Virus record (IMG/VR): IMGVR_UViG_3300038393_000909
Coordinates: 34,229-98,228 of that record
Direction: 5' to 3' (one strand)
Source of the DNA: a virus
DNA: 64,000 nucleotides
Part shown: piece after piece, positions 1 to 64,000 of the stretch
Layout of the letters: each line of letters opens with the position of its first letter
Position numbering within the stretch: the stretch's first letter is position 1
The notes under the pieces: model-generated
The model's database searches: none
What the model was told of the DNA's origin: nothing
The model's input: only the letters and a program-made list of their open reading frames with translations
Program-made: the position numbers and the translations under genes

Positions 1-157
1 ACTGGATCGAGGGCCGCCGGCTTGTGGACGTGAACACCGCCGGGCTGCCGGCCGGGTACTATCGTATCGTGTTCGGGCCCTATAACGCCTTCAAGGCCTG
101 AGCCGCTCGAGCCCAATCGATCGGAGAATTCGAATGGCCGGGCTTGCTGCGCTCGGC

Positions 158-177
158 CGTTTGCATTAATGAGAACG
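158..177. promoter_or_regulatory. 20-bp palindromic site
   Basis: CGTTTGCATTAATGAGAACG before dut; TTGCTG at 144. Confidence 0.7.
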
Positions 178-191
178 AAGCGGAGGACGCG

Positions 192-650
192 ATGCTCATC
201 GAATTCAAACACCTCACCGAGACCAGCCGGGCGCCGACCAGGGCTACTGAGGGCGCTGCAGGTTTCGATCTCTACGCCGACCTGATGCAGCACGGCCAGA
301 GCGAGGCCGTCATCGAAGCCGGATTCCGCGGCTTGGTTCAGACAGGTATCGCGATTGCCCTACCGAAGGGCTATGTCGGAATGGTTTGCCCGCGCTCGGG
401 CCTAGCGCTCAAGCACGGCATCACCGTCCTCAATGCCCCCGGCATCATCGACAGAGATTATCGCGGCGACGTCGGTGTCATCCTGCACAATGCAAGCCCG
501 AACCCGTTCGTGCTCAAGCACGGCGACCGCATCGCCCAGCTGGTTCTTGGCATCATCCCGTACGAGCCTGTCCTATCGTCTGTGGATGACCTAGACGCGA
601 CGGCGCGCGGCGCTGGAGGGTTTGGTAGCACCGGAATGGGTGCGAACTGA
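192..650 (+). CDS. dut: dUTPase (trimeric)
   Basis: Motifs AGFDL, PRSGLA, GIIDRDYRG, RIAQL, RGAGGFGSTG; ATG at 192 after GGAGG. Confidence 0.95.
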   Translation: MLIEFKHLTETSRAPTRATEGAAGFDLYADLMQHGQSEAVIEAGFRGLVQTGIAIALPKGYVGMVCPRSGLALKHGITVLNAPGIIDRDYRGDVGVILHNASPNPFVLKHGDRIAQLVLGIIPYEPVLSSVDDLDATARGAGGFGSTGMGAN

Positions 651-1210
651 TGGGCCTGGGATCAGCCATGGCTGGGGGCAATCCCCAGGACGAGCGGCAG
701 GCGAATGACTTTTATGCCACGCCGCCTAGCGTGACCGTAGCACTACTGCAGCAGGAGGAATTCGGACCCAAGATCCACGAATGCGCGTGCGGAAACGGAG
801 CCATGTCTATGGTCCTCCAGCTGGCCGGCTACGAGGTGGTCTCGACTGATATCCGCCCGCTCGGGTTCGGCTCAAAGCAGGATTTCCTCACGCTCGAGAA
901 GCCCTTAGCAGATACGGTGATCACCAACCCGCCCTTCTCGAAGGCTGCGGCGTTCATCGAGCATGGTCTCGGTACGCTCAAGCTTCGAAAAATGGCTCTT
1001 GTGTTGAAGAGCACGTACTGGCATGCAGCCGGGCGCCGCAATTTATTCGAACGGTTCACCCCGTCCGCGGTTTACCCTCTGCTATGGCGACCCGACTTCC
1101 TCTCGAAGGGGCGGCCAACCATGGAGATCATGTGGTGTGTGTGGGACGCGGCGCATACCGGCGCCACGATCTACAGGCCCCTCCCGCATCCCGACAAGGT
1201 GAAGCCATGA
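650..1210 (+). CDS. DNA amino (N6-adenine) methyltransferase, phage type
   Basis: DFYATP, ECACGNG (SAM binding), ITNPPF catalytic motif. Confidence 0.85.
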   Translation: MGLGSAMAGGNPQDERQANDFYATPPSVTVALLQQEEFGPKIHECACGNGAMSMVLQLAGYEVVSTDIRPLGFGSKQDFLTLEKPLADTVITNPPFSKAAAFIEHGLGTLKLRKMALVLKSTYWHAAGRRNLFERFTPSAVYPLLWRPDFLSKGRPTMEIMWCVWDAAHTGATIYRPLPHPDKVKP

Positions 1211-1334
1211 CCGCTGCGATTGCACTCATCTCCGCTTCTATCGGTGGCAGCCTCGGCGCCCTGACCATGGCTCTGATCATCGGCGGTGGTCAGCGCAAAT
1301 CGAATTCGAACGACTAGCCGATCGAGGGGGTCCG

Positions 1335-1709
1335 ATGCCGTTTGCCAAGCGTGAGGGTACCGACAGGAATGTCCGCGAACCCTACACCGAGGAAGAGATC
1401 CTCAAGGCGATCGACATGAAGTATCGCCTGAAGCTTACGTGGCCGATGATTGCAGATCGCCTGGGTCGATCACCGGCCTCGCTTGCCGTTTATACATCCC
1501 AGTATCGCAAGGGGAAGCTGACCTTCGGCCGCCACAAGTCGCGCCTGATCTATGAGGAAGTTGCTCAGGCTCTGATCGACGGAGCGAAGATGCAGGACTG
1601 CGTGGTCCAGTTTGGCGTCAAGCGCACGACCCTTGTCATGGGTCTCAGGCGCTACGGCTGGGATCAGGAGACGATCGAGGAAGCTCGTCAGTACAGGAAG
1701 GCAGCATGA
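1335..1709 (+). CDS. HTH-containing protein
   Basis: YTEEEI...LTWPMIADRLGRS helix-turn-helix pattern; SD GAGGGG. Confidence 0.6.
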   Translation: MPFAKREGTDRNVREPYTEEEILKAIDMKYRLKLTWPMIADRLGRSPASLAVYTSQYRKGKLTFGRHKSRLIYEEVAQALIDGAKMQDCVVQFGVKRTTLVMGLRRYGWDQETIEEARQYRKAA

Positions 1710-2590
1710 CGACGATCACGGCCAAGGTTATCGAGCACTCGGTCTCACGCCACGGTATCGAACTAGCGACTCTGCAGCTCCGCTTCCCACGATTCGTGCT
1801 GGCAGAGTTCAACACGCACCGGGTTTTCTCGCGCAATGCTCGGTCGAGTCGAGCAGTGCCGGTCGAGCGTATGATTCAGGAGATCGAGACCGACCCGGTG
1901 ATCCCGCTCCACTGGGGTGCGAACCAGAAGGGCATGCAGGCCAGCCAGGAGTGTGATGCCGAGGTCGAGGCCTGGAACTACCTGGGTTGCCCATCCGGTC
2001 CGTTCTTGGAGGAAGTTACGAACCGTGAGGCTTGGCTTCTCGCTCGTGACTGGGCCGTCGACTCAGCAAAGGCATTTGCAAAAGCTGGCTACCACAAGCA
2101 GGTCGTGAACCGGCTGCTCGAGCCGTTCATGCACATTGACGTCCTGGTGTCGTCTACGAACTGGTCGAATTTCCTCGCACTGCGCGATCACCCGGACGCC
2201 GAGCCGCACATCGCCATCCTTGCCCGTGAGATCAGGGCGGCACTCGATGGCTCGACGCCCTGGCTGCTGCAGCCCGGCGACTGGCACCTCCCCTACATCT
2301 CGACCGAGGAGCGCAACGCTCACGACCTCGACACCCAGCGTAAGCTCTCTGTCGCTCGGTGCGCACGGATTTCCTACACGCCGTTCGATGGAAACGGATC
2401 GATCGATGCCGAGCTGGCCCGGTACGAGTCCCTAGTCGGGTCTGCGCCGATACACGCGTCTCCTTGCGAGCATCAAGCAACGCCGGACTACCGTATTCCC
2501 TATGCACCGCACTGGAAGCATGCAGACCAGCACCGCAACTTTAGGGGCTGGCGACAATTTCGTGCCATGATTCCGTGCGATACTCTCTGA
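1706..2590 (+). CDS. thyX: FAD-dependent thymidylate synthase, phage type
   Basis: EFNTHRVFSRNARSSRA, HKQVVNRLLEPF, ARCARISY, HASPCEHQA. Confidence 0.9.
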   Translation: MTTITAKVIEHSVSRHGIELATLQLRFPRFVLAEFNTHRVFSRNARSSRAVPVERMIQEIETDPVIPLHWGANQKGMQASQECDAEVEAWNYLGCPSGPFLEEVTNREAWLLARDWAVDSAKAFAKAGYHKQVVNRLLEPFMHIDVLVSSTNWSNFLALRDHPDAEPHIAILAREIRAALDGSTPWLLQPGDWHLPYISTEERNAHDLDTQRKLSVARCARISYTPFDGNGSIDAELARYESLVGSAPIHASPCEHQATPDYRIPYAPHWKHADQHRNFRGWRQFRAMIPCDTL

Positions 2591-2610
2591 TGTACTGATC
2601 CGAGTTCTCA

Positions 2611-2895
2611 ATGATCACCCTGACCAAGACCCAGCGCGAGAACGCTGACCAACTCAGAACCATCCTCGATCAGGTGATCAAGGGAAACCAAGCCACCACC
2701 ATACCTGTCGAGGGTGGCATGGTCATGTACGATGTCGTGGTTGTGATGGATGCTCTGGCGCGTACCGTCGCGAACATCCTCGACATCTCATCCACCGAGG
2801 TGCGCCGCCAGCAACGGCTCAACTACTTTGAGAAGGTGCTCCTCGACACTCTGTATGCGAGCGACAAGAAGAATCGACCAACTGATTCTACCTAG
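2611..2895 (+). CDS. hypothetical protein
   Basis: ORF fills the gap with typical codon usage. Confidence 0.6.
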   Translation: MITLTKTQRENADQLRTILDQVIKGNQATTIPVEGGMVMYDVVVVMDALARTVANILDISSTEVRRQQRLNYFEKVLLDTLYASDKKNRPTDST

Positions 2896-2896
2896 T

Positions 2897-2916
2897 CGTT
2901 TGCATTAATTGGAATA
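2897..2916. promoter_or_regulatory. 20-bp palindromic site
   Basis: CGTTTGCATTAATTGGAATA before SLT gene. Confidence 0.65.
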
Positions 2917-2926
2917 GGAACCCTCC

Positions 2927-3403
2927 ATGCGACCCAAGACCTACCTCGCCGCCCTGGCTCTGGCCATGGTGGCTGGCACGGCACAGGCCCATGTGGTCAA
3001 GCACCGCCATCATCGTCACCATCACCACGCCTACAGGCACCAGGATACCGGAGCAATTCAGCAGCAGGTCACCAGCGCAGCGCTCCGTCACGGTGTCCCC
3101 GTCGCCCTGGCGCACGGCATCGTCCGCGCTGAGAGCAACTACCGCTGCCACGTCAAGGCTTCAGACGGCCTCAGCCAAGGCATCATGCAGGTTCGGCCAC
3201 AGACGGCCCGCAGCGTCGGGGTCTACGGCTCCATGAACGACTGCGCCAATAGCCTCGAGGCCGGCATGCGCTACCTCAAGCAGGCGTTGATCAAGGCCGG
3301 TGGTAACTGGGGCTGGGCCGCCACAATGTACAATCGCGGAATCGCAGCCAAGGCTACGATGTCTAGCTACGCTGCCCGCGTCCTGCGCCTCGCCCATCAA
3401 TAG
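2927..3403 (+). CDS. secreted lytic transglycosylase (SLT domain)
   Basis: Signal peptide; AES, GIMQV, AGMRYL, YNRG motifs; His-rich linker. Confidence 0.85.
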   Translation: MRPKTYLAALALAMVAGTAQAHVVKHRHHRHHHHAYRHQDTGAIQQQVTSAALRHGVPVALAHGIVRAESNYRCHVKASDGLSQGIMQVRPQTARSVGVYGSMNDCANSLEAGMRYLKQALIKAGGNWGWAATMYNRGIAAKATMSSYAARVLRLAHQ

Positions 3404-3511
3404 CTCCACCACTGGCTGGGAACAATTCGAACAGCCCTGCGATTTCCCGTTTGCATTCCTCGTCACGGCGGGCTAATGCAAACGGGTCACCCAATACCGA
3501 CGGAGGGATCT

Positions 3512-4054
3512 GTGGTTCCGAGCCAGGACCGCCGGAAGCCGCGCAAGCCGCCCATCGGCGCGCTCACGCAGGACGCGAAGAACGCCATCATCCGCGATCG
3601 GATCGCCGGACGTCCCGCCCGCGACATCGCGAAGGACTGGTTGATCAGCCAGAACTACGTCTGGGTGCTGACCCGGCACGTCGCTCACTTGGTGCCGAAG
3701 AAGATCCCGCGCGGTAAGAGGGCCGCCATCAAGGCCGCAGAGAAAGAGGAACAGGATCGCGCCATCCTCGCCAAGCTCCTGGCCGGTGTCCCGCGCAAGA
3801 AGGTCATGGCTGAGTTCGGCGTCTCGCGCATGAAGCTTGTCCGTGTGATGCGGCAGTACGGAGACGGTGTCGTGCTCGGCTATGAGAATCCTCTCGAGGA
3901 GGAGATCCTCAATGCCTACGACGCTTGCAAGAAGCCGCACCGCGTGGCGATCCAGGTCGGCGTCGATCCCAAGACCGTCTACCGCGTCATCTATCGGCGC
4001 AGGCGGCTCCAGAATGCGGCGAACAACAACGCGTTCCTGAGGGCGGCGGCATGA
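3512..4054 (+). CDS. multi-HTH DNA-binding protein
   Basis: Three HTH-like segments (ARDIAKDWLIS, KVMAEFGVSR, VAIQVGVDPKTVYR); GTG start after GGAGGGA. Confidence 0.65.
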   Translation: MVPSQDRRKPRKPPIGALTQDAKNAIIRDRIAGRPARDIAKDWLISQNYVWVLTRHVAHLVPKKIPRGKRAAIKAAEKEEQDRAILAKLLAGVPRKKVMAEFGVSRMKLVRVMRQYGDGVVLGYENPLEEEILNAYDACKKPHRVAIQVGVDPKTVYRVIYRRRRLQNAANNNAFLRAAA

Positions 4055-4287
4055 GCACGGCTGCGATCCAGCGTCTGGAGATGCTGCGGAGGTTTAAGAG
4101 CCGTGAGTGGGAGGTGCTGGCGCAGCTGGGGCTGACGAAGCCGCAGGACTTCAGGATCGTCAACTGGCTGGTCGACAAGGGCTGGCTCGAGACACACCCG
4201 GTGAGGTTCCTGACCCACGCGCGCATCACCGACACCGGCTTCGATATCCTCGCCCAGGCCGGGGGCGATGTAACTGGGTGGGGCTGA
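4051..4287 (+). CDS. small winged-helix-like protein
   Basis: ATGA overlap with previous stop; LVDKGWL...RITDTG. Confidence 0.5.
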   Translation: MSTAAIQRLEMLRRFKSREWEVLAQLGLTKPQDFRIVNWLVDKGWLETHPVRFLTHARITDTGFDILAQAGGDVTGWG

Positions 4288-4290
4288 GCC

Positions 4291-4539
4291 GTGAAGCAGT
4301 CTGAGATCGAAGCCTACATGGAACAGAAGCGGCGCGACCGTGAGGACATTGAGGTCGCCAAGGGCGAGCGCATCTTCGATGTCATCAAGGCGGCGCTGGT
4401 AGCCGAGTCTCAGCACTACGAGTGGGAGCGTCCGCCGCACTACCGCGAAGCGATGATCAAGCTTCGCGAGGTCTTCGAAGAAGTCGTGCGCGAGGTGCTC
4501 GTGGATGATCGCGTCATGACTCGTGTCGATTGGGATTAG
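4291..4539 (+). CDS. hypothetical protein
   Basis: Tightly packed ORF. Confidence 0.55.
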   Translation: MKQSEIEAYMEQKRRDREDIEVAKGERIFDVIKAALVAESQHYEWERPPHYREAMIKLREVFEEVVREVLVDDRVMTRVDWD

Positions 4540-4548
4540 TGACCAGCC

Positions 4549-4746
4549 ATGGATAAGTACGACACCACCGACATCCTCCACCGCCTCAAGGCACAAGCCC
4601 GCACCGCCCAGGTCGAGGGCCGCTTCGTGCTCGCCAACACCCTGACCCTGGCGGTGGCCGAGATCGATCGCCTGCGCGCCGAGATCGAACGCCTGAAGCG
4701 GATCAGCGCTGAGGTGAGCCATGTCTGCGGCCATGACGATTACTGA
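4549..4746 (+). CDS. hypothetical coiled-coil protein
   Basis: AEIDRLRAEIERL pattern common in small phage proteins. Confidence 0.55.
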   Translation: MDKYDTTDILHRLKAQARTAQVEGRFVLANTLTLAVAEIDRLRAEIERLKRISAEVSHVCGHDDY

Positions 4747-5074
4747 CGATACCCCGCTGCGTCTGGCGGACGCGGTTGTAATTGCATTTCCCCATGGAGG
4801 CATGACTGAGGCCGGGCTGCGCAGGGAGGCCAAGCGCGGGCGCCTTGAAATCGAACGGATCGCCGGTAAGGACTTCGTCACCCTTGCCGCGATCCGAGAG
4901 ATGAGAACCCGATGCCACGTCCAGCGAAGGGCGCAAGACTCTGGCTCAGGCCCGAGCGCCTCGACGATCAGGGACGCGTGCGTGAGCGATCGACATGGAT
5001 CATCCGGGATGGATCAAAGACGGTCAGCACGGGATGCGCTCCTGAAGCGCGTGCGGACGCTGAAAAGTGCCTGA
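4721..5074 (+). CDS. xis: excisionase-like protein
   Basis: PLRLADA...GLRREAKRGRL..ERIAGKDFVTLAAI; overlaps 5' end of integrase. Confidence 0.75.
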   Translation: MSAAMTITDDTPLRLADAVVIAFPHGGMTEAGLRREAKRGRLEIERIAGKDFVTLAAIREMRTRCHVQRRAQDSGSGPSASTIRDACVSDRHGSSGMDQRRSARDALLKRVRTLKSA

Positions 5075-6213
5075 GCGCCTACATTGAGCAGAAGTACCGC
5101 CCGGCGCGCAGGCGGCGTGAGATCGAGGAGATCGGGATCGCTGACGTCCTGGCGATCTACCTCGAGGATACCCGCGAATCCCAGGCCAACAAGCGCGCCT
5201 TCGACGGGCGCATCGAGCGCCTCGCTGAATGGTGGGGCGAGAAGACGCTGTCCGAGGTCACGGGCGAGACGTGCCGGGCCTATGTCGAGCACCGCGCATC
5301 CGCCGAGCGACAAGCGGTCAGTGGCAAGCGCGGAGCCGTCGGGAGAAAGGGCACCAGCGGCGGAGCGCGCCGCGACCTTGAGGACCTGCGCGCGGCGATC
5401 AATCATCACCACGGACAAGGACTCCACCGCGAGGCCATCCGCGTGATCCTGCCCGAGAAGGGGGCGGCCCGCGATCGATGGCTGACCCGGTCCGAGGCCG
5501 CGCGCCTCGTCTGGTTCTGCTGGCGCTACCGCGATACCCAGACCTGGAACAAGGGCACGCGCGCCGGCAAGAGCGTCGTGACCAACAAGCGGTCGCTGCG
5601 CCATATCGCGCGCTTCATCCTGATCGGGCTCTATACCGGGACGCGGGCCGGGGCCATCGCTTCAGCCTCGCCCTATAAGAGCGCCGGTCACTCTTGGGTC
5701 GATCTCGAGAGCGGGCGGTTCTACCGGCTCGCCGAGGGCAAGAAGGCGACGAACAAGCGACAGCCGACCGCGCGCATCCCATCGCGCCTGCTCGCCCATC
5801 TCAGGCGATGGTCCAGAGCGACGCAGGGCAAGGACGGGCCGCCCGTCATGCGGACCCATTTCGTCGAATGGAGGGGCAAGCCGGTCGGGTCGGTGAAGGT
5901 CGCTTTCGGCCGGGCCGTGCGCGCGGTCGGCCTGGGCGATGACGTGTCGCCCCACACCCTGCGGCACACCGCCGCGACGTGGCTCATGCAGCGCGGCGTC
6001 GACAAATACGAGGCGGCCGGATTCCTCGGCATGTCGCTCAAGATGATCGACGAGGTCTACGGCCACCACCATCCCGATTTCCAGGACAGCATCGACGCGG
6101 CGTTCGCGACCCGCAAGCCGGCGAATCAGGGTCCGCACCGCTTCGCCGGACGGCACGTTTCTGTTGGCATAACTGTGGGCGTAGAGGGTGACGCCGCCAA
6201 GGATATGGTGTAA
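4912..6213 (+). CDS. int: tyrosine integrase
   Basis: YTGTR, HTLRHTAATW, LG-M...YGHH catalytic motifs. Confidence 0.92.
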   Translation: MPRPAKGARLWLRPERLDDQGRVRERSTWIIRDGSKTVSTGCAPEARADAEKCLSAYIEQKYRPARRRREIEEIGIADVLAIYLEDTRESQANKRAFDGRIERLAEWWGEKTLSEVTGETCRAYVEHRASAERQAVSGKRGAVGRKGTSGGARRDLEDLRAAINHHHGQGLHREAIRVILPEKGAARDRWLTRSEAARLVWFCWRYRDTQTWNKGTRAGKSVVTNKRSLRHIARFILIGLYTGTRAGAIASASPYKSAGHSWVDLESGRFYRLAEGKKATNKRQPTARIPSRLLAHLRRWSRATQGKDGPPVMRTHFVEWRGKPVGSVKVAFGRAVRAVGLGDDVSPHTLRHTAATWLMQRGVDKYEAAGFLGMSLKMIDEVYGHHHPDFQDSIDAAFATRKPANQGPHRFAGRHVSVGITVGVEGDAAKDMV

Positions 6214-6392
6214 GTACTTGAGAATGTTGGTGGGCCCGGCAGGACTCGAACCTGCAACCAGACCGTTATGAGCGAGACGGTGATACGTTAAGTATTTGAA
6301 ATCATTCGATCGATTGCGTGCAATCAATGCCGATTGGCGCGTTTTGTTCTCATTCTCAGCGATCGTTTCTGTGGGATAACTGTGGGCGTAGA
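6156..6392. repeat. direct repeats flanking attP core (putative integrase arm sites and IHF sites)
   Basis: CGTTTCTGT..ATAACTGTGGGCGTAGA at 6156-6185 and 6364-6392; TAAGTAYTTGA at 6211 and 6289 resembles IHF consensus on the minus strand. Confidence 0.7.
6228..6274 (-). other. attP core: 3' half of tRNA-Ile(CAT), anticodon loop to CCA
   Basis: Minus strand CGCTCATAACGGTCTGGTTGCAGGTTCGAGTCCTGCCGGGCCCACCA directly after int; no 5' half present. Confidence 0.88.
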
Positions 6393-6396
6393 ACGA

Positions 6397-6612
6397 ATGG
6401 ACACCGAAGAAAACGACACCCTCTACGCCGACGCGCTCCTCGGCCGCGACCCAAACTGGAACATGATCGACGAGCTTGAGAAGCGCGGGCTCGGTCGATG
6501 GACAGGCGGCTTCCATGACCGTTGGGACTGGAACCCTGGAGCGGTCAGGGCTCTGCCGGTCGATGAGCAGAAGGCCCTGTACGAGCGGATCAAGGAGGCA
6601 TGGGGCCGATGA
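6397..6612 (+). CDS. hypothetical protein (paralog of 60363-60623)
   Basis: LEKRGLG...W.W...ALY pattern. Confidence 0.6.
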   Translation: MDTEENDTLYADALLGRDPNWNMIDELEKRGLGRWTGGFHDRWDWNPGAVRALPVDEQKALYERIKEAWGR

Positions 6613-6812
6613 CCGACACAATCCGTCAGACCGTGGAAGCCTTCATCGACGGCCTGCGTGACCGACATCCCCTCACCATCACCGACGACGTCGACATCGC
6701 CGTCACAGCGAACCTTGAAACGCAGGAGCTATTCGTGAAGCTGAGCGGCAAGACGCCGTATGGGAATGCGTATCTAGCTAAGGTGCTGGAACGGATGGGA
6801 GAGTTGGAATGA
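6609..6812 (+). CDS. hypothetical protein
   Basis: ATGA overlap coupling. Confidence 0.5.
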   Translation: MTDTIRQTVEAFIDGLRDRHPLTITDDVDIAVTANLETQELFVKLSGKTPYGNAYLAKVLERMGELE

Positions 6813-7039
6813 CCGCGGCAGGCAGACTGTTTACGATCGCAGCAGCAGCTGCATGGATCGGGTTATCCGTCTGGACGCTCTTGGCTCTCTACCGCGCGGA
6901 AGACACAGTGCAGCCACTGCCACCCGGTGCGACCCTGGTCGCCATCGTCGGGGTCATGTCCTGGGCTCTTGAGTGCGGCAATCGCCTGATCAAGGCCGTG
7001 CGAAGCCTGTGTTCTGGTCTACCGGAGATGCCAGCATGA
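6809..7039 (+). CDS. small membrane protein
   Basis: Two hydrophobic segments; coupled start. Confidence 0.5.
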   Translation: MTAAGRLFTIAAAAAWIGLSVWTLLALYRAEDTVQPLPPGATLVAIVGVMSWALECGNRLIKAVRSLCSGLPEMPA

Positions 7040-7241
7040 CCGACACGAGAGACCGCACCGCCCTGAAGCGCGAATCCGTCGACCAGATGCTCGCGGTTAT
7101 CAGATCCGGCGGCCAACCGTTCCCTGGTTATCGGGTCGAGCTGCCGGCTGACTTCGACCTGGAGGAGGCCTACCGCACGGGTGCAGTGGAGGTGATGGTC
7201 ACATTGCCGCCTACGCTGGATCGATTCGAGTTCGACACAGG

Positions 7242-7700
7242 ATGGCTGGAACCAAAGGGCGCTTGACGCCCACCCTCCGTGCAGATATTAGCCAATTGGC
7301 TACGATCGAATCGGAGAAACCCGTGGAGCCGCCACCAATGCACGATGCCGCAGCAGACCGCGTCGTCAAGATCATCGAGACATTCCGGTCCGTGGATCAC
7401 CTCATGGGAACGGGATCGATCATGGTCTTCGTGGCGGTGGCCAGGGAGCCAGGGCTGACGGCCGATGACTATACCAAGCGGACCGGCTCCATCCGCCCAG
7501 TGATCTACAGGCTGCTGGCCGAGCTTGGCGGATCGACGCGCCGAGCGGATCAGGAAATCGGGCGCGGCTTGGTCGATGTGATCCCGCACCCAGAGGACAA
7601 GAGGCAGAACCTCTACCGTCTAACTCCACGTGGTGAGATCCTGTGGAGGAAGGTGCTGCAGGCTGCGAGCCTCGAAGAAGCCAGCCAGGAAGGAGCTTGA
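7242..7700 (+). CDS. MarR-like winged-helix protein
   Basis: GLV...HPEDKRQNLYRLTPRG wing motif. Confidence 0.7.
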   Translation: MAGTKGRLTPTLRADISQLATIESEKPVEPPPMHDAAADRVVKIIETFRSVDHLMGTGSIMVFVAVAREPGLTADDYTKRTGSIRPVIYRLLAELGGSTRRADQEIGRGLVDVIPHPEDKRQNLYRLTPRGEILWRKVLQAASLEEASQEGA

Positions 7701-7745
7701 CCGTATCCTCCCTGGCCCTACAGCCTAGCAGGCCCACCAGGGAGT

Positions 7746-8258
7746 TTGATGATGTCGTGGCAGAAGGTTCGCAACAGGCGCATGCTCATGCTGGCGCCGT
7801 TCCTTCTTGGCGTGGTCGTGATCGGCCAGCTCTATCCCGCAGACTGGAGCGAGGCGAACGCGCAGGGCGCTCAGCCTGCAGCCGCCAGTGGCACTCCAGA
7901 CCTTGAGGCCGCAAGCAGGGATGCGAGGGTGGTATCCCCTGACGTCTTCACTGACAACTTCGAGCAGTATGCCGGCTCCTGGGTGCGCTTCCAGGACCAC
8001 AGCCTGCACTGTGGCCAGACGCGGGACCGAACGAAGCAGTGCTTCAATACTGACGGGACAGCGGCCGTGCTCGTCTTCTTCGACAAGCTCGCGACTCTCG
8101 AGGCTAACGGCTGGACATCGCCGAAGGAGTTCGGTCAGTACGATCGCAGCCTCGCGTGCCCGAACCCTCTGTTCTATTTCTCAGGCGCGGTACCCACGAC
8201 CAACCCGCACGCTGTCGGGGTCTCGGTCGAGACATTGTACTGCGCCTCTCCGCACTAA
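7746..8258 (+). CDS. putative secreted/membrane-anchored protein
   Basis: Basic N-terminus plus hydrophobic segment, four Cys. Confidence 0.55.
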   Translation: MMMSWQKVRNRRMLMLAPFLLGVVVIGQLYPADWSEANAQGAQPAAASGTPDLEAASRDARVVSPDVFTDNFEQYAGSWVRFQDHSLHCGQTRDRTKQCFNTDGTAAVLVFFDKLATLEANGWTSPKEFGQYDRSLACPNPLFYFSGAVPTTNPHAVGVSVETLYCASPH

Positions 8259-8261
8259 GTG

Positions 8262-8537
8262 TCAGTCCTCGAATCCGAGGCGATCCAAATAGCCCTGGAG
8301 ATCCTCGTAGCCACCGACGTGGTCGCCCTTGTGCCAGATCTGAGGAACCGTCTTGAAGCCGGCGTCGATGAGGCGCTGGCGCTCGTCGGGGTTCTGGCTC
8401 AAGTCGACATAGGCATGTCCAAGTCCGCGCTCGTCCAGGAGCCTCGTGGCCAGCACACAGAACTTGCAGCTCGGACGGCCGACCACCACGAAGGCATGGC
8501 CGCGCTCGCTGACGTAACGCAAGGGCTTGTCGGTCAT
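8262..8537 (-). CDS. glutaredoxin
   Basis: CKFC, TVPQI, VGGYEDL. Confidence 0.9.
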   Translation of the reverse strand: MTDKPLRYVSERGHAFVVVGRPSCKFCVLATRLLDERGLGHAYVDLSQNPDERQRLIDAGFKTVPQIWHKGDHVGGYEDLQGYLDRLGFED

Positions 8538-8538
8538 A

Positions 8539-8790
8539 TCACTCTTCCATCGCCGCCGTGATCACAGCCGGCCAGCGTTCGATCATCTCGTTGTTCATCT
8601 CGGCAGCCATCGACCCGGTGATGTCGAACATCGCCTCGAGCGCACGCAGGGCGGCGTCGACAGACTTCTCACGGCGCTGGCGCATCACGATCGCCTTGAC
8701 CCGGTCGGTGGTGTTGATGGCGAAGTTCGTCCAGGCATCTGGATCGATCACCTCAGCGAGGTGACGGACCTTCTCGGGGATTCGCATCAT
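8539..8790 (-). CDS. hypothetical protein
   Basis: MMRIPEKV... overlaps stop of upstream gene. Confidence 0.55.
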   Translation of the reverse strand: MMRIPEKVRHLAEVIDPDAWTNFAINTTDRVKAIVMRQRREKSVDAALRALEAMFDITGSMAAEMNNEMIERWPAVITAAMEE

Positions 8791-9278
8791 GTGGTCTTCG
8801 CCTTGGGGATGGTCTCGCTCCATTCCCGCTTGAGCGCCATGACCTTCTTCATGACCTCCTGGTATCCGTCGATCTTGTAGCGATCGTCGATCAGTGATCC
8901 AAAGGCTTCGGCGTCGAGGAGGATGATGGCGCTCGCTGCGATGTGAGCGAGGTGAGGGATCTTGCTGTCGTCGGCGAGGTCGATGCCAGACTTGTACTCG
9001 TCGAGGTGCCTCTCCATTGCGGAGATGTACGTGTTTGTCGGGATAGGAACTGATCGCCAATTTACGGGCCCATATTTCCAGGCCCCCTGCTCCAGCGCCG
9101 CAAGGATCCAGAGCTTGGCGATCGGCGACATCAGGTGCGGCTCAGGCTTCAGGCGCCCTGCCCCGGTCTTCGGGTTCTCGGCAGGCTTGGTGCTCAGCTC
9201 GAACCGCTGCTGCTGGATCGGTGGATCTTTTGGTCGATCTGCCCAGCACCCTATCGTCTCGAAGCCGTCCATGAACAT
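8787..9278 (-). CDS. dATP/dGTP diphosphohydrolase-like (DUF5664) protein
   Basis: NPK, GAWKYGPVNWR, AMERHL, DSKIPHLAH, LIDDR. Confidence 0.8.
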   Translation of the reverse strand: MFMDGFETIGCWADRPKDPPIQQQRFELSTKPAENPKTGAGRLKPEPHLMSPIAKLWILAALEQGAWKYGPVNWRSVPIPTNTYISAMERHLDEYKSGIDLADDSKIPHLAHIAASAIILLDAEAFGSLIDDRYKIDGYQEVMKKVMALKREWSETIPKAKTT

Positions 9279-9309
9279 GCGAATTACCCTTGCCTTCTGG
9301 CTGGTTCTT

Positions 9310-9329
9310 CATTAGCAATAATGCAAACG
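9310..9329. promoter_or_regulatory. 20-bp palindromic site
   Basis: CATTAGCAATAATGCAAACG between divergent genes. Confidence 0.65.
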
Positions 9330-9349
9330 GAGAGCAAGGCACAATTCGA

Positions 9350-9766
9350 ATGGACACCCTCAAGCGCCGAGTTCGTGACGCGGCATGGTGGCTCCGGTAC
9401 CGGGTTCAGCCAGAGCATCGCTACCACGTCGTCGACACCGGTCTGAAGCCGGGGTTCCACGACATCGTCGACGTCATGCTTCACGCCAACATGGCGCTGC
9501 TCGACCGGTACATCGGCGAGTGCGGCGGCGCGATGGATGTCCAGGACAAGATCGAGTCTCTGCGCAAGGAGGCCGACTACCTGGAGAGTGAAGGCTTCGA
9601 CGATCAGGCGCTACTGATCTACCGTCAGGCTGACTGCATGGAGGACGCGCTCGCGATTCACCTGTGGTGGAACCTGCAGCGTCCTATCGATGGACGTGCT
9701 GATCATAAGACTGACCAGAACATGCTGCACCGTCTGATCGATCTGCGCCTCACGCTCTGGACCTGA
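9350..9766 (+). CDS. hypothetical protein
   Basis: ORF ending LIDLRLTLWT, a C-terminus typical of a phage family. Confidence 0.6.
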   Translation: MDTLKRRVRDAAWWLRYRVQPEHRYHVVDTGLKPGFHDIVDVMLHANMALLDRYIGECGGAMDVQDKIESLRKEADYLESEGFDDQALLIYRQADCMEDALAIHLWWNLQRPIDGRADHKTDQNMLHRLIDLRLTLWT

Positions 9767-9767
9767 T

Positions 9768-10043
9768 GTGAGTGAGGTCCACGACCTGGAGGCATTCTTC
9801 CGCGCCAAGCTCGCCGAGCTGACCGAGAAGGTATCGCCCGACGGGATGGCTGGGATGATCGCGAAGCTGCAAGCCGAGTACGTCAGGCAGTTTCATATGC
9901 GATGGGGGATCGCCATGGTACAACAGGGCGACGAGATCGTGCCAGCCAGTTATGCGGATGCTGAGAAGCTCGAGGCACTGCACGACACCGACGAGCGCGA
10001 CTGGATGTTCGATCCGCGCACGCTCGGACGGTTCGTCAAGTGA
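9768..10043 (+). CDS. hypothetical protein
   Basis: Adjacent ORF, converges with the late operon. Confidence 0.5.
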   Translation: MSEVHDLEAFFRAKLAELTEKVSPDGMAGMIAKLQAEYVRQFHMRWGIAMVQQGDEIVPASYADAEKLEALHDTDERDWMFDPRTLGRFVK

Positions 10044-10386
10044 CTGGATTGCTCCACGCGCTGGTGACGACAGGGACGGTCCCGTCGTTCTGAATCGTGA
10101 ACCGCCCATCCGACAGGGTGGCGCGCACGCTATAGGTGTAGCCACCATGTGTCGCGTTCGCAGCGACCTGCTGCTGCGGCGTGACCTGGAAGACATAGCG
10201 GTCACCCGTGAGCGTACCGTCCTCCGGTGTCGACAGGTCGAGGACGACCTGCCCGCCCTTCAACAGTCTAAGCGAAACCAACTGAACCGTGACGCCGGAC
10301 ACCGAGATGGGCACGCCATTCTCGTCGTTGACGACGCCACGGATTTCCCAAGTCTCTCCGATCCTCAGCCGTTCGTTCATCTTCAA
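10036..10386 (-). CDS. putative virion accessory protein (BppU N-terminal-like beta sandwich)
   Basis: GETW.I...V.D..G.P.....YTYSV pattern; coupled to upstream repeat protein. Confidence 0.5.
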   Translation of the reverse strand: MKMNERLRIGETWEIRGVVNDENGVPISVSGVTVQLVSLRLLKGGQVVLDLSTPEDGTLTGDRYVFQVTPQQQVAANATHGGYTYSVRATLSDGRFTIQNDGTVPVVTSAWSNPVT

Positions 10387-12641
10387 GCCTGTCTTCGTGA
10401 TGGTGTAGGTCTCAGGCTGAGTACGTTCAGCTTACCGTCGAGGTCTGAGATGTTCATCGTGCCGCTCAGATCTGTGACGTGTAAGCGGCCGTCGAGTTTG
10501 GCCACCTTCAAGCGGCCGATCAGCTCAAGCATGGACATGCGCCCGTCGAGTTCGACCGCCGTCGCCGAGCCCGTCGCGGCATCCGGGAGGCGCCGGGTCG
10601 ACGTGATCTGGGAGATGGCCGCGGACAGAACCTGGGCTGCCGAAGCCGTGTCTCCCGTGGAAGCGCTGCCCTCGGTGATCAGTGTCAGGACTTGGTGAGC
10701 ATCCACATTGGCTGGCAGGAACTCACCCAGCGTGGCTGCAGTGTCCTGAGAGATCGCATCGAGGATCTGCGCGGCCGTGACGCTGATTCTTGCCCGGTCG
10801 ACACCAGACGTGCCGCACGGTGACAGAACCGCGGTGACTGCCGCCGAGGCTGTGATCTTGATGCCACCGACTTGGACCGTCGACAGAGCGCCCTGCGTCG
10901 CGGCTGCGCTGGACGAGACGCTCGCCGAGCCGGCGGTCGTCGCCCTGCCCATGACCTGAGACGCGTAGGTGGACGAGACCGCGGCTCCTGAGGCTGTGCC
11001 ATCGGCAGCCTGTTGCGCCTCGAAAGCGGTAACACCGGCCACCGCCTTCAGAGTGCCGCCAGAGATGGCCTGCGCGGTGGTCTGGGCGGCTGAGACGGCG
11101 CTCGTCGGTACATCGCCAAGGCTGACGCTACCGGCCGTCACAGGCCCGCTGAGAGCCTGGGAGGTGGTGATCCTGTCCGGCGTCTTGGCCGAGGCCGCCT
11201 GCGTTGGTGCGCTGGTCGCCTGAGCGGCGTTCGCCCCTACCCCGCCAGCCAGGGATGCGGACTGACTGCCCGGGAGCGGCTGGTTCGCGCTCGCGCTGGA
11301 AGCGACACTGGCCGTAGCTGCTGACCCGGCGGCGCTTGTCTGCTGGGACGCGCTGACGTTGCGATCGAGGACGGCGTTCCCGATGGCACCGGAAGTATGA
11401 ACCTCGGGCATCGCCTGGGCTGCGCTGGTCTCGCTTGCGACGACCGAGAGGGTCGCAGCGTTCGCGATAGCGCCCGTCGTTCCAGCAGCCACACCCATGC
11501 CGACGACCGTTGCGGTACCGGCAGTGGCCGGAGCACTGAGGATCTGACCGGCGCTCGCCGTGGCCTGACCACCAACCGCTGCGATCTGTCCGGGGCTCGA
11601 CAGGGTCTGGCTGGACGTCTCGGTTTGGACAGCCGATGCCGTCGCGCTCTGACCGGGTGCGTTCGTGACCTGAGACGCGGATAGCTGCTCACTGGCGCTG
11701 GCGGTCGCGGTCTGCGCTGGACTCGACCCGATCTGTGTCGCGTCACCCTGCGCCACCACGGAGCCAGAAGCCGCGGACGATGCCGCGCTCGTTGTCTGCG
11801 ATGCGCTCAGACCGGCCTGCGGGATCCCGGCGTTCTCCGCGGACGCAGTTTGCGTGACCGCGTTGGTCGACTGGGCCGCGTTGCCGGTGACCGAACCTGC
11901 AGCCGTTGCAGACTGAGAGGCCGCGCTCGCGCCCTGGTTCGCAGTCGCCGCCGGCCTGCAGGAAGCCGTCGCGCTGGTAATCGGGCTCCGGAGGATCTGA
12001 GTGGCCGACGTCTTCACGCCAACCGAGGTGGACGCGGCCTGGATCACCGCGCTCATCGTCTGCGCAGCGGATTCGTTGGCCGGCTGCCCAGATGATCCGC
12101 TGGCCGCCGGGTCGAACGAGATCATCTGCAGCCACGTACCGCCATCGGTCGTTACCGTAGCGGTCGGGCCGTTAGAGAATATGCCGTACCCTTCCGTGTA
12201 CCACTGACTCTCTTTTACGAAATTCGTGATACCGGATGTAAAGTTGACCGGCGAGTCGGCGTCCGACGAGGCAAAGACGATCCCGCCATCCGCGACAGCA
12301 ATCGATCCCGATGTAACGTTGTCGGGACCATTACGAAAATAGACTGCGCGGTGACTTGTCTTGATGCCAGTGGCAACCCAGACGCCGTCGACTTCGATGC
12401 TGGAATCGCCTGTGATCGCTCCCGACGTTCCAGTTGGAATGTTCGCGTAGGCGATGAAGTAGCCGTTGTTGGCTGGATCCATCAGGACAGTCGGAACGAC
12501 GCCAGCGATCTTGAGATTCTTCTCGTTCGCGCTGCAGATGCCTAGCACGACGACCATGCGGTCCGCAGATGGAGTACCCATCTGGAACGTGCCGTCGCCG
12601 TTCCAAGCGCTGTAGACGAGCGTGGCCGTCGGAAGAGGCAT
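10383..12641 (-). CDS. Ser/Thr/Ala/Gln-rich repeat protein, putative fibre
   Basis: About 23 copies of a ~21-aa repeat (SAxQxxSAxxQxAxA) and C-terminal 9-aa LxG repeats. Confidence 0.75.
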   Translation of the reverse strand: MPLPTATLVYSAWNGDGTFQMGTPSADRMVVVLGICSANEKNLKIAGVVPTVLMDPANNGYFIAYANIPTGTSGAITGDSSIEVDGVWVATGIKTSHRAVYFRNGPDNVTSGSIAVADGGIVFASSDADSPVNFTSGITNFVKESQWYTEGYGIFSNGPTATVTTDGGTWLQMISFDPAASGSSGQPANESAAQTMSAVIQAASTSVGVKTSATQILRSPITSATASCRPAATANQGASAASQSATAAGSVTGNAAQSTNAVTQTASAENAGIPQAGLSASQTTSAASSAASGSVVAQGDATQIGSSPAQTATASASEQLSASQVTNAPGQSATASAVQTETSSQTLSSPGQIAAVGGQATASAGQILSAPATAGTATVVGMGVAAGTTGAIANAATLSVVASETSAAQAMPEVHTSGAIGNAVLDRNVSASQQTSAAGSAATASVASSASANQPLPGSQSASLAGGVGANAAQATSAPTQAASAKTPDRITTSQALSGPVTAGSVSLGDVPTSAVSAAQTTAQAISGGTLKAVAGVTAFEAQQAADGTASGAAVSSTYASQVMGRATTAGSASVSSSAAATQGALSTVQVGGIKITASAAVTAVLSPCGTSGVDRARISVTAAQILDAISQDTAATLGEFLPANVDAHQVLTLITEGSASTGDTASAAQVLSAAISQITSTRRLPDAATGSATAVELDGRMSMLELIGRLKVAKLDGRLHVTDLSGTMNISDLDGKLNVLSLRPTPSRRQA

Positions 12642-12652
12642 CGCCGATCCTT

Positions 12653-12680
12653 AAGAGAAGGCCCCGGCGGCACCGGGGTT
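12653..12680 (-). terminator. possible intrinsic terminator/hairpin
   Basis: CCCCGG-5nt-CCGGGG followed by pyrimidines. Confidence 0.35.
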
Positions 12681-12708
12681 ATTGTTCGAAGGGCCGGGCG
12701 CCGCGATC

Positions 12709-13113
12709 TTACGGCTCAGTCTTTGTGAACGAGTTCAGGTTGACCGTCTGGTTCTGGGCGATGTTCGGGTTGTCGATGGTCATGTCGGGCGAGCCGGTGT
12801 TGCCGACCGTTCCCTGCTCGTGACAGGTCGTGCCGGACGAGTCGTAGACCCGGTAGAAGGTCGCAGTCGTGCCGGTACCGGCCGCAGCCGTACCCGTGCC
12901 GGACTTGGCGCCGCCGAGCATGTCCTTGGTGCCGTTCGAGGCAGCGGCCGGGGCGATGGTCACCTCGACGAGGAGGTTATTGCCCGACAGGGCGGTCGCG
13001 GCGTTGGTCGGCATCGTGCCGGAGTAGAGACGGAGCTTGGGCGAGGCACCCCAGGTCGTGGAGATGGCGTCGAGACGTGCGTTCTTGACGGCGGTCGTGG
13101 TCGTAACAGACAT
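12709..13113 (-). CDS. conserved phage virion-associated protein
   Basis: NARLDAI...LRLYSGT.P...GTATFYR pattern recalled from phage structural modules. Confidence 0.65.
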   Translation of the reverse strand: MSVTTTTAVKNARLDAISTTWGASPKLRLYSGTMPTNAATALSGNNLLVEVTIAPAAASNGTKDMLGGAKSGTGTAAAGTGTTATFYRVYDSSGTTCHEQGTVGNTGSPDMTIDNPNIAQNQTVNLNSFTKTEP

Positions 13114-13187
13114 GGTTCTCTCTGTTGATCAACGAGACGAACACCAGCCATTCCAGCCAGTGTTGGTGAAGGGGTCTGTGTCCCGCG

Positions 13188-13403
13188 TCAGATGTCGCGG
13201 CCAGCGTGCTCCATATCCACGCACTTGAACCGGTGGTCAGGCGAGATGAAGCGGAAGGGATTCTTGCGCACGTAGTCGGCCATGAGTTGCTGAGCACCGA
13301 TGGCGCAGCCGACAGGTAACCGAGCGGCATCGTCCATGCTGATGTTCTGCTTGGAACAGTCGGCAGGCGACAGCAGCAGGCACGAGACGAACACGAGGAT
13401 CAT
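13188..13403 (-). CDS. small Cys-containing hypothetical protein
   Basis: Hydrophobic N-terminus, 4 Cys; SD GGAG. Confidence 0.55.
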   Translation of the reverse strand: MILVFVSCLLLSPADCSKQNISMDDAARLPVGCAIGAQQLMADYVRKNPFRFISPDHRFKCVDMEHAGRDI

Positions 13404-13412
13404 GGCGGGCTC

Positions 13413-13432
13413 CGTTCGAATTAATGCAAACG
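13413..13432. promoter_or_regulatory. 20-bp palindromic site
   Basis: CGTTCGAATTAATGCAAACG. Confidence 0.75.
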
Positions 13433-13433
13433 A

Positions 13434-14504
13434 CTAGGCGAAACGACGGGCGAGTTCGAGCATCGAGATGAACTTGGTGCCGAGGACACGGCCGCCGTGG
13501 ACATCGATCTCGTAGACGCCGTAGCTCCAGCCAGTGGTTGCGAGCCGGGCATACTGCGCGACGTACCCGTGCGGCATGGCGGAGCCGAGGTTCAACACCG
13601 TGACGTTGAAGTTATGGATGCCGATCTTCGGGACAGTGATCTCGTTGCGTCGGTGCGTGTGGCCGAATATGATGGAACAGGCCGCATCGTTGGCGATTGT
13701 CCGCTCAACGTTCTTGCCGCCCATGGGCAGGTTCATCACGTTCAGCGGCACATGAACGAAAGAGCACCCCTCGATATGCGCGTACTCGCCGTAGTCGTAG
13801 GTCTGCCAGCCATGGTTGTGAAACAGCCCGGTGACGCGGGACCACAGAGCATTCTCCATCTCAGGCGTCGCGTTCTCGAACTTCAGGACCCTGGCCTCGT
13901 GGTTGCCGAAGGTGATGTGATGCGGCGGCATCTCGGCGAGTGGCACCTCCTGGGCGATGAGGTCCAGAGACTCCTCGACCGCCTCAAGGTCATCGAGGAA
14001 TGACGGCTTCTGCCGACCCTTGAGGGTATCGTTCTTGTCGTGAGTCGAGCACGAATCCCACGATCCCCAGTCGCCGATCTGCACGACGTGGTCGTAGGCC
14101 CCCTCCCCGATCAGACGTCCGATCCAGGTGAAGCGGGACAGGTCGGAGTTCGGCTGGACGTGGGTGTCGCCGATGGCCAGGATCCGCTTGGGGCGATCGA
14201 CGCCAGCCTTGATGCGGACGCGCGGCTTCTCATCCAGCACCACCCGTGGCTGGCTCTTCTGGGCCGGGTTGTACAGGTCCCAGTCCGGCACGTAGCTCTC
14301 GAGGAGGTTGTCGTTAAACCACAACTCCTTGCGCACCCATTTGGCGTAGGTGGATGTGGCCACACCGTCACGACGGCAGGCTTCTTCGAGCGCGGACCCT
14401 TGCCCACCCGCAACTCCAGGCGGTGCGAATCCTGCACGCAGCAGACCTTCGACGAGGGTCTTCCTGCGCCCGCGCTCATCGCGCGAGAGCGTACCTGCCG
14501 CCAT
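13434..14504 (-). CDS. calcineurin-like metallophosphoesterase
   Basis: GDTH, QIGD, GNHE, GHTH. Confidence 0.88.
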   Translation of the reverse strand: MAAGTLSRDERGRRKTLVEGLLRAGFAPPGVAGGQGSALEEACRRDGVATSTYAKWVRKELWFNDNLLESYVPDWDLYNPAQKSQPRVVLDEKPRVRIKAGVDRPKRILAIGDTHVQPNSDLSRFTWIGRLIGEGAYDHVVQIGDWGSWDSCSTHDKNDTLKGRQKPSFLDDLEAVEESLDLIAQEVPLAEMPPHHITFGNHEARVLKFENATPEMENALWSRVTGLFHNHGWQTYDYGEYAHIEGCSFVHVPLNVMNLPMGGKNVERTIANDAACSIIFGHTHRRNEITVPKIGIHNFNVTVLNLGSAMPHGYVAQYARLATTGWSYGVYEIDVHGGRVLGTKFISMLELARRFA

Positions 14505-14507
14505 ATC

Positions 14508-15011
14508 TCAGCCTCTACTCTTCTTTGTCGGGACCAGGACGTGGTCCTCACCGGACGGGGCGACGGCATCGGCTGGGCACATCGGCACCAGCTGCTCCAT
14601 CTCTCCACCGCCCAGGATCTTCCAATCGTGCGTCATGCCACCCTTGGCCTCGAGCCAACCGGCGACCTTGGGCGGGAGGTTGACCATGATGGCGCTCGTC
14701 CAGCCACCGTCATCCTCGTAACCCTCGGTCCCCTTCCGGCCGCTGTAGGCCCGGTGGAACGCGAAGAAGGCCCGAGGTGTCGCGCACATCAGGCCTTTCT
14801 TGGCGAGCATCAGGGTCAGCGTGCAGGCCGAGTAGCATGGCCCGTCGACCACGATCTTCTCGCCGCGCATCTCGTGCGATTGGATCTCCACCCAGAACTC
14901 TTCGACGACGCCGCCGCTGTTGTAGGTGATGACCGTCGTTGCCTCGGCCGTGCTGGAGACCAGCGCGGTGGCTAGGGCGAGAGCGTGGAGAGCAGACCGG
15001 GTCGGGCTCAT
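14508..15011 (-). CDS. secreted protein, ClpP/crotonase-like
   Basis: Signal peptide; SGG, GPCYSACTL, FAFH. Confidence 0.55.
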   Translation of the reverse strand: MSPTRSALHALALATALVSSTAEATTVITYNSGGVVEEFWVEIQSHEMRGEKIVVDGPCYSACTLTLMLAKKGLMCATPRAFFAFHRAYSGRKGTEGYEDDGGWTSAIMVNLPPKVAGWLEAKGGMTHDWKILGGGEMEQLVPMCPADAVAPSGEDHVLVPTKKSRG

Positions 15012-15030
15012 GGCAGCCTCTATAGCATGG

Positions 15031-15050
15031 CGTTCGAATTAATGCAAATG
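15031..15050. promoter_or_regulatory. 20-bp palindromic site
   Basis: CGTTCGAATTAATGCAAATG; TTGACA at 15064-15059 on minus strand. Confidence 0.75.
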
Positions 15051-15060
15051 GATAGGCGTG

Positions 15061-15564
15061 TCAACGGTGCGCCGGCAGGATGCGGAAAGGGACGTCCGGG
15101 GCGACTACGACCTTCGGGGTGTACTGCTGGAAGATGTTCGGCACGGTGATGGGACCGACATGCAGCGGGCACTCGTAGGACAGGATAACCCGGTAGGCAG
15201 CCTTGCCGGGTTCCATCTCTCGGGTAATCGGAACCTTCACGTCGATCTCTTCCGGCTGACCGGGGAACGTGATCGGACCCGTCGCTTCCTTGTAGTCGCG
15301 CGATACTTCATGCCACGCCCCAAGGCCGTCGATGATGACGCGCAGGCGGGTCAGGGCGCAGACGCGCAGACGGTCGAAGGTGTAATGGATCCGTAGGTCC
15401 TTATCCTGCCGGACGACCGGTGTCTCGGTGAATGAGGCGTGATACCGAACCGGGTCGCCGTAATCGAGACCGCAGAGCAGCATGTACCCGAAGATGAGGA
15501 TCACCGTTACGGGATAGATCAGCCAGAAGGCTCTAGAGAGTCGACACGCTTGTTCGGATGGCAT
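15061..15564 (-). CDS. N-terminally anchored membrane protein in lysis cluster
   Basis: One TM segment then soluble domain. Confidence 0.6.
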   Translation of the reverse strand: MPSEQACRLSRAFWLIYPVTVILIFGYMLLCGLDYGDPVRYHASFTETPVVRQDKDLRIHYTFDRLRVCALTRLRVIIDGLGAWHEVSRDYKEATGPITFPGQPEEIDVKVPITREMEPGKAAYRVILSYECPLHVGPITVPNIFQQYTPKVVVAPDVPFRILPAHR

Positions 15565-15573
15565 GGTGCAGTC

Positions 15574-15918
15574 CTAGGCGTTTGATCCAGGCCTCATGAG
15601 GCCCACGATCTTCATCGGGATCTGGCGGACTTCGTGCTCGACCGAGGCCATGCGCTGGGTGATCCGCGCCTCCAATTCCCGCATGTCGTCCTTCTTGACG
15701 TAGCGGTCGGCGATCGTGAGCTGGAACGAACCATGGTCGCGGTCGCCCTCGTCCTGCTTCTCCTCAACGGATCTGAGCCGCTCGACGAGGCTGTCGACGC
15801 GAGCCTTGAGCGAGTAGAAGCTGCCGATGTGGCCAATCACGACAACGATGCCGACAACAATCGACGTTATATTAACCTGCCAGTCGATACTGACCGGTGG
15901 AATACCTGAGGTGGCCAC
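15574..15918 (-). CDS. TM plus coiled-coil protein (holin/antiholin-like)
   Basis: One TM segment, then coiled coil with YVKKDDM. Confidence 0.55.
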   Translation of the reverse strand: MATSGIPPVSIDWQVNITSIVVGIVVVIGHIGSFYSLKARVDSLVERLRSVEEKQDEGDRDHGSFQLTIADRYVKKDDMRELEARITQRMASVEHEVRQIPMKIVGLMRPGSNA

Positions 15919-15933
15919 GGCATATCTTTCTGA

Positions 15934-16347
15934 TTATCTAAAAACGCGTTTGATCACGCTCGAGACGCCGCTGACGCCGATTACCGAGCCGATGATCGTC
16001 CACTGTAGTTGGTCATAGGGCGGCGGAAGTTTGGCGATGCCCCAGCCGAACCGGAACACCGAGTCGAGAACGATCATCGCGAAGTGAAAGAGCGCGAACC
16101 CGAAGGCGGTCGGGATCATCCAGGCTGTCCAGAGCGACTCCTCGATCTTCGCACGCTCGGCGGCGATAACCTTGCGCTCCTCGACGTAAGCCGTGAGCTG
16201 GGCCTGGGTGATGCTCACATCCCCGGTAACGTTCTGGCCGTTGACCGTCACGGCGTCGGAGGACTTCTGTTTGAAATACTCCAAGACGGGGGTGACGATT
16301 CCGGATCCGAGGAGCTTGATCAGGAAGGAGCCGATCAGAGCGAGCAT
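15934..16347 (-). CDS. putative holin (3 TM)
   Basis: Three hydrophobic segments, LPPPYD motif, basic C-terminus; near endolysin. Confidence 0.6.
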   Translation of the reverse strand: MLALIGSFLIKLLGSGIVTPVLEYFKQKSSDAVTVNGQNVTGDVSITQAQLTAYVEERKVIAAERAKIEESLWTAWMIPTAFGFALFHFAMIVLDSVFRFGWGIAKLPPPYDQLQWTIIGSVIGVSGVSSVIKRVFR

Positions 16348-16601
16348 CAGTTCCTCTCCTGGCTGGTTTCCTCAGGCGGCGGTGGCAGACGACGAATGGT
16401 GATGCCGACGAAGATCCGAGCCAGCGCCAGCCACGCGGAGAATTTGGCACCCGGCATCCAGTCCGGGAGAATCGCGTTGACGTCGACACCAGCCAGGGCA
16501 TCGAGCATGTCGGGCAGCGCCAGGAGGACGGCGACCACGTAGATCCGCCAGCCCTTAGCATAGGCGTACCATGCCCTGAGATGATCGTGGAACCGGTTCA
16601 T
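16347..16601 (-). CDS. small membrane protein, holin-like
   Basis: KGWR plus two TM segments; ATGA overlap with endolysin stop. Confidence 0.55.
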   Translation of the reverse strand: MNRFHDHLRAWYAYAKGWRIYVVAVLLALPDMLDALAGVDVNAILPDWMPGAKFSAWLALARIFVGITIRRLPPPPEETSQERN

Positions 16602-17191
16602 CGCGCGAACCTCTGCTTGATGAGCGCCCAAATTCCCGGAGACGGCGCGGGAGCAGGAGCGGGAGCGGCTGCGGGCGGGACCGGGATCACACCACCCTTG
16701 GGCAGGGCGATGGGCTTGGCATCGCTGTCACGGCCCTTGGGCAGGCTGACGCTATAGGGCGTAAGGAACTGCAGGCGCTCGGCCCGGCGCCGGGTCAGGA
16801 TCGACGCGGGCTTGTTCCACTGGAGGATCGCTTCAGCGCACCCAGCCTTGTCGCCAGCCATGAACTTACGCAGGAAGGTGGAGTGTGCGAAGTTGACGGG
16901 CCCGATGTTATAGCAGATCGACACGAAGGCATCGAACTCGTTCTGGGTGATCGTGTTGATCTTCGGACCGAGCGCGTCAACGACGGGCTTGACGTACTTG
17001 AGTACGGCCTTGGCAAACAGTTCGTCCGACTGAGCGGCGGTGATCTTCAGACCGGGCGTTACCTTAATCAGGCCGGATGCCGTGGTGACCCCCACTGAGA
17101 TCGTCCAGACTCCGACAGAATCTTTATACGCGGTCAGCACATTGCCCTCACGCGACTCGAGTGCCGCGCGACCGATCGCTGAGAGTTCCAT
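16598..17191 (-). CDS. endolysin, GH24 lysozyme
   Basis: SREG...AYKDSVGVWTI (E-x8-D-x5-T), QNEFDAFVS..YNIG, RRRAER. Confidence 0.92.
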   Translation of the reverse strand: MELSAIGRAALESREGNVLTAYKDSVGVWTISVGVTTASGLIKVTPGLKITAAQSDELFAKAVLKYVKPVVDALGPKINTITQNEFDAFVSICYNIGPVNFAHSTFLRKFMAGDKAGCAEAILQWNKPASILTRRRAERLQFLTPYSVSLPKGRDSDAKPIALPKGGVIPVPPAAAPAPAPAPSPGIWALIKQRFAR

Positions 17192-17199
17192 GGTTGCCT

Positions 17200-17219
17200 C
17201 GTGTGAATTAATTCGAACC
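17200..17219. promoter_or_regulatory. 20-bp palindromic site
   Basis: CGTGTGAATTAATTCGAACC before endolysin. Confidence 0.65.
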
Positions 17220-17224
17220 TGTCA

Positions 17225-18271
17225 TCACGAAGCAGAGAGCGTCGTTGCCTCGATGCTTGTGACGATACCGGTTGTCTTCCTGTAGCTGTGCGTCACGGTC
17301 TGGATGATGTACGCCCCATCGATGGCGTAGCGCATGCCGGAGATGTTCATGTTCTGATGAACACGGATCGTCGGGTCACCCTTGGCAAGCGTGAGTGTGA
17401 TCTGCGCCCTGAGCTGCTCAAGGAAGTTGATCCGCGCCTCAGCCGCCGCCTTCGCCTGCTCCTGTGTCTGGAACGTACCAGGGAGTGTGAAGAACTTGTC
17501 CGGGTTCGAGAACTCGTTGCCGATCAACGGAAAGTTTGACAGGCTCGAGCCACTCGCCTGCGCCTGCTCGTACTTGCGCGTGACGTTGTCCTTGTCATAC
17601 CACGCGGCCTGTGCGCCAGAGTAGGCGGCGCGCGACTGGATCCAGACATCCCACTCGCCGAAATCTTCCGGCGTGAGGTTGACGCTACCCGACTCGGAGC
17701 CGGACGTGGTCGACGCCGACCCGCGCTTCACGACGCTGACCCGGCCATTCTGGTAGACCGCAGATGCCCCGTAGGTGCGCGCCAGTTGATCGATGATGTG
17801 AAAGCCGGACTGGTTGTTCTGATTGAATGCCGGGACCTTGATCGAGCCGATGCTCGGATCGACATCTGCTGTGATACCGCTCTGTCCAGCGATCTGCTTG
17901 ATGATGTCCCCGACCGTCTGGTCGAGGTAGTTGGTGATCTTCGGAACCTTGAGCGCGCTCGACTGAGAAACGCTGGTACCGACAACCTTGATCGAGCGCG
18001 GTGGGCCGATCAGGTGAACTTCGTTGATCGTGAACTCACCGAAGTCCGAGAGCCCCGTCTCCTTGTAGCCCAAGAGGAACGAGACCTTGTCCTCGATCTG
18101 AGGCAGAGCAAGCGCCCAGTCGCGGTCGTCGAAGATGAATTCGATACGACCCATCTCGCTCGCCTCCGTCTGCTGAACCTGAACCTGGACGAGCCTGTCC
18201 TGGAACTTCGACGTGACATCGACCCCGTCCTTCACAACCTGAAAGATCGGTGTGTAGCCGGTGGTCAGCAT
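17225..18271 (-). CDS. tail hub protein, P2 gpD-like
   Basis: DVT....RL, LGYKET, Q..QS...LA..YGA; position after gpX/gpU. Confidence 0.8.
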   Translation of the reverse strand: MLTTGYTPIFQVVKDGVDVTSKFQDRLVQVQVQQTEASEMGRIEFIFDDRDWALALPQIEDKVSFLLGYKETGLSDFGEFTINEVHLIGPPRSIKVVGTSVSQSSALKVPKITNYLDQTVGDIIKQIAGQSGITADVDPSIGSIKVPAFNQNNQSGFHIIDQLARTYGASAVYQNGRVSVVKRGSASTTSGSESGSVNLTPEDFGEWDVWIQSRAAYSGAQAAWYDKDNVTRKYEQAQASGSSLSNFPLIGNEFSNPDKFFTLPGTFQTQEQAKAAAEARINFLEQLRAQITLTLAKGDPTIRVHQNMNISGMRYAIDGAYIIQTVTHSYRKTTGIVTSIEATTLSAS

Positions 18272-18274
18272 GGA

Positions 18275-18502
18275 TTATCCCCAGAGGTTGATCTGCGGAA
18301 GGATCCGCGGCTGGCTGGATGTGACGGGAATGTCGGGAATCGTAATCGTCAGGCCGGGATCAAGGAGGATGCCTTGCTTCTCCAGGCCTGGATTGGCCTC
18401 GAGGATCTTCTCGACCTGACGGTTTTCGAGGGTGCCATAATAGTCCCAGGCGATCCGGGACAGTCGGTCCCACAGCTTGGTGATGTAGGTCGTGGTGGCC
18501 AT
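18275..18502 (-). CDS. tail protein X (LysM-like)
   Basis: DRLSRIAWDYYG...ILEANPGL...INLW. Confidence 0.85.
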   Translation of the reverse strand: MATTTYITKLWDRLSRIAWDYYGTLENRQVEKILEANPGLEKQGILLDPGLTITIPDIPVTSSQPRILPQINLWG

Positions 18503-18510
18503 GTGAATCC

Positions 18511-18984
18511 TCAGAGGAAGGATGAGAGCGGGCCACCCGTGTTGAGGTCGTCGCCGTAGAGCTGCAGGTCGAGCTGGAAGTCGACGCGGTGACCGGTGCC
18601 GTCTGGAGAGATCTTCTGCTCGGCCCGGCTGAGCTTCATGATCACGTACTTGTTTGACGACACAGTACCGGTGACGACCATGCCGTTTGTATTGGTCAGG
18701 GCATTCGTGTACCGGATCAGCGACAGCGGTTTGCCGTCACGGATGGCGAGCTTGATCGCCTCGAGTGTCTTGATGCCGCCGAAGATTTTGGGGTAGACCC
18801 GACCAGCCAGGGTAAGGGTCTGTGCGCCTGGGCCGGTGAACTGCATCGCAGGATCGCGACTGAGCCTCCCTTGAGAGACCCAGCCGCCGGTAAACTCTTC
18901 CTGCAATGTCTCGAACCCGAGGCTATCGCCTCCGAGAGTGGGACTCTCGAAGATGATGTTCCCCAAGCTGATGAGCTGGGACAT
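18511..18984 (-). CDS. tail tube initiator, P2 gpU-like
   Basis: LG...F, W....R....PAMQFTGPG..TLTL.G. Confidence 0.8.
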   Translation of the reverse strand: MSQLISLGNIIFESPTLGGDSLGFETLQEEFTGGWVSQGRLSRDPAMQFTGPGAQTLTLAGRVYPKIFGGIKTLEAIKLAIRDGKPLSLIRYTNALTNTNGMVVTGTVSSNKYVIMKLSRAEQKISPDGTGHRVDFQLDLQLYGDDLNTGGPLSSFL

Positions 18985-18993
18985 GGGGTTTCC

Positions 18994-21900
18994 TTACGCG
19001 TAGTCGAACTCGACGTCGTGAGCACGACGGTTCATCGACTGTTGCAGCGTCTTGTTGAGCGCCTTGGCGTTGGCTTCTGGATCGCTGACCGGGTTCTGCA
19101 TGTGGATGTGCACGTCACCGTGATGGTTGTGCGTGGCACCCATCATCGAGTCACCCATGCGCGAGCCAACGGAATCGGCCAGCGTAGTCGGGGTCGTGAT
19201 CTTCTTCTGCTCCTCGAGCCACGGACGGGTGCCGTTCCACTCGAAGTGCATCGGATCCTTGCGGCCCTTCCAGTCCATGCCCCAGATGAGGCCGTACTTC
19301 TTGGCCAGAGCCCGCACGTTCTCAGGCATGTCGGTGATCGTCGTGCCCAGCGGGTTGTTGCCGGGGTTGAGATCGATCGCATTGCCGTAGGCGTGCTGCG
19401 AGAGCCTTGAGCCGCCCCTGATATTCCGGGGGCTGAAGCCGCCCAGGGACTTGATGTTATAGCCCTGAGCCTCAAGCTCGCGGATGAACCCCTGGAACGA
19501 CGGCAGAGCCGCGTTGTTCACGCGTGTTGCCTTGCCGTTGGCCGCAACGAGCTGACCGAGGTTCTGCCCGACGCCGCCGTACTGTCCGTTCATCAAGTTG
19601 GCGCGGACCGGTCCAGCTGTCGTGTCACCACCAGCGACGCCCGGTTGCCAGCCCTCGCGCTTCTGCATCGCGTCGAGGATCGCGACCCGTTGCTCCGGCG
19701 TCATGTTCTCCATGCGGGTGTTGACGTCGACACCAGCCGCACGAGCGAGTTCCGCCGCGTAGGAATCCGGGTCATTGCCATCACTACCTGGAGCCCAGCG
19801 CGCGATGGCACCCGCCAGGGTCTTGTGCTTGTAGCCTTCCGAGTTGAAGAGCAGGCTCTCCTGAGCCTTACGGCCCACGTCGTATGACGGGAAGACTGCG
19901 AAGCCTTTGTCGTCAGCTCCCGTGGCGCCCATGGAGCGAGCGTAGGCACCGAACTTGATGTTGCCGGGGTTATTGTTTCGCCAGCTGCGGGAGCCGTTGC
20001 CAGAAGCGCCACCGCTACCGCCGCCAAGTCCAAAAGCACGAGCGATACGATTGCCGACACGACCGAAGAACCCTGGGCCGGATCCGTTTGAGCCTGGAGG
20101 ATTATAGCTACTCGGACTAGCCTGGATCGTCGATCCATCTGGACCGGTATTAACGCCCGGCAAGTCATCCTGGACGTTCGATTGGCCCTTCGGCTTGGCA
20201 CCGTGAACGATGCCATCGCCCCTGTAGTAGTAGAGCAGGCCTGTCAGAACCGCGCCTGCGAATGCAGCAACAGCTCCTGCCGAGATCGCGGCGATGCTGA
20301 CAGCAAGCGCGCCATCCGTGATGAGGCTGGCAAGGACACCACCTTCAACAGAACCCGCTAGAGCGCCGCCAGCAGCCTTCGGAACCCAACCGAACATGGT
20401 CGATAGGGTCTTGAACCGATTGGCCAGAAACAGGAACTTGCCGATCTGCCAGAGAAAGCCGCCCGTTCCCGCCAGGATACCCATGATACCAGCCAGTGGG
20501 GCTAGAGCATGGAGCGCGAAGGTAAGCGCCAGGAAGGCGCCCGCTATGAACGCGATCTTCTTCCCATCAATCTTTCCGACGAACAGCTCAAGAACCCACT
20601 TGAACGGGGTGAGTATGGTAGCGGCCCACTTGAACGCAGTGAATACGGCCTTGATACCCTCCGTGAACGCTGTTCCGAGCTGGCGCCACCAGATGATCGT
20701 GCTTCCGTCAAAGTCCTTCGGCTTACCGAACAGGCCCTCAAGAAGCTCACCGAATGTGTCGTAGCCGAGCCCCTTGATGAGACCGCGGGTGAACGCTCGG
20801 AAGTTTTCCTTCAGACTGCCTGCGTTCTTCGCCCACTCAGCCATGAAGTTCGCCAGCGGACCGATGATGTCGTCCTTGAGAACGTCACCAATCTCGTAGA
20901 AGAACTTATGCGTCGACTCGGTGATCTGACCGAGCTTGTACTCGAGGCTCTTCTGGTATTCTTTCTCGAGCTGCTTGCGCAGGTCGCCGTTGTCCTCGCG
21001 TCTGGCGTTCTCCATCGCCTTCTTGAGGATCTCGGGATTGTCGATCAGATTGTTGATCGCCCGCGTATACTGAGGACCGAGGACCTGAGCGATGGCGTAG
21101 TTGCGGTCGTTGATGTCGGCGATGTTTCCGAAGCTCTGAATGAGATTCGTGAACCCCTCGTTGGGGTTCGCCTTCATCGTCGCCTGAAGGTTGGAGTACG
21201 ATCCATACCCGAGCTGGCGCGGGACGCGCAGCCACCGGTCACGCTCGTACGAGAAGTGCTGCCGGCGCTTGTCCTTCTCCTCGACGGCGAGGTCCGAGAG
21301 GTGCTCGCTCGAGAGCTGCAGCATGCGTGACGCCATCGAACCGGACAGACCGGAGGCCGTGAGCGCGGCACCGAGGCCGAGGATGGTGTTGTTGTTCGTA
21401 ATGCCAAGCGAGCGGCCAGCGCCAAGACCGCTCTGCATGAACGCCATCATGCGGTCGGGGGTGGTGCCGATGCCTGAGGTCGAGAGACGCTCCAGGGTGC
21501 CGACGAGGTTGCCGGCCTTCTCCATTGCATCTGGCTGGCCGTGCCACGGGCCGTGGAACTCCTGGGCCAGGGCGTAGCCGACCTGACCGGCGACGTGCTC
21601 CATCTTCTCGCCGAACACCTTGGCGGTGCTGAACATCATCTCGGCGAACGGCTTTGACATCGCGTCCGGGATGCCGTGCGCCATGGCCTCGGCCGCACCA
21701 TCCAGGAGGTGATCAGACGGGGCGCCGAGAGCGACACCGCGATCCATCGCCCAGTTGCGATCCGAGCGCGCGTTACTCTCAGCAGCCGAGACCGAGTAGC
21801 CACGGCTCAGGTAGCGGAACCGAGCGTCCGTCTCAGCGCGATCGAGATGCTCTGCAAGCTCGACAGCCTTGTGACCACCGCGCTCGACGAGTGCAGCACC

Positions 21901-22794
21901 AGCTGTGGCAGCGAAGAGCGGCGACGAGAAGAACGGGTGGGAGAAGCTGCGGATTGCGTGACGGCCGGAGTTGTACGCACCACCGAGCGCCCCGAGCATC
22001 TCCTTAGGCAGGCGCGCGTGCTCCTGACGCAGAGCATTGAAGCGCTTGGCGACGCCTGCGACGAACCGCTGGTTGGCCCGCTCCTGATCCTTCTCTTCCT
22101 CAACAGCACGAGCCCGGTTGATCCGCCGGCCGCGCTCCATGAGGTTGTCCCACCACTTGTGGGATGCCTCCTTCTCGGCGTCCTGCTTCTTCCAGACAGC
22201 CTTGGCGGAATTGAACTGCTGATCGCGCAGGCGGTCCTCGGCTCGGCCCGCTTTCGCCGCGGCCTTGACCCGCTCCTCGATATTGTCGAGACCTGTTTTG
22301 AAAATATCGCTTTCGAACTTGCGCCAGAATTGCTGGGTATGAACCTTCTCATCGGCAAGCTTTCTCTCGGCGAGTCTCAGCTTCTCCTTGGCTTTCAGTT
22401 CATCAGCAGAGATATCGGCCGCCACCTTACGATAGGCATTGGCATCCCTGACGCGAGCAGCTGCAGTCTTCGCACTGCTCTTGGTGAGTTCCTTCTCGCT
22501 ATCGAGATATTTAGAAAGTCTATTTTCCGCTATGCGCCAGCCATCGGAAACGTTGCGTCCGTGCTTGACCGCATCCTTCAGAGACCCAGCTAGAGAATTA
22601 TTTATCTCTCTAAAGCCGGTGTTGAACTTCCTGATGTCGGCAGCTAGGCTGTCTGGAATAAGCTTCTTGGGTCCGTTGCCGAGGTTCTTGAGCTGCTGAC
22701 CGAGCTTGTTGACTTCACCTTGAAGTTCTTTGACGACTTTACTGGCATCGTCTTCCGCGCGTAAGCGGATTGTTGCGTCCATCTCACCAGACAT
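18994..22794 (-). CDS. tape measure protein with C-terminal lysozyme-like and M15 peptidase domains
   Basis: Long helical protein after chaperone; NNNPGNI; SQHAYGNAIDLN...WG..W..DPMHFE. Confidence 0.85.
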   Translation of the reverse strand: MSGEMDATIRLRAEDDASKVVKELQGEVNKLGQQLKNLGNGPKKLIPDSLAADIRKFNTGFREINNSLAGSLKDAVKHGRNVSDGWRIAENRLSKYLDSEKELTKSSAKTAAARVRDANAYRKVAADISADELKAKEKLRLAERKLADEKVHTQQFWRKFESDIFKTGLDNIEERVKAAAKAGRAEDRLRDQQFNSAKAVWKKQDAEKEASHKWWDNLMERGRRINRARAVEEEKDQERANQRFVAGVAKRFNALRQEHARLPKEMLGALGGAYNSGRHAIRSFSHPFFSSPLFAATAGAALVERGGHKAVELAEHLDRAETDARFRYLSRGYSVSAAESNARSDRNWAMDRGVALGAPSDHLLDGAAEAMAHGIPDAMSKPFAEMMFSTAKVFGEKMEHVAGQVGYALAQEFHGPWHGQPDAMEKAGNLVGTLERLSTSGIGTTPDRMMAFMQSGLGAGRSLGITNNNTILGLGAALTASGLSGSMASRMLQLSSEHLSDLAVEEKDKRRQHFSYERDRWLRVPRQLGYGSYSNLQATMKANPNEGFTNLIQSFGNIADINDRNYAIAQVLGPQYTRAINNLIDNPEILKKAMENARREDNGDLRKQLEKEYQKSLEYKLGQITESTHKFFYEIGDVLKDDIIGPLANFMAEWAKNAGSLKENFRAFTRGLIKGLGYDTFGELLEGLFGKPKDFDGSTIIWWRQLGTAFTEGIKAVFTAFKWAATILTPFKWVLELFVGKIDGKKIAFIAGAFLALTFALHALAPLAGIMGILAGTGGFLWQIGKFLFLANRFKTLSTMFGWVPKAAGGALAGSVEGGVLASLITDGALAVSIAAISAGAVAAFAGAVLTGLLYYYRGDGIVHGAKPKGQSNVQDDLPGVNTGPDGSTIQASPSSYNPPGSNGSGPGFFGRVGNRIARAFGLGGGSGGASGNGSRSWRNNNPGNIKFGAYARSMGATGADDKGFAVFPSYDVGRKAQESLLFNSEGYKHKTLAGAIARWAPGSDGNDPDSYAAELARAAGVDVNTRMENMTPEQRVAILDAMQKREGWQPGVAGGDTTAGPVRANLMNGQYGGVGQNLGQLVAANGKATRVNNAALPSFQGFIRELEAQGYNIKSLGGFSPRNIRGGSRLSQHAYGNAIDLNPGNNPLGTTITDMPENVRALAKKYGLIWGMDWKGRKDPMHFEWNGTRPWLEEQKKITTPTTLADSVGSRMGDSMMGATHNHHGDVHIHMQNPVSDPEANAKALNKTLQQSMNRRAHDVEFDYA

Positions 22795-22817
22795 CGCGCG
22801 CCCTCAAGGTGAAGCCC

Positions 22818-22994
22818 TTAGTGTTGTTGCGGATTGTTCTTGCGTTCGTTCAGCTCCTTGACCGCATCCGCGAAGAGCCAGAACTCATCGACCTCCAGAT
22901 CCCAGATCTCGGAGGGAGGCCACTTCAGGCACTCGGCGATGAGGAACGTGTCGGTCAGGATTCCTGAGAGGCGGGGAGCATGAGTTTCAAAAAA
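22818..22994 (-). CDS. -1 frameshift extension of chaperone (gpE'-like)
   Basis: TTTTTTG slippery site 22994-22988; -1 frame encodes ...CLKWPPSEIWDLEVDEF... to TAA at 22818. Confidence 0.8.
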   Translation of the reverse strand, partial: FFETHAPRLSGILTDTFLIAECLKWPPSEIWDLEVDEFWLFADAVKELNERKNNPQQH

Positions 22995-23230
22995 TCCTCA
23001 GCCCATGCCTTCATCGGGATGAAGTCCTCGAAGTCGATCTGGGACACGACCAGGGGGTCGATCTGCATCAGGTCGGCGAGCATGTTCTCCATCGCCTGGA
23101 CGCTGTCCTTGTCGACGCCCTTGATGAACTTGCGCACGTCGAGCACCTTGGGGCGACGCGCAGTGAATTCCTTGTACTCCTTGCCCCGGAACTCGAACGG
23201 GTACTGGAGAACGAAAACCTTGTCAGCCAT
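22955..23230 (-). CDS. tail assembly chaperone (gpE-like)
   Basis: L.YP.....RRPKV.D; between tube and TMP. Confidence 0.8.
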   Translation of the reverse strand: MADKVFVLQYPFEFRGKEYKEFTARRPKVLDVRKFIKGVDKDSVQAMENMLADLMQIDPLVVSQIDFEDFIPMKAWAEDFLKLMLPASQES

Positions 23231-23242
23231 AGTTATTCACAC

Positions 23243-23262
23243 CGTTTGTTTTAATTGGAAGG
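23243..23262. promoter_or_regulatory. degenerate 20-bp palindromic site
   Basis: CGTTTGTTTTAATTGGAAGG before tail chaperone. Confidence 0.5.
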
Positions 23263-23311
23263 GATGCCCAGCCAGGGGTCAGACCGAGGCTGGGCGTTGA
23301 GGGTCAGGCGA

Positions 23312-23890
23312 TTAGGCGCGAAGCGGCGCGGCCTGCGAGACCGTGTTGGTCGTCGAGGCGTTGGTCGCGATGTTCAGGGCGCGGCGGGCGCCGGCCGTGT
23401 TGTCGACGTTGCCGGTGAAGCGCTTGCCGAACGCGTCGATCGCCACCACGGGGGTGCCACCGACCGTGTGGACGTACTTGTAGACCGACATCTTGACGGT
23501 CTGCTTCGGGGGCTTGCCCGGCGCGACCTGATCGGTCTTCACCGAAGTGATGCCGCCCCACACGTCGATCTCGACCGTCGCCTCGGCGCCGTTGGCGGTG
23601 AAGGTGTAGCCGTAGAACTGCAGGTTAGTGTTCATCGAGTTGGCGTCGTAGCCAACCGCCGCCCAGGTATCGTCATCCCAGGACAGGAGGTCGAAGGACA
23701 GTTCCATCTTCTCCAGACCCACCGGGATCTGGACGGCCATGTCCATGCCGCCGCCACGGAACTCTTCCGTCTGGACGTTCAACTCGGGGAGCTGGATGTT
23801 CGCGACCGTACCGATCTTGCCGACACCGTTGAGGAAGACAACGAAGTCCTGCAGAATCGAAGCGTCGCGCAGGTTACCGTAATTTGCCAC
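23312..23890 (-). CDS. major tail tube protein (P2 FII-like)
   Basis: LPEL....EEFRGGGMD....GLEKME. Confidence 0.9.
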   Translation of the reverse strand: MANYGNLRDASILQDFVVFLNGVGKIGTVANIQLPELNVQTEEFRGGGMDMAVQIPVGLEKMELSFDLLSWDDDTWAAVGYDANSMNTNLQFYGYTFTANGAEATVEIDVWGGITSVKTDQVAPGKPPKQTVKMSVYKYVHTVGGTPVVAIDAFGKRFTGNVDNTAGARRALNIATNASTTNTVSQAAPLRA

Positions 23891-23972
23891 TGTGTAAATC
23901 TCCACGCGGAACGAGAGAAGCCGCGCAAGGTCAGGCGACCCAGGCGGCTTCCGTTGTGCTGACGATCAGCGA

Positions 23973-25415
23973 TTAGGTGCTCGAGGCGAGCGTCGTCAGG
24001 GACGCGAATTCCTCGATGAAGTCGTTGTAGTAGTTGATGTTCCGGCGGGTGCGGAAGATCATGTGCTCGATCGAGGCCGGCGGCTCGAGGTCGTAGTCGA
24101 TCGTCAGCTGGCCGGTCGAGAAGGTCGCCGGGGTGTTGACCGACGGGTCGACCCAGCAACGGCCACCGATGAGCGCGCCGCGGGCGACGAGGAGATCGAT
24201 GTAATCCTGGACCGAGGACTGGATGTTCTTCAGCAGCGGGATCGAGAACGGCTTGTCCATCGCCTCGACCTCGGCGGCCTCGACGGCCTCGTAGATCATG
24301 TCGGCGGTGCGGCGGACCGAGAGCTGGGCCCACAGCGGATCGGAACCGGTGCCGCGCAGGCCCCAGAACTTGTAGCCGTTGTTATGGATCACCGGGGTGA
24401 TCTGGTTCTGGTTGAGGAGGTTGGCCTCGCAGTTCGGGTCGTTCGGCATCCAGTCGATCGGGCGGGCAGCGCCACCGATGTTCTGGATCAGACGGTTCGA
24501 GAACGAGTACCAGAAGCCGAACTGGTCATCGACGCGGGCCTGGAGGCCGGCAGCGTAGGCGGAGGCCGGACGGGTCACGTAGCTCGAGCTGGTCGTGTCC
24601 CACTTCAGGACGCCGGGATCGAGGAAGGCGAGGCGCTGCGAGCCGTAGTCACTGCGGGCCGCGATTGCCGCGTCGTAGTCCGTGCCGGGGCCGTCGATGA
24701 ATGCCACCGCGCGCAGGCGGTCGACGATCGAGGACAGGGCCATGCCGACCGGGTTAGCCGCGTAGCCGACGACAGCCTCAGCGGTCGCGCCCGTGCCGGC
24801 GCCCGTGATGGTCACGGTCGGGGTGCCGGTGTAGCCGAAGCCGGGATCGGTCACGACGATCGCCGAGACCTTGCCGCCGACGATGGTGGCGATACCCTGC
24901 GCCTGACGACCGCCGTCAGCGGGAGCGCTGAAGGTCACGGTCGTGGTGGCGTCGACGTAGCCGGTGCCCTGATCCGTGACGTGCGCGGAGGCCACGGCGT
25001 TGGCCGGGCGATCCGAGGTCAGGCCGGGGGCGATGAGCAGCTTGGGCACGACGCCGAGCAGCGGCCGGGCGTTGAGCAGCGACCACAGGCCGGTCTTGCC
25101 GACGCTGGAGCCGACCGTGTTCGACCACGTCTCGGCGGCGGTGTCACCCTCGGCGACGCGGGTGACGACCACCACGGAGGCCTGCTGCGAGTAGATGCCG
25201 TCGATGGCATCGAGCAGGGTACCGTCGGTCTTCAGGCTCGCGGCCTTCAGGGTGTTGGCGAACACCGCGACCGGGGTATTCAGCGGGAAGACGGCCGGGT
25301 CGGCGTTCGGGGCGGTGCCCACGAGGCCGATGACGTTCGACTTGCCCGTGGTGACCGGACCGGCGCCGTCGTTCAGTTCGACGGTCTCAAGACCGTGGAG
25401 GTAATTCACGCTCAC
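23973..25415 (-). CDS. tail sheath protein (P2 FI-like)
   Basis: YLHG.E, VIGLVGTAP, PLNTPV, W.S.SN, FWG.R, VRRTAD. Confidence 0.93.
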   Translation of the reverse strand: MSVNYLHGLETVELNDGAGPVTTGKSNVIGLVGTAPNADPAVFPLNTPVAVFANTLKAASLKTDGTLLDAIDGIYSQQASVVVVTRVAEGDTAAETWSNTVGSSVGKTGLWSLLNARPLLGVVPKLLIAPGLTSDRPANAVASAHVTDQGTGYVDATTTVTFSAPADGGRQAQGIATIVGGKVSAIVVTDPGFGYTGTPTVTITGAGTGATAEAVVGYAANPVGMALSSIVDRLRAVAFIDGPGTDYDAAIAARSDYGSQRLAFLDPGVLKWDTTSSSYVTRPASAYAAGLQARVDDQFGFWYSFSNRLIQNIGGAARPIDWMPNDPNCEANLLNQNQITPVIHNNGYKFWGLRGTGSDPLWAQLSVRRTADMIYEAVEAAEVEAMDKPFSIPLLKNIQSSVQDYIDLLVARGALIGGRCWVDPSVNTPATFSTGQLTIDYDLEPPASIEHMIFRTRRNINYYNDFIEEFASLTTLASST

Positions 25416-25429
25416 GTGTTTGTTCCTGC

Positions 25430-25463
25430 AAACGAAAAGAGCCGCCCCGGTTGAGAAGCGGCT
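25430..25463 (-). terminator. intrinsic terminator upstream of sheath gene
   Basis: AGCCGCTTC-loop-GGGGCGGCT followed by CTTTTCGTTT. Confidence 0.6.
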
Positions 25464-25479
25464 GCGGGAAGGCGGTGGC

Positions 25480-25499
25480 TGTTCGAATTAATTCGAACG
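25480..25499. promoter_or_regulatory. 20-bp palindromic site
   Basis: TGTTCGAATTAATTCGAACG before sheath. Confidence 0.75.
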
Positions 25500-25500
25500 A

Positions 25501-25998
25501 TCAGACGAGCTGAGACGCGGCGGTCCAGAGCGCCTTCATCTGGTCCTCGGTGCGAGGCGGGCTCAGCGCGGCGGCGAGCGCCATCGTCAGGGGGTTGGAG
25601 AAGTTGAAGGTGGTTGCACCAGCCAGGAGCATCTTGGCATTGAACTGATCACTGGCTGGAAGCTCGGCGATCACGCTCTCGAGCTTCGCAGGGATAGCAC
25701 CGGTCTGGACGGCGGCGAGCGCCTCGTCCTGGGTGATGTCGCCCTCGATCGCCAGCTGCTGGAAGAACTGCCGGTCCGAGATCGTCTCCGGTACCGGCGC
25801 GGGCGGCGCAACGTAGTCCGCGATCACAGCCTTGCCGGAAGCGACGAGCGCGAACAGCGCATCGTGTTCCTTGTTGCCGGGCGCCATGCCGACGAAGAAC
25901 TCGACCGGGCCTGAGAAATTGCCGAGCACGTCGCCGGCCTCAAGGATGACCTTGACCTGCGTGTGCGCGGCGTCTGTGTATTGGGCTTGCATGGTCAT
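25501..25998 (-). CDS. tail fibre assembly/chaperone-like protein
   Basis: I.DY..PP..VP..ISDRQFFQQLA; follows fibre genes. Confidence 0.6.
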   Translation of the reverse strand: MTMQAQYTDAAHTQVKVILEAGDVLGNFSGPVEFFVGMAPGNKEHDALFALVASGKAVIADYVAPPAPVPETISDRQFFQQLAIEGDITQDEALAAVQTGAIPAKLESVIAELPASDQFNAKMLLAGATTFNFSNPLTMALAAALSPPRTEDQMKALWTAASQLV

Positions 25999-26001
25999 AG
26001 G

Positions 26002-27063
26002 TTACATTCTCGCGTTGAAGCCGTAGAGGTAGCCCACGCCGCCTATATCTCCTGCCCCGTTCGAGCTGAGAACGAAGCGGACATAAGTATTAGACGACGT
26101 TCCTACCGGTTGTGGATAGCCGCTTGCATTGCCGAACTGCGTTCCGGCCGCAACCAGCGCGGTGGAAGGAGCGACACGCATCTGCACGGGCGCGTACATC
26201 GGGGTCTCCATGACCTGACTACCGCCCGATGCGCTCCACCGAGCGTTGCCATAAACCAGGGCATAATACCGCTGGCACAACCGCAGCTCATCGTCGTACC
26301 GCCGCGCGAGCAGCGGCAGCATGCTCTGCGAGATCGGGATGACGCCGGGGAACATGACCGCGCCCGAGATCACCACGTTGTTGCCGACCGTGGCGGCGAG
26401 GTTGGTCACGTCGGAGCCGGCGAGGATGTTGCTGCCGGACCAGACGCCGGCCGTGCCTTGGTAGGTCGCGCCCACGCCGAAGCACCAACGAACCTGCATA
26501 GACAGGGCATTGGTCGTCAGCAGCGACTGCGCTGTGTCGCCGGGGATCGTCAGGTATACGAACTGGTCCGTATTGGCAGACGCCGTAAATCGGGCCGCGT
26601 AACTGCGGACAACCGCTGGCGTGCTGTTGACGATGGTCAGCCCAACATACCCGGTGATCGTGATGCTCGGCCTGATCATGAACGCCAGCGTCACCGTCTT
26701 GGCATTAGCGCTCCCGTAGGCCAGACGGGCTAGGTTGGTCCCTTCAAGGGGCTGCACGATCTGGATATTGTCGCCAGCGCCCAACGTGGCTTCTGCGGTT
26801 GTGATGGCGAGTTTCAGGCCGTTGGGAATGTCGGGCTGGCTCGGAAACGGGCTTTGGACCTGCTGGAAGGTGGCGGCCCATGAACCGGCGCCAGAGATCT
26901 GCCACTGATCCGTTGCATATGCGCCGGACGACGGGGCTACCGCCGTCGCCGTCGTCCCGTACTGCTGCGAGACGTTGTGAAAGCCGTTGATCAGGAGGCT
27001 GTGCCCCTGCATCGCGGACAGGTCAGCGCCCTGAAGCAGGGCCTGTTCTAAGGAACGGGTCAT
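26002..27063 (-). CDS. tail fibre/receptor-binding protein, CQRY family paralog 3
   Basis: LING..NVSQ, DQW, Q.LEG, ELRLCQRYY, MRVAP. Confidence 0.75.
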   Translation of the reverse strand: MTRSLEQALLQGADLSAMQGHSLLINGFHNVSQQYGTTATAVAPSSGAYATDQWQISGAGSWAATFQQVQSPFPSQPDIPNGLKLAITTAEATLGAGDNIQIVQPLEGTNLARLAYGSANAKTVTLAFMIRPSITITGYVGLTIVNSTPAVVRSYAARFTASANTDQFVYLTIPGDTAQSLLTTNALSMQVRWCFGVGATYQGTAGVWSGSNILAGSDVTNLAATVGNNVVISGAVMFPGVIPISQSMLPLLARRYDDELRLCQRYYALVYGNARWSASGGSQVMETPMYAPVQMRVAPSTALVAAGTQFGNASGYPQPVGTSSNTYVRFVLSSNGAGDIGGVGYLYGFNARM

Positions 27064-27066
27064 GGT

Positions 27067-28371
27067 TCAGAGCCTCGCGTTGGCAGCAAAGATACCGAAG
27101 GCGTAACAAGTAGTGTTGGCCGCGTTCGCTTGTATAGTAGAATTGAAGCCGTCTGCGTAGTTGACGCTACTATCGACGTAGATATTGCCGGCGACGTTAC
27201 TATTGGTCACAGGGGAAACGAGCGAAACACTCGGGGCAACTCGCTTTGTGGCCTTGTAACAGACGCGGCTACTGTAGAAGCCGCCCACGCCCCCAGTAGT
27301 GGCAACAACGCCCGCGCCGATCTGCTCATAGTACCGCTGGCACTTCAGCAGATCTTCGGCGTAGCTTCCCAACTCAAACGGCGGGATCACGCCGCTCTGC
27401 AGCCCGGTCACGTCGTAGAGCCCGACGTCGAACAGGTCGAACGTGGCGCCGTTGGTCGCCATGAGGTTGGTGCACGAAGCAGTGGCGATAACCGCCCCGG
27501 CCTGCCAGCCAGCAACGCCTTGCACGCCACTGCCCGCGCACAGGGTGACATAGACCGACAGGCCGCGGCCGTTGGAGCTATCCCAAGTTCCAGTCTGGTC
27601 GGCTTGAAGGGTTACGGACTTAATGACGTCCTGGCCGACTTCGCCTTGAGCAATCGTGACACTGCCAACCCACGAACGGGTCCCGACACCGTTCAGGACG
27701 GCCACGCCGAAAGTGCCGGCTACGCTGGATCGGCAACCGAGCCGGATAGCGACTGTCCGAGGCGTGATGGTGCCAAGCCGCAGATCTGCGATATCGACAC
27801 CTTCAATCATCGTCTGGAACACGAGCTGATCTGTCGTGCCAGGGCTGGCGTTCGCCGCGGTGACGGTCATGCGCAGGCGGTACGGCGAACCGCCTGGGGT
27901 CTGGACCGCTACCCGCTGCGCCGTAGCCCCACCCGTGGCACCCTGCCGATACGCAAGGAAGCCGTCACTCGGGAACTGCGGTGACCCGCTCGCCAGCGTC
28001 AGCAGGTTGTTGCCGTTCTCCTGCGACACCCGCATGCCGGGGTCGATGATCCGGTTGCGGCGCTTCGTGTAGAGCGCGTCCGCTTGGCTCATCGTGTACG
28101 TATTCGCGGGGCTGAACGGCGCCTGCGCGAGGATCTGTACTTCGTCGTCGCTCGACAAAGCCCTGTTGAACACGATGGTCGAGCCATCGGTTGCCGTGTA
28201 GTTCGGCGGCGAAACCAGTCCGCTGTTGAGGAACACGTCGACCATGCCCGGCGTGTAGCCGAGCGGGTAGCCGTTGGCGTCCGGTCCCGAGAACGTGGTC
28301 TGCCCTGCGGACGCGACAAAGCGGTTGAGGCTCCGCTGGCCGAGGCCGGGAGCCTGTCCGATATACGACAT
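27067..28371 (-). CDS. tail fibre/receptor-binding protein, CQRY family paralog 2
   Basis: MSYIG, RNRII.PGM.VSQ, Q.IEG, DLLKCQRYY, KRVAP. Confidence 0.75.
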   Translation of the reverse strand: MSYIGQAPGLGQRSLNRFVASAGQTTFSGPDANGYPLGYTPGMVDVFLNSGLVSPPNYTATDGSTIVFNRALSSDDEVQILAQAPFSPANTYTMSQADALYTKRRNRIIDPGMRVSQENGNNLLTLASGSPQFPSDGFLAYRQGATGGATAQRVAVQTPGGSPYRLRMTVTAANASPGTTDQLVFQTMIEGVDIADLRLGTITPRTVAIRLGCRSSVAGTFGVAVLNGVGTRSWVGSVTIAQGEVGQDVIKSVTLQADQTGTWDSSNGRGLSVYVTLCAGSGVQGVAGWQAGAVIATASCTNLMATNGATFDLFDVGLYDVTGLQSGVIPPFELGSYAEDLLKCQRYYEQIGAGVVATTGGVGGFYSSRVCYKATKRVAPSVSLVSPVTNSNVAGNIYVDSSVNYADGFNSTIQANAANTTCYAFGIFAANARL

Positions 28372-28374
28372 GGA

Positions 28375-29448
28375 TCAGAACTCCGCGGTGGCCGTCCAGT
28401 TGCAAGCCCACCAGTAATTATAGTTTCCGGAAGCCAACGTGGCGTCAAAGTAAATGCTCTGGTTATTTGCGGCAAACATCCCACCAGCGGTGGGTTGAAC
28501 ACCGTTATTGCCACCGGCAGTGATGCGGCCAGTATTTAGGGCATAGTCACTATACGACATGGTTGGCTGTATACGCATTGCCACCGGAAGAGTTTGCGGT
28601 GCGCCGACATAGCTTCCGGTATAACCATTGGAGCCGTTGTCGCCTCCGATGCCGCCGCGCATATGCCCGGTCGCAAAATACCGCTGGCACCGCAGCAGCT
28701 CGATCTCCCGCGGCACCCGCTCGAAGCCGGGAAACTGATCGCCAAACCCAGGGATCACTTCCTTGACCTCAAGGTCTGCGAACTGAACCGTGAGGGTTTG
28801 CAGGCCGAGACTGTTGGTGCGGGCATTCCAGTTCGAGCCGGCCGATAGCCAGAAATTGACGTTGACCGCGTCGTTGGCTGTGCCGATGATCTTGCCGGCA
28901 ATTGACGGAACGTTCACAACAACCTGAAACGGCGCCCAGGACGCTGTGAGAGCGATGGTTCCGGCATAGGTATCAACTTCAGCAGAACCGGATGTTCCAA
29001 AGGCCTGCGCAAACTCTACGGCAACGTTGCCAGATCCGGAGATGCGACGCGCCATGCCACGCACGACAACTCGCTTTCCAGCGAAGCGCCGCACACCTTC
29101 GATCGCTTGCGAGAGAATGGCGTAATCACCGGCCGAACTTTGGCCAGCGACACCGAACTGACCAAAGAATTGGCTCTCGGACGCGATGTCGCCGATCGCG
29201 AAGGCTTGCCGGCTGTGCGCCATCGAGCCGCTGGTAGCAGTGTAGATCCAGCGGTCAGCTCCGTACCCGCTCCCCGAGAACGACGTGCCGCGCTGCCAGT
29301 GATCGAACGCGCCGTTGATCAGCGCATTCGAGAAGCGGTCGAGGGCGACGTTGCCCCCGTCGAGGCGGCGATACATCTGATCGCCGAGCGGCTTGATCTG
29401 GTCAGCCGTGAACGGGACCGTGGCGGGCTTATAGCCGACGTAAGACAT
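28375..29448 (-). CDS. tail fibre/receptor-binding protein, CQRY family paralog 1
   Basis: MSYVG, LINGAFDHWQRG, ADRW, Q.IEG, ELLRCQRYF, MRIQP. Confidence 0.75.
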   Translation of the reverse strand: MSYVGYKPATVPFTADQIKPLGDQMYRRLDGGNVALDRFSNALINGAFDHWQRGTSFSGSGYGADRWIYTATSGSMAHSRQAFAIGDIASESQFFGQFGVAGQSSAGDYAILSQAIEGVRRFAGKRVVVRGMARRISGSGNVAVEFAQAFGTSGSAEVDTYAGTIALTASWAPFQVVVNVPSIAGKIIGTANDAVNVNFWLSAGSNWNARTNSLGLQTLTVQFADLEVKEVIPGFGDQFPGFERVPREIELLRCQRYFATGHMRGGIGGDNGSNGYTGSYVGAPQTLPVAMRIQPTMSYSDYALNTGRITAGGNNGVQPTAGGMFAANNQSIYFDATLASGNYNYWWACNWTATAEF

Positions 29449-29783
29449 CAGCTCAGCTCCAGCACGCTCATGAGGGCGTCGGCCGTGGCTCCGCCGTTGA
29501 CAACAGCAACGATGTAATCGTTGTACTGAAGGACAACCTTCTGATCACCGCCGACGGCAACAAGAGTTCCAGCAACTGGAAGTGGAGCACCTTTGACCAA
29601 ATAGCTGATAATTGTGTTTCCTACGTTGCCGATATATAGATCCACAGTTCCAGCAACGTTGGACGTATTTGCGACGCTTAAGCCGATGACAGTTCCGGTC
29701 ACGCCAGCAGCAACCGTATATCCGCCGATTCCGACAGCAGTCGTGACGTTGCGGCTTGCGAGCCGCTTGAAAGTCTGGGCCAT
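29448..29783 (-). CDS. small fibre-associated adaptor protein
   Basis: MAQTFK...IGLSVAN...LVK.AP.P.....KVVL. Confidence 0.6.
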   Translation of the reverse strand: MAQTFKRLASRNVTTAVGIGGYTVAAGVTGTVIGLSVANTSNVAGTVDLYIGNVGNTIISYLVKGAPLPVAGTLVAVGGDQKVVLQYNDYIVAVVNGGATADALMSVLELS

Positions 29784-29800
29784 GTTTTATCCTGGAGAGA

Positions 29801-30526
29801 TCAGCCCAGGGCGATGGCCAGGGCGAGCGCGTTGCTGGTGGCGGCGGTGGTCGCGTCGGACTGGGCCTGCGGCACGGCGCTGTTCAGGCTCGCGATGGCG
29901 GCGTTGGCGGCCTGAATCGCGGCCTCCAGTTCGCCAAGCGTGTCGCCTGAGGAATCCGCAGTCCCTGTGAGCTGCGCCTTCAGGCTCGCCAGAGCAGCAT
30001 CGACGTAGGTCTGGAGCGGGTTGAAATCGACAGCGGCCGAGATCGTCCAGTTCGAGACTGTGTCGCCCGCGTTACCCTCGAAGCTGTCGGCTAGGAGCGT
30101 GAGCGTCCCGGTGGTGCGATCGTAGGACTGGGTCTTGCCCGAGATGACCTGGGTCGCGTCCGCGCTGTTGACCGCCGAGATGTAGGCGGCTGCCGCGAAC
30201 ACGGTCCGGTTCGCCTCTGCGATCACGAAGGTCTTGGTGCCAAGCCCGAGTGTGACGCTGGAGGTGGACGTCGTCGTGAAGATGGCGCCGAGCTGGGCGA
30301 TGTTGATCAGCGCGTCGTAGACCGGCTGCATGGCGTCGTTGAGGCGCTGCAGGCCGAACTGGTTCAGGACGTTGATCGCGTCCGTGTAGGAGACGTTCAA
30401 GCCCTCGATGGCCCGAACCCGCAGGTCCAGGCTCGCGAAGGCTTTGTTCAGCCACGCCGAGGTGAAGTCGTCGGTGTCGTTGAAGACCAGGACCGACGGA
30501 GTCGAGGTGGAGACGCCCGCGCTCAT
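29801..30526 (-). CDS. tail fibre stalk-like protein
   Basis: STSS.TLG.GTKTF, YD..TG.L, DTLGEL, C-terminal ALALAIALG. Confidence 0.6.
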   Translation of the reverse strand: MSAGVSTSTPSVLVFNDTDDFTSAWLNKAFASLDLRVRAIEGLNVSYTDAINVLNQFGLQRLNDAMQPVYDALINIAQLGAIFTTTSTSSVTLGLGTKTFVIAEANRTVFAAAAYISAVNSADATQVISGKTQSYDRTTGTLTLLADSFEGNAGDTVSNWTISAAVDFNPLQTYVDAALASLKAQLTGTADSSGDTLGELEAAIQAANAAIASLNSAVPQAQSDATTAATSNALALAIALG

Positions 30527-30529
30527 GGT

Positions 30530-30736
30530 TTAGGCCTTGAGCTGGGTCTTCTCCACGACCGCGTCACCGAGGGCGTCGAGGGTGGCCTGATCGACGACGT
30601 GCTTGATGCCGGGCTTGTACGTGAACCCGTACAGGTCCTTGCGCGATTCGAGCACGACTTCGAAGTAGACAGCGGCCGGGGCGGAGGTGGCGGCAGCCGC
30701 GATTGCGGCTGCCTTCGATTCTTGAGCTACGGGCAT
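30530..30736 (-). CDS. hypothetical protein
   Basis: SD GAGG, typical codon usage. Confidence 0.55.
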   Translation of the reverse strand: MPVAQESKAAAIAAAATSAPAAVYFEVVLESRKDLYGFTYKPGIKHVVDQATLDALGDAVVEKTQLKA

Positions 30737-30746
30737 GATGGCCTCA

Positions 30747-30766
30747 CATTTGCAATAATGCTAACG
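30747..30766. promoter_or_regulatory. 20-bp palindromic site
   Basis: CATTTGCAATAATGCTAACG. Confidence 0.65.
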
Positions 30767-30771
30767 CTCAA

Positions 30772-33099
30772 TCAAAGTTCGTAGTCTTTGCTGAACGCGA
30801 CGTGGAACTGCTTGAGATTGGTCGAGGTGTTCAGGTCCGTCTCGATGACGAAGCTCGTCACAGCCGCTCCGAGATTGAACACGTAAGTGCGCTCGATGTA
30901 CTTGCCAGCCACGGGATCAGTACCGGCGACATCGGTGTAGCTCGAAGGGTTCACCACCGTGGTGTAGCTCGAAGACGAGCCCTGCGCTGTCGCGTAGACA
31001 CCGCCCGTACGCAGCTTGATCGTGGCCGTGTGGTAAACGCTATCCCAGTTCTCGTAGCGCTGGATCACGCGGATCTGCGAGGTCGATGGGACCTGCACCG
31101 GCAGAGTGAACGCCTTGGCGACCACATCCGGCCGGGTGACCTTGACGACGCTGCCCGAGAGCATGACCGCCGGCATCATGTCGGACGAGCCCACGAAGGT
31201 GACACGCAGCGGCAGCAGCGGCAGAACCGCACCACCCTGGCCGAGCGTGTACTCAGTCACGTCGGAGAGCGCGTACCAATTGCCGTTGACCTGGATCTCG
31301 TAGGACAGAGTGCAGTTGCTCGGAACCCAGGTCTGAGCATAGACCTGAATACCCAGGATACCACCGTTCAAGGAGAGCGGGTTCAGCTGGATCGACGTAC
31401 GGTTCGACTTCGGAACCGCACGGTACAGGTTCATCTGCAGGTCCTTGGTGCCATCGCCCTGAGCGTAAGCACCATCGAGGATGTAGAAGAACGTGCCGCT
31501 CGTGAACGACTCACCGGGAACCGTGGCGACCCAGTGGTCAGCCGCCGTGACGATCGCGACCGCGTAGCGCTTGCCGGCCTGGAGGAAGGTCGGGGTGATC
31601 GAGACCACCGTCTCCTTGGGCGCGATCTGCATCGAGGCGCGCGGCAGGCTGGTCACCGAGATCGCCGAGGTCATGTCCGGCAGGCCGGTGGCGTTGGACA
31701 CCTCGAGGATAGCGATCGTCGCGTCACCCGTGTCGGCGAGCTGCGTGAAGTACAGGCCGACCGCATCCAGCCAGATGTCCTGACCCTGAAGGAAGCTCTC
31801 CGCGATGAACGCGCCGTTGACGTTGTGCGTCGTGGTGACCGTGTCCCAGTATGGAACCGTCACGCTGTCCGTCCAGAACTGCTGCAGGCGAACCGGGGTG
31901 TGCATATAGCCGTCGCCCGAGTAGAGGTACGGCAGGCCGTTCAGGTCGAGAGCAGCGTTAAAGGTCGCGCCACCCGGAGCCGTGAAGATGCCGGTGATCG
32001 GGTTGTAGGTGCCGCTCTGCCAGAACGCGCTGTTCGTGCAGACATCGAACGCCGCGCCGTACTGCGTGACCTGCTGCGTCATCGTCTTCTGGACGAGCGC
32101 GTTGGTCTGGTACGAGTAGCCGGAGATGCGTACCTGATCGGACTGCGAGCCGGTCGAGAGCCAGAGCTTGCGGGTGTAGGACGGCAGCAGCAGGCCGCTG
32201 GTGTCGAGATGGGCGTTGACGTCGAGCGGGTTGAACAGCGCCAGCTGCGACTGGTTGGCGTTCGCCAGCGGGAACCGGATGCCTTCGTTCTGTGTGCAGC
32301 TCGACAGCGGATTGGCCAGATCGAGCTTCGAGGCGTCAAGGAAGTAGTCGGCGTGCGAGCTGACGTTGGTCGACGGGATGCCGTTCTTCGACTCAAGGGC
32401 TGCGACGCGCACGAGCAGCTGGCCCAGGACCTGGGTCGAGACCTGACCGTTGAGCTTCTGCGACAGCGATGCAAGGTCGGAGCTGAGGGTCGTGACCTTC
32501 GGGCCAATCTGGCCTTCGAACTCCTCAAGGTCGTCGAGGCGGTTGTCGACGCCATCGAGGCTCGTGACCGCGTTGTCTGAGCGCATCGTGATCGTCGAGA
32601 CGCCGGTCGGGGTCAGCAGGATGTCGGCGATGGCGGTGTAGCCAGCGGAGATGATCGGAGCGACGGGCGAGGGAGCCTCAACGCCATAGGCGAAGCTCAC
32701 GTTGCAGACGCGGGCATGACGGGTGGCAACCGGCTTCGGCTGCGACTGCCCCGTAGTCTCGTTGATCAAGAACTCGCGCGGGGTGACGTCGGTGTCGACC
32801 TCGGTGCCGTAGGCGACGACCGTCACGATCTTATTGCCAGCCACGGGCAGGTTCGAGAGGAAGTCCTGCGTGGTCACGGACCCGTAGGCGTAGACCTTGC
32901 CGTTCGAGTACAGGCGCCCGATGTCGATACCAACCGACGTAGCTGCCGTCTTGGTGACGGTCAGGCCGGCGTAGCGCTGGTTCGAGCTGACCGCGTCGGC
33001 CACCAGCGTGTCGATGGAGGTCTGCGCGTAGGTCTGAAGGTTGTTGAAATCGGACGGATCGACGTCCTGCCCGTCGTTGAAGATGACTTTGTTCTGCAT
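30772..33099 (-). CDS. large baseplate/tail structural protein
   Basis: Follows gpI; beta-rich; DFNNLQ N-terminus. Confidence 0.7.
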   Translation of the reverse strand: MQNKVIFNDGQDVDPSDFNNLQTYAQTSIDTLVADAVSSNQRYAGLTVTKTAATSVGIDIGRLYSNGKVYAYGSVTTQDFLSNLPVAGNKIVTVVAYGTEVDTDVTPREFLINETTGQSQPKPVATRHARVCNVSFAYGVEAPSPVAPIISAGYTAIADILLTPTGVSTITMRSDNAVTSLDGVDNRLDDLEEFEGQIGPKVTTLSSDLASLSQKLNGQVSTQVLGQLLVRVAALESKNGIPSTNVSSHADYFLDASKLDLANPLSSCTQNEGIRFPLANANQSQLALFNPLDVNAHLDTSGLLLPSYTRKLWLSTGSQSDQVRISGYSYQTNALVQKTMTQQVTQYGAAFDVCTNSAFWQSGTYNPITGIFTAPGGATFNAALDLNGLPYLYSGDGYMHTPVRLQQFWTDSVTVPYWDTVTTTHNVNGAFIAESFLQGQDIWLDAVGLYFTQLADTGDATIAILEVSNATGLPDMTSAISVTSLPRASMQIAPKETVVSITPTFLQAGKRYAVAIVTAADHWVATVPGESFTSGTFFYILDGAYAQGDGTKDLQMNLYRAVPKSNRTSIQLNPLSLNGGILGIQVYAQTWVPSNCTLSYEIQVNGNWYALSDVTEYTLGQGGAVLPLLPLRVTFVGSSDMMPAVMLSGSVVKVTRPDVVAKAFTLPVQVPSTSQIRVIQRYENWDSVYHTATIKLRTGGVYATAQGSSSSYTTVVNPSSYTDVAGTDPVAGKYIERTYVFNLGAAVTSFVIETDLNTSTNLKQFHVAFSKDYEL

Positions 33100-33106
33100 C
33101 GGGTCC

Positions 33107-34420
33107 TCAGGTCCGTCTGATCTGCTGGCCGAGCTTGAAGCTTCCGAGCTTCAGCCCGTCTCCGAGTGTGACGGTCGCGTAGATTTCGGTGTCGACCAGG
33201 ATCGTGTCGCGCAGGGACTTGCCCTGGCTGATCGCGGTCAGGCTGTTGTTCAGCGCGGTGAAGTCGGTCTGCTTGATGAAGCCGGTCAGGAACTGACCGC
33301 GCCCAACACCGAAGCGCCACCGCGGACGATTCATCGGGACTTCGACGCGCAACTCCGCGTGGAATGGCTTGACCCCGAAGCGCGAGTAGCCGCGCCCCAT
33401 GAAGGACCGGCCAGGGTTGAGGTTGATCTGGACGCTCGGGTCGACGATGCCGAACTGGTCGTAGATCAGCCTGTCGGCGATGCTCGACTCCATGAACGCC
33501 GTCGCTTGCCCGAAGAAGTTGCGGCCCATGAAGGCGCGCCCCTTGGGAGCTTGACGCTGCTCGTAGACCCGCTGGGGCCGGACGTCCTGCAGCTCGCCGC
33601 CTGAGAGCGCCGCGAACTGGAGCGGGGCCACATCGGAGACCCGCACCGTCACGGTGTTGGCCGGTCCGCGCGAGACCTGCATGAAGCCGTGGTTGAAGAA
33701 GCCGTGGCCCAGGAACAGGCGCTTCGAGGCGCCGTAATCGATCGTGATCCGCTCGGCCGTGTTGGTGCCGTTGAGCGTGACCTGATCCAGGATGGCCGGA
33801 GTCTCGATGCCATCCTTGGTCTGGATCGTGGCGCGGCGTCCGTAGAGGAGCGGCCCGGCGCTGGTCTGCATCCAGCTGGCTGGTGACGGATCCGGTTGAC
33901 CCTGATCGTCCGGCGTGACCCGCATGAAGGCGCTGTAGCCGGCAGGCCCGCGCATGAACTTACGCTTGGCTGGCGGTATGCGCGTATTCCAGAACGGGTA
34001 GATGCGGATCTGCGGGAGCGAAGCCACATAGGCGGCGCGCTGATCGTCCGTCAGAGCCTGGACGGCGAACACCCTGGAGGGCGGCACCCAGATCTTGTCG
34101 ATCGAGCTGCCGACGTAGCCGAGGTATTTCTCGATGGTGTAGCGCGTGCCCTTGCGCTTCTGATCCATCAACGCGTTGGCGACGACGATCCGCTTCTGGG
34201 CTTCCGGCCAGGATGGATCCCAGATGTCGACGCTGAGTGCCCAGGCGAGGTAAGGCAGATCCGCGATATCGCAGGTCGCCGGGTTCCACAGGCGCCGGAT
34301 CCGATCGACGTCGAGGTCGAGCATCCGGTCGGTGCCGACTTTGGCCAGCGTGCGGATATAGGTCGAGGCGTTGTCCGGCAGGATGTGATCCATCGGACGC
34401 GCGGCGAAGGTGGTGGCCAT
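33107..34420 (-). CDS. baseplate wedge protein, P2 gpI-like with extension
   Basis: LP.NA, LWNP.TC...LPYLAWALSVD.W...W....KR, KGT. Confidence 0.88.
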   Translation of the reverse strand: MATTFAARPMDHILPDNASTYIRTLAKVGTDRMLDLDVDRIRRLWNPATCDIADLPYLAWALSVDIWDPSWPEAQKRIVVANALMDQKRKGTRYTIEKYLGYVGSSIDKIWVPPSRVFAVQALTDDQRAAYVASLPQIRIYPFWNTRIPPAKRKFMRGPAGYSAFMRVTPDDQGQPDPSPASWMQTSAGPLLYGRRATIQTKDGIETPAILDQVTLNGTNTAERITIDYGASKRLFLGHGFFNHGFMQVSRGPANTVTVRVSDVAPLQFAALSGGELQDVRPQRVYEQRQAPKGRAFMGRNFFGQATAFMESSIADRLIYDQFGIVDPSVQINLNPGRSFMGRGYSRFGVKPFHAELRVEVPMNRPRWRFGVGRGQFLTGFIKQTDFTALNNSLTAISQGKSLRDTILVDTEIYATVTLGDGLKLGSFKLGQQIRRT

Positions 34421-34424
34421 CGCC

Positions 34425-35336
34425 CTACTCCGCCCTGAGGATGGCAGGCGTCACGGTAGCCGACTGGATCCACACGCAGCTCAGATCATCTGCGACGATG
34501 TCGGTGGCCGGCGAGATCAGGTCGACGTTCTGGACGCCCTCCTGATTGCAGGCCGCGATGATCGAGGACCGGGTCAGGTCACGACCGATGAGCGCGATGC
34601 GGGAGCGCAGGGCGGTCAGGGCCTTGGCGATGTTGTTGAGGATCGTGGTCGCGTCCGGCCCCGGATACAGGGTGACGGTTGTCTCGATGTTTGTGGGTAT
34701 GACTGACACCCCGACCACGCTGACATCGTCCGTGAGCGGCTTGATATGCGGGTCGGTGAGCTGTGCGGTCGCGTTGGCGATCTGGCTCGGCGTGGCCGTC
34801 GGGTCGGAGCCCGAGTTCATGATCGACACCAGAACGCGGCCGGGACTCGGAACCGATGGGCGGGCGTCGCGGATCGTCAGGTCGGAGGACAGGGCCTGGA
34901 ACGTGTAGGCACCACCGGAGCCGGCGGTCGTGAACGCTTCGGGCGCCATTTGAACTCGCAAACGGAAGCGGTCGTCGGTCTCGTAGGTGGTGATCGTCTG
35001 GTTCTGCGAATCGACCGTCGTGACCGACATGCGCTCGACGTTGAACAGGGCACCGAGGTTGTCGAGATCGTCCTTGGTGGCGAAGGCCAGCATGCAGGCG
35101 CGGGCCGCCGCATTGACCCTGGCGCGCACGAGCATCTCGCCGTAGGCTTCCGCCTCGAGGATGATGTTGGTCGGCGACTGCTCAAGGTCGAGCGCGGCAG
35201 CGAGGTTCGGATTGGCTGCGAGAACCTGAGACTTGTAGGTCGCGAGCAACGTCTCGTAATCGATCGTCTCGACGACGTCAGGCTGTGGCAGCTGGGAGAA
35301 GTCAATATAAAGACTTGGGCTCTGGTAAAACGGCAT
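34425..35336 (-). CDS. baseplate J-like protein
   Basis: IDFSQLP.P.VVE.IDYE, RVN.AA, DLDNLGA, AGS..AY, PLTD.V. Confidence 0.92.
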   Translation of the reverse strand: MPFYQSPSLYIDFSQLPQPDVVETIDYETLLATYKSQVLAANPNLAAALDLEQSPTNIILEAEAYGEMLVRARVNAAARACMLAFATKDDLDNLGALFNVERMSVTTVDSQNQTITTYETDDRFRLRVQMAPEAFTTAGSGGAYTFQALSSDLTIRDARPSVPSPGRVLVSIMNSGSDPTATPSQIANATAQLTDPHIKPLTDDVSVVGVSVIPTNIETTVTLYPGPDATTILNNIAKALTALRSRIALIGRDLTRSSIIAACNQEGVQNVDLISPATDIVADDLSCVWIQSATVTPAILRAE

Positions 35337-35354
35337 GGCGCCCTCAGCGAATGG

Positions 35355-35714
35355 TTAGAGCGTTGCCGTGAGCTGCCGGTTGGCCTGATCGACGAGGTCG
35401 GTACCCCCGATGGTGAACTGGATCGAACCATCGCTCGAAGCCGAGTCGACGGTGAGCGTGGTCACCTTGAATTCTGGCTCGTACTGGTTGATCGCTTCGA
35501 CGGCGGCGATGATGCCCTGAACCATGGTTTCCATGTTCATGGGCTTGTCGAGCATGTCCCGGAAGGACGAGCCCCACCACTCACGCATCAGCCGGGTGCC
35601 GATCGGTGTGGTGAGGATCGTGATGATGCTCTTGGAGATGCGGGCCCAGCCCTGGACGTAGGCACCGGTATCCGGGTCGATGTCGACGAGGTGCTGGTAA
35701 GAGAGCTGCGCCAT
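35355..35714 (-). CDS. baseplate gpW/gp25-like protein
   Basis: SI..ILTTPIGTR.MR..WGS, YEP; real start MAQLSY at 35714. Confidence 0.85.
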   Translation of the reverse strand: MAQLSYQHLVDIDPDTGAYVQGWARISKSIITILTTPIGTRLMREWWGSSFRDMLDKPMNMETMVQGIIAAVEAINQYEPEFKVTTLTVDSASSDGSIQFTIGGTDLVDQANRQLTATL

Positions 35715-35719
35715 AGCGC

Positions 35720-36004
35720 TTAGGCGTCGGTCTTGGTGTCGGCCTTGGCGTCGTCCTTGGGAGCCGGGGCAGCCTTCTTGGGCTCGGCCTTGGCTTCGAC
35801 CTTGGCGACGACGGGCTCGACCTTGGCGACGACCGGCTCCTCGTAGGCCTTCAGTCGACCAGCCAGGAGATGGTACTTGGCCTCCACGTCGGAGAGCATC
35901 ACCTTGGCGCCGACCTCGAGGCGCTGCAGGTTGTGCCAGAACTCGGCGACGACGGTGTAGGGGGCGCGCACGACGGCGACCGCGCTCTTGGTGAAACGCG
36001 ACAT
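35720..36004 (-). CDS. hypothetical protein with Lys/Ala-rich tail
   Basis: AKYHLLAG motif shared with N-terminus of 49906-52851. Confidence 0.6.
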   Translation of the reverse strand: MSRFTKSAVAVVRAPYTVVAEFWHNLQRLEVGAKVMLSDVEAKYHLLAGRLKAYEEPVVAKVEPVVAKVEAKAEPKKAAPAPKDDAKADTKTDA

Positions 36005-36036
36005 GGGATTCTCGCTGTTCGAATTGTTGGGAGCCG

Positions 36037-36861
36037 CTAGCCACCCTGATCAGAGGGCGGAGCCGATACGGGATCCGGCGTCTGCTGGGCGGTGATCGCT
36101 GCCTGGATCTGCGCGACGAATTGCGGCTGGATGAGCATGTTGGCGATCGGGGCGAACTCGGCCGGACCGGATGCGATCAGCGAGACGATGCCCGAGGCAT
36201 GTGCCATGTCGACGACGGCGTTCTGAACGGTCGTGAAGGCGTTGGTATGTGCGCTGAGCACACCGTTGATCGTGCCGGTCATGCCGGTGATCTGCGAGAT
36301 CGCCGAGTTGACGTCGAAGGAACTGCCCGAGACCGCCGAAGCGATGTTGGAGACCTGAGACAGCATCCCGGAGAGCTGACCGCCCATCAGGACCGGGCCC
36401 ATCGCCTGAGCGATGCCGAGGCCTGCCGGTAGGTTCGAGCCCAGCATCGAGACGATGTTGGCGTGGCCGATCGCGTCCATCAATCCGAAAGCCCCTGCCC
36501 CTGGCTGGGTCAAACCGGAGAGCGCGCTCGAGACCTGTGAGAGATTGCCGAGGGCCGACTGCAGTCCCCCTGCCCCGGTGACAGCCGAGAGCAGGCCGGA
36601 CATCCCGGACATGCCGGTGAGCGACGAGGCGAGGTTCCCGACCTGCGACTGCATCGAGCCCAGGACCGAACCGATCGGGTTCTGCAGCAGCGCACCTGGG
36701 CCGTTCTGCATCACCTGGGACAGGATCCCGCCCATGTCGCCGGGGATCATGGACTTGGCCGCGCGCAGGTTCTCGATGATCGTCTTGGCACCGGCCGGCT
36801 GGACGGGCACGCCGCCGACGACCGACATGATCGCCTGGGGAAGCGTGATATAGCCAGCCAT
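36037..36861 (-). CDS. Gly/Ser/Ala-rich amphipathic protein of baseplate cluster
   Basis: Packed between gpV and gpW; very low charge. Confidence 0.65.
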   Translation of the reverse strand: MAGYITLPQAIMSVVGGVPVQPAGAKTIIENLRAAKSMIPGDMGGILSQVMQNGPGALLQNPIGSVLGSMQSQVGNLASSLTGMSGMSGLLSAVTGAGGLQSALGNLSQVSSALSGLTQPGAGAFGLMDAIGHANIVSMLGSNLPAGLGIAQAMGPVLMGGQLSGMLSQVSNIASAVSGSSFDVNSAISQITGMTGTINGVLSAHTNAFTTVQNAVVDMAHASGIVSLIASGPAEFAPIANMLIQPQFVAQIQAAITAQQTPDPVSAPPSDQGG

Positions 36862-36869
36862 GGTTTAAC

Positions 36870-37586
36870 CTAACCGCAGTTGATCATCACCTTGCCGCCC
36901 AGCGCGTAATTGGCCGAGGTGATCGTGGTGTTCTGAGCCTGGACCGTCCGGGTCTGCGTCGTCGTGGTGTGCGACTCGCTGGCCGTGACCGTGACCTTGC
37001 CGGTGTCGACCGAGTGCGTCTTGGACTTGACCTTGTGGTCGTCGGTCGTATGCGCGATCGTATCCTTGGTGATCTGGTGACTCGAGTCGCCGATCGAGGT
37101 GGTCGCGCCGTCCTTCGTCCAGACGTGGTCGAGGATCTGGTTCTTGTCCTGACCCTCCTGCCCGTCCTTCGTCTCCTTCTCGACCCGCCAGTGGATCTGA
37201 TCGGGATCGCCGGCCGGAGAGGGATTCTTCGGGCTGAAGGTGAAGGGATGGACCGAGCCCATCTCGGGGTAGCCGTTGGGCGCCAGCATCATGACCTTCT
37301 GGCCCTTACGCGGCGGGCAGCTGATCTTGATGGTCGCGTTGGAGAAACCGCCCCACGGTACCCAGTCTGGCGTCGACCATGTCAGGTTCTGACCGCTCGT
37401 GCCGGTCGAAGTCGAGCCGGAACCTTCCGCCATCTTCTCGGCGTCGGGGCCGTCGGCCATCTTCACGTACCAGCGCTTCTTCTCGCTGTCGTACTTGGTG
37501 TCGGTCACATCCCCGAACCGGTGGAGGTTCTCCAGTCGCCGCTCCAGCTCCTGCAAGCGGCGCTCGATGGCGAAGAGGTTTCTCAC
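36870..37586 (-). CDS. baseplate spike, gpV-like
   Basis: ERRLEN..RFG.V, DWVPW, PP.KGQ.V.....P.G; beta-helix C-terminus. Confidence 0.8.
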   Translation of the reverse strand: MRNLFAIERRLQELERRLENLHRFGDVTDTKYDSEKKRWYVKMADGPDAEKMAEGSGSTSTGTSGQNLTWSTPDWVPWGGFSNATIKISCPPRKGQKVMMLAPNGYPEMGSVHPFTFSPKNPSPAGDPDQIHWRVEKETKDGQEGQDKNQILDHVWTKDGATTSIGDSSHQITKDTIAHTTDDHKVKSKTHSVDTGKVTVTASESHTTTTQTRTVQAQNTTITSANYALGGKVMINCG

Positions 37587-38212
37587 GGTTTGTTATCCCA
37601 GGGATAGTTGTGCGTGGTCTGGCTGGCGGGATCCATCAGCGGGACCTGCTCGGTCGTGGAGGTTTCTCCGGTGACCGTGTGGATCTTGCCCTCGCCCGTG
37701 ACCTGACGCGGCGTCTGCGTGATGGTCTGGCCCGTGTTCGGGTCCGTGTAGAACATCCGCTGGCGCGAGCGGTTGATGCCGAGCGTCATGGTCTGGACCC
37801 ATTCGACGACGCCGAGCGCCACACCCTGACGGCGCAGCTCGGGCTCCAGGAGCCGTTCGAACTTGAGGTCGGTGGCGAGCGCCGAGTTCGGGTTGCCGAA
37901 CGCGTTCAGGTTCACCAGGACGACGACCTTCTCCATGATCGCCCAGAGTTTCTCGTCGGCGTCACGCGGGCTGTGCTCGTCCTCGACGATGATCGTGGCG
38001 AGGCAGTTCATCGGGCAGTGTAGCTCGCCGGTCGAGAGGTGATAGCCGGGCACGCGCTTGACCGCCACGAAGCAGGCAGGCGCGTCGACCACCCAGGCGT
38101 TGACGTCCTTCTCATCGAAGAGACCGTCATACCAGTCGACCTGATTCAGTTCCGGCACACCGTCCCGGATCGCGTCCATGATCTGGGTGCGAAGCTCAAC
38201 GATCCTGCTCAT
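37583..38212 (-). CDS. tail terminator/neck protein (Mu gp37-like)
   Basis: V..YDG.F, APA.FVA, VEW.Q; position. Confidence 0.6.
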   Translation of the reverse strand: MSRIVELRTQIMDAIRDGVPELNQVDWYDGLFDEKDVNAWVVDAPACFVAVKRVPGYHLSTGELHCPMNCLATIIVEDEHSPRDADEKLWAIMEKVVVLVNLNAFGNPNSALATDLKFERLLEPELRRQGVALGVVEWVQTMTLGINRSRQRMFYTDPNTGQTITQTPRQVTGEGKIHTVTGETSTTEQVPLMDPASQTTHNYPWDNKP

Positions 38213-38717
38213 CGCCGCTCTTCCCCATCACGTAGCTGTTGACCATCTTCATGATGATCTTCTTGTTCTGCTCGGAGATCCCCATGAAGGGACGAGCGGG
38301 AATGGACTTGCCCTTGATCCGGCCGCCGGTCCGACCGACGCCGTACTGCATGTACGGGGCGTAGTTCTTGGAGGCGCCGTAGCGGGTCGTGTTGGCCGTG
38401 ACCTCGGTGGTCGAGTCCGTCGTCCACTTGACGTAGATCGAGTTGGCCAGCGTGCCCCAGTGGAACAGGATGTCCTGCGGGTGAACGCCGTCGCGGGCCT
38501 TGATCTCTTCCGTCGCCTGGGTGAGCGGTGCCCACGGTACGCCGTCCGGATCGAGCTTGGTCTTGTTGATCCGCATCTGAGTCGAGCGGACCATGTACTG
38601 ACCGATGCGAGCCATCAGCTCGCGCTTGTTCTTCAGGCGGCCCAGGATATCGGCGAGACCTTCCTCGGTCTTGGCGAGCCCCTTGAGGTCGACCTCGACG
38701 CGAACGGCACCGGCCAC
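38196..38717 (-). CDS. virion morphogenesis protein (Mu gpG-like)
   Basis: PDG.PW.PL, GTL..SI, YA...QYG, IPARPFMGIS. Confidence 0.88.
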   Translation of the reverse strand: MAGAVRVEVDLKGLAKTEEGLADILGRLKNKRELMARIGQYMVRSTQMRINKTKLDPDGVPWAPLTQATEEIKARDGVHPQDILFHWGTLANSIYVKWTTDSTTEVTANTTRYGASKNYAPYMQYGVGRTGGRIKGKSIPARPFMGISEQNKKIIMKMVNSYVMGKSGDEQDR

Positions 38718-38719
38718 GA

Positions 38720-39157
38720 TCAGCTCCTGTAGGAGGAGACGGAACGGCCGAGGCGCTTCTCGTCGTTGGTGGTGGTCGTGGTCGATCCGCCCGAGCCGCC
38801 AGAGCCGCTGCCCGTGTTCTGCACGAGGGCGATCAGGCCCTTCCCGATCTTGTCGAGGAAGCAGAGGGCGTCGTCGTAGCGAACCCGCATCTCATCGGTG
38901 CGCTCGGTACGGCCTAAGGCGATCGAGTAGATCGCGATATCGATGGCGCAGCGGCGCAGGAGGCCGGGCACCGGGCTGAGCGGAAGGGTTGCGACCGCAC
39001 CGACATAGCCGTCGATGATGTCGTCCGCAGCAGCGAGGCCGGCGTCCACGATCTCCTGGTCGGGCACACCGTCCTTATCCTTGTCAGCAATGCGAATCAG
39101 AAGGTTCGCGCCGTACAGGTTATCGATGTCCGCCTGAGTAGCGTAGTAGCCAGCCAT
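38720..39157 (-). CDS. head-tail adaptor (Mu gp36/DUF1320-like)
   Basis: YAT..D....YG, IDGY, LPL..VP..L.....DIA.Y, RY.DA..FL..I..G. Confidence 0.85.
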   Translation of the reverse strand: MAGYYATQADIDNLYGANLLIRIADKDKDGVPDQEIVDAGLAAADDIIDGYVGAVATLPLSPVPGLLRRCAIDIAIYSIALGRTERTDEMRVRYDDALCFLDKIGKGLIALVQNTGSGSGGSGGSTTTTTNDEKRLGRSVSSYRS

Positions 39158-39162
39158 GAGGA

Positions 39163-39486
39163 TTACTTAGCCTTCTCGGCGGCGGGCTTCGCGTCAGCCT
39201 TCGGTGCGTCGGCCTTGGGCGCCTCAGCCTTAACCTCAGCCTTGGGAGCGGGCTTTGCTTCGATGGCCTTGGCGGCGGGCTCGGCAGCCTTCTTCTCTGC
39301 GACAGGCGCAGCAGGCGCGGGAGCAGGAGCCTCGACCGGCTTGTCGTGGATGGAGCCGCCTTCCATCTTGGCGATCAGGGCCGCACGCTCGGCGCGAAGG
39401 GCTGCCATCTGGGCGTTCTTGGCCATGCGGGCCTTGCCAGCAGCCGCGCGCTTGCGCCAGCCCTGGGTCTCGATCTGCTGGTCCAT
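39163..39486 (-). CDS. Ala/Lys/Pro-rich protein
   Basis: Start MDQQ after AGGA; follows capsid gene. Confidence 0.55.
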   Translation of the reverse strand: MDQQIETQGWRKRAAAGKARMAKNAQMAALRAERAALIAKMEGGSIHDKPVEAPAPAPAAPVAEKKAAEPAAKAIEAKPAPKAEVKAEAPKADAPKADAKPAAEKAK

Positions 39487-39585
39487 GGTGGTCCTAATTG
39501 AATTCGTATCGTTCTTCGCGATGAAGGCGTCGTGTGCTGTATACTCAATGTAACAACACACGACGCCAAGTATCACATAAGCAAC

Positions 39586-40563
39586 TTACGCGAGCTTATG
39601 CTTAAAGGTAACTAGTTTAATGTTTTTCGGCTGATAGACGCGCTGCCAGTTGCCGGCGGTGGCCAACTCGGCGTTCGAGGCGGTCTCGAGGGCCGGCGAA
39701 CCGATCCACTTGATGCCGCGCGGGTGCAGGAGGAACATGCGACGCTGCACGATGTACTCGAAGCCGCCGCCGGACAGCGGGTCGCGCCACGCCTCGATCG
39801 GGTTCTTCGGGGCCTTCTCGGCGTAGCCGATGGCACCCGGAGCGAACAGGTACGTGGTGAAGTTGGTGCCGTCGTTGGGCATACGGTCGTCGACGATGAC
39901 GCGCTTGCCCATGTAGGTCGGGATCGGACGGCCCTGCTCGGACACCGCCACGAACGTGATCAGGTCCTGCTTCTGCATCAGCGCGTAGGTCTTGCTGTGC
40001 ACGACGACAGCGGCCAGATCCGACTCGTGGTCGCCCAGGCGGAACTTCGCGTCGATGAAGCTTTCACCATCGAACACCGCGGCAGCGCCGGTCGCGCCCG
40101 TGATGTCGAGGGTGTTGACGGGGGTGCCCTCAGCGGCGAGAGCGCCGGTCGCGCCAGCCACGACGGCGAGCAGCACGTCCTGGAGGTCGCGGTTCCAGAA
40201 CTCGGCGAAGCGGCTCACGATGACGGTCATCGGGTCCGAGCCGGCGAGGTCGGCCGCGAGGTCCGAACCACCGTAGACCTTGGCGCGGATCAGCTTGGCC
40301 GCGACGTCCTGCGACGTGGTGACCTTGTTGACCGACAGGTTGACGGAGTCGGAGACGATCTCCGAGCTGCCGTAGAGGTCCGACCAGAACGGCATGTGGA
40401 CGGAGGCGCCGTTGAGGGCGTCGCCCAGCATGGCGCTCATGTCGGCCACGATGCCCGACTGCCAGAAGTTGTTGAGGGCGGTCGAGTTCTCGACGATGTA
40501 CTGATGCCAGAAATCGGGCTGAATGATATCAGCCGCGCGAACGGGGGTTACAGTCTGGGCCAT
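39586..40563 (-). CDS. major capsid protein
   Basis: DII.P.F, F.QSGI, MPFW.DL, DLA..LAGSDPM, HP.G..W. Confidence 0.88.
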   Translation of the reverse strand: MAQTVTPVRAADIIQPDFWHQYIVENSTALNNFWQSGIVADMSAMLGDALNGASVHMPFWSDLYGSSEIVSDSVNLSVNKVTTSQDVAAKLIRAKVYGGSDLAADLAGSDPMTVIVSRFAEFWNRDLQDVLLAVVAGATGALAAEGTPVNTLDITGATGAAAVFDGESFIDAKFRLGDHESDLAAVVVHSKTYALMQKQDLITFVAVSEQGRPIPTYMGKRVIVDDRMPNDGTNFTTYLFAPGAIGYAEKAPKNPIEAWRDPLSGGGFEYIVQRRMFLLHPRGIKWIGSPALETASNAELATAGNWQRVYQPKNIKLVTFKHKLA

Positions 40564-40597
40564 AGGTTCTCACGAAGTGTTGTAGATCTGCGCGGCT

Positions 40598-40617
40598 GAT
40601 TCGAATTAATTCGAACT
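40598..40617. promoter_or_regulatory. 20-bp palindromic site
   Basis: GATTCGAATTAATTCGAACT before capsid gene. Confidence 0.75.
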
Positions 40618-41496
40618 TCAGAGCGCAGCGGCGGCGGCCCGCAGGCGCGCAGCCTTGGCTGGGTCATTGCGGAGCAGGAGGCTCTGCTGGGTGAGGTTCC
40701 AGGTGGGACCTTTGGCGAACGGGTTAGGTTCGGCCTTGCCGGCACCACCAGGAGCATTCGGCTGGGATCCCATGCCGATGCCGGGCTTGCTGTCGGCCTG
40801 GAAGAACGAAGGCCGGGTCTCGCGCATCTCGGTGAGCAGGTCCTCCACCGTCATCGGGACGCCGTTGAGGACGTCCTTGAAACGCTGCTGACCATTCGCA
40901 TCGACGACCTGGACGACCAGACGTCCGTCGACTTCCTTGGTCTTAATGGACTGCCGGGCCAGTAGCTCGACTGCATCCCGCAGATCGGCGACCGGGTTGA
41001 GCTTGGCGAGGTGCGTGGAGATCGCGTTGTCGACGAGGAGAGACTGGATCTGCTGCGTCTTCGCTTGGAGAGCCGCTTCCGCAGCGGTCAGCTTGGTGGT
41101 GGCGTCCGTGCGGATCGCCTCCATGTCGGCTTCGTACTTCTCCTTGAGCGTCTTGCTCTTGGCCTTGTACTTCTCGTCGGCGAGCTTCTCGGCCTCCTTC
41201 TCGGGGTCGAGCGTGGTGATCGTCTCCAGGCGACGCAGGGCGTCACGGGCGGCGTTCGGATCGAGACCCTCGTAGGCGGAGAACCGCGTCTCGTATTCCT
41301 TGGCCTTCTGTTCTAGCTCGGCCTTGAGGTTGCGCTCGGTGACGAGAGCAGTCTTCAGTCCGGCGACGTTCTCGAGAGCGAAGCCCTCAGAGGCCGCGAC
41401 GTCGAGGACATACTTGCCGTTCTGTTCGACGTAGAACGAGCGAAGACCTTCGTCGACCGCGTTGATGTCGGCGACGACAGCATTAAGTTTCGGCAT
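40618..41496 (-). CDS. capsid scaffolding protein
   Basis: Y.E..GKYVLDV, GLK.AL..ER, coiled coil, NPF...WNLTQQ..L...DP..A. Confidence 0.8.
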   Translation of the reverse strand: MPKLNAVVADINAVDEGLRSFYVEQNGKYVLDVAASEGFALENVAGLKTALVTERNLKAELEQKAKEYETRFSAYEGLDPNAARDALRRLETITTLDPEKEAEKLADEKYKAKSKTLKEKYEADMEAIRTDATTKLTAAEAALQAKTQQIQSLLVDNAISTHLAKLNPVADLRDAVELLARQSIKTKEVDGRLVVQVVDANGQQRFKDVLNGVPMTVEDLLTEMRETRPSFFQADSKPGIGMGSQPNAPGGAGKAEPNPFAKGPTWNLTQQSLLLRNDPAKAARLRAAAAAL

Positions 41497-41643
41497 TGGA
41501 GTTCAAACCATCCCGGTTTGGTATTGGGCATCCCGCCCAGTTGGATGACGACCTTGGGCATCCCGCTCAGAGGTCGGTGCTGGCTCATGCCAGCGGTTGC
41601 GCGTGGCTCTCAGGCGCACGCAGCAAGGGTTGACGCGAACGAT

Positions 41644-41663
41644 GGTTCGCTTTAATTCGAATG
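41644..41663. promoter_or_regulatory. 20-bp palindromic site
   Basis: GGTTCGCTTTAATTCGAATG; TTGACG at 41630. Confidence 0.65.
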
Positions 41664-41866
41664 GGTAGCCCGTCGGGTCCCACGGCTCAGCGCGCTGAGT
41701 CGCTCTTACCCGGAAGGATAGAGGCGGCGGGCTGCATTAGGTCCGACGGCGGCACGGGTGTGGCGTGCTCTTGGATATCCCCGTGCGTCTTACCCTTTCA
41801 GTGCGCAGCTGGGGCCGTCGGTATTCGCGCTCGAGCGGGAAGGAGGCACACCCGCGAGCGCGAACA
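41664..41866 (+). ncRNA. candidate structured antisense small RNA
   Basis: Three stem-closed domains with G-U pairs favouring + strand; TTGACG-N17-TAATTC upstream. Confidence 0.45.
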
Positions 41867-41867
41867 G

Positions 41868-42107
41868 TTAGAGGATCGGCTTACCGTCCTCGTCAAACGT
41901 GAAGAACCCGAGCGGCTCAGGAGCGGCCCGGTAGGAGATCATGTCACCGTCAGGATCTAGGATCCCGGTCTGGACCCAGCCAGGCTCTTCCTCATAGATC
42001 GTCAAGTCCGGGACGTGGACGGTGTTGCCGTCATCGTCGGAGATGTAGTTCAATCGTGTCGCATGCGAGGGCCGCGCAGGACCCTTTGCGTAAATCCTGC
42101 GGGGCAT
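41868..42107 (-). CDS. hypothetical protein
   Basis: TGILDPDG..I....PLGF pattern. Confidence 0.6.
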   Translation of the reverse strand: MPRRIYAKGPARPSHATRLNYISDDDGNTVHVPDLTIYEEEPGWVQTGILDPDGDMISYRAAPEPLGFFTFDEDGKPIL

Positions 42108-42132
42108 GGCGTAAGCCTGCTGTTATGACGTG

Positions 42133-42339
42133 CTAGAACTTATTGGCTGCGTCCAGCTCGACGAGACGAATCAGAGCGGTGCGGATCTTCTCGACCTCTG
42201 CGTCCCACTTCTTATCAAGCTTGAACATGTAGCCATCAGGTCGATCGATGCCCTGCTCCCTGAGAGCAACGACGATCGCTTCGACGAACTTACCAGCCAG
42301 TGGTTCGGCATGGCCCATCTCGGGCCCCATGCAGACCAT
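42133..42339 (-). CDS. hypothetical protein
   Basis: Packed ORF. Confidence 0.45.
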   Translation of the reverse strand: MVCMGPEMGHAEPLAGKFVEAIVVALREQGIDRPDGYMFKLDKKWDAEVEKIRTALIRLVELDAANKF

Positions 42340-42341
42340 GG

Positions 42342-42611
42342 TCAGCTCGCCTTCTTGAACAGCTTAGCGAACTCGTCGGCGTCGTAGAACGCGACCTGCT
42401 CCCGGTCGTCGTACACGATGTAGTCGCCGGGATTGCACGAGGACGAACCGGTGACGTGCCTGAGGGAGAGACCACCCAGAGCATTGATCGTCACAGTGCC
42501 TGACTGCATCAGCTTGACCAGCCAGGGAGGCGGAGGCTCATCGGCCTGTGTGCCATAGGCCGGAATCTTCCACGCATAGGCGGCGTAGGGAACGCGATGG
42601 TAGAGCTGCAT
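42342..42611 (-). CDS. hypothetical protein (PGDYI motif family)
   Basis: PGDYIV.....F...F; SD GAGG. Confidence 0.6.
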   Translation of the reverse strand: MQLYHRVPYAAYAWKIPAYGTQADEPPPPWLVKLMQSGTVTINALGGLSLRHVTGSSSCNPGDYIVYDDREQVAFYDADEFAKLFKKAS

Positions 42612-42619
42612 GACTGACC

Positions 42620-42850
42620 TCAAGCGTGGGCGCCGATGCAAAGGATGCGGCCATCAGGCAGTTCATGCTCGGACACTTCGCAGCATCCGAATAGCGAGCC
42701 CGATTCCATCCAGAGCGGCACGCTGTCCTTGTATTTAGCAGGCAGCACCGCGAGCCAGTCCTCATCGCCACCGTGCGGCGAGAGGGCGCGAAGCTCCTCT
42801 GGAGCGTCGTAGAACGCCCAGACGAGGATGAAATCATTGACCTTTGACAT
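42620..42850 (-). CDS. hypothetical protein
   Basis: SD GGAG; F.DAPEEL..LS.HGGDEDWLA. Confidence 0.6.
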   Translation of the reverse strand: MSKVNDFILVWAFYDAPEELRALSPHGGDEDWLAVLPAKYKDSVPLWMESGSLFGCCEVSEHELPDGRILCIGAHA

Positions 42851-42858
42851 GACCACTC

Positions 42859-42878
42859 CGTTTGCATTAATGCTAACG
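42859..42878. promoter_or_regulatory. 20-bp palindromic site
   Basis: CGTTTGCATTAATGCTAACG. Confidence 0.75.
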
Positions 42879-42899
42879 AAGTGGTACACGAGACTCACC

Positions 42900-43100
42900 C
42901 TACGGGCAAGGCTCCTCAACCTTGATCCACCCGTAGCCGGGCTCCAGGCTGTCGTGTATGCATCGGCAGGATGGGCACGAGTGAAACGAGTAGCCGCCAT
43001 CATAGCTATTGCCGATGGGCAGCTCTTCCTCGTAGGTCATCTCTGCCTCGGTGCAGATGTGCCCACAGGCCTCACAACGATACCGCTGACCCTCGGCCAT
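42900..43100 (-). CDS. small zinc-finger protein
   Basis: CEAC...CPSC. Confidence 0.5.
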   Translation of the reverse strand: MAEGQRYRCEACGHICTEAEMTYEEELPIGNSYDGGYSFHSCPSCRCIHDSLEPGYGWIKVEEPCP

Positions 43101-43362
43101 TCGTAGCCTCGCACTTCGGTGTCTTGCGCTTGGTGGCAGCCCGCTTCTTCACCGGGAACTTCTCCCTGTGACAGACCGGGCAGCCCCACCACTCCTCGCC
43201 GACCAGCTCGCCGAACACGATCGCCGCGCGGGGCATCATGCGGACGAGCGCCTCGACGAAGCGACCGGTCTCCCGGTAGCACTCCTCGCAATGGTAGTCG
43301 GTGACGGCGAGTTTAAGCTGAACCATGGCTGGCCAATGTGGCGCAGCTCCGGTCCGTGTCAA
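43072..43362 (-). CDS. small zinc-finger protein
   Basis: CEEC...CPVC; overlaps portal stop. Confidence 0.5.
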   Translation of the reverse strand: MTRTGAAPHWPAMVQLKLAVTDYHCEECYRETGRFVEALVRMMPRAAIVFGELVGEEWWGCPVCHREKFPVKKRAATKRKTPKCEATNGRGSAVSL

Positions 43363-45014
43363 GCCTGATTGGCCGGACGGTCCCCACCGATATCGCGTGA
43401 CGCCTTGGAGAACGGCACGACTTCGGTCGGATCCTCGTTCGGCGGTTGCTCGACGAGCTTGCCGCTCGTGATCTTACCGGCCACGCGGGTCAGCTCGGCG
43501 TCGATGTCGAACTCGGCGTCCAGGAGATCGAGGCGCTTCAGTTCGCGCAGCGCGCCCTCACGGGACAGTACGCCGTAGGAGGCTGCCATCAGAACCGAGT
43601 TGACGTTCTTGGCCCGCTCGTCGGTGCCCGAGAAGTCGTAGTTCAGGTCGACCTTGACGTCCGAGTAGTCCCGGCCGACGTAGTCGCCCATGAAGACGAT
43701 CGCCTGCTTGAGCGCCGCCTGACAGCTGATCGCCAGATCGTGGATCACCGAGTTGACCCGGTTCTCCTGGAGCGAGTGCTCGTTCTGGGAGATGTACTGG
43801 CGGTGGGTGCCGACGGTCGGGTTCAGCGACAGCATGTCCATCTGCAGCTCGAGGGCCTCGATGTCCTTCTGGCCGGCTTCGATCGCCTTGCCCTGGGGCT
43901 CGACGTAGTACCAGCGGCCCTGCGGATCGGGCGAGGTCAGGATCTTCCAGGGGCCGATCTCGAACCCTTGCCCGTCGGGACCATCGTCGTCGAGGTTGAT
44001 CCCTGAGGCGGCCAGCATCGCGAAGCGACCGGCCGAGAGGATGTTGCGCTGGTCCGAGCTGGACTGCCAGTGCTCGATCTGCTTGTAGGCCAGATCCTCG
44101 AAGATCGGCCGGGCCAGACCGGGGCACTCCTCATCACCCGCCACCATGGTGACAAGCGGGACCTGCCTGAGATCGACACGGGTCTCGGAGACCAGGGTCC
44201 AGGCGCCGCCGGCTGACGGGACCTGGAGGTATTTCAACTGGAAGGGCCGGGTCGTGTAGATCGAGCCGCCGTTGCCGAGCGTCGCCGCGTTGATCGAGGA
44301 ACCAGCCACGGTGAGGCGCTGGCGTTCCCATACCTGCACGACCTCACGCTCGATGACGTAGACGCGGTCGTAAGTGATCTCGCGGAACGTGGCCGGGTCG
44401 TAGGCCGAGCGGGTCGTGGCGATGCGGGCGTGGACCACCCTGGTCTCGCCGTCGATCTGCTCCTCGTAGAAGGCCAGGAGGTCGTCGGTCTTCACGAGCC
44501 GCATGAATGGGCGAACACCCATGGCGCGCTGCATGCCGAGCGAGGCGACCGTGTCGGTCATCGTCGAGTCGACGAGGATGTGACCCATCGAGGTCAGCAC
44601 GGCCTCGTTGAAGAACTTGTGGCCGACGATGTGGATGTGGTGCTTGCGCATGTCCGCATCCCACATCCAGTCCTGCAGCTGGTCGTCGCCGCCCTCGACC
44701 GTGACGAGGTTGCGGAACGGCTTGGCCGAGGCGCTGTCGACGGCGCTACGGAGCTTGTTCAGGCAGAAGGTGGAGCGCAGGCGCTCGACGTAGCGCGTGT
44801 CGGTCTCACGCGGGTACTGCGGCAGGAACAGGCGGTCCATCTGCCGCATGGTCTCGGTGCCGCCGTAGCAGGCGCGCATCAGCTCGATGCGGGGCAGCAT
44901 GAGGCCGGACGCCTCGGAGCGCAGCATCGGGTTGGCGGAGACGCTGGTCGCGACGTCCTTGGTATCGGCCGGCGTAGGGGTGAGCCCCTGTGTCAGGTGT
45001 TCGGCAGCAGCCAT
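43359..45014 (-). CDS. portal protein (DUF4055 type)
   Basis: GGTETMR....LP....E...Y..RL, L....I.HWQSSSD; downstream of TerL. Confidence 0.85.
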   Translation of the reverse strand: MAAAEHLTQGLTPTPADTKDVATSVSANPMLRSEASGLMLPRIELMRACYGGTETMRQMDRLFLPQYPRETDTRYVERLRSTFCLNKLRSAVDSASAKPFRNLVTVEGGDDQLQDWMWDADMRKHHIHIVGHKFFNEAVLTSMGHILVDSTMTDTVASLGMQRAMGVRPFMRLVKTDDLLAFYEEQIDGETRVVHARIATTRSAYDPATFREITYDRVYVIEREVVQVWERQRLTVAGSSINAATLGNGGSIYTTRPFQLKYLQVPSAGGAWTLVSETRVDLRQVPLVTMVAGDEECPGLARPIFEDLAYKQIEHWQSSSDQRNILSAGRFAMLAASGINLDDDGPDGQGFEIGPWKILTSPDPQGRWYYVEPQGKAIEAGQKDIEALELQMDMLSLNPTVGTHRQYISQNEHSLQENRVNSVIHDLAISCQAALKQAIVFMGDYVGRDYSDVKVDLNYDFSGTDERAKNVNSVLMAASYGVLSREGALRELKRLDLLDAEFDIDAELTRVAGKITSGKLVEQPPNEDPTEVVPFSKASRDIGGDRPANQA

Positions 45015-45047
45015 GAAAGATCCTCACGGCCGGCGCTGCATACCAAT

Positions 45048-45746
45048 CTAGGGGCGACGCGCTTCGTGCCGGGTTAATTTACCGCGGCTACGCCACTGAA
45101 GGCGGATGCCGCACGATCTTGAGCACGTCCTTATCTTCGGATAGCCCATGAACTCGGAGCCGCAGATCTCGCAGATCTTTGGAATACGCTGTCGTCCTTC
45201 CCGCCTGCGAGTCCTGGCCGCACAAACGTTAGAGCAGAAGCGAGCGCCATCCTTGTGACGGCTGCTCAGCTTCTTCGACTCGAATGACTTCCCACACTCG
45301 TGACACTGGAACGTGCGCGGCTTCTGATCTGCAAAGATCTTCAGTCCATGTTCTCTGTGCCAAGCAATACCCTCAGCGCTCGCATGCCACTCCTTAGTCA
45401 GTGGACGGATACGATCGAGGTTCTGGATAACAGCGGGAGACTTGCTCCATGTACCAAGCTCGCCATGGCGACGGCGATGCTCATCGACAGTGATGCACTC
45501 GAGGTTATCGATATCATTGTTGAGTGTGTCTTCATCCGCATGATGGACCTCGTGTCCATCAGGGATTGGACCGTGAGCATCCTTCCAGATCTCCCGGTGC
45601 AACGACTCAACGCCACGCTTACGATCGGCAATGCCGGGCGTATAATACCGACGGTGAGCTACCTGCTTCGCGTTCGGGTAGCGTCTGAACTTGATCCCCT
45701 TGTAGACGATGACATCTACATCGGGCTTCGTTTGCATCTGATCCAT
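45048..45746 (-). CDS. HNH endonuclease with zinc ribbons
   Basis: LHR..W....GPIP.G.EVHH.D....NN...NLE; CxxC and FCS..C repeats; lower GC. Confidence 0.88.
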   Translation of the reverse strand: MDQMQTKPDVDVIVYKGIKFRRYPNAKQVAHRRYYTPGIADRKRGVESLHREIWKDAHGPIPDGHEVHHADEDTLNNDIDNLECITVDEHRRRHGELGTWSKSPAVIQNLDRIRPLTKEWHASAEGIAWHREHGLKIFADQKPRTFQCHECGKSFESKKLSSRHKDGARFCSNVCAARTRRREGRQRIPKICEICGSEFMGYPKIRTCSRSCGIRLQWRSRGKLTRHEARRP

Positions 45747-45767
45747 GGTTAGCAGCTAATGCAAACG
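45747..45767. promoter_or_regulatory. palindromic site with 1-nt insertion
   Basis: GGTTAGCAGCTAATGCAAACG; TTGACG at 45781-45776 on minus strand. Confidence 0.6.
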
Positions 45768-45788
45768 CATGGATGCGTCAAGTGATGC

Positions 45789-47207
45789 TTACCAGTCTAT
45801 GACGTGCGCCTTCTTGGAGCCGAGCAGCGCTGCGAAGGCGTCGCTGAGTGCGTCCACCTGATCATCGTGCTGCCCGAGAGGGAACGTCGCCAGCTCGGCG
45901 AGCAGGTCCTCGACCCAGCGCTCGGACGATGAGCCGACGATCTTGACGTTGCGGGCTTCGCACTGAGCGGCGAAGGCAGAGGCGCGAACCTCCTTCGAAC
46001 CGGTCGGGCGAACCGCCTTGATGTTGTAACCAGCCAGTGATCGGATGAACGCTTCGGACTGCGCCACACCGGCCTGACCGGGATCCTTCGGGATCGTGAT
46101 CCGGGTATTGCGCCCGTCAGACTCGGCAGTCTCCGTCACCAGGGACTGGACCTGCAGCGGCGTCAGCTTACCCCGCTCGATGGCCTCGATGTAGAAGACG
46201 CCGTCTTTGTCCTTCGACATCAGGGCGCCGACAGTCGGGTCGCCTTTGAGCGTGGATCCGAAGTCCCAGGCGCGAACCTTGGTGCGCTTGGCCGGGACCA
46301 TGGACGGCTCGATGAAGTTGTTCTCGAACCACGCCGGCTTGAACATGCCGCCCGACAGGTTCATGGGGCGCTGCTGGTAGAGCGCGCTCCAGGTTCGGTC
46401 GGGGACGTTGGCGCGGATGCGCTCGAGTTCCTTCAGGGTACGGCGTCCTGGAGCCAGTGGCTCACCGATCTCGCGCCCTAATGGGTCGTCCTTGTCCTCG
46501 CAGATCGCGGGGAGCTTCAGGACCTTCCACTGGTCACCGCCCTTCTCCTGGGCGCGCAGCAGGCGCCCTCCGAGATCGTCGTGGTGCCAGCGGGTCTGGA
46601 TGAGGATGACCCGCCCTCCCCGCTCGAGGCGGGTGTAGATGACGTCCATGTACCAGTCCCACACCAGCTGGCGCCGGGACGGTGAATCGGCTTCCTCACG
46701 GTCCTTGAACGGATCGTCGATGAGGATCAGGTGGCCGCCCTTGCCGGTGGCGCCCGAGCCGACGCCGACCGCGAAATACTCCTGGCCGTTGTCGAGCATC
46801 CACCGATCGGCGGCGCGAGACTCAGGGCTCATCACCGCGTGCGGGAAGAGCTGGGCGTACTCGGTCGAGCGAATGATGTCGCGGGTGAATCGCGAGGACC
46901 GGGTGGCCTGCTCGGCGTTGTAGGACGCGCCGATGACGTTGGTCTCGGGGTTGCGAGCCATGAACCACGCCGGGAACGAGATCGACGACAGCTGCGTCTT
47001 CCCGTGCCGGGGCGGCGTGAAGATCATCAGCCGGTCGGTTTCGCCGGTCGAGACCTGCTCCAACTCTTTAGCGAGCAGGCAGTGAAATGGATCTGCAACG
47101 TAATTCGATTTTGTATACTGAGCAAAATGAACTAGGCTATCGCGAGCACGACGCCGTCGCAGGATCTCTGCTGCCGCCTCCTCGGGAGAGACAGAGAGTT
47201 CCCTCAT
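45789..47207 (-). CDS. terL: terminase large subunit
   Basis: PPRHGKT Walker A, LIDDP Walker B, QTRWH.DDL, WD, FP...HDDQVDA. Confidence 0.93.
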   Translation of the reverse strand: MRELSVSPEEAAAEILRRRRARDSLVHFAQYTKSNYVADPFHCLLAKELEQVSTGETDRLMIFTPPRHGKTQLSSISFPAWFMARNPETNVIGASYNAEQATRSSRFTRDIIRSTEYAQLFPHAVMSPESRAADRWMLDNGQEYFAVGVGSGATGKGGHLILIDDPFKDREEADSPSRRQLVWDWYMDVIYTRLERGGRVILIQTRWHHDDLGGRLLRAQEKGGDQWKVLKLPAICEDKDDPLGREIGEPLAPGRRTLKELERIRANVPDRTWSALYQQRPMNLSGGMFKPAWFENNFIEPSMVPAKRTKVRAWDFGSTLKGDPTVGALMSKDKDGVFYIEAIERGKLTPLQVQSLVTETAESDGRNTRITIPKDPGQAGVAQSEAFIRSLAGYNIKAVRPTGSKEVRASAFAAQCEARNVKIVGSSSERWVEDLLAELATFPLGQHDDQVDALSDAFAALLGSKKAHVIDW

Positions 47208-47221
47208 GGTAAAATCCTAAG

Positions 47222-47746
47222 CTACTTGCCCTTGGCCTTCTGCAGCGGGATGACAGTCGACGGCGTGTTGCGCATCGCGATCTCCAGCAGGTCCTCTTCG
47301 GTGAGTTCCTTGGCCGGCTTGCTGGCGTTGTTGTAGGTGGTGTGACTCTCGTCCTTCTGGCCGAGGTAGTTCTTGCCCAGGAACATCGCCATGTTGGCCT
47401 GCTTCTTGGCGAGATCGAGCTGGCCCATGCGGACGTTGATGCGACCGTTGTCCAGGCCGCGCTCGTAGACAAGTCGGGCAGGCTCACAGTCGGATAGAAA
47501 GGCGGAGAAGATATCGGGGGTGACGCCGAGGATCGAGGCGATCTCGTTCTTCGAGGCGAGGCGCTTGGCCAGCTCGCCGATGATCTTCAGGATGTCGAGG
47601 GTCGGCTTGAGCTTGGTCGCCTCACGCTCACCCGCGATCGGGCGGCGGAGCAATTCGAACACGAACTCATCGTGCTCGTCTGCGGTCGGGACCGGCTCCT
47701 GCTTGGGTGGACGGCCCCGACGCTTGTAGGGAACGTCGTCGGTCAT
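47222..47746 (-). CDS. terS: terminase small subunit (putative)
   Basis: GRPPK, HTH EIASILGV, MFLGKNYLGQ; upstream of TerL. Confidence 0.7.
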   Translation of the reverse strand: MTDDVPYKRRGRPPKQEPVPTADEHDEFVFELLRRPIAGEREATKLKPTLDILKIIGELAKRLASKNEIASILGVTPDIFSAFLSDCEPARLVYERGLDNGRINVRMGQLDLAKKQANMAMFLGKNYLGQKDESHTTYNNASKPAKELTEEDLLEIAMRNTPSTVIPLQKAKGK

Positions 47747-47747
47747 G

Positions 47748-47900
47748 TCAGCTTGATTTCTTGGCGGCGATACGCCGGGCGTTCTGCTCTTCCTGCACAC
47801 GCAGGTTGAAGTTCGGGGCGTCCTCCCGGATGTCCAGATCAGGCTTGGGGAGCTTGATCGGCTCGTAGGGGAGCGGCGCCGGCTTCTTGATGCCGGTCAT
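47748..47900 (-). CDS. small hypothetical protein (50 aa, not in ORF track)
   Basis: MTGIKKPAPLPYEP...; overlaps upstream stop. Confidence 0.45.
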   Translation of the reverse strand: MTGIKKPAPLPYEPIKLPKPDLDIREDAPNFNLRVQEEQNARRIAAKKSS

Positions 47901-48124
47901 CGGGAAATCCTATCGCCCTCCAGGTCGTCGAGGATCACCGCGACGAGGGATTCAGGGGCTTGATAAAAAATGGCGTAGGCCTCGTCCGGGTCGGTGGTGC
48001 ACTCACCGTACGGGTCTATCATGCGCAGGATCTGGCAGGCATAGCCGCAGCCGTAGGTGACGCGCCAGTTGGGCAGGTCCACGCAGAAGTCGAGCGGGTC
48101 GGTGAGCGTAGCTGCCGCAACCAT
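47897..48124 (-). CDS. hypothetical protein
   Basis: Packed ORF. Confidence 0.5.
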   Translation of the reverse strand: MVAAATLTDPLDFCVDLPNWRVTYGCGYACQILRMIDPYGECTTDPDEAYAIFYQAPESLVAVILDDLEGDRISR

Positions 48125-48130
48125 GGCTGG

Positions 48131-48358
48131 TTAGGCCTTGTCGGTGCCGGGCACCAGCGTGTGCCGGATGCGCTCGGGGATCTTGAGGTCCTCGTCACAG
48201 ACCAGACTGCGACCGCCGGTATGCTGGCCGCAGGCGTTGTACGACATGACCTTGGGCCAGCCATGGGTAAGCTTGTAGCCGTCCCAGGCGGAGACCGGAG
48301 CATTGATCCGGCACTCGCTCTTCTTGGACTCGAAGTACCGGCAGGTCGCACAAGTCAT
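48131..48358 (-). CDS. small Cys-rich protein
   Basis: C.TCRYF.....CR..AP...WP.V....CG.H. Confidence 0.6.
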   Translation of the reverse strand: MTCATCRYFESKKSECRINAPVSAWDGYKLTHGWPKVMSYNACGQHTGGRSLVCDEDLKIPERIRHTLVPGTDKA

Positions 48359-48651
48359 GGCGTGCTCGCGGATGGCTTCGGCAGCGCCTTGCGCTTCCTG
48401 GGTGGCTTGATGTCGAGGCCCCAGCTCTTGGCCAGGGCACGGAGGAAGTCTTCGGTGGGCTGGAATGTGTCGACGATCCAGGTGATCACCGCAGGGGTCG
48501 GACCAGCCAGGGGGCGGATGAGATGGATCTCAGCAGTCGGCGCGTGCAGCGGGTCGCCGTAGGCCACCGTCACGCACTCGTCGGGATCGAGCTTCATCCA
48601 GCGGACCATCGCCTGAGCGTGGGTGCGGGTATCCCCGACGATGATCTTCAT
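48355..48651 (-). CDS. hypothetical protein
   Basis: Start MKIIVG after GAGG. Confidence 0.5.
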   Translation of the reverse strand: MKIIVGDTRTHAQAMVRWMKLDPDECVTVAYGDPLHAPTAEIHLIRPLAGPTPAVITWIVDTFQPTEDFLRALAKSWGLDIKPPRKRKALPKPSASTP

Positions 48652-48658
48652 GGACGCC

Positions 48659-48895
48659 TCAGAGGAAGTGCACGTTGCTTTTTCCGCCGGCCCTGGTGCA
48701 GAGGACCTCGTTGAAGAACATGACGTGTTGCTCGGTCCAGCCGTCACCCTTTGGCTCGACAGCAATGACCTTCTCGAACCTATGGCCCGTGCAGGGATCG
48801 CCCCATCCGATCGGCATCCACTCAGAGAGTGGGAGACCGAGTGCTTGAAGGTTGCGCTTCGCTGCTGTTTCGGTCTCGGCGACGAAGGCCTTCAC
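48659..48895 (-). CDS. hypothetical protein
   Basis: Coupled ORF. Confidence 0.5.
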   Translation of the reverse strand: MKAFVAETETAAKRNLQALGLPLSEWMPIGWGDPCTGHRFEKVIAVEPKGDGWTEQHVMFFNEVLCTRAGGKSNVHFL

Positions 48896-49089
48896 GGCTT
48901 CGACTCCTTGGTGATCAACCGGTCGACGACCTTGTCGATGTCGATGAAGCCGACGACGGCGACGAGACTCGAGCCATCGTTCAGCGGCTCGGCGCTCAGC
49001 TCGTCCATCTCGCGTAGGACCGCGACGATCTCGGCGGCGATCTCAATGCGGCGCATCGGATCCGCAGCCTTGGTGGACTTCCTGGGCAT
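48892..49089 (-). CDS. hypothetical protein
   Basis: Coupled ORF. Confidence 0.5.
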   Translation of the reverse strand: MPRKSTKAADPMRRIEIAAEIVAVLREMDELSAEPLNDGSSLVAVVGFIDIDKVVDRLITKESKP

Positions 49090-49092
49090 GGG

Positions 49093-49800
49093 CTAGAGTC
49101 CCGCGGTGTGGAAGGCGCGCACCCACTGGGCGCAGATGTCGGAGCGCACGATGTCGTCGAGCCCGAATTCGATGATTGGGATCTGGAGCATCTGCTGCTT
49201 GGCGAGGTGGATGACAGTGCGCAGACCTGAGGTCTGAGGTAGGTCTGACTGCGAGACGTCGCCGTTGATGATGACCTGACAGTCTTCACCCAACCGGGTG
49301 AGGAACATCTTGATCTCAGGCACGCTGGCGTTCTGGGCCTCGTCCAGGATGACGATACAGTCCTTGAACGAGCGACCGCGCATCACCTCGAAGGGGACGA
49401 TCTCGATGTCGCCGGCCTTGAGCGCGATTTCGAAGGCGGCCGTACCCATGCGCTCCTTCATTACCTCGGTGAGCGGTGCGACCCAGGGGGCGATCTTTTC
49501 CTCGAGCGTGCCGGGAAAGAACCCGAGTGAGCGGCCTGCGGGAACGTTGGGCCGGGTGATCACCACCTTGGAGATCTGGCGGGCACGCAGGCGATCGGCA
49601 GCATGAGAGCCAGCCAGGAAGGTCTTGCCGGTGCCAGCCGGGCCCAGCACGATCATCTGCGGCGCGCTGGCCAGGGCCTTCAGGTAGGCGCCCTGTGTCT
49701 CGGTCTTGGGCTGGATCAGTGGCTGTCGCCGCTCCTCCTCGAATCGCTGAGGGCGCGCACGCGTCCTCTCACCATCGCGAGGCTGCTGGCGTCTTTTCAC
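49093..49800 (-). CDS. phoH: PhoH-family ATPase
   Basis: GPAGTGKT, LGFFPG, MRGRSF, ILDEAQN, GD..QSD, DIVRS. Confidence 0.93.
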   Translation of the reverse strand: MKRRQQPRDGERTRARPQRFEEERRQPLIQPKTETQGAYLKALASAPQMIVLGPAGTGKTFLAGSHAADRLRARQISKVVITRPNVPAGRSLGFFPGTLEEKIAPWVAPLTEVMKERMGTAAFEIALKAGDIEIVPFEVMRGRSFKDCIVILDEAQNASVPEIKMFLTRLGEDCQVIINGDVSQSDLPQTSGLRTVIHLAKQQMLQIPIIEFGLDDIVRSDICAQWVRAFHTAGL

Positions 49801-49905
49801 GAAGCCTGTCCTGTAGATCGGTTGGGTTAGCGCGGTGCAGCAAGCGCGGCCACGCGCGCCTGGAGGGCGTCAGTGGAGGACATGAGGGCCTGCTGTTGGA
49901 GGACG

Positions 49906-52851
49906 CTATTCAGCGCTCGCGATGATCCCGCCAGCCACCGTGAAGAGGGCCGGCAGCGATGTCGGGGTCAGGCCGTGGCTAGTCTTCGTCGCGACGACTT
50001 GCAGACCCGCAGCCCCGACGTTCTGGACGGCGAAGGCGAAGCCGTCCTGATCCGTCCCGTTGGCCGTCACCCCGTAGTCCGTGCCGGCCGTGCCGACGAA
50101 GGTCGGCGTGGCCGAGGGCGCAGCCCGAAGCGGCCCGTAGGGGTATGACACGGCAAACGTCAGTGTGTTGGCCGTGTAGGCAACGAGCTGTCCCTGAAGG
50201 AGCCGCACCCCGCCTGGATCGCCAATCCGCTGCACGTAGGTTCGAGCCAGAGCGCGCTCGACGGAAGGAGGTCGCCGGTCAAATTGGGTCGGCCGGTAGC
50301 CGCGCTCCAGCACGGCGTTCTTCCACGTCGCCGCGCCGCTCACCGGCTGGAGTGTCAGCACGAGATCGGCGCCGATGAAATCGGGGGGCAGGACGAAGGT
50401 GGCGCCATTCCCTCGGCCGCGTGCAGCGGTGAGGGTGACGGGCGCGTACAGGCCAGGGTTCGCCGAAGGGCCGAGATAGACGTTCATTGAGCCCGTCAGG
50501 TTCTCAACCGAGAACACAAACGGCTCGTTGGCGAGGCTCGGCAGATCGTGGATCGTCTGCCGCAGAAAGCCTGCGGAGAGCGTAACCGTGCCATCTGAGG
50601 CGCGCGTGATGCTGGTCGTGTTATCGACCGAAAACCAGCCGTCGAAGGTCCAGACGCCCGAAGCCGCCGTGCCGCCCGCGAACGCGCGGGTGTTCAGGCC
50701 CATGTCGCCGTTGATCAGGAGGCTGGTCAGCCCCTTGCCGGCAAACGAGGTCGCGTCAGGGGGCGCGGCAAGCCACGCATCGCGCACGATCTTGCCGACC
50801 GGCGTGAGCGTGCCGTCCTGGCGCATTAGGCTGTTGGCCTCATGGACACCGAGGCCGGGGACATACCAAGAGCCAGCAAACCATGTGAAGCCCGAGAACG
50901 CCGTCTCACGGCCCATGCGGCGGCCCCAGGCGCACAAGTCGCTGATCCAGTTGTAGTGGCTGGTCAGCGTTGCGGCATCGGAGACAGGGTAGGTCGTCGT
51001 GTTGGCGCTCGGGTCGAGAAGTGGATCCCGTACCGACGCGGTGTTCGACAGCCCGGTCTCGTCAATGAAGATCGCGAAGTTGCGGGTTCCGAGAAGTGCG
51101 GTAACGTTGGTCTGAAGGTCGGACAGGCGCGCCGCGAACGTGGCTTCGCTCGCCTGATAGATATGAACGCCGAGCACGAGGTTCGGATCTGTCGAGAACG
51201 TCGCGTTGCTCGATAGAACGCTTGCGGTTGCGGCGAGGCCGTAGCCATAGTTCACCGAGTTCAGGACGATGGGACCGAGGAACTTGGTTCCCGGCATTCC
51301 CGTCACGTCGGCGCGCAGAGCGGTGACGTACTGCGCCTGCTCGGCCGCCCAGACACTCGTATCGGTGCAGGCCGAGCCGCCGGTTGAGCAGTTGATCTCA
51401 TTAGCCGGGTTGATCCAGACGTTTTTCCGGTTCCAGTACCGGTCGCGCAACTGCCCCATGAAGGTTACGTTAAGCGCGGTCGGCACCGCATCGTTGGCGT
51501 TCTGGAGCTGCACCACTATCCCGAGCCGATTGGCCGCGTCGATGATGGCGTCCAGCATGTCGAGATGCGCGGGGTAGCCGTTGGCGGCGGTCGTGTAGGC
51601 AGCCGCCGGCTCAACCGCGACGCGCAGCAGGTTGACGCCGAGATTGGACCACGCCGCTACCCGCGCCTGCATGGTGGCTGTGCTGCCCCACTGCGTGGCC
51701 TCGTAGCCGGTCTGCGACGAGCCGCCCGAGGTGATGGTCTGCCCCGAGACGGTGCGATAGCGGTAGTCCGTGCGGGTCTCGAATGAGACGAACAGACCAT
51801 CGAGGAAGGTCACGCCACGGACGATGAAACGCTTACCATCCGGCCCCTGGATCGTCCGGTCGGGCTGGACCTGATAACCTGAACCGGTCGCGCGCAGTGC
51901 TTGAGCACCAACAGATGCGAGCGCGGTGAGCGTGGGGTCTACATCCAGCTTCCCGTTGAGCGCCGTCAGGGTATCCTGAGCGACGCCGAGGAGATCGGAG
52001 GCCGACGCCGCGCCCATGGCCTGACGCTGGCTGGCAGCATCGGCGGCGTTGAGTGCCTTGAAGGCTGGCGTGGCGTCAGTGAGTCCACCGACCGTCGTCG
52101 AACCTGCCGGGCCTGTATCGCCCTTTGCTCCCTGAACCCCTTGAGGACCGGTGTCACCCTTGGGACCTTGAATTCCTTGAGAGCCCTGGTCACCCTTCGG
52201 GCCTTGCAGACCCTGCGGGCCGGTCTGACCCTGAATGCCTTGAGGACCTTGCTGACCCTGCTGGCCGGTGTCGCCCTTGTCGCCTTTCGGGCCTTGAGGA
52301 CCTGTCGGGCCTTGGATGGCGCCACCTTCCACCCAGGTCGTGTCGGAGTAAACCCAGACGGTGCCGTTGATCAGATACGCATCGCCCTGCGCCGGATTCG
52401 AGATCGTCGCGAGGTCCGTGCTGGTCGCGAGAGCGCCCTTGACCGTGAACTGAGCGCTGTCGCCCTTGTCGCCCTTGTCACCCTTCGGGCCCTGGTTGCC
52501 CTGGATGCCTTGAAGACCCTGCAGACCTTGCGGCCCGACATCGCCCTTCTCACCCTTTGCTCCGGTCGCGCCCATCAGTCGCGGGAACAGGTTGATCAGA
52601 TTGGCGATGGTGACGAACTGCTCGACGCCGTTGACGGTGATCGGGATCGTCGTGTTGGTCTCGGTCGAAGGGACCGGGGTCGGGGCGACGATGACGGGCG
52701 GCGTCTGCTGGTTTACCGGGGCGATAGAGCCAGCCAGGAGAAGGTACTTGGCTTGGGCCGCGGTCAGCGCGAGCGGTGCACCCTGCGGGTAGTGATCCGT
52801 GCCGATGTAGATACCGGACGGCGGAACGACCGTGTAAGCGTCGTACGTCAT
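49906..52851 (-). CDS. collagen-repeat fibre with GH5-like glycoside hydrolase domain
   Basis: GXY repeats; LGVNLLRV, NPANE (acid/base), H.Y, IDETG (nucleophile); C-terminal LINGD domain. Confidence 0.8.
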   Translation of the reverse strand: MTYDAYTVVPPSGIYIGTDHYPQGAPLALTAAQAKYLLLAGSIAPVNQQTPPVIVAPTPVPSTETNTTIPITVNGVEQFVTIANLINLFPRLMGATGAKGEKGDVGPQGLQGLQGIQGNQGPKGDKGDKGDSAQFTVKGALATSTDLATISNPAQGDAYLINGTVWVYSDTTWVEGGAIQGPTGPQGPKGDKGDTGQQGQQGPQGIQGQTGPQGLQGPKGDQGSQGIQGPKGDTGPQGVQGAKGDTGPAGSTTVGGLTDATPAFKALNAADAASQRQAMGAASASDLLGVAQDTLTALNGKLDVDPTLTALASVGAQALRATGSGYQVQPDRTIQGPDGKRFIVRGVTFLDGLFVSFETRTDYRYRTVSGQTITSGGSSQTGYEATQWGSTATMQARVAAWSNLGVNLLRVAVEPAAAYTTAANGYPAHLDMLDAIIDAANRLGIVVQLQNANDAVPTALNVTFMGQLRDRYWNRKNVWINPANEINCSTGGSACTDTSVWAAEQAQYVTALRADVTGMPGTKFLGPIVLNSVNYGYGLAATASVLSSNATFSTDPNLVLGVHIYQASEATFAARLSDLQTNVTALLGTRNFAIFIDETGLSNTASVRDPLLDPSANTTTYPVSDAATLTSHYNWISDLCAWGRRMGRETAFSGFTWFAGSWYVPGLGVHEANSLMRQDGTLTPVGKIVRDAWLAAPPDATSFAGKGLTSLLINGDMGLNTRAFAGGTAASGVWTFDGWFSVDNTTSITRASDGTVTLSAGFLRQTIHDLPSLANEPFVFSVENLTGSMNVYLGPSANPGLYAPVTLTAARGRGNGATFVLPPDFIGADLVLTLQPVSGAATWKNAVLERGYRPTQFDRRPPSVERALARTYVQRIGDPGGVRLLQGQLVAYTANTLTFAVSYPYGPLRAAPSATPTFVGTAGTDYGVTANGTDQDGFAFAVQNVGAAGLQVVATKTSHGLTPTSLPALFTVAGGIIASAE

Positions 52852-52890
52852 TTACGAACAGCACCTGTGATTGTGCCGATCGTCTCGGCG

Positions 52891-53244
52891 TCAGACGAAG
52901 TGAGCTGGCAGCGCCCAACCTTCGGCCACGGTTATGATGGTGGCGACTGCAGCACTGGAGCCAGCAGCGACACCCCACTGCGCGAAGTTGCTTCCGTCCC
53001 ACTTGAAGGCGAACTCAGCACCGAGCCACGCCACGACTGCTGAAGTCGGAGGCGTCATGTGCTTGAGGTCATGCTCTCTCTGGCCTGCTTCCCGGCCGTA
53101 AAAGAACGTCGAGACGATCAAGGCGCCGATGATCGGTGCGTACGCGACATTAAACAGGCCGAGCACGGACGCGATGACGAGCGTGTAGCCTGCAGACAGC
53201 AGCGTGTGCGTGATCAGCGGGCGGGCCAGGAGCCACTTGAGCAT
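52891..53244 (-). CDS. membrane protein
   Basis: Hydrophobic segments, FFYGRE..Q.E; start at 53244 follows palindrome. Confidence 0.6.
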   Translation of the reverse strand: MLKWLLARPLITHTLLSAGYTLVIASVLGLFNVAYAPIIGALIVSTFFYGREAGQREHDLKHMTPPTSAVVAWLGAEFAFKWDGSNFAQWGVAAGSSAAVATIITVAEGWALPAHFV

Positions 53245-53247
53245 GAG

Positions 53248-53267
53248 CGTTCCAATTAATGCAAACG
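53248..53267. promoter_or_regulatory. 20-bp palindromic site
   Basis: CGTTCCAATTAATGCAAACG. Confidence 0.7.
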
Positions 53268-53285
53268 ACGGGGCAGAGAGTGGCG

Positions 53286-53936
53286 TCACTTACGACGCAC
53301 GCCACCCTTCCTGATGTTGTCCACACCCCACATCGGCTGCAGGTTCGTGTAGTGAAAGCAGATCTTCTGCTGCTCGGGATCGGTCAGATCGAACGCAGAG
53401 CATGGGACCTTGTGATCGATGTGCCAGCCAGACCTGCCGTAGTTCTCCCACGACATCGTACTTTCGAACTGGTTCTCCAGGTGGATCACCAATTCTGGAA
53501 TCGTGCAACCGATCAGATCGATCGTGGATGCGTACTTCTCACCATTGCCATACAGGCGCAACGCCTGCAGCAAGCGAGCATGAAGAGCGGCCTTCATCCG
53601 ATAATGAGGATCCGTGGCCCGGCGCTTGCGAAAGTAGTCGAGCATATAGGCAGCCTTAGCGACCTTCACGTCCGGCCGGGATCTGTACTCGGCCGCATAT
53701 GCGCGTCGCTTGTCTGCATTTTCGCGGTGGTACTCAGCCTTCTGGGCGAGTGCCGCTTCGCGCCGCTCGCGGTACCTCTCCCGTTCACGCGCCTGGCGCG
53801 CTTCGCGATTGGCGAGGTAGCGAGCGCGCTGCTGAGCGCGGATCTTTTCCTTGTTCTTCTCAGCCCACGCCTTGTAGTAAGCAGGATTCTGCTTTCCGTC
53901 ATGACCAAGGGAAGGAATGTCGTTCTCGCCATACAT
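53286..53936 (-). CDS. HNH-like endonuclease
   Basis: MSWENYG..WHIDH..PC..FDL.....CFHYTNLQP....N..K. Confidence 0.8.
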   Translation of the reverse strand: MYGENDIPSLGHDGKQNPAYYKAWAEKNKEKIRAQQRARYLANREARQARERERYRERREAALAQKAEYHRENADKRRAYAAEYRSRPDVKVAKAAYMLDYFRKRRATDPHYRMKAALHARLLQALRLYGNGEKYASTIDLIGCTIPELVIHLENQFESTMSWENYGRSGWHIDHKVPCSAFDLTDPEQQKICFHYTNLQPMWGVDNIRKGGVRRK

Positions 53937-54859
53937 CAGAGCAGGGTCCAGTCTTCCTGACGACTGGAGAAGTAACTCATGATGTCGCGCTTTAGTTCCG
54001 GCTTATTGCCGACCAACTCGTAAATACCTGACGTGTTGGTCTTCAGATCCTCGTAGGGATCAAACTTGTGCTTGACCAGAATGTCCCAGCGAGACTGATA
54101 GGCGCGATCCCGCTTTTGTCCGTGATACAGATGACGAATTGTGCCCGGAACGTAGCTGATATTGCCATTGATGTGCTTGTTGCAGCGGTCCTGCCACCGC
54201 AAGATCGGCGCTTTGTAACCCTCAGTCACACCTTTTGGGAAGGAGAGTTCTGCCTTTCCGATTAGGCACAGGGCTTGATGGTGATCGCCGCTGCCCAAAA
54301 CCGCCGTCTGAATCAAACCACCGGTCGCTTCAAGGGCTGAGCGCGTTGCGGCCCAGGCGTATCCAGGATGGGCAAATCGGTACCCGCTCTTTCCGAGCAT
54401 AGAGCAGGTCTTTGGCTCCTGGGCCCATTGCCGACAGAAGGAGTGATGCATCTCGAGGATGCTGCCAGAAGGACCTAGATCCAGGCAGTGTTCCCACGGC
54501 TGGACGAAGTCGTAGTGCTGGAGAGCATACACGGTATCTTCAGCCCAATTCGGGTTCTCGAAGACAACGTCTGCGTCGATCCAAGCAACGTATTTCCAGT
54601 CACGAGGAAGACTCGCGATACCCAAATTGATCGCGTTCTCTTTCACCCAAATCGGATTCTTCGCGTAGACCGGGACGTGGTTGATCCCGTCGTTGTTGGC
54701 GAACTGATGTGGGATATCCCCATACGCGCATTCGACTACCGTCAGATGCACGCCGGACTCGAGCATGTGCTTCTCGAAGGCGGCGTAGTTATTGACGTGG
54801 CTCTTGAAGCGCCGCGGATTGAAGGACACCGCGATGACGTGGAGCAGGTTCGGTCGCAT
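53936..54859 (-). CDS. GT-A fold glycosyltransferase-like protein
   Basis: W.KE..IN, YVAWIDAD (DxD), GSGD, HLYHG; start MRPNLL after AGGAGG. Confidence 0.7.
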   Translation of the reverse strand: MRPNLLHVIAVSFNPRRFKSHVNNYAAFEKHMLESGVHLTVVECAYGDIPHQFANNDGINHVPVYAKNPIWVKENAINLGIASLPRDWKYVAWIDADVVFENPNWAEDTVYALQHYDFVQPWEHCLDLGPSGSILEMHHSFCRQWAQEPKTCSMLGKSGYRFAHPGYAWAATRSALEATGGLIQTAVLGSGDHHQALCLIGKAELSFPKGVTEGYKAPILRWQDRCNKHINGNISYVPGTIRHLYHGQKRDRAYQSRWDILVKHKFDPYEDLKTNTSGIYELVGNKPELKRDIMSYFSSRQEDWTLL

Positions 54860-54880
54860 CCCAGGGTGCCTCCTTGGGGT

Positions 54881-55370
54881 TGGAGCGGTCGGCCAGCCAG
54901 GGACTGGAACGGAATTGAGGAGGCGCCCTTTCGGGTCTTCGGCGTCGCTGCCTATCTGAAGCACTGGTGGCCACTAGACCTCGAGGCAGACACCGTACTG
55001 CCGCCATTCGTGTCAGCGAGGGCCGGGCTCGGGTGCTGCAATGCCGACCGGAGCGACCCAGTCGGACGTTCTATGAATTCTCCAGGACGGCCCTCTGCAG
55101 CGGACCTCCACCCTTGAGGCGGCACTGTTTGCAACCAGCGTCCTGAATGACGTTGCCTGTTCAGGCGAAACTTGGAGCAGAGAACCGAGACCATTATCTC
55201 GGTCTTACATCAGGGCGACGCGATCCTCATGGAACACGTACTCTGCATATTGGTGCGGCGCCTATGCATCGACGTCCGCACCGCACTCCCCCACCACTTC
55301 AATTATCCCGCATGCGCAGGGCCTCACAGGGCGTGGTCGAGCCTCCGTTTCAGGGGGATCGGGCTCGAAA
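54881..55370 (-). ncRNA. candidate structured ncRNA array with CCA-ended tRNA-like units
   Basis: ORF-poor region, many helices with G-U pairs on minus strand, NCCA ends at 55251, 55173, 54965, 54881. Confidence 0.4.
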
Positions 55371-55376
55371 CTTACA

Positions 55377-55508
55377 TCAGATGAACAGCAGCAGCAGCGA
55401 GGCCGCGCAGGGGATCACGCCCCAGTTCATGCCGAAGAACAGCGTGGTCGGCACCGAGAGCGCGAACAGGATCACGGCCCACCAGAGACGAGCCTCGCCC
55501 TCGTCCAT
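55377..55508 (-). CDS. small membrane protein
   Basis: MDEGEARLWWAVILF..., two TM segments. Confidence 0.45.
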   Translation of the reverse strand: MDEGEARLWWAVILFALSVPTTLFFGMNWGVIPCAASLLLLFI

Positions 55509-55738
55509 CACAGCTCGTCCTCGTCGAGCTTGTCGTCCAGCCATTCCAGGATCGACTCGACGAAGAGTTCGTTGTCCCGCAGCTGCAGACCACAGCCGAG
55601 CAGCGCCATCATCGGCAGCGGCACGATATCGTCCGCGTTGGCGAGGGCGTCGAGGCCGGGGATGTGGAAGTCGATACGGCCGTCGGCGTGGACGACGAGA
55701 GCTGCCGCGTCGGAGGGCAGCTCGATCTGCGCGGGCAT
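55508..55738 (-). CDS. hypothetical acidic protein
   Basis: Typical codon usage. Confidence 0.5.
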   Translation of the reverse strand: MPAQIELPSDAAALVVHADGRIDFHIPGLDALANADDIVPLPMMALLGCGLQLRDNELFVESILEWLDDKLDEDEL

Positions 55739-55903
55739 GTTGTGCCTTGGAACAAGCAAGCACCCGATCGGAGCAGACGCTCAACGATCGCGGTGTGGCG
55801 GACTGGAGTGGAGTTGGTGACCGAGCGCCTTACACACGATGCGCGATCATATCTATATAATCGTCTATCTTGCGAACATCCGCAAGCACTCTAATGTCAA
55901 GCG

Positions 55904-56533
55904 CTACGAATTTTGATCTGATCTCATAAACATTCTGTGCTTGGTATGGTCGAACCGGAGGTAAGCATCATGTGCGGCCTCCGGTGTTCCAAATGAGCCG
56001 ATGTAGTAATTCACGCCACCGATCCTTCGCTGAGCAACGTACACTCCTCGAACCGCATCGAAGGTTACGCCAGTCGGCAGATCGCGGTGCTTAATCGGCT
56101 TAGGATGACGAGCAATACGAGATGGAACTGAACGGCGACGAGCGGCTGGCTTACGGCACGCTTTGTCTTGTCTGTTCTCAAGTGTATTCGTTTGTGCTCT
56201 GACGCTACGGCCTCCGTCTTTTCCGGTTAGATCAAGATCTTTCAGGATCTGACGAACCCGCTCTCGCGAGATACCGAATGTATTTCCGATCGCAGCGAGC
56301 GACAGGCCTGACTTAAACATCTCGACGATGCGCTCTGCACGAGTTTCCGTCTCTTCTTCGGTCAGAGGCGGGCGTCGACCAGGAATATCGATGCCGCGCG
56401 CAAGCAAGATGCGTCTTGCCTTGTCGTTACCGCAGCCGTACTCCCTGGCGATCTGCGCGACCGACAGGCCGTCGTCTACCATAGCTCTGAGCCTAGAGGC
56501 AGGAACCCTGTCGATCGATACGTGAATAGTCAT
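55904..56533 (-). CDS. HTH (sigma-70 region 4-like) plus AP2-domain DNA-binding protein
   Basis: SL..IG..FGISRERVRQI; GV.FD...YIGSFGTPEAAHDAY; lower GC. Confidence 0.7.
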   Translation of the reverse strand: MTIHVSIDRVPASRLRAMVDDGLSVAQIAREYGCGNDKARRILLARGIDIPGRRPPLTEEETETRAERIVEMFKSGLSLAAIGNTFGISRERVRQILKDLDLTGKDGGRSVRAQTNTLENRQDKACRKPAARRRSVPSRIARHPKPIKHRDLPTGVTFDAVRGVYVAQRRIGGVNYYIGSFGTPEAAHDAYLRFDHTKHRMFMRSDQNS

Positions 56534-56554
56534 AATACAACTGCGTTTGAATCG

Positions 56555-56770
56555 TTAGTAGTCGCCGTTGTCCAGGACGATCGCACGCGGCTGGGAGGTG
56601 TCGACCTCCTCCAGGTGGTAGGGGTGCAGAGCGAAAGGCTGCAGGCCGTTCTCGATCAGCTCCTTGTCGAGGAACTTGATCGCCTCCTCCTCGTCGGGTG
56701 CGAACACGATCGAGGTGCCGCCGAGCCAGACGCCGTCGTGGTCGGTGACGGTGTAGACGCGCAGGCTCAC
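56555..56770 (-). CDS. hypothetical protein
   Basis: G.W.G...IV.A.....A; ends DNGDY. Confidence 0.55.
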   Translation of the reverse strand: MSLRVYTVTDHDGVWLGGTSIVFAPDEEEAIKFLDKELIENGLQPFALHPYHLEEVDTSQPRAIVLDNGDY

Positions 56771-56771
56771 C

Positions 56772-57053
56772 TCAAGGATCCTTCGGCTCGTAGAAGCGCG
56801 CGTGCAGGCCGCACAATTCAACGTTATTCCGAGCGCCAGTGGCGTCGATGCCATCCTCTGGATCACGAGGCTCACCGCTGCACGGATCCGTATGAAAGCC
56901 GAAGCGCAGGCAATCGACGCTAAAGATATAGGGATCGCCGTATATTTCCTTGCCGAGCCAGAACTTAAAGCCGAGCAGAGGACGGTCGGTTTGAACCCGA
57001 CCATGCTTGCAGTTGGCGCAAATGGGCAGGCCGGTCAGAACTTGCGTTGTCAT
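56772..57053 (-). CDS. small Cys-containing protein
   Basis: CANCKH...AR....CG..ARFYEP. Confidence 0.55.
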   Translation of the reverse strand: MTTQVLTGLPICANCKHGRVQTDRPLLGFKFWLGKEIYGDPYIFSVDCLRFGFHTDPCSGEPRDPEDGIDATGARNNVELCGLHARFYEPKDP

Positions 57054-57177
57054 CGCTTCTCGCCCCAGAACTCGCGGGCGATGGCGGCCGGCGTGAACGA
57101 CAGAAGGTGCATGCTCATCTGCCAGAGGCAGAGCCACTGCTGCATGATCTGGTCGAGGGTTGGTTCATGACGCTCGC

Positions 57178-57435
57178 TCACAGCCCTTGCTCCTTTCCGG
57201 TCTGGGACGCAGACTCGGCGATCATCTTCAAGAGTTCTTGCGTGCTCCGGTGGAGTCTCAGGAGCTTCTCAGCCTCTTCGATAACCTTGGGATCGTAACG
57301 ATACGCGACAGCGCGAGCCTCATAGCCCCGATGGTACGGGTCGACGAGGAAGTCAGCGACGACCAGCGTATCGAGATCGTGTCCGTCGACGGCAGCCAAG
57401 GCGGCGATGGCATCGTCAAGTGTGGGCTCGCGCAT
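57178..57435 (-). CDS. hypothetical protein
   Basis: Packed ORF. Confidence 0.5.
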   Translation of the reverse strand: MREPTLDDAIAALAAVDGHDLDTLVVADFLVDPYHRGYEARAVAYRYDPKVIEEAEKLLRLHRSTQELLKMIAESASQTGKEQGL

Positions 57436-57439
57436 CTGA

Positions 57440-57784
57440 TTATAGCCCCTGCCCCTCTTCGAACTCGACGTAGATGCAGGCGATACGGCTGCTAGCGCCG
57501 AGCCTATCAGCCGTCTCCTTCGAGGAGTGAAGGAGGCAATCCCCGTCGTTGTAGATGTTGATCCAGCCCTTGATCACGCTGGGGACGTTGACGAGATCGT
57601 GGTTGGTCTCGCGCCCGTAAGAGACACGGCCCTGCGGATCCCAGACCCGAACCGTCTGGGTTCCGTCCTTGGCAGTGGCGTAGCCGAGGATCGTATAGCC
57701 GGTGGTGGTCTTGAGGTCGGTCTTTAGGATGGTGACGGGCTGGCCGTCGCGGGTGGTGACGGGCTTGGTCAGGTCGAGTGTCAC
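57440..57784 (-). CDS. hypothetical phage protein
   Basis: KPV.TRDG..V.I, DLVN, GWINIY, EEG.GL. Confidence 0.65.
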   Translation of the reverse strand: MTLDLTKPVTTRDGQPVTILKTDLKTTTGYTILGYATAKDGTQTVRVWDPQGRVSYGRETNHDLVNVPSVIKGWINIYNDGDCLLHSSKETADRLGASSRIACIYVEFEEGQGL

Positions 57785-58002
57785 GTCTGGCTCCCTTTCT
57801 TCTCGAGGACGCGTCCGACGCCCTTCATGGTGATGCTGACGATGCCGTCTTCCTTGGCGACGAGGCGGAGTTCGCGCAGCTCGTCGATGACGCCGGGGGA
57901 TCCGAGATCCTTGGCCGGCTGGGGGCCGCTCATGAACAGGCGGTCGAGCAGGGCGCGCTCGTCGACGGAGAGGCTGGCGCGAGTGACCAAGCTCAGCTCC
58001 AC
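57781..58002 (-). CDS. small winged-helix-like protein
   Basis: L....LV......ITMKG. Confidence 0.5.
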   Translation of the reverse strand: MELSLVTRASLSVDERALLDRLFMSGPQPAKDLGSPGVIDELRELRLVAKEDGIVSITMKGVGRVLEKKGSQT

Positions 58003-58622
58003 TTCAGAGCGTCGCGGGCACGGGCAAGAACCGTGTCACCCGACCCTGTGCCGCCAAACTTCTCGTTCTGGTACTCAAGCTGGTTGATGCACTCGCCGAG
58101 ATGCCACTCCAGTGCCTTGATGCGCTCGCCGAGGTTTGAATAGGCTCCAGCCAATTCCTCGACAATTGTCTCTTCGACATGCTCGCCGATACAGACTCCG
58201 TTCTCATCCGACGCGCCGGGGAAGTTCCTCTGGTCATCCTTGAACCAGGGGTAGCCGAGCGCCTTGCCGGCGGCTTGCTGGCAGGCATCGACCACGATCC
58301 GCTGCTGATGCTCACCTAGACGCGCCTTTGCTAACTCTCCACACGCCTCTCCGTACATCTTGGCGAGCGAGATCAGGTCAGCCTCCAAACGCTCACGCGT
58401 CAGATCCGGTGGCGGGGGATCACCGGGCTCGTCGCCCAGGAGATGGCGGCGCTTGCCCATAGGTGTCATCACGAGGAAGCCGTTGAACTTCCTGACGAGA
58501 CCCTGCTCACACAGGTCGTCAATGACACGGGGCTCGACCTGAACCTCGCCAAGCTTGATGCTCTCGTACCAGAACAGCTTGCGCATCACGATAAGCTCGT
58601 CCGCGGAGAAGTCGGTGCGCAT
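57993..58622 (-). CDS. hypothetical protein
   Basis: Q..GKALGYPWFKDDQ.NFP motif. Confidence 0.6.
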   Translation of the reverse strand: MRTDFSADELIVMRKLFWYESIKLGEVQVEPRVIDDLCEQGLVRKFNGFLVMTPMGKRRHLLGDEPGDPPPPDLTRERLEADLISLAKMYGEACGELAKARLGEHQQRIVVDACQQAAGKALGYPWFKDDQRNFPGASDENGVCIGEHVEETIVEELAGAYSNLGERIKALEWHLGECINQLEYQNEKFGGTGSGDTVLARARDALKWS

Positions 58623-58626
58623 CGGC

Positions 58627-58806
58627 TCAGCCCCGAATCAGCACGTTGGCGACGAGGATCAGGGTGGCGATGGCGGCGATGAGGTAGCCGACCACGACGA
58701 AGCCCTCGTAGGGGTGGTCGTGCTGAGCTGGCTGACGGGGGAGCAGGAGGCAGCCGACGGAGAGCCAGCCAAGGATTGAGATGGTGAGAGCGGCGTTGCC
58801 AGACAT
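58627..58806 (-). CDS. small two-TM membrane protein (59 aa, not in ORF track)
   Basis: MSGNAALTISILGWL...YLIAAIATLILVANVLIRG. Confidence 0.45.
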   Translation of the reverse strand: MSGNAALTISILGWLSVGCLLLPRQPAQHDHPYEGFVVVGYLIAAIATLILVANVLIRG

Positions 58807-58879
58807 CGACGGGGGCGGTTTCCAGATCGCGGGCTCTCTCGCGCGGAGCCTCCACCGATCGGCCGGGTTTGTATCACGC

Positions 58880-58899
58880 CGTTCGAACTAATGCAAACG
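58880..58899. promoter_or_regulatory. 20-bp palindromic site
   Basis: CGTTCGAACTAATGCAAACG. Confidence 0.7.
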
Positions 58900-59248
58900 G
58901 GATCGACGTGGGTGGAACTGGATCGGGTGTCGCGCCCGTCTCTCGCGGAACCACGACCCTTCACCCGGTGTCAGGGGAGCGGCCGTCATCCGGTGAGGCG
59001 CCGTCCCTTCCCTCACTCTCTCCCCTGGCTGGTGTTCTTAAGGACGGGCCGAGGCGATAGCCGAGACGTTGTGGAACTCCATCGGTGCTCGCTTCCGCTC
59101 CGCCCGAAAGGCGTCCTAGACGATTCGAAGACGGAATGCAAATGCAAATCGAACGGCGCTATGTGCGGCAGCCTGTCGCAGGCAAGGAAATCAAGGACTT
59201 AGATCCCCTCGCCGTCCACAGGTTTCGTACGAATTCGCTTGACAGATT

Positions 59249-60307
59249 TTAGCCCTCGAAGCTCAGGCGGCGCCGTCCGCGGGGTCGCGCCGGTTCGGGC
59301 TGGGGCGATTCGGGCGCGGCCTTGCCGGTCTTCGCGCTCGTCTTCCGGGGGGTCGCCTTGGCCTTGGGCTTGTCACCAGCCATGGTGGGAACTGGGGCTC
59401 TCAGGAAGGCGGGTAGTTCATCCGACTGGTGCGTGGGGTCGATACTATCGAGGGCATCGGCGTTCGGGACCCGGCGCGAGGCGAGGTTGATCTTGGGCGG
59501 GGGCGCTGGGCAGTTCATCGACTGGATGATCTTCGAGAGTCCGTCGATCCCGAGTCCGATCACCTCCTGCCTGTGACCGAGGCTGGTGGTCATGGCGTCG
59601 AGTCGCTCGGTGATCTTGGATTGGTTCCCGAGGATGTCGCGCTCGGTCTCGATCAGGCGGCGGAGGGAGTCGGCGAGTCCGAGGTTTGCCTCGATGATCA
59701 GCTCCTGGGCGGCGCGGGCGTCGGTGATCATCGCGCGGTTCCGCTCGGCGATCTCGCGGGTCTCGCGCGCGTACTGGAGAAGCTGGTCGAGGCGTGGGTC
59801 GTCCATCGTCCCATCTCTGGCTGGCAGCCCGTTCTGGGCCGTAGCAACGCTCGAAGGTGGGGATTCGGATGCAGCCCCGGTCGATTCTTTCTGGACCGGC
59901 TCGGGTGCATGGTGAGGGAGGTGCTTATCGAGGACGGCGTTGATCTTGATCCTATCAGTCTCGCGCGCGCGTTCCGCCTCCTCGACCACCTCGGCGCAGG
60001 TCGGCACCGGCTGTCCGTCACGCGTGACCGTGAACTTTCGGGCGAGGACGTTCTCGGGCTTGATCTGCAGGCATTTCGCGCAGATGTCGTAGGCGCGGTT
60101 ACGCCCCAGGAGCCAGCCCCATTCTCGGAACTTCCGGGTGATGACCTCGTCGGGCAGCTTGCGCGCGGACTCGAAGGTCTTGGCACGCTCGCATCTGGAG
60201 CATGTCAGCGTGGTGTGAAAGCGGACGTGTGGCCCACTGCGTACAGGTTGGAACGGGAACGCGCGGCTGCTGGCGGGTGGTTGCATTGCTACCCCTGGCG
60301 ATGCCAT
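59249..60307 (-). CDS. hypothetical protein with N-terminal zinc ribbon and coiled coil
   Basis: CSRC...F..WGW...CAKC. Confidence 0.65.
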   Translation of the reverse strand: MASPGVAMQPPASSRAFPFQPVRSGPHVRFHTTLTCSRCERAKTFESARKLPDEVITRKFREWGWLLGRNRAYDICAKCLQIKPENVLARKFTVTRDGQPVPTCAEVVEEAERARETDRIKINAVLDKHLPHHAPEPVQKESTGAASESPPSSVATAQNGLPARDGTMDDPRLDQLLQYARETREIAERNRAMITDARAAQELIIEANLGLADSLRRLIETERDILGNQSKITERLDAMTTSLGHRQEVIGLGIDGLSKIIQSMNCPAPPPKINLASRRVPNADALDSIDPTHQSDELPAFLRAPVPTMAGDKPKAKATPRKTSAKTGKAAPESPQPEPARPRGRRRLSFEG

Positions 60308-60362
60308 TCAAGAACGCAACGGGAACGGAATTCGATCCGTTCCGATCTGTGCATACGGGCGC

Positions 60363-60623
60363 CTACGCCATCGCCGGCCTCTGTCCGCCATAGTGTTGCA
60401 CATCGGTGTAGGTGATCGCTTCGAGCTTAAGGTAAAGCGCGTTGAGATCGCGCAGTTCCAGCGCCTCCAGGGCAGATCTGCTCCAGCGCCATCCAGCAGT
60501 GCCGCTGAGCGACCGCGAACCGAGACGGCGCATCTCGAGGTAGGTGATCAGACTTGCTGGCGGATGCATACGCGAGACCGCGATGGCCATCAGTCTGTGT
60601 TCAGGATTGCTGTGTGTCGACAT
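60363..60623 (-). CDS. hypothetical protein (paralog of 6397-6612)
   Basis: LEMRRLG...W.W...ALY pattern. Confidence 0.55.
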   Translation of the reverse strand: MSTHSNPEHRLMAIAVSRMHPPASLITYLEMRRLGSRSLSGTAGWRWSRSALEALELRDLNALYLKLEAITYTDVQHYGGQRPAMA

Positions 60624-60919
60624 GGGATGTGCACGCTGCTCTGGGGGGGCCGCAGATCTATTGGCAGCGGTGCCAGATTGCAAACGCTTGGAATTGCTCA
60701 ATTGTACCCCGGATCTTAAGATTCCGGTCAGATCTGGACAAAAAGAACCTCCCCTCCCCCTGCCCGTCGCAGTGGCAGTGTGCCTGCAGTGTGGGCATCG
60801 CACGGATGTCAAGAGATATTCGCGTGCGCCTGGGTTACGGGAGAAACATGGCTGTGACAGGATTGTAACGCGGACGGAAACGTGGCGGCGTTTGTTCCAT
60901 AACCATGTATTATGAACGA

Positions 60920-61280
60920 CGATGGGTTTTGGAATGAGGGTCTGAATGCGGGGCGGTTTTGGAATGAGAGGGCTCCGTTTGGAATTGGGGGTCTGAATTC
61001 TCGGTCTCTTCCCCTCAGTACCCCCGTGCCCTGTGCACAAAAAGACACACCCCCAACGATTAGCGCCCCAACCCTTAGCGTGGGACCCCCCCTCGCCTTC
61101 GACTGAGTTGCACGCAATCCTTTGGTGCGCGGCTCGTACCTGGCACGGGTCCGCCGAGCTGGGTCCGCCGAGCTGGGTCCGCCACCGACGCCGCGCGGGT
61201 CCGCCGACGCGCTGCGCTGGCCCATGGCAGCCGCGCCGAGACCGGGACGCCCGAGACTGCGCCGAGACCGTCCCGGCCGC
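60920..61280. repeat. cluster of short direct repeats at transcription divergence point
   Basis: TTTGGAAT x3, GGGTCTGAAT x2, C-tracts, GGGTCCGCC x4 (61147, 61161, 61175, 61197), CCGAGAC x3. Confidence 0.75.
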
Positions 61281-61669
61281 TGGCGGTGCCTCCCTGGCGA
61301 TTGCCGAGGGTCGGAACCGGAGGCGCCCGCGATAGCACGAACCATGCCAACCCCGGCATGTTCGAATTGCATTCCGTGCATAGCAGGGATGCGCTAGACT
61401 GGGTGCAACTCCAACCATGGTTCGTCCATTGTCTGTGTGTCGGGACGGCGATTCGAACCGACGCCCGCCGGGGCTCCCCGGTCTAGACGGAGGTCCAAGC
61501 TACACAAGCCCTAGCAGGGCGCGGGCACGGGATGTCACCCGTCGGGGTCCGCAGGTCACTTGCCAGTCCGCCCGCCGTGAGGCGTCGCAGACTTCCAGAC
61601 CGCCCCAGATAGTCGCCACGGTCGCAGGACCGCAGGACATGACAGGCAACGCGATGCAGGCAAGCATCC

Positions 61670-62050
61670 GATCCGTTGGGTGGCGCAAGAGCCGGTTAGA
61701 TCCGGTAGCCAACCCAGAAGCGAAAGCTCACGGTTGAACGGACCCAAGCCGAGACATGAGGCGGACCTAGACTATCAGGAACCCGCGGGATGTTGGGTCA
61801 ACCCTACAGCAACGCCGCAGCAAGCGGCCAACGATAGCTGATGGCAGTAATTCAAGGCGCACACAACAACAGTCCGGCCCGTAGTGATTAGCTTCACCAA
61901 GTGACAGCACAAGGTCCGGTTGCTCTCTGCAACGTGAGACGGTTCGCCTTGTGTCGGTTCGGTCACTGACAAACAAACCTGCAACATGCGACGGGGCCGG
62001 GATGCGAGATGCTCCCGGCCTGTCGTCGTCTCTCTCACGCAAGGGAGTGT
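61670..62050 (+). ncRNA. candidate long structured leader/ncRNA
   Basis: Nested helices with G-U pairs and GNRA loops on + strand. Confidence 0.4.
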
Positions 62051-62055
62051 TGCAC

Positions 62056-62523
62056 ATGATTGAGATTGAACTTGCTACCTGCGGCGTGCGGCTTGCCTGC
62101 TACGCAACGCAGGACACTGACGGAACGCTGCACGTTACGCTTCGCGACAAGTTCGCCGGAACGTCTATCAAGTCTGTTACCTTTGCCGGTCACGGCAACG
62201 CGGTGTTGAAGGAGGGTCCCCGCAAGGGATTGCTCCCGATCAACTATCCCGCCGCTAAGTTTCTCCGCTCGCTGAATGACGCCGCTTCGCAAGAGGATGC
62301 CGAATCGCTGATCTGGTCGGCGCTTGGCTACGGCAGGCAAGGCGCTCGCGAGCGCTTCCCATCCCTTCATCCGGGTCCGGCACGGGCGTTCCACTGCCAC
62401 CTACCGCGGATGAATGGTGACCGGCGCGAGCAGGACAGTAAGCGCCACCTCTACAGCAAGGCCGAAGCCCGCGCGATCCAACGTGCTAACGCGGCCAAAC
62501 ATGAGAGCTACAAGCGTGCGTAA
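62056..62523 (+). CDS. hypothetical early protein
   Basis: ATG after AAGGGAG. Confidence 0.55.
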   Translation: MIEIELATCGVRLACYATQDTDGTLHVTLRDKFAGTSIKSVTFAGHGNAVLKEGPRKGLLPINYPAAKFLRSLNDAASQEDAESLIWSALGYGRQGARERFPSLHPGPARAFHCHLPRMNGDRREQDSKRHLYSKAEARAIQRANAAKHESYKRA

Positions 62524-62650
62524 GCTACTCGCCTACATCTTCTGTGACCGGATAACGCATCGCCGCCACATCCTCCGCGATGGCGGAGTAACCACGGTGC
62601 AATACTGGCGCTCCGGTAAGGTCACCTATCTGAGGAACGTCGAGCTATGA
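62516..62650 (+). CDS. small hypothetical protein
   Basis: GTG overlapping previous stop. Confidence 0.4.
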   Translation: MRKLLAYIFCDRITHRRHILRDGGVTTVQYWRSGKVTYLRNVEL

Positions 62651-62826
62651 TCGGACTAACGCGCGATCAAATCCGGTGGGCGCTCTCGCACGATTGGGCG
62701 CTGTATCCGACCCTGTGCGGGACCGGGGTTATCTGCCTCGATGTAACCGTGGTCAACGGCGTAACCGCTAGCCACGTCGTGACGCACTTCGATTACGCCA
62801 AGCTCCGCCGTTGGGCTGGCTACTGA
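62647..62826 (+). CDS. small conserved phage protein (59 aa, not in ORF track)
   Basis: QIRWA.SHDW...LRRWAGY pattern. Confidence 0.6.
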   Translation: MIGLTRDQIRWALSHDWALYPTLCGTGVICLDVTVVNGVTASHVVTHFDYAKLRRWAGY

Positions 62827-62844
62827 TTCGAATTATTGCAAAGG
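62825..62844. promoter_or_regulatory. 20-bp palindromic site
   Basis: GATTCGAATTATTGCAAAGG; TTGGGC at 62811. Confidence 0.65.
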
Positions 62845-62952
62845 GATTCGCTATGGGTGCGATGCTGTTCGTCGGCAGCGTTATGGCGCTGTTCGTCCTG
62901 TCCGCCGCCCTAATGGGCCACGCTGAAGATCTGTTCAACTGAGAGGCCAGCC

Positions 62953-63168
62953 ATGAAGGATCTGCCCAATATCGAGCCGTCCGCCTTCGTCAAAGGCGCC
63001 TACGTCGGATATTCCAAAGGCCCCGGTCCCTGGCGCATCCGTAAGGTCCGCGGCGACGCCGGCCGCGCTAACGGCTGGTACGCGTTCCGCTACGCCGAAA
63101 CCCTCTACGCCCGCACGCTGTCCGAGATGTCGGATAAGCTCGCCGCAATCCAAGTCTCCTACGTCTGA
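62953..63168 (+). CDS. hypothetical protein
   Basis: SD GAGG; NIE.SAF..G.YVGY. Confidence 0.6.
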   Translation: MKDLPNIEPSAFVKGAYVGYSKGPGPWRIRKVRGDAGRANGWYAFRYAETLYARTLSEMSDKLAAIQVSYV

Positions 63169-63176
63169 GGTGCACC

Positions 63177-63497
63177 ATGCGAGACCGCATCGAACTCGGG
63201 CCAACGCCCGGCAATGAAGACTGCGCACAAGTCGGCTCCGACGGATACCGCGACCGCGCACGCCGGGAATGCAAAGCCTATATCCGCCAGCTGGAACGCC
63301 AGTTCCCTAACGCGCCCTGGGGTGCCTGCTACGGGATCCGCGCATACCAGCACGATTTCGGGACGTACCTCGAGGTGTACATCTCGTACGATGAAGACGA
63401 CGCGGCACAGGCATCATACGCCTGGAACGTCGAAGCCAACCTGCCCGGCGAGTGGGATGCCACCGCTAGGGCTGAACTCGCGTATGTGGAGGCATAA
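63177..63497 (+). CDS. hypothetical phage protein
   Basis: LGPTP..EDCAQVG...Y..QL.R.F, HDFGTY.EV. Confidence 0.7.
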   Translation: MRDRIELGPTPGNEDCAQVGSDGYRDRARRECKAYIRQLERQFPNAPWGACYGIRAYQHDFGTYLEVYISYDEDDAAQASYAWNVEANLPGEWDATARAELAYVEA

Positions 63498-63499
63498 CC

Positions 63500-63838
63500 A
63501 TGGCTAACCGCTCATCCCAACACGGCGGATACATCTCCGAGGGCGCCATCTCATCCGGTACGCTCCGGACGCAGGATCTGCTCCGAACCTTCGCCGATGA
63601 ATACGAACGCGTGTTGCCCTTCAATGGGAAGCGCCTCGCCAATGAGGCACGCGATATGGCCACGCTGTTAGAGACAGCCTATCGGAACCCCCATCGGGTT
63701 GATGAGGCCGACGAAATGCTCTCCGATCTGATAGACGCCCTCAACGATATCGCCATGCGGGAAGGGCTGTACTTCGGAGCCCATGAAGGCGACGGCGCGT
63801 GCTTCGGATACTGGGAACCGGAGGAGGTGTGGGCCTGA
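63500..63838 (+). CDS. hypothetical phage protein
   Basis: GTLR.QDL, YFGAHEGDGACFGYW; SD GGAGG. Confidence 0.7.
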   Translation: MANRSSQHGGYISEGAISSGTLRTQDLLRTFADEYERVLPFNGKRLANEARDMATLLETAYRNPHRVDEADEMLSDLIDALNDIAMREGLYFGAHEGDGACFGYWEPEEVWA

Positions 63839-63840
63839 TA

Positions 63841-64000
63841 CAACCTGAGATGCGGAAAATGCGGTATCCGGCATGGGGTCAAAACCGCACTTTCGCAACC
63901 TGAGATAGGTAAATGGGGGTCAAAACCCCTGTAGGAAGCGAAATTTTCTTACTTGCGAGGGGTGGTCGGGATAGCGCAAGCCTATCAGAGATAGGCTTGC
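63841..64000. repeat. intergenic direct repeats and perfect hairpin
   Basis: CAACCTGAGAT x2, GGGGTCAAAACC x2, GCAAGCCTATC-AGA-GATAGGCTTGC. Confidence 0.65.

Follow-up and report, generated by a model that had tools for sequence, protein, structure and literature searches.

A 20-bp near-palindrome precedes about 30 genes of a 98-kb temperate phage, which raises the question of what these sites do and which protein reads them. In this study, we analysed a window of 64,000 nt, corresponding to positions 34229-98228 of a contig of 98,228 bp, along with the whole contig, distantly related phages and several host genomes. Coordinates refer to the window unless they are given as genome coordinates.

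Number and chance expectation of the sites

The sites exist, far beyond chance, and are intergenic. Their consensus 20-mer reads cgTT(T/C)G(C/A)AT-TA-AT(G/T)C(G/A)AAcg. A search with CGTTYGMATTAATKCRAACG at three or fewer mismatches returned 13 matches in the window (158, 2897, 9310, 13413, 15031, 17200, 25480, 30747, 40598, 41644, 42859, 53248 and 58880) and none in 100 dinucleotide shuffles of it. The first-pass annotation of this DNA had counted about 15 full copies; these 13 were recovered and two more, at 23243 and 62825, carry four mismatches, but the copy placed at 45747 consists of two separated half-sites. The half-sites that it had listed are all present.

A PWM scan of the whole 98,228-bp genome yielded 31 matches at a threshold of 8 bits and 21 at one of 20 bits, as against 3.3 and 0.05 expected from Markov shuffles. 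Enrichment held over a background of intergenic composition as well: with a model trained on intergenic DNA (58% GC), 0.98 matches were expected at 8 bits and 29 observed, and 0.005 were expected at 20 bits and 20 observed. According to a crude in-house gene caller, 28 of the 31 PWM matches are intergenic, while intergenic DNA makes up 17% of the genome (binomial p = 7e-19), which bears out the intergenic bias proposed earlier. The start codon follows 3-20 nt past the end of most sites. More than 10 copies of one site far above chance, placed in short intergenic gaps and oriented along transcription, are features of dispersed operators, and all of them were found here. The copies are also AT-rich and scattered through a GC-rich genome.

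Sites along the window

The genes behind the sites belong to early (nucleotide and DNA metabolism), late (capsid, sheath, chaperone) and lysis classes, and the named genes of the earlier annotation hold. On the + strand, the full site CGTTTGCATTAATGAGAACG at 158..177 (29.9 bits) lies 14 nt 5' of the dUTPase gene (192-650); an 11-codon mini-ORF (134-169) stops at the TAA in its centre. The full site at 2897..2916 (+, 26.6 bits) occupies the whole 31-bp gap before the SLT transglycosylase gene (2927-3403), 10 nt 5' of it. A split pair, CGTTTGCAT-N19-ATGCAAACG (3448..3484, +), with an extra half-site nearby at 3425, is located 27 nt 5' of the HTH_23 gene 3512-4054, and a weak site (6293..6312, +, 15.7 bits) lies 3' of the integrase gene (4912-6213). 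The 72-bp divergent gap between genes 8787-9278 (-, dATP/dGTP diphosphohydrolase) and 9350-9766 (+) holds a single full site (9310..9329, 27.1 bits), which scores well on both strands and is assigned to neither.

On the - strand, a site of perfect consensus (13413..13432, 34.1 bits) fills a 30-bp gap 9 nt 5' of gene 13188-13403, and full sites follow at 15031..15050 (32.8 bits, 19 nt 5' of gene 14508-15011) and 17200..17219 (27.2 bits, 8 nt 5' of the phage lysozyme gene 16598-17191). The degenerate site with four mismatches (23243..23262, -, 17.3 bits) lies 12 nt 5' of the tail assembly chaperone gene (22955-23230), and a near-perfect palindrome (25480..25499, -, 31.5 bits) lies 64 nt 5' of the tail sheath gene (23973-25415). 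Further sites on this strand were found at 30747..30766 (full, 27.1 bits, 10 nt 5' of gene 30530-30736), 36016..36035 (weak, one good half, 10.1 bits, 11 nt 5' of gene 35720-36004), 40598..40617 (full, 26.9 bits, 34 nt 5' of the major capsid gene 39586-40563), 41644..41663 (full, 25.5 bits, 147 nt 5' of gene 40618-41496) and 42859..42878 (full, 32.0 bits, 8 nt 5' of gene 42620-42850). The identity of the sheath and capsid genes was taken from homology to phage BDU-MI-1. A second split pair, CGTTTGCAT-N21-ATGCAAACG (45729..45767, -), spans the start codon of ORF 45048-45746. The full site at 53248..53267 (-, 30.6 bits) ends 3 nt 5' of gene 52891-53244 and contains its Shine-Dalgarno sequence, GGAA; that at 58880..58899 (-, 29.3 bits), 73 nt 5' of gene 58627-58806, has additional half-sites nearby (59123-59148). 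The four-mismatch site 62825..62844 (+, 22.7 bits), at the head of the + arm, lies 108 nt 5' of gene 62953-63168. Several sites occupy 30-50-bp gaps within co-directional operons.

Conservation in related phages and host genomes

The site family is conserved across the phage family and absent from host chromosomes. Distant relatives, namely BDU-MI-1, IMG/VR contigs and prophages of Bradyrhizobium and Methylobacteriaceae (portal identity 42-58%), carry a cognate 16-mer, yTTGCwyGAATkCAAA, in 20-31 copies each. In BDU-MI-1, G008 and G001, TTTGC-N6-GCAAA likewise occurs 20-31 times each, and 73 of 76 copies are intergenic. Strict 16-mer copies stand 5' of the orthologous SSB, HNH endonuclease, DUF7227 and capsid genes, whose proteins share about 50% identity; the capsid gene is preceded by a cognate site in three of three complete relatives, and nearly all relatives have one directly 3' of the portal gene, the counterpart of which here is 42859..42878. 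Sites thus persist 5' of orthologous genes between genomes with no detectable DNA similarity.

The host-genome check called for earlier was carried out with the relatives' motif in the relatives' hosts: in four host genomes (4.3-8.8 Mb), 71 of 72 matches fell inside a prophage of about 110 kb, and the reversed-pattern control gave no match in any of the four. The relatives' motif is accordingly phage-specific and marks no host regulon. Since the motif family is confined to phage and prophage DNA in four hosts, the reader of the site should be phage-encoded.

These data also bear on a different view of the copies, as sites for organising or partitioning DNA, or as selfish repeats of REP/MITE type that regulate nothing. 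Many scattered AT-rich copies in a GC-rich genome would suit such elements, and some relatives, recovered as contigs of their own (about 125 kb), could be episomes. However, a search of the contig (estimated 81% complete) for a ParB N-terminal domain gave none, and the sites are unclustered, tied to gene starts and gene direction, and retained 5' of orthologous genes in the absence of DNA similarity. The parS/ParB assignment therefore failed, and we consider the partition or repeat explanation, which the first-pass annotation had kept as its alternative, highly improbable.

Symmetry of the element

The two half-site types, A and B, are each found on either side of the site, and the combinations A/A, B/B, A/B and B/A all occur. 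Their interchangeable mixing, claimed earlier, is thus real but not fully random, for among heterotypic sites the order TTTGCAT, ATTCGAA along the direction of the gene occurs 13 times and the opposite order 4 times (p = 0.05). Three of the eight mirror pairs are broken (5/16, 6/15 and 7/14, unpaired in 38-62% of copies), and no compensating changes between mirror positions were found among the site copies. A search of the element against Rfam matched no family. Because the mirror positions do not covary, the element is not a hairpin, either of RNA or of DNA. Halves that vary independently and without compensation imply that each is read singly, as by identical subunits; judged from sequence, they suit a DNA-binding protein with two-fold symmetry and not a hairpin.

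A role in mRNA, as a leader or intercistronic operator at which a sequence-specific RNA-binding protein or nuclease would control translation or processing beside the ribosome-binding site, must nevertheless be weighed. The sites are strictly oriented relative to transcription, and a GCAAA-y-GGAG junction is conserved. Where the full site of a relative lies farther from the start codon, an extra copy of (A)ATGCAAA is found immediately 5' of GGAG, and ATGCAAA on the sense strand occurs 26-28 times in the intergenic DNA of each relative as against about 3 expected. Proximity to the Shine-Dalgarno sequence is, however, a trivial consequence of tiny intergenic gaps, and two-fold symmetry would be useless in single-stranded RNA. 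The site in the divergent gap at 9310 reads well on both strands, and in the relatives a C at position 1 keeps the A at position 16 in all listed copies but one. Together with the lack of hairpin covariation and of an Rfam family, these points make the mRNA explanation improbable.

Candidate binding proteins

Just two HTH proteins have counterparts in all three relatives, a CI-like protein (genome 19810-20784) and a small XRE protein (genome about 6760-6990) conserved in the family, and both are encoded outside the window. The candidates proposed earlier from within the window (3512-4054, 7242-7700, 1335-1709 and 55904-56533) dropped out, as no homologue of any of them was found in the three relatives that bear the motif; the same annotation had allowed for a CI-like gene elsewhere, and the one at genome 19810-20784 is the best candidate. 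Its product has an N-terminal Cro/C1-type HTH, with 23.5 bits against HTH_26 (cut-off 22), and its homologues carry PF13443 or PF01381. The recognition helix, STxLRLLN, is conserved. The C-terminal domain is S24-like, although the match to Peptidase_S24 is weak and under the cut-off (E = 0.03). Among 50,697 phage records, a homologue was found only in BDU-MI-1. In the relatives the gene is transcribed against its arm, with degenerate copies of the motif upstream.

The CI-like protein is predicted to dimerise via its C-terminal domain. When residues 215-324 were modelled as a homodimer, the score was 0.54 compared with 0.01 for the best control, the pLDDT of the partner was at least 77, and contacts agreed between runs by at least 66%; among solved structures, 20 of 30 homodimers and 1 of 23 monomers came up to the mark applied. 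S24 domains of the LexA/CI type have been solved as dimers, so the score may reflect likeness only. In addition, Thr replaces the catalytic Ser in the domain of this phage (GDNT; close homologues have GDSSM or GDNSM), and a family-wide Arg (VR) aligns with what we take to be the position of the LexA catalytic Lys; the analogy to a repressor is therefore incomplete. Since the contig is estimated to be 81% complete, another regulator could also be missing from it.

A proposed dispersed operator network

We give about even credence to the proposal that the sites form a dispersed operator network of a dimeric phage-encoded repressor, a palindromic analogue of the P1 C1 operators and of stoperators. 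The 20-mer would be the operator recognised by an HTH protein of the phage with two-fold symmetry, most likely the CI-like repressor, whose S24-like domain would serve dimerisation, and the small XRE protein may use the same sites as a Cro-like partner. As some 30 copies stand directly 5' of early, late and lysis genes, bound repressor would silence the entire lytic programme in the lysogen: local promoters would be occluded, and sites filling 30-50-bp gaps in co-directional operons could block read-through as stoperators do. We infer this identity of the binder, repression upon binding and the roadblock step.

Several known systems offer parallels. P1, a temperate myophage of about 94 kb, places one repressor at 22 dispersed C1 operators (PMC8546580). 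The likeness lies in a single repressor with operators scattered genome-wide, and by our own comparison the left part of the P1 consensus, ATTGCTCTAATAAATTT, resembles TTGCwyGAAT/TTGCATTAAT, which may be chance; the P1 operator, however, is asymmetric, and the host clade is also different. P1 C1, besides, is not known to be an HTH-S24 protein. Cluster A mycobacteriophages have more than 20 copies of an operator/stoperator set into short gaps between genes on both arms, with orientation correlated with transcription, and silence the prophage genome-wide (PMC9283540). Many copies of a single site in short intergenic gaps and an orientation linked to transcription are shared with these phages (L5 gp71 type), and so are sites within the co-directional late operon, where the first-pass annotation had rightly placed them within the morphogenesis operon. 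Stoperators, however, are asymmetric 13-mers bound by a monomer with two DNA-binding domains, whereas the present element is a near-palindrome of 16-20 bp and the candidate binder a predicted dimer. With interchangeable halves and a binder that models as a dimer, the element was rejected as a stoperator in the strict sense.

In the Streptomyces phage phiC31, the c repressor binds conserved inverted repeats (CIRs) of 17 bp at many intergenic loci, often beside terminators and promoters, which are concentrated in the early region rather than 5' of structural genes; host, repressor family and sequence are unrelated to those of this phage. In lambda-type CI/Cro systems, too, palindromic sites of 16-20 bp are read by a dimeric HTH repressor, whose C-terminal domain is of S24 type, and can also be used by a small HTH protein of the Cro type, but lambda has six operators at one switch as against about 30 over early, late and lysis genes here.

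Directionality and an upstream element

A symmetric dimer alone does not explain two further properties. The 16-mer of the relatives is strictly directional, its centre (GA) is not symmetric, none of 75 oriented copies matches both strands, and copies run along the gene direction even for genes set against their arm. Moreover, a TGnC element lies 5 bp 5' of the 16-mer in the relatives and in this phage and is retained even where it is placed in upstream coding sequence. With T(-9)G(-8)nC(-6) on its 5' side, the motif covers about 27 bp and is asymmetric. The earlier claim that one dimeric phage protein acts at all sites thus stands in part: independent halves, a prophage-confined motif and a conserved CI-like predicted dimer speak for it, but the directional 16-mer and TGnC are left unexplained by a symmetric operator.

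These properties raise the alternative of a phage-specific promoter core or activator site, at which a phage factor would bring host RNA polymerase to start in or just after the motif, giving short leaders from near the Shine-Dalgarno sequence. The motif is phage-specific, its orientation equals the local gene direction even against the arm, and in its asymmetric extension the match to TTGACA averages 2.5 at the TGnC offset versus 1.4 at control offsets. Purines are preferred immediately 3' of the motif, and the capsid site of the relatives comes immediately after a hairpin resembling a terminator, with nothing else conserved 5' of the gene. Against this, no -10 hexamer (A at -11, T at -7) was found 16-18 bp from TGnC, no sigma-70 consensus match coincides with a site where scanned (window 1-20000), and neither a sigma-70 region 2 domain nor a conserved gene of single-subunit RNA polymerase size was found in the genome. 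Were early, late and lysis genes all served by one promoter class, there would be no temporal order; half-sites interchangeable across sides suit a dimer better than a polymerase, and the post-portal site has a separate TTGACA-N17-TAnnnn promoter 5' of the motif; in this phage, TTGCCC-N17-TACCAC is located 5' of 42859..42878. As a sigma-70-type promoter the element failed, offering a weak TTGmCn-like element at a fixed offset with no matching -10, and as a sigma-54 promoter too, for, despite a suitable spacing, only 8 of 75 copies have the second G of the -24 GG; A-type halves lack the GC expected at -12. On balance we regard the promoter explanation as unlikely.

It is possible, though we hold it only tentatively, that a directional composite of about 27 bp (TGnC-N5-16-mer-yG) joins a symmetric dimer-binding core to a polar function, either a roadblock or a promoter-operator cassette. 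One such distributed site, in place of a regulatory cascade, would then run a whole family of temperate phages of 100-125 kb. As a roadblock, the composite would be of stoperator type and have arisen independently on a CI-like dimer in alphaproteobacterial myophages; as a cassette, it would be a new promoter-operator unit, copied 5' of about 30 genes, that a phage factor recognises.

Significance of the site family

To our knowledge, genome-wide control through a single site is known from only a few temperate phages, namely P1, cluster A mycobacteriophages and phiC31. A dispersed operator network here, if true, would add an unstudied but widespread prophage family of the nitrogen-fixing and plant-associated genera Bradyrhizobium and Methylobacterium, and a palindromic, dimer-read version of the design with clear candidate proteins. 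A cultured relative, BDU-MI-1 on B. diazoefficiens USDA110, is available. The motif is also a practical marker that delimits these prophages in host genomes and may predict immunity groups; sites are centred on TTAA in this phage versus GAAT in the relatives.

A Dispersed Intergenic Motif in the Phage Genome

The claim in the first-pass annotation that a 20-bp palindrome is enriched throughout this DNA was borne out by the genome-wide analysis. A position weight matrix gave 31 matches of at least 8 bits in the genome, compared with 3.3 in Markov shuffles and 0.98 expected from a model of the intergenic sequence only, and 28 of the 31 are intergenic whereas intergenic DNA makes up 17% of the total (p = 7e-19), which upholds the claimed intergenic bias. 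The lack of excess over an intergenic background that, according to the first-pass annotation, would have refuted the claim was not observed. Within the window, 13 of the copies first listed lie within 3 mismatches of the motif (0 in 100 shuffles), but the one at 45747 proved to be a split half-site pair around a start codon and not a full copy; a second such pair precedes an HTH_23 gene. The genes originally named downstream of the sites were confirmed. For most copies the start codon lies 3-20 nt past the end of the site, and several sites fill gaps of 30-50 bp within co-directional operons.

Some smaller features accompany the sites. A mini-ORF of 11 codons at window 134-169, equipped with a GGAG of its own, begins in ATTCGAATG and ends with a TAA at the centre of site 158-177. 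The same ATTCGAATG overlaps start codons at window 9344-9352, window 41655-41663 and genome 15448, and at site 41644 a 99-aa ORF (window 41661-41960, +) begins in it; Rfam gave no family at window 41630-41866. Extra half-sites occur at window 59123-59148, 61361 and 61451, in and around the low-coding region where the two gene arms diverge.

Conservation of the Motif in Relatives and Hosts

The closest named relative is Bradyrhizobium phage BDU-MI-1 (portal identity 45%), and portal-based searches recovered 47 IMG/VR loci and four bacterial loci (three Bradyrhizobium, one Methylobacteriaceae). Two further relatives are complete or near-complete, namely G008, which has 108,937 bp and carries terminal repeats, and G001, a Bradyrhizobium contig of 124,582 bp. 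Megablast against the phage collection gave no match, so the motif is shared by genomes without detectable DNA similarity. The IMG/VR relatives were recovered by an alignment-based scan; a scan of IMG/VR with the capsid protein as single query gave no match.

A cognate motif, with the family consensus yTTGCwyGAATkCAAA, was found in these relatives. BDU-MI-1 has 11 matches to its relaxed form (control 0) and 31 to TTTGC-N6-GCAAA, while G008 and G001 carry 25 and 20 copies, respectively, all intergenic. Throughout the portal-found IMG/VR and bacterial loci, a spacing of 4 between hexamer half-sites is enriched. Strict copies stand in front of the orthologous SSB, HNH endonuclease, DUF7227 and capsid genes, and a cognate site lies 3' of the portal gene in nearly all relatives. 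The remaining site positions differ among genomes, and the set of controlled genes therefore turns over; the loose pattern used in comparing site positions between genomes was discounted. That the copies are structural or selfish repeats, a reading to which their dispersal might lend itself, is very improbable given the shared positions before orthologous genes.

Matches to the relatives' motif with at most 1 mismatch were counted in four host genomes (4.3-8.8 Mb): 71 of 72 fell inside the prophage contig or region, and a reversed-pattern control gave 0 matches. A host regulator would have host sites, and the reader of the motif is thus phage-encoded. The boxes of host regulators (CtrA, LexA, FixK, Irr, EcfG) were rejected as well: they do not match the site, and host chromosomes lack the motif. 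An exact IMG/VR search with an 18-mer of this phage returned one match, in an unrelated contig of 41% GC (L089), which is a chance match. Literature searches found no description of the motif, and its strings gave chance matches only, such as a primer from a paper on OhrR.

Symmetry, Polarity and Position of the Site

Both half-site types, TTCGAAT and TTTGCAT, had been described as interchangeable. All four combinations do occur, as would be expected if identical protein subunits each read one half; there is nevertheless a mild bias, with TTTGCAT as the upstream half in 13 cases vs 4. In the relatives the polarity is complete: all 75 strict copies follow the direction of the local gene, 0 match both strands, and the centre GA is asymmetric. 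A TGnC element lies 5 bp upstream of the motif in both the relatives and this phage, and is retained inside or outside the upstream coding sequence. Orientation, GA centre and TGnC element are not what a plain symmetric operator would show.

Directly 3' of the 16-mer follows y-GGAG, and additional ATGCAAA copies precede Shine-Dalgarno sequences, which is the arrangement one might look for in an element acting at the mRNA level. We consider such an element improbable. A hairpin reading was ruled out: the mirror pairs 5/16, 6/15 and 7/14 are unpaired in 38-62% of copies with no compensating changes, and an Rfam search found nothing.

A phage-specific promoter or activator site seems rather unlikely. 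Ahead of the capsid gene in the relatives, the motif directly adjoins a GC-rich hairpin that resembles a terminator (BDU-MI-1 75149, G001:C21 42774, G008 68397); a motif right after such a hairpin would suit a promoter, and its TTTGCTT could serve as the U-tract of the hairpin. The pre-capsid hairpin is absent in this phage. Against a promoter, TGnC resembles a weak -35 with no proper -10 at 16-18 bp downstream, and the spacing is compatible with sigma-54, yet the -24 GG is missing. Genome searches found no sigma-70 region 2 domain and no ParB, and none of the conserved proteins is of polymerase size. With the start codon only about 10 nt past many sites, the geometry led us to reject a MerR-type spacer operator, an activator position of the class II or P1 Lpa kind, and the resemblance to a T4 MotA box. 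At the post-portal site, a separate promoter (TTGACA-N17-TAnnnn) lies just upstream, and the motif thus spans roughly positions -6 to +10, where operators classically lie.

We favour, with moderate confidence, the reading that the sites form a dispersed network of operators for a dimeric repressor encoded by the phage, which is predicted to bind them. Some of the sites would probably serve as promoter-operator cassettes, others as roadblocks inside operons. In phage phiC31 the repressor binds numerous 17-bp inverted repeats. Phage P1 carries 22 dispersed asymmetric C1 operators (PMC8546580), and in cluster A mycobacteriophages more than 20 operator/stoperator sites, likewise asymmetric, are monomer-bound and oriented with transcription (PMC9283540). 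The network described here appears to work like these three systems, yet belongs to none: its site is a near-palindrome, unlike the asymmetric sites of P1 and cluster A; its candidate binder is a CI-like predicted dimer, in contrast to the cluster A monomer; and its hosts are alphaproteobacteria, unlike those of all three.

Candidate Binding Proteins

Of the HTH proteins, just two have a homologue in each of the three relatives that bear the motif: a CI-like protein and a small XRE protein (genome about 6760-6990). The CI-like protein, encoded outside the window (genome 19810-20784; L088:1432-2406), has 324 aa, an HTH_26 match of 23.5 bits, above the cut-off, and a weak Peptidase_S24 match. 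Among 50,697 phage records, a homologue was found in BDU-MI-1 only. Its recognition helix is conserved; in the relatives its gene runs against its arm and has degenerate motif copies upstream. In this phage, the 281-bp upstream gap holds a tandem direct repeat, AATTGGAACTCGT twice (A-type half-site), and a full site that is very weak (2.6 bits). A homodimer model of residues 215-324 scored 0.54 against 0.01 for the best control, with partner pLDDT of at least 77 and contact agreement of at least 66%, a mark that 20 of 30 solved homodimers attained, as did 1 of 23 monomers. Because S24 domains of LexA and CI have been solved as dimers, the model indicates likeness and is not proof. The Ser position of the S24 motif is Thr in this phage, and the whole family has Arg at what we take to be the position of the catalytic Lys of LexA, so RecA-type self-cleavage is doubtful.

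The four in-window proteins proposed as binders in the first-pass annotation have no homologue in the three motif-bearing relatives. Among 75 further small proteins, a Pfam scan picked out one with a DnaA_C domain and one with an HTH_31 match, besides weak Xre, Rrf2 and SAP matches. Neither the first of these (171 aa; genome 6215-6730; L084:1210-1725; 45 bits for the DnaA C-terminal DNA-binding domain) nor the HTH_31 protein (genome 25313-25555) is conserved in relatives, and both were rejected. Also set aside were g3562, a DUF7227/GP88-type phage protein, g16058, with no informative relative, and g30043 (genome 30043-30540; L018:10043-10540), an HNH endonuclease (CxxC...FDH...HxxCH). The last is a conserved protein of the early arm; in this phage a motif copy overlaps the start codon of its gene, and in each of the three relatives a copy lies immediately upstream.

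The 209-aa ORF at window 55904-56533 (-) combines several HTH matches (Sigma70_r4, HTH_7, borderline GcrA) with an AP2 domain and so resembles HNH homing endonucleases in their DNA-binding part. Codon usage is atypical in the stretch that contains it, and the relatives lack a homologue.

Genome Organization

The genome is represented by a single linear IMG/VR contig (98,228 bp, 61.6% GC, CheckV completeness estimate 81%; the window covers bases 34229-98228), on which our own codon-based gene caller, the source of the gene set, called about 155 genes. If circular or permuted, its + arm runs from genome 96.3 kb to the contig end and then from base 1 to 44.3 kb, and carries genes of nucleotide and DNA metabolism (SSB, DnaQ-like exonuclease, YqaJ, NinB, helicase, class II RNR, ThyX, dUTPase, a tyrosine integrase and SLT). 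Since an integrase is present and the relatives are integrated prophages, the phage is temperate. The arms diverge around a 351-aa ORF at window 60363-61418 (-) and its neighbours to 63838, where the coding score is low; Pfam gave no family for this ORF and six smaller ones of the region, nor for ten ORFs around 53-64 kb. The - arm (95 to 44 kb) encodes terminase, portal, capsid, tail, lysozyme and a collagen/GH5 fibre. This 981-aa protein (window 49906-52851, -) combines a GH5 cellulase domain with collagen triple-helix repeats and probably forms a tail fibre whose tip degrades glycans.

Follow-up and report, generated by a model that had tools for sequence, protein, structure and literature searches.

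Gene context and relatives of the gap upstream of the scaffold gene

The window analysed here is a 64-kb stretch of a 98-kb IMG/VR virus record, the source of which is soil. It contains a minus-strand phage head operon, inside which an intergenic gap of 371 nt (41497-41867) separates an ORF of 79 aa from the scaffold gene. The original prediction had placed in this region a single RNA of about 200 nt, made from an operator-controlled promoter on the plus strand, against the head operon, and composed of two domains (Domain 1 and Domain 2) and a terminal hairpin. The genes and the parts of the gap, given in the order of the operon, are as follows.

45789-47207, minus strand: large terminase gene of the head operon
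43359-45014, minus strand: portal gene of the head operon
Between the portal gene and the gap, minus strand: small ORFs of the head operon, the last of which is the 79-aa ORF
41868-42107, minus strand: 79-aa ORF, the stop codon of which adjoins hairpin H1 (1 nt before H1)
41741-41866, minus strand: module A, which covers the terminal hairpin and Domain 2 of the original prediction
41665-41739, strand not assigned: cargo slot, occupied here by Domain 1, a 75-nt GC-rich stem-loop particular to this phage
41497-41664, minus strand: module C, which includes the promoter and palindrome of the original prediction
40618-41496, minus strand: scaffold protein gene (phrog_206, E 3e-40)
39586-40563, minus strand: major capsid protein gene of the head operon

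Relatives of the locus were gathered with an alignment of scaffold homologs, which yielded 78 viral and 9 genomic loci, the latter from Bradyrhizobium, a Methylobacteriaceae MAG, Shinella and others, whereas searches of viral contigs with a single scaffold or capsid protein returned no loci. As judged by nhmmer, the entire gap is kept, immediately ahead of the scaffold gene, in some 45 of the collected loci, from Bradyrhizobium, Methylobacteriaceae and soil prophage or viral sources. When viral contigs were scanned with a loosely defined DNA pattern, most matches were due to chance; those that passed a covariance-model filter added further divergent members. Homologs of the scaffold protein were found at 94%, 84% and 68% identity, and their contigs were seen through soil-metagenome contigs aligned to the window. 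The covariance model of module A (R1) has a single match in the window, at 41741-41866 on the minus strand (81 bits, E ~1e-17), and matches 2 of the 151 sampled host-family genomes, which is consistent with one copy per prophage. No match to the region was returned by blastn among 50,697 phage records, and no description of this scaffold-upstream RNA was found in the literature. The public runs listed for the stretch include no RNA run.

In the collected loci the conserved element always sits in the region upstream of the scaffold gene. The 79-aa ORF on its other side (41868-42107) has no family assigned in Pfam or PHROG, and it was ruled out as a conserved partner of the RNA by its lack of similarity to the ORF that precedes the element in relatives. 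Thus, as judged from the compared sequences, the conserved RNA is linked to the scaffold gene and not to the upstream gene. ARAGORN calls no tRNA genes in the 64-kb window or in the whole 98-kb record.

Fold, covariation and strand of module A

The comparative structure of module A consists of a hairpin followed by a three-way junction, with the following parts.

41822-41866, minus strand: hairpin H1, with a conserved stem CGCGCUC/GAGCGCG and a variable apex
41743-41821, minus strand: three-way junction (Domain 2 of the original prediction), made up of P2, P3, P4 and J3/4
41814-41821 paired with 41743-41750, minus strand: P2, closing stem of the comparative structure
41803-41813 paired with 41779-41789, minus strand: P3, which contains a purine-purine mismatch; its 13-nt loop ends in AAGAC
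41769-41778, minus strand: J3/4 of the comparative structure
41764-41768 paired with 41752-41756, minus strand: P4 of the comparative structure

RNAalifold applied to the sense strand of a 32-sequence MAFFT alignment returned H1 and the three-way junction at -42.2 kcal/mol, with a covariation term of -2.76. For the reverse complement of the alignment the corresponding values were -32.9 and -0.98, and the mirrored helices showed C.A mismatches. In the MAFFT alignment A2, 98.1% of cells were paired and 13 pairs were compensatory; none of 500 column shuffles reached any of the five measures, and pairing dropped to 28-40% when the registers were slid on the MAFFT alignment. Similarly, in the CM alignment A5 of 41 distinct sequences, 97.7% of cells were paired and 21 of the 32 pairs were compensatory (0/500 shuffles). 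This CM-fitted alignment is biased towards structure and was relied on only jointly with the MAFFT counts, and all the covariation counts rest on sequences related to one another. The 10 pairs of H1 (helices 1-2), of which 7 are compensatory in the CM alignment, were also recovered in the minus-strand minimum free energy (MFE) fold of the window sequence.

Two of the originally proposed helices, the terminal hairpin and the closing helix of Domain 2 (CCGACGGC/GCCGUCGG), form in the plus-strand MFE fold and correspond to the covariation-backed H1 and P2, respectively. The inner helix of Domain 2 (GCACGGG/CCCGUGC), which also forms in the plus-strand MFE fold, is not kept in relatives, which have P3 and P4 instead; in the comparative fold its bases are used as the 3' strands of these two helices. 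The collection of homologs did reveal a structured, conserved RNA with covariation, as had been foreseen, but one the structure of which points to the minus strand and to other boundaries. The stability of the 211-nt single-sequence fold was no better than that of shuffles, with z-scores of -1.14 on the plus strand and -1.88 on the minus strand.

Across relatives the length of module A varies between 107 and 130 nt, with every class modulo 3 represented, which excludes a conserved reading frame on both strands. Stop-codon counts through module A gave no information, since GC-rich frames of such short length tend to stay open by chance. The plus-strand ORF at 41661-41960, which had been taken as non-coding, indeed appears to be so: it has no Pfam or PHROG match, the spread of module A lengths over all classes modulo 3 does not fit a conserved frame, and its start region lies in a cassette that is absent from relatives.

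A search of the window against Rfam 15 at the gathering score gave no match, in agreement with the original remark that no known family was recognised. When the threshold was relaxed to E<=10 for 41300-42200, only the serC leader (14 bits vs. 35) and sR39 (10.6 bits vs. 50) appeared. Neither module A nor Domain 1 is called as a tRNA or tmRNA by ARAGORN or matches the tRNA model of Rfam, and these results rule out Domain 1 as a degenerate tRNA. As no described family fits, module A probably represents a new RNA family. Its invariant loop and junction bases (AAGAC, CAAGAG and GCAC loops) suggest a specific partner, for which a mere boundary element would have no need.

In the window all 32 consensus pairs of module A are Watson-Crick pairs, so the strand cannot be read from the window sequence alone. 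Among relatives, with module A read on the operon (minus) strand, G.U pairs occupy 84 cells in 17 pairs, as compared with 10 cells in 6 pairs for A.C. About two dozen of the 41 loci have operon-strand tRNA genes within the gap or next to it. Moreover, most relatives have a canonical intrinsic terminator (T1) on the operon strand, after the upstream ORF and 10-50 nt before H1, and most also have, some 50 nt ahead of the scaffold start, another hairpin followed by a U-run (T2), which in L108 and L228 is a textbook terminator. The window lacks the U-runs of both T1 and T2; that of T2 has been lost in at least three other lineages too, and module A is kept in all of them. The G.U/A.C asymmetry, the difference in RNAalifold energies, and the co-oriented tRNA genes and terminators of relatives all point to module A RNA being a sense transcript of the operon strand and not an antisense one, with its predicted ends as listed above. 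They speak against the proposed transcription opposite to the head operon. The claim that G-U pairs favour the plus strand holds for Domain 1 (3 G.U pairs), which is not conserved, but for the conserved part the bias runs the other way.

A consensus scan of 41300-42200 on both strands found no sigma-70-like promoter, and none was found between T1 and H1 in relatives. The candidate hexamers for the plus-strand promoter that was thought to lie under an operator are TTGACG-N17-TAATTC, in which the -10 box scores 2/6 and its last position is not T, or N15-TTTAAT, in which position 2 is not A. They do not match the consensus and are not conserved in relatives. The palindrome read as the operator (41635-41650) is scored by the promoter scan only as a weak terminator-like hairpin on the plus strand, and in the alignment it falls on one of the hairpins that the sense-strand leader forms in module C.

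Two further features of H1 were observed. In the window its apical loop (41840-41847, minus strand) contains CCUCCUU, an anti-Shine-Dalgarno-like stretch, and CCUCC occurs also in the H1 apex of L006, L204/L236, L228, L230, L002/L213 and some main-clade loci (L014, L025, L028). In L016 (2641-2690) and in other main-clade loci, H1 and the D-arm of the neighbouring tRNA-Asn have the same 3' half (GGUAGAGCGC). Thus, H1 resembles a D-arm that has been extended, and a tRNA may have been its origin.

The cargo slot and the hairpin array of module C

The closest relative, the scaffold of which is 94% identical, is represented by soil-metagenome contigs that are collinear with the window over 40600-41664 and 41740-42107. 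Between these two segments, at 41664->41740, the 75 nt of the window are replaced by 129 other nt (three runs), and further contigs diverge at 41735 and 41740 into yet other sequences. This replacement indicates that Domain 1 is a swappable cassette in a slot. The closing helix and the two inner hairpins described for Domain 1 are present in the plus-strand MFE fold of the window, but a single unit of about 200 nt with two domains and a tandem motif is not supported when one of the domains is swappable and missing even from the closest relative. The motif shared by both domains, UCUUACCC, does occur exactly twice in the 64 kb (41704 and 41788); however, about 0.4 repeated 8-mers are expected by chance in 237 nt (an estimate), and one of the copies lies in the non-conserved cassette. 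Homologs of Domain 1 were found neither in the collected loci nor in its own genome or the four host genomes, and its exact core had no match in viral or metagenome contigs, which leaves the idea of a repeated or mobile mini-element without support.

The content of the slot differs greatly between relatives. In more than 20 loci it holds a tRNA-Asn(GTT) gene on the operon strand, and in L017, L018, L020, L021 and L022 an insert of about 800 nt encoding a luciferase-like protein on the sense strand (in L018, a luciferase-like monooxygenase, PF00296, at 2019-2840, plus strand, which is the operon strand there). In L204/L236 the cargo is a Cro/C1-type HTH gene (PF01381) in antisense orientation (L204:2564-3067, minus strand), and module A lies directly 3' of a tRNA. 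The slot is empty in several loci. Arrays of 5-9 tRNAs were found immediately upstream of module A in L002/L080 (1535-2759), L023 (1372-2527) and L108 (4814-6464). In hosting unrelated inserts (tRNAs, the luciferase-like ORF, the HTH gene and small hairpin cassettes), the slot at 41665-41739 resembles the sites of morons and tRNA cargo that lie among the late genes of temperate phages, but it is framed by two conserved RNA modules and not merely by two protein genes.

Module C, on the scaffold side of the slot, is made up of the following parts.

41630-41664, minus strand: 5' part, with a conserved AUUCG box and the hairpin GCGAAC-CAUC-GUUCGC (41635-41650), which aligns with the first hairpin region of relatives
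41579-41594, minus strand: hairpin of the array
41550-41575, minus strand: hairpin with a GGGAU loop, the counterpart of terminator T2 of relatives, here without a U-run
41525-41539, minus strand: hairpin of the array with a GGGAU loop
41505-41519, minus strand: hairpin with a GGGAU loop, adjoining the scaffold start

With a user-specified structure, 94.3% of the cells of module C were paired and 21 pairs were compensatory (0/500 shuffles). The hairpins with GGGAY loops, of which there are three in the window and three to four in relatives, have covarying stems and a kept loop. This is best seen in the start-proximal hairpin, in which the loop is constant and the stem is UCC/GGA, CCC/GGG, CAC/GUG, CCA/UGG, AACC/GGUU or CAUCC/GGAUG. 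In the window, CGGGATG occurs three times within 57 nt, as compared with 20 times in 128 kb (both strands).

In the main clade, 8-9 nt of the P3 loop of module A are complementary to the GCGGGAUGC hairpins, which makes a direct long-range RNA-RNA pairing across the slot possible. Such pairing was rejected as a universal feature: the complementarity is present in the main clade, L006, L108 and L204, but is absent in the window, L032 and L230. The array is also reminiscent of CsrA/RsmA-controlled leaders, as it has three to four short hairpins with GGA in the loop, the last of them at or just before the ribosome-binding region of the scaffold gene. However, the loop consensus is GGGAY and not ANGGA. 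CsrA (PF02599) is found neither in the phage record nor in four host genomes with related prophages (controls were positive), which rules it out as the binder of these loops.

Proposed role of the leader and alternative explanations

Taken together, the element is a real structured RNA and probably a new one, on the strand opposite to that first proposed and with other boundaries. The late (head) operon would contain a leader of about 370 nt that is conserved, structured and non-coding and acts in cis on the processing and translation of the scaffold-capsid message; the stretch that was originally picked out would make up two thirds of it, on the upstream side. For this reading as a whole, which we base on sequence comparison, we estimate a probability of roughly 0.6, and a lower one for its mechanism. 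The leader would be transcribed on the operon's own strand, between the portal-side and the scaffold-capsid genes, and would act on the late transcript. Module A with its flanking hairpins would provide a stable boundary or processing element, at which embedded tRNAs would be excised, and this boundary would keep two messages apart, a low-copy one from the portal side and a high-copy one for scaffold and capsid. Translation of the scaffold gene would be controlled by the GGGAY hairpins, via a binder or RNA-RNA pairing. As T1 and T2 are present in most relatives, a simple read-through leader requires that these terminators be leaky or antiterminated; no promoter was found. Excision of tRNAs is inapplicable to the phage of the window, which has neither a tRNA nor the U-runs.

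If the cis-acting leader is real, it represents an RNA family that is supported by covariation, has no earlier description and is specific to a group of temperate phages with soil and rhizobial Alphaproteobacteria as hosts. It would sit where these phages have to change from making few copies (portal) to making many (scaffold, capsid), would provide a defined candidate RNA operator for post-transcriptional control of the scaffold, and would exemplify a cargo slot for tRNAs and morons that is framed by conserved RNA modules. Wyckoff and Casjens (1985; cited in PMC2115188) reportedly described that the scaffolding gene of phage P22 is autoregulated, with control after transcription. This is a functional precedent only: the hairpins before the scaffold start could be an operator of that kind, but no comparable RNA operator is known to be defined in P22. 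The roles originally suggested for the RNA, as a protein sponge, an antitoxin decoy or a packaging-related RNA, found no specific support.

Alternatively, module A could be released from the transcript as a stable, free-standing small RNA with a role in trans. It would be expressed together with tRNAs, its 3' end being set by RNase P at the adjacent tRNA of relatives or by T2. Such an RNA would suit the many relatives in which T1 and T2 flank module A, the position of module A, which is immediately 5' of tRNA-Asn in over 20 loci and directly 3' of a tRNA in L204/L236, and the high conservation of its unpaired bases. GOLLD and ROOL are structured non-coding RNAs of prophages found likewise near tRNA genes, often adjacent to and co-oriented with them (PMC5737381). 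However, module A is much shorter than GOLLD and ROOL (about 115 nt vs. about 580-800 nt), gives no Rfam match, and is always tied to the region upstream of the scaffold gene, also in loci without a tRNA. As the stretch between T1 and H1 yielded no promoter, and as the window has neither a tRNA nor a U-run terminator that could set the ends, we regard a trans-acting RNA as possible but unlikely.

It is rather more doubtful that module A and the GGGAY array together form an RNA control device that would gate both terminator read-through and scaffold-capsid translation, alone or with a phage or host protein, and would at the same time serve as a conserved landing pad that takes up tRNAs and morons while the control stays intact.

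The put RNAs of phage HK022 and the PR'-6S-tR' leader of λ are structured late leaders that are followed by a terminator. Module A resembles them in being a short structured RNA, with two or three stem-loops of conserved sequence, that heads late structural genes and precedes an intrinsic terminator in relatives. As a put-like, cis-acting processive antitermination RNA, it would carry the polymerase past T2 and the terminators beyond it, so that scaffold, capsid and tail genes are transcribed. In line with that, most lineages have a terminator-like hairpin between module A and the scaffold gene, and in L108 and L228 this hairpin is canonical; the variable cargo of 0-800 nt that separates it from T2 is of a kind that an RNA bound to the polymerase could tolerate. 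Nevertheless, module A cannot overcome T1, which lies upstream of it, and it is kept where the U-run of T2 has been lost, in the window and at least three lineages. No promoter was found, Rfam contains no match, and no sequence or structural similarity to the put or 6S leaders was established, so that we consider antitermination by module A improbable. The element thus belongs neither to the GOLLD/ROOL RNAs nor to the put/6S leaders or the CsrA leaders.

An antisense RNA that starts from TTGACG...TAATTC near 41664 on the plus strand, or at minimum Domain 1 as an antisense cargo RNA, is very improbable. Domain 1 alone does fold better on the plus strand (MFE -37.3, z -1.67, with the 3 G.U pairs) than on the minus strand (MFE -27.4, z -0.53), and the structure originally described for it forms only on the former. 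The border of the cassette at 41664/41665 coincides with the predicted start, and the slot holds an antisense HTH gene in L204/L236, which makes antisense cargo conceivable for Domain 1; nothing else supports it. On the other hand, 13 of 200 shuffles fold as well as Domain 1 or better, no homolog of it was found and the closest relative has other sequence in its place, and the promoter hexamers neither fit the consensus nor recur in relatives. Furthermore, the terminal hairpin is not followed by a U-run on the plus strand, and the conserved helices contain C.A mismatches on that strand in relatives.

In phage Mu a late promoter lies just upstream of the scaffold/protease gene. Conservation of the gap as DNA-level sites (for an activator or a late promoter, or as a signal for packaging or replication) would account for the promoter that is expected for the scaffold-capsid genes downstream of T1 and was not found, and for the 3-4 direct repeats of GCGGGAUGC with one inverted copy (the P3 loop) in the main clade, but it is scarcely credible given the confinement of the G.U bias to one strand, the compensatory changes in 21 pairs of module A and 21 of module C, and the hairpin apices that vary from 4 to about 30 nt while the stems are kept, which suits RNA and not fixed-spacing protein sites.

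The cis-acting leader bears also on how the scaffold gene is annotated. In relatives, the GGGA of the start-proximal loop lies 5 nt before a conserved start (MLKAVV...), and is therefore likely the Shine-Dalgarno sequence. In databases, scaffold N-termini of the type MPRISGMD... (P0005, P0007, P0008 and P0010) begin at the AUG within the second GGGAUG hairpin. In L081 and L023 this AUG is not in frame, and in the window its frame runs into a stop; MLKAVV/MPKLNAVV is therefore probably the true start, and the N-terminal extensions on many related scaffold proteins probably reach into the leader hairpins. In the window, the AUG of the start-proximal GGGAUG opens a mini-ORF of two codons (AUG GUU UGA; 41503-41511, minus strand), which ends 6 nt before the scaffold AUG. 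Its counterparts are a start-stop AUG-UGA in L006 and a four-codon uORF ending in UAAUG in L034; these mini-ORFs may point to translational coupling or re-initiation.
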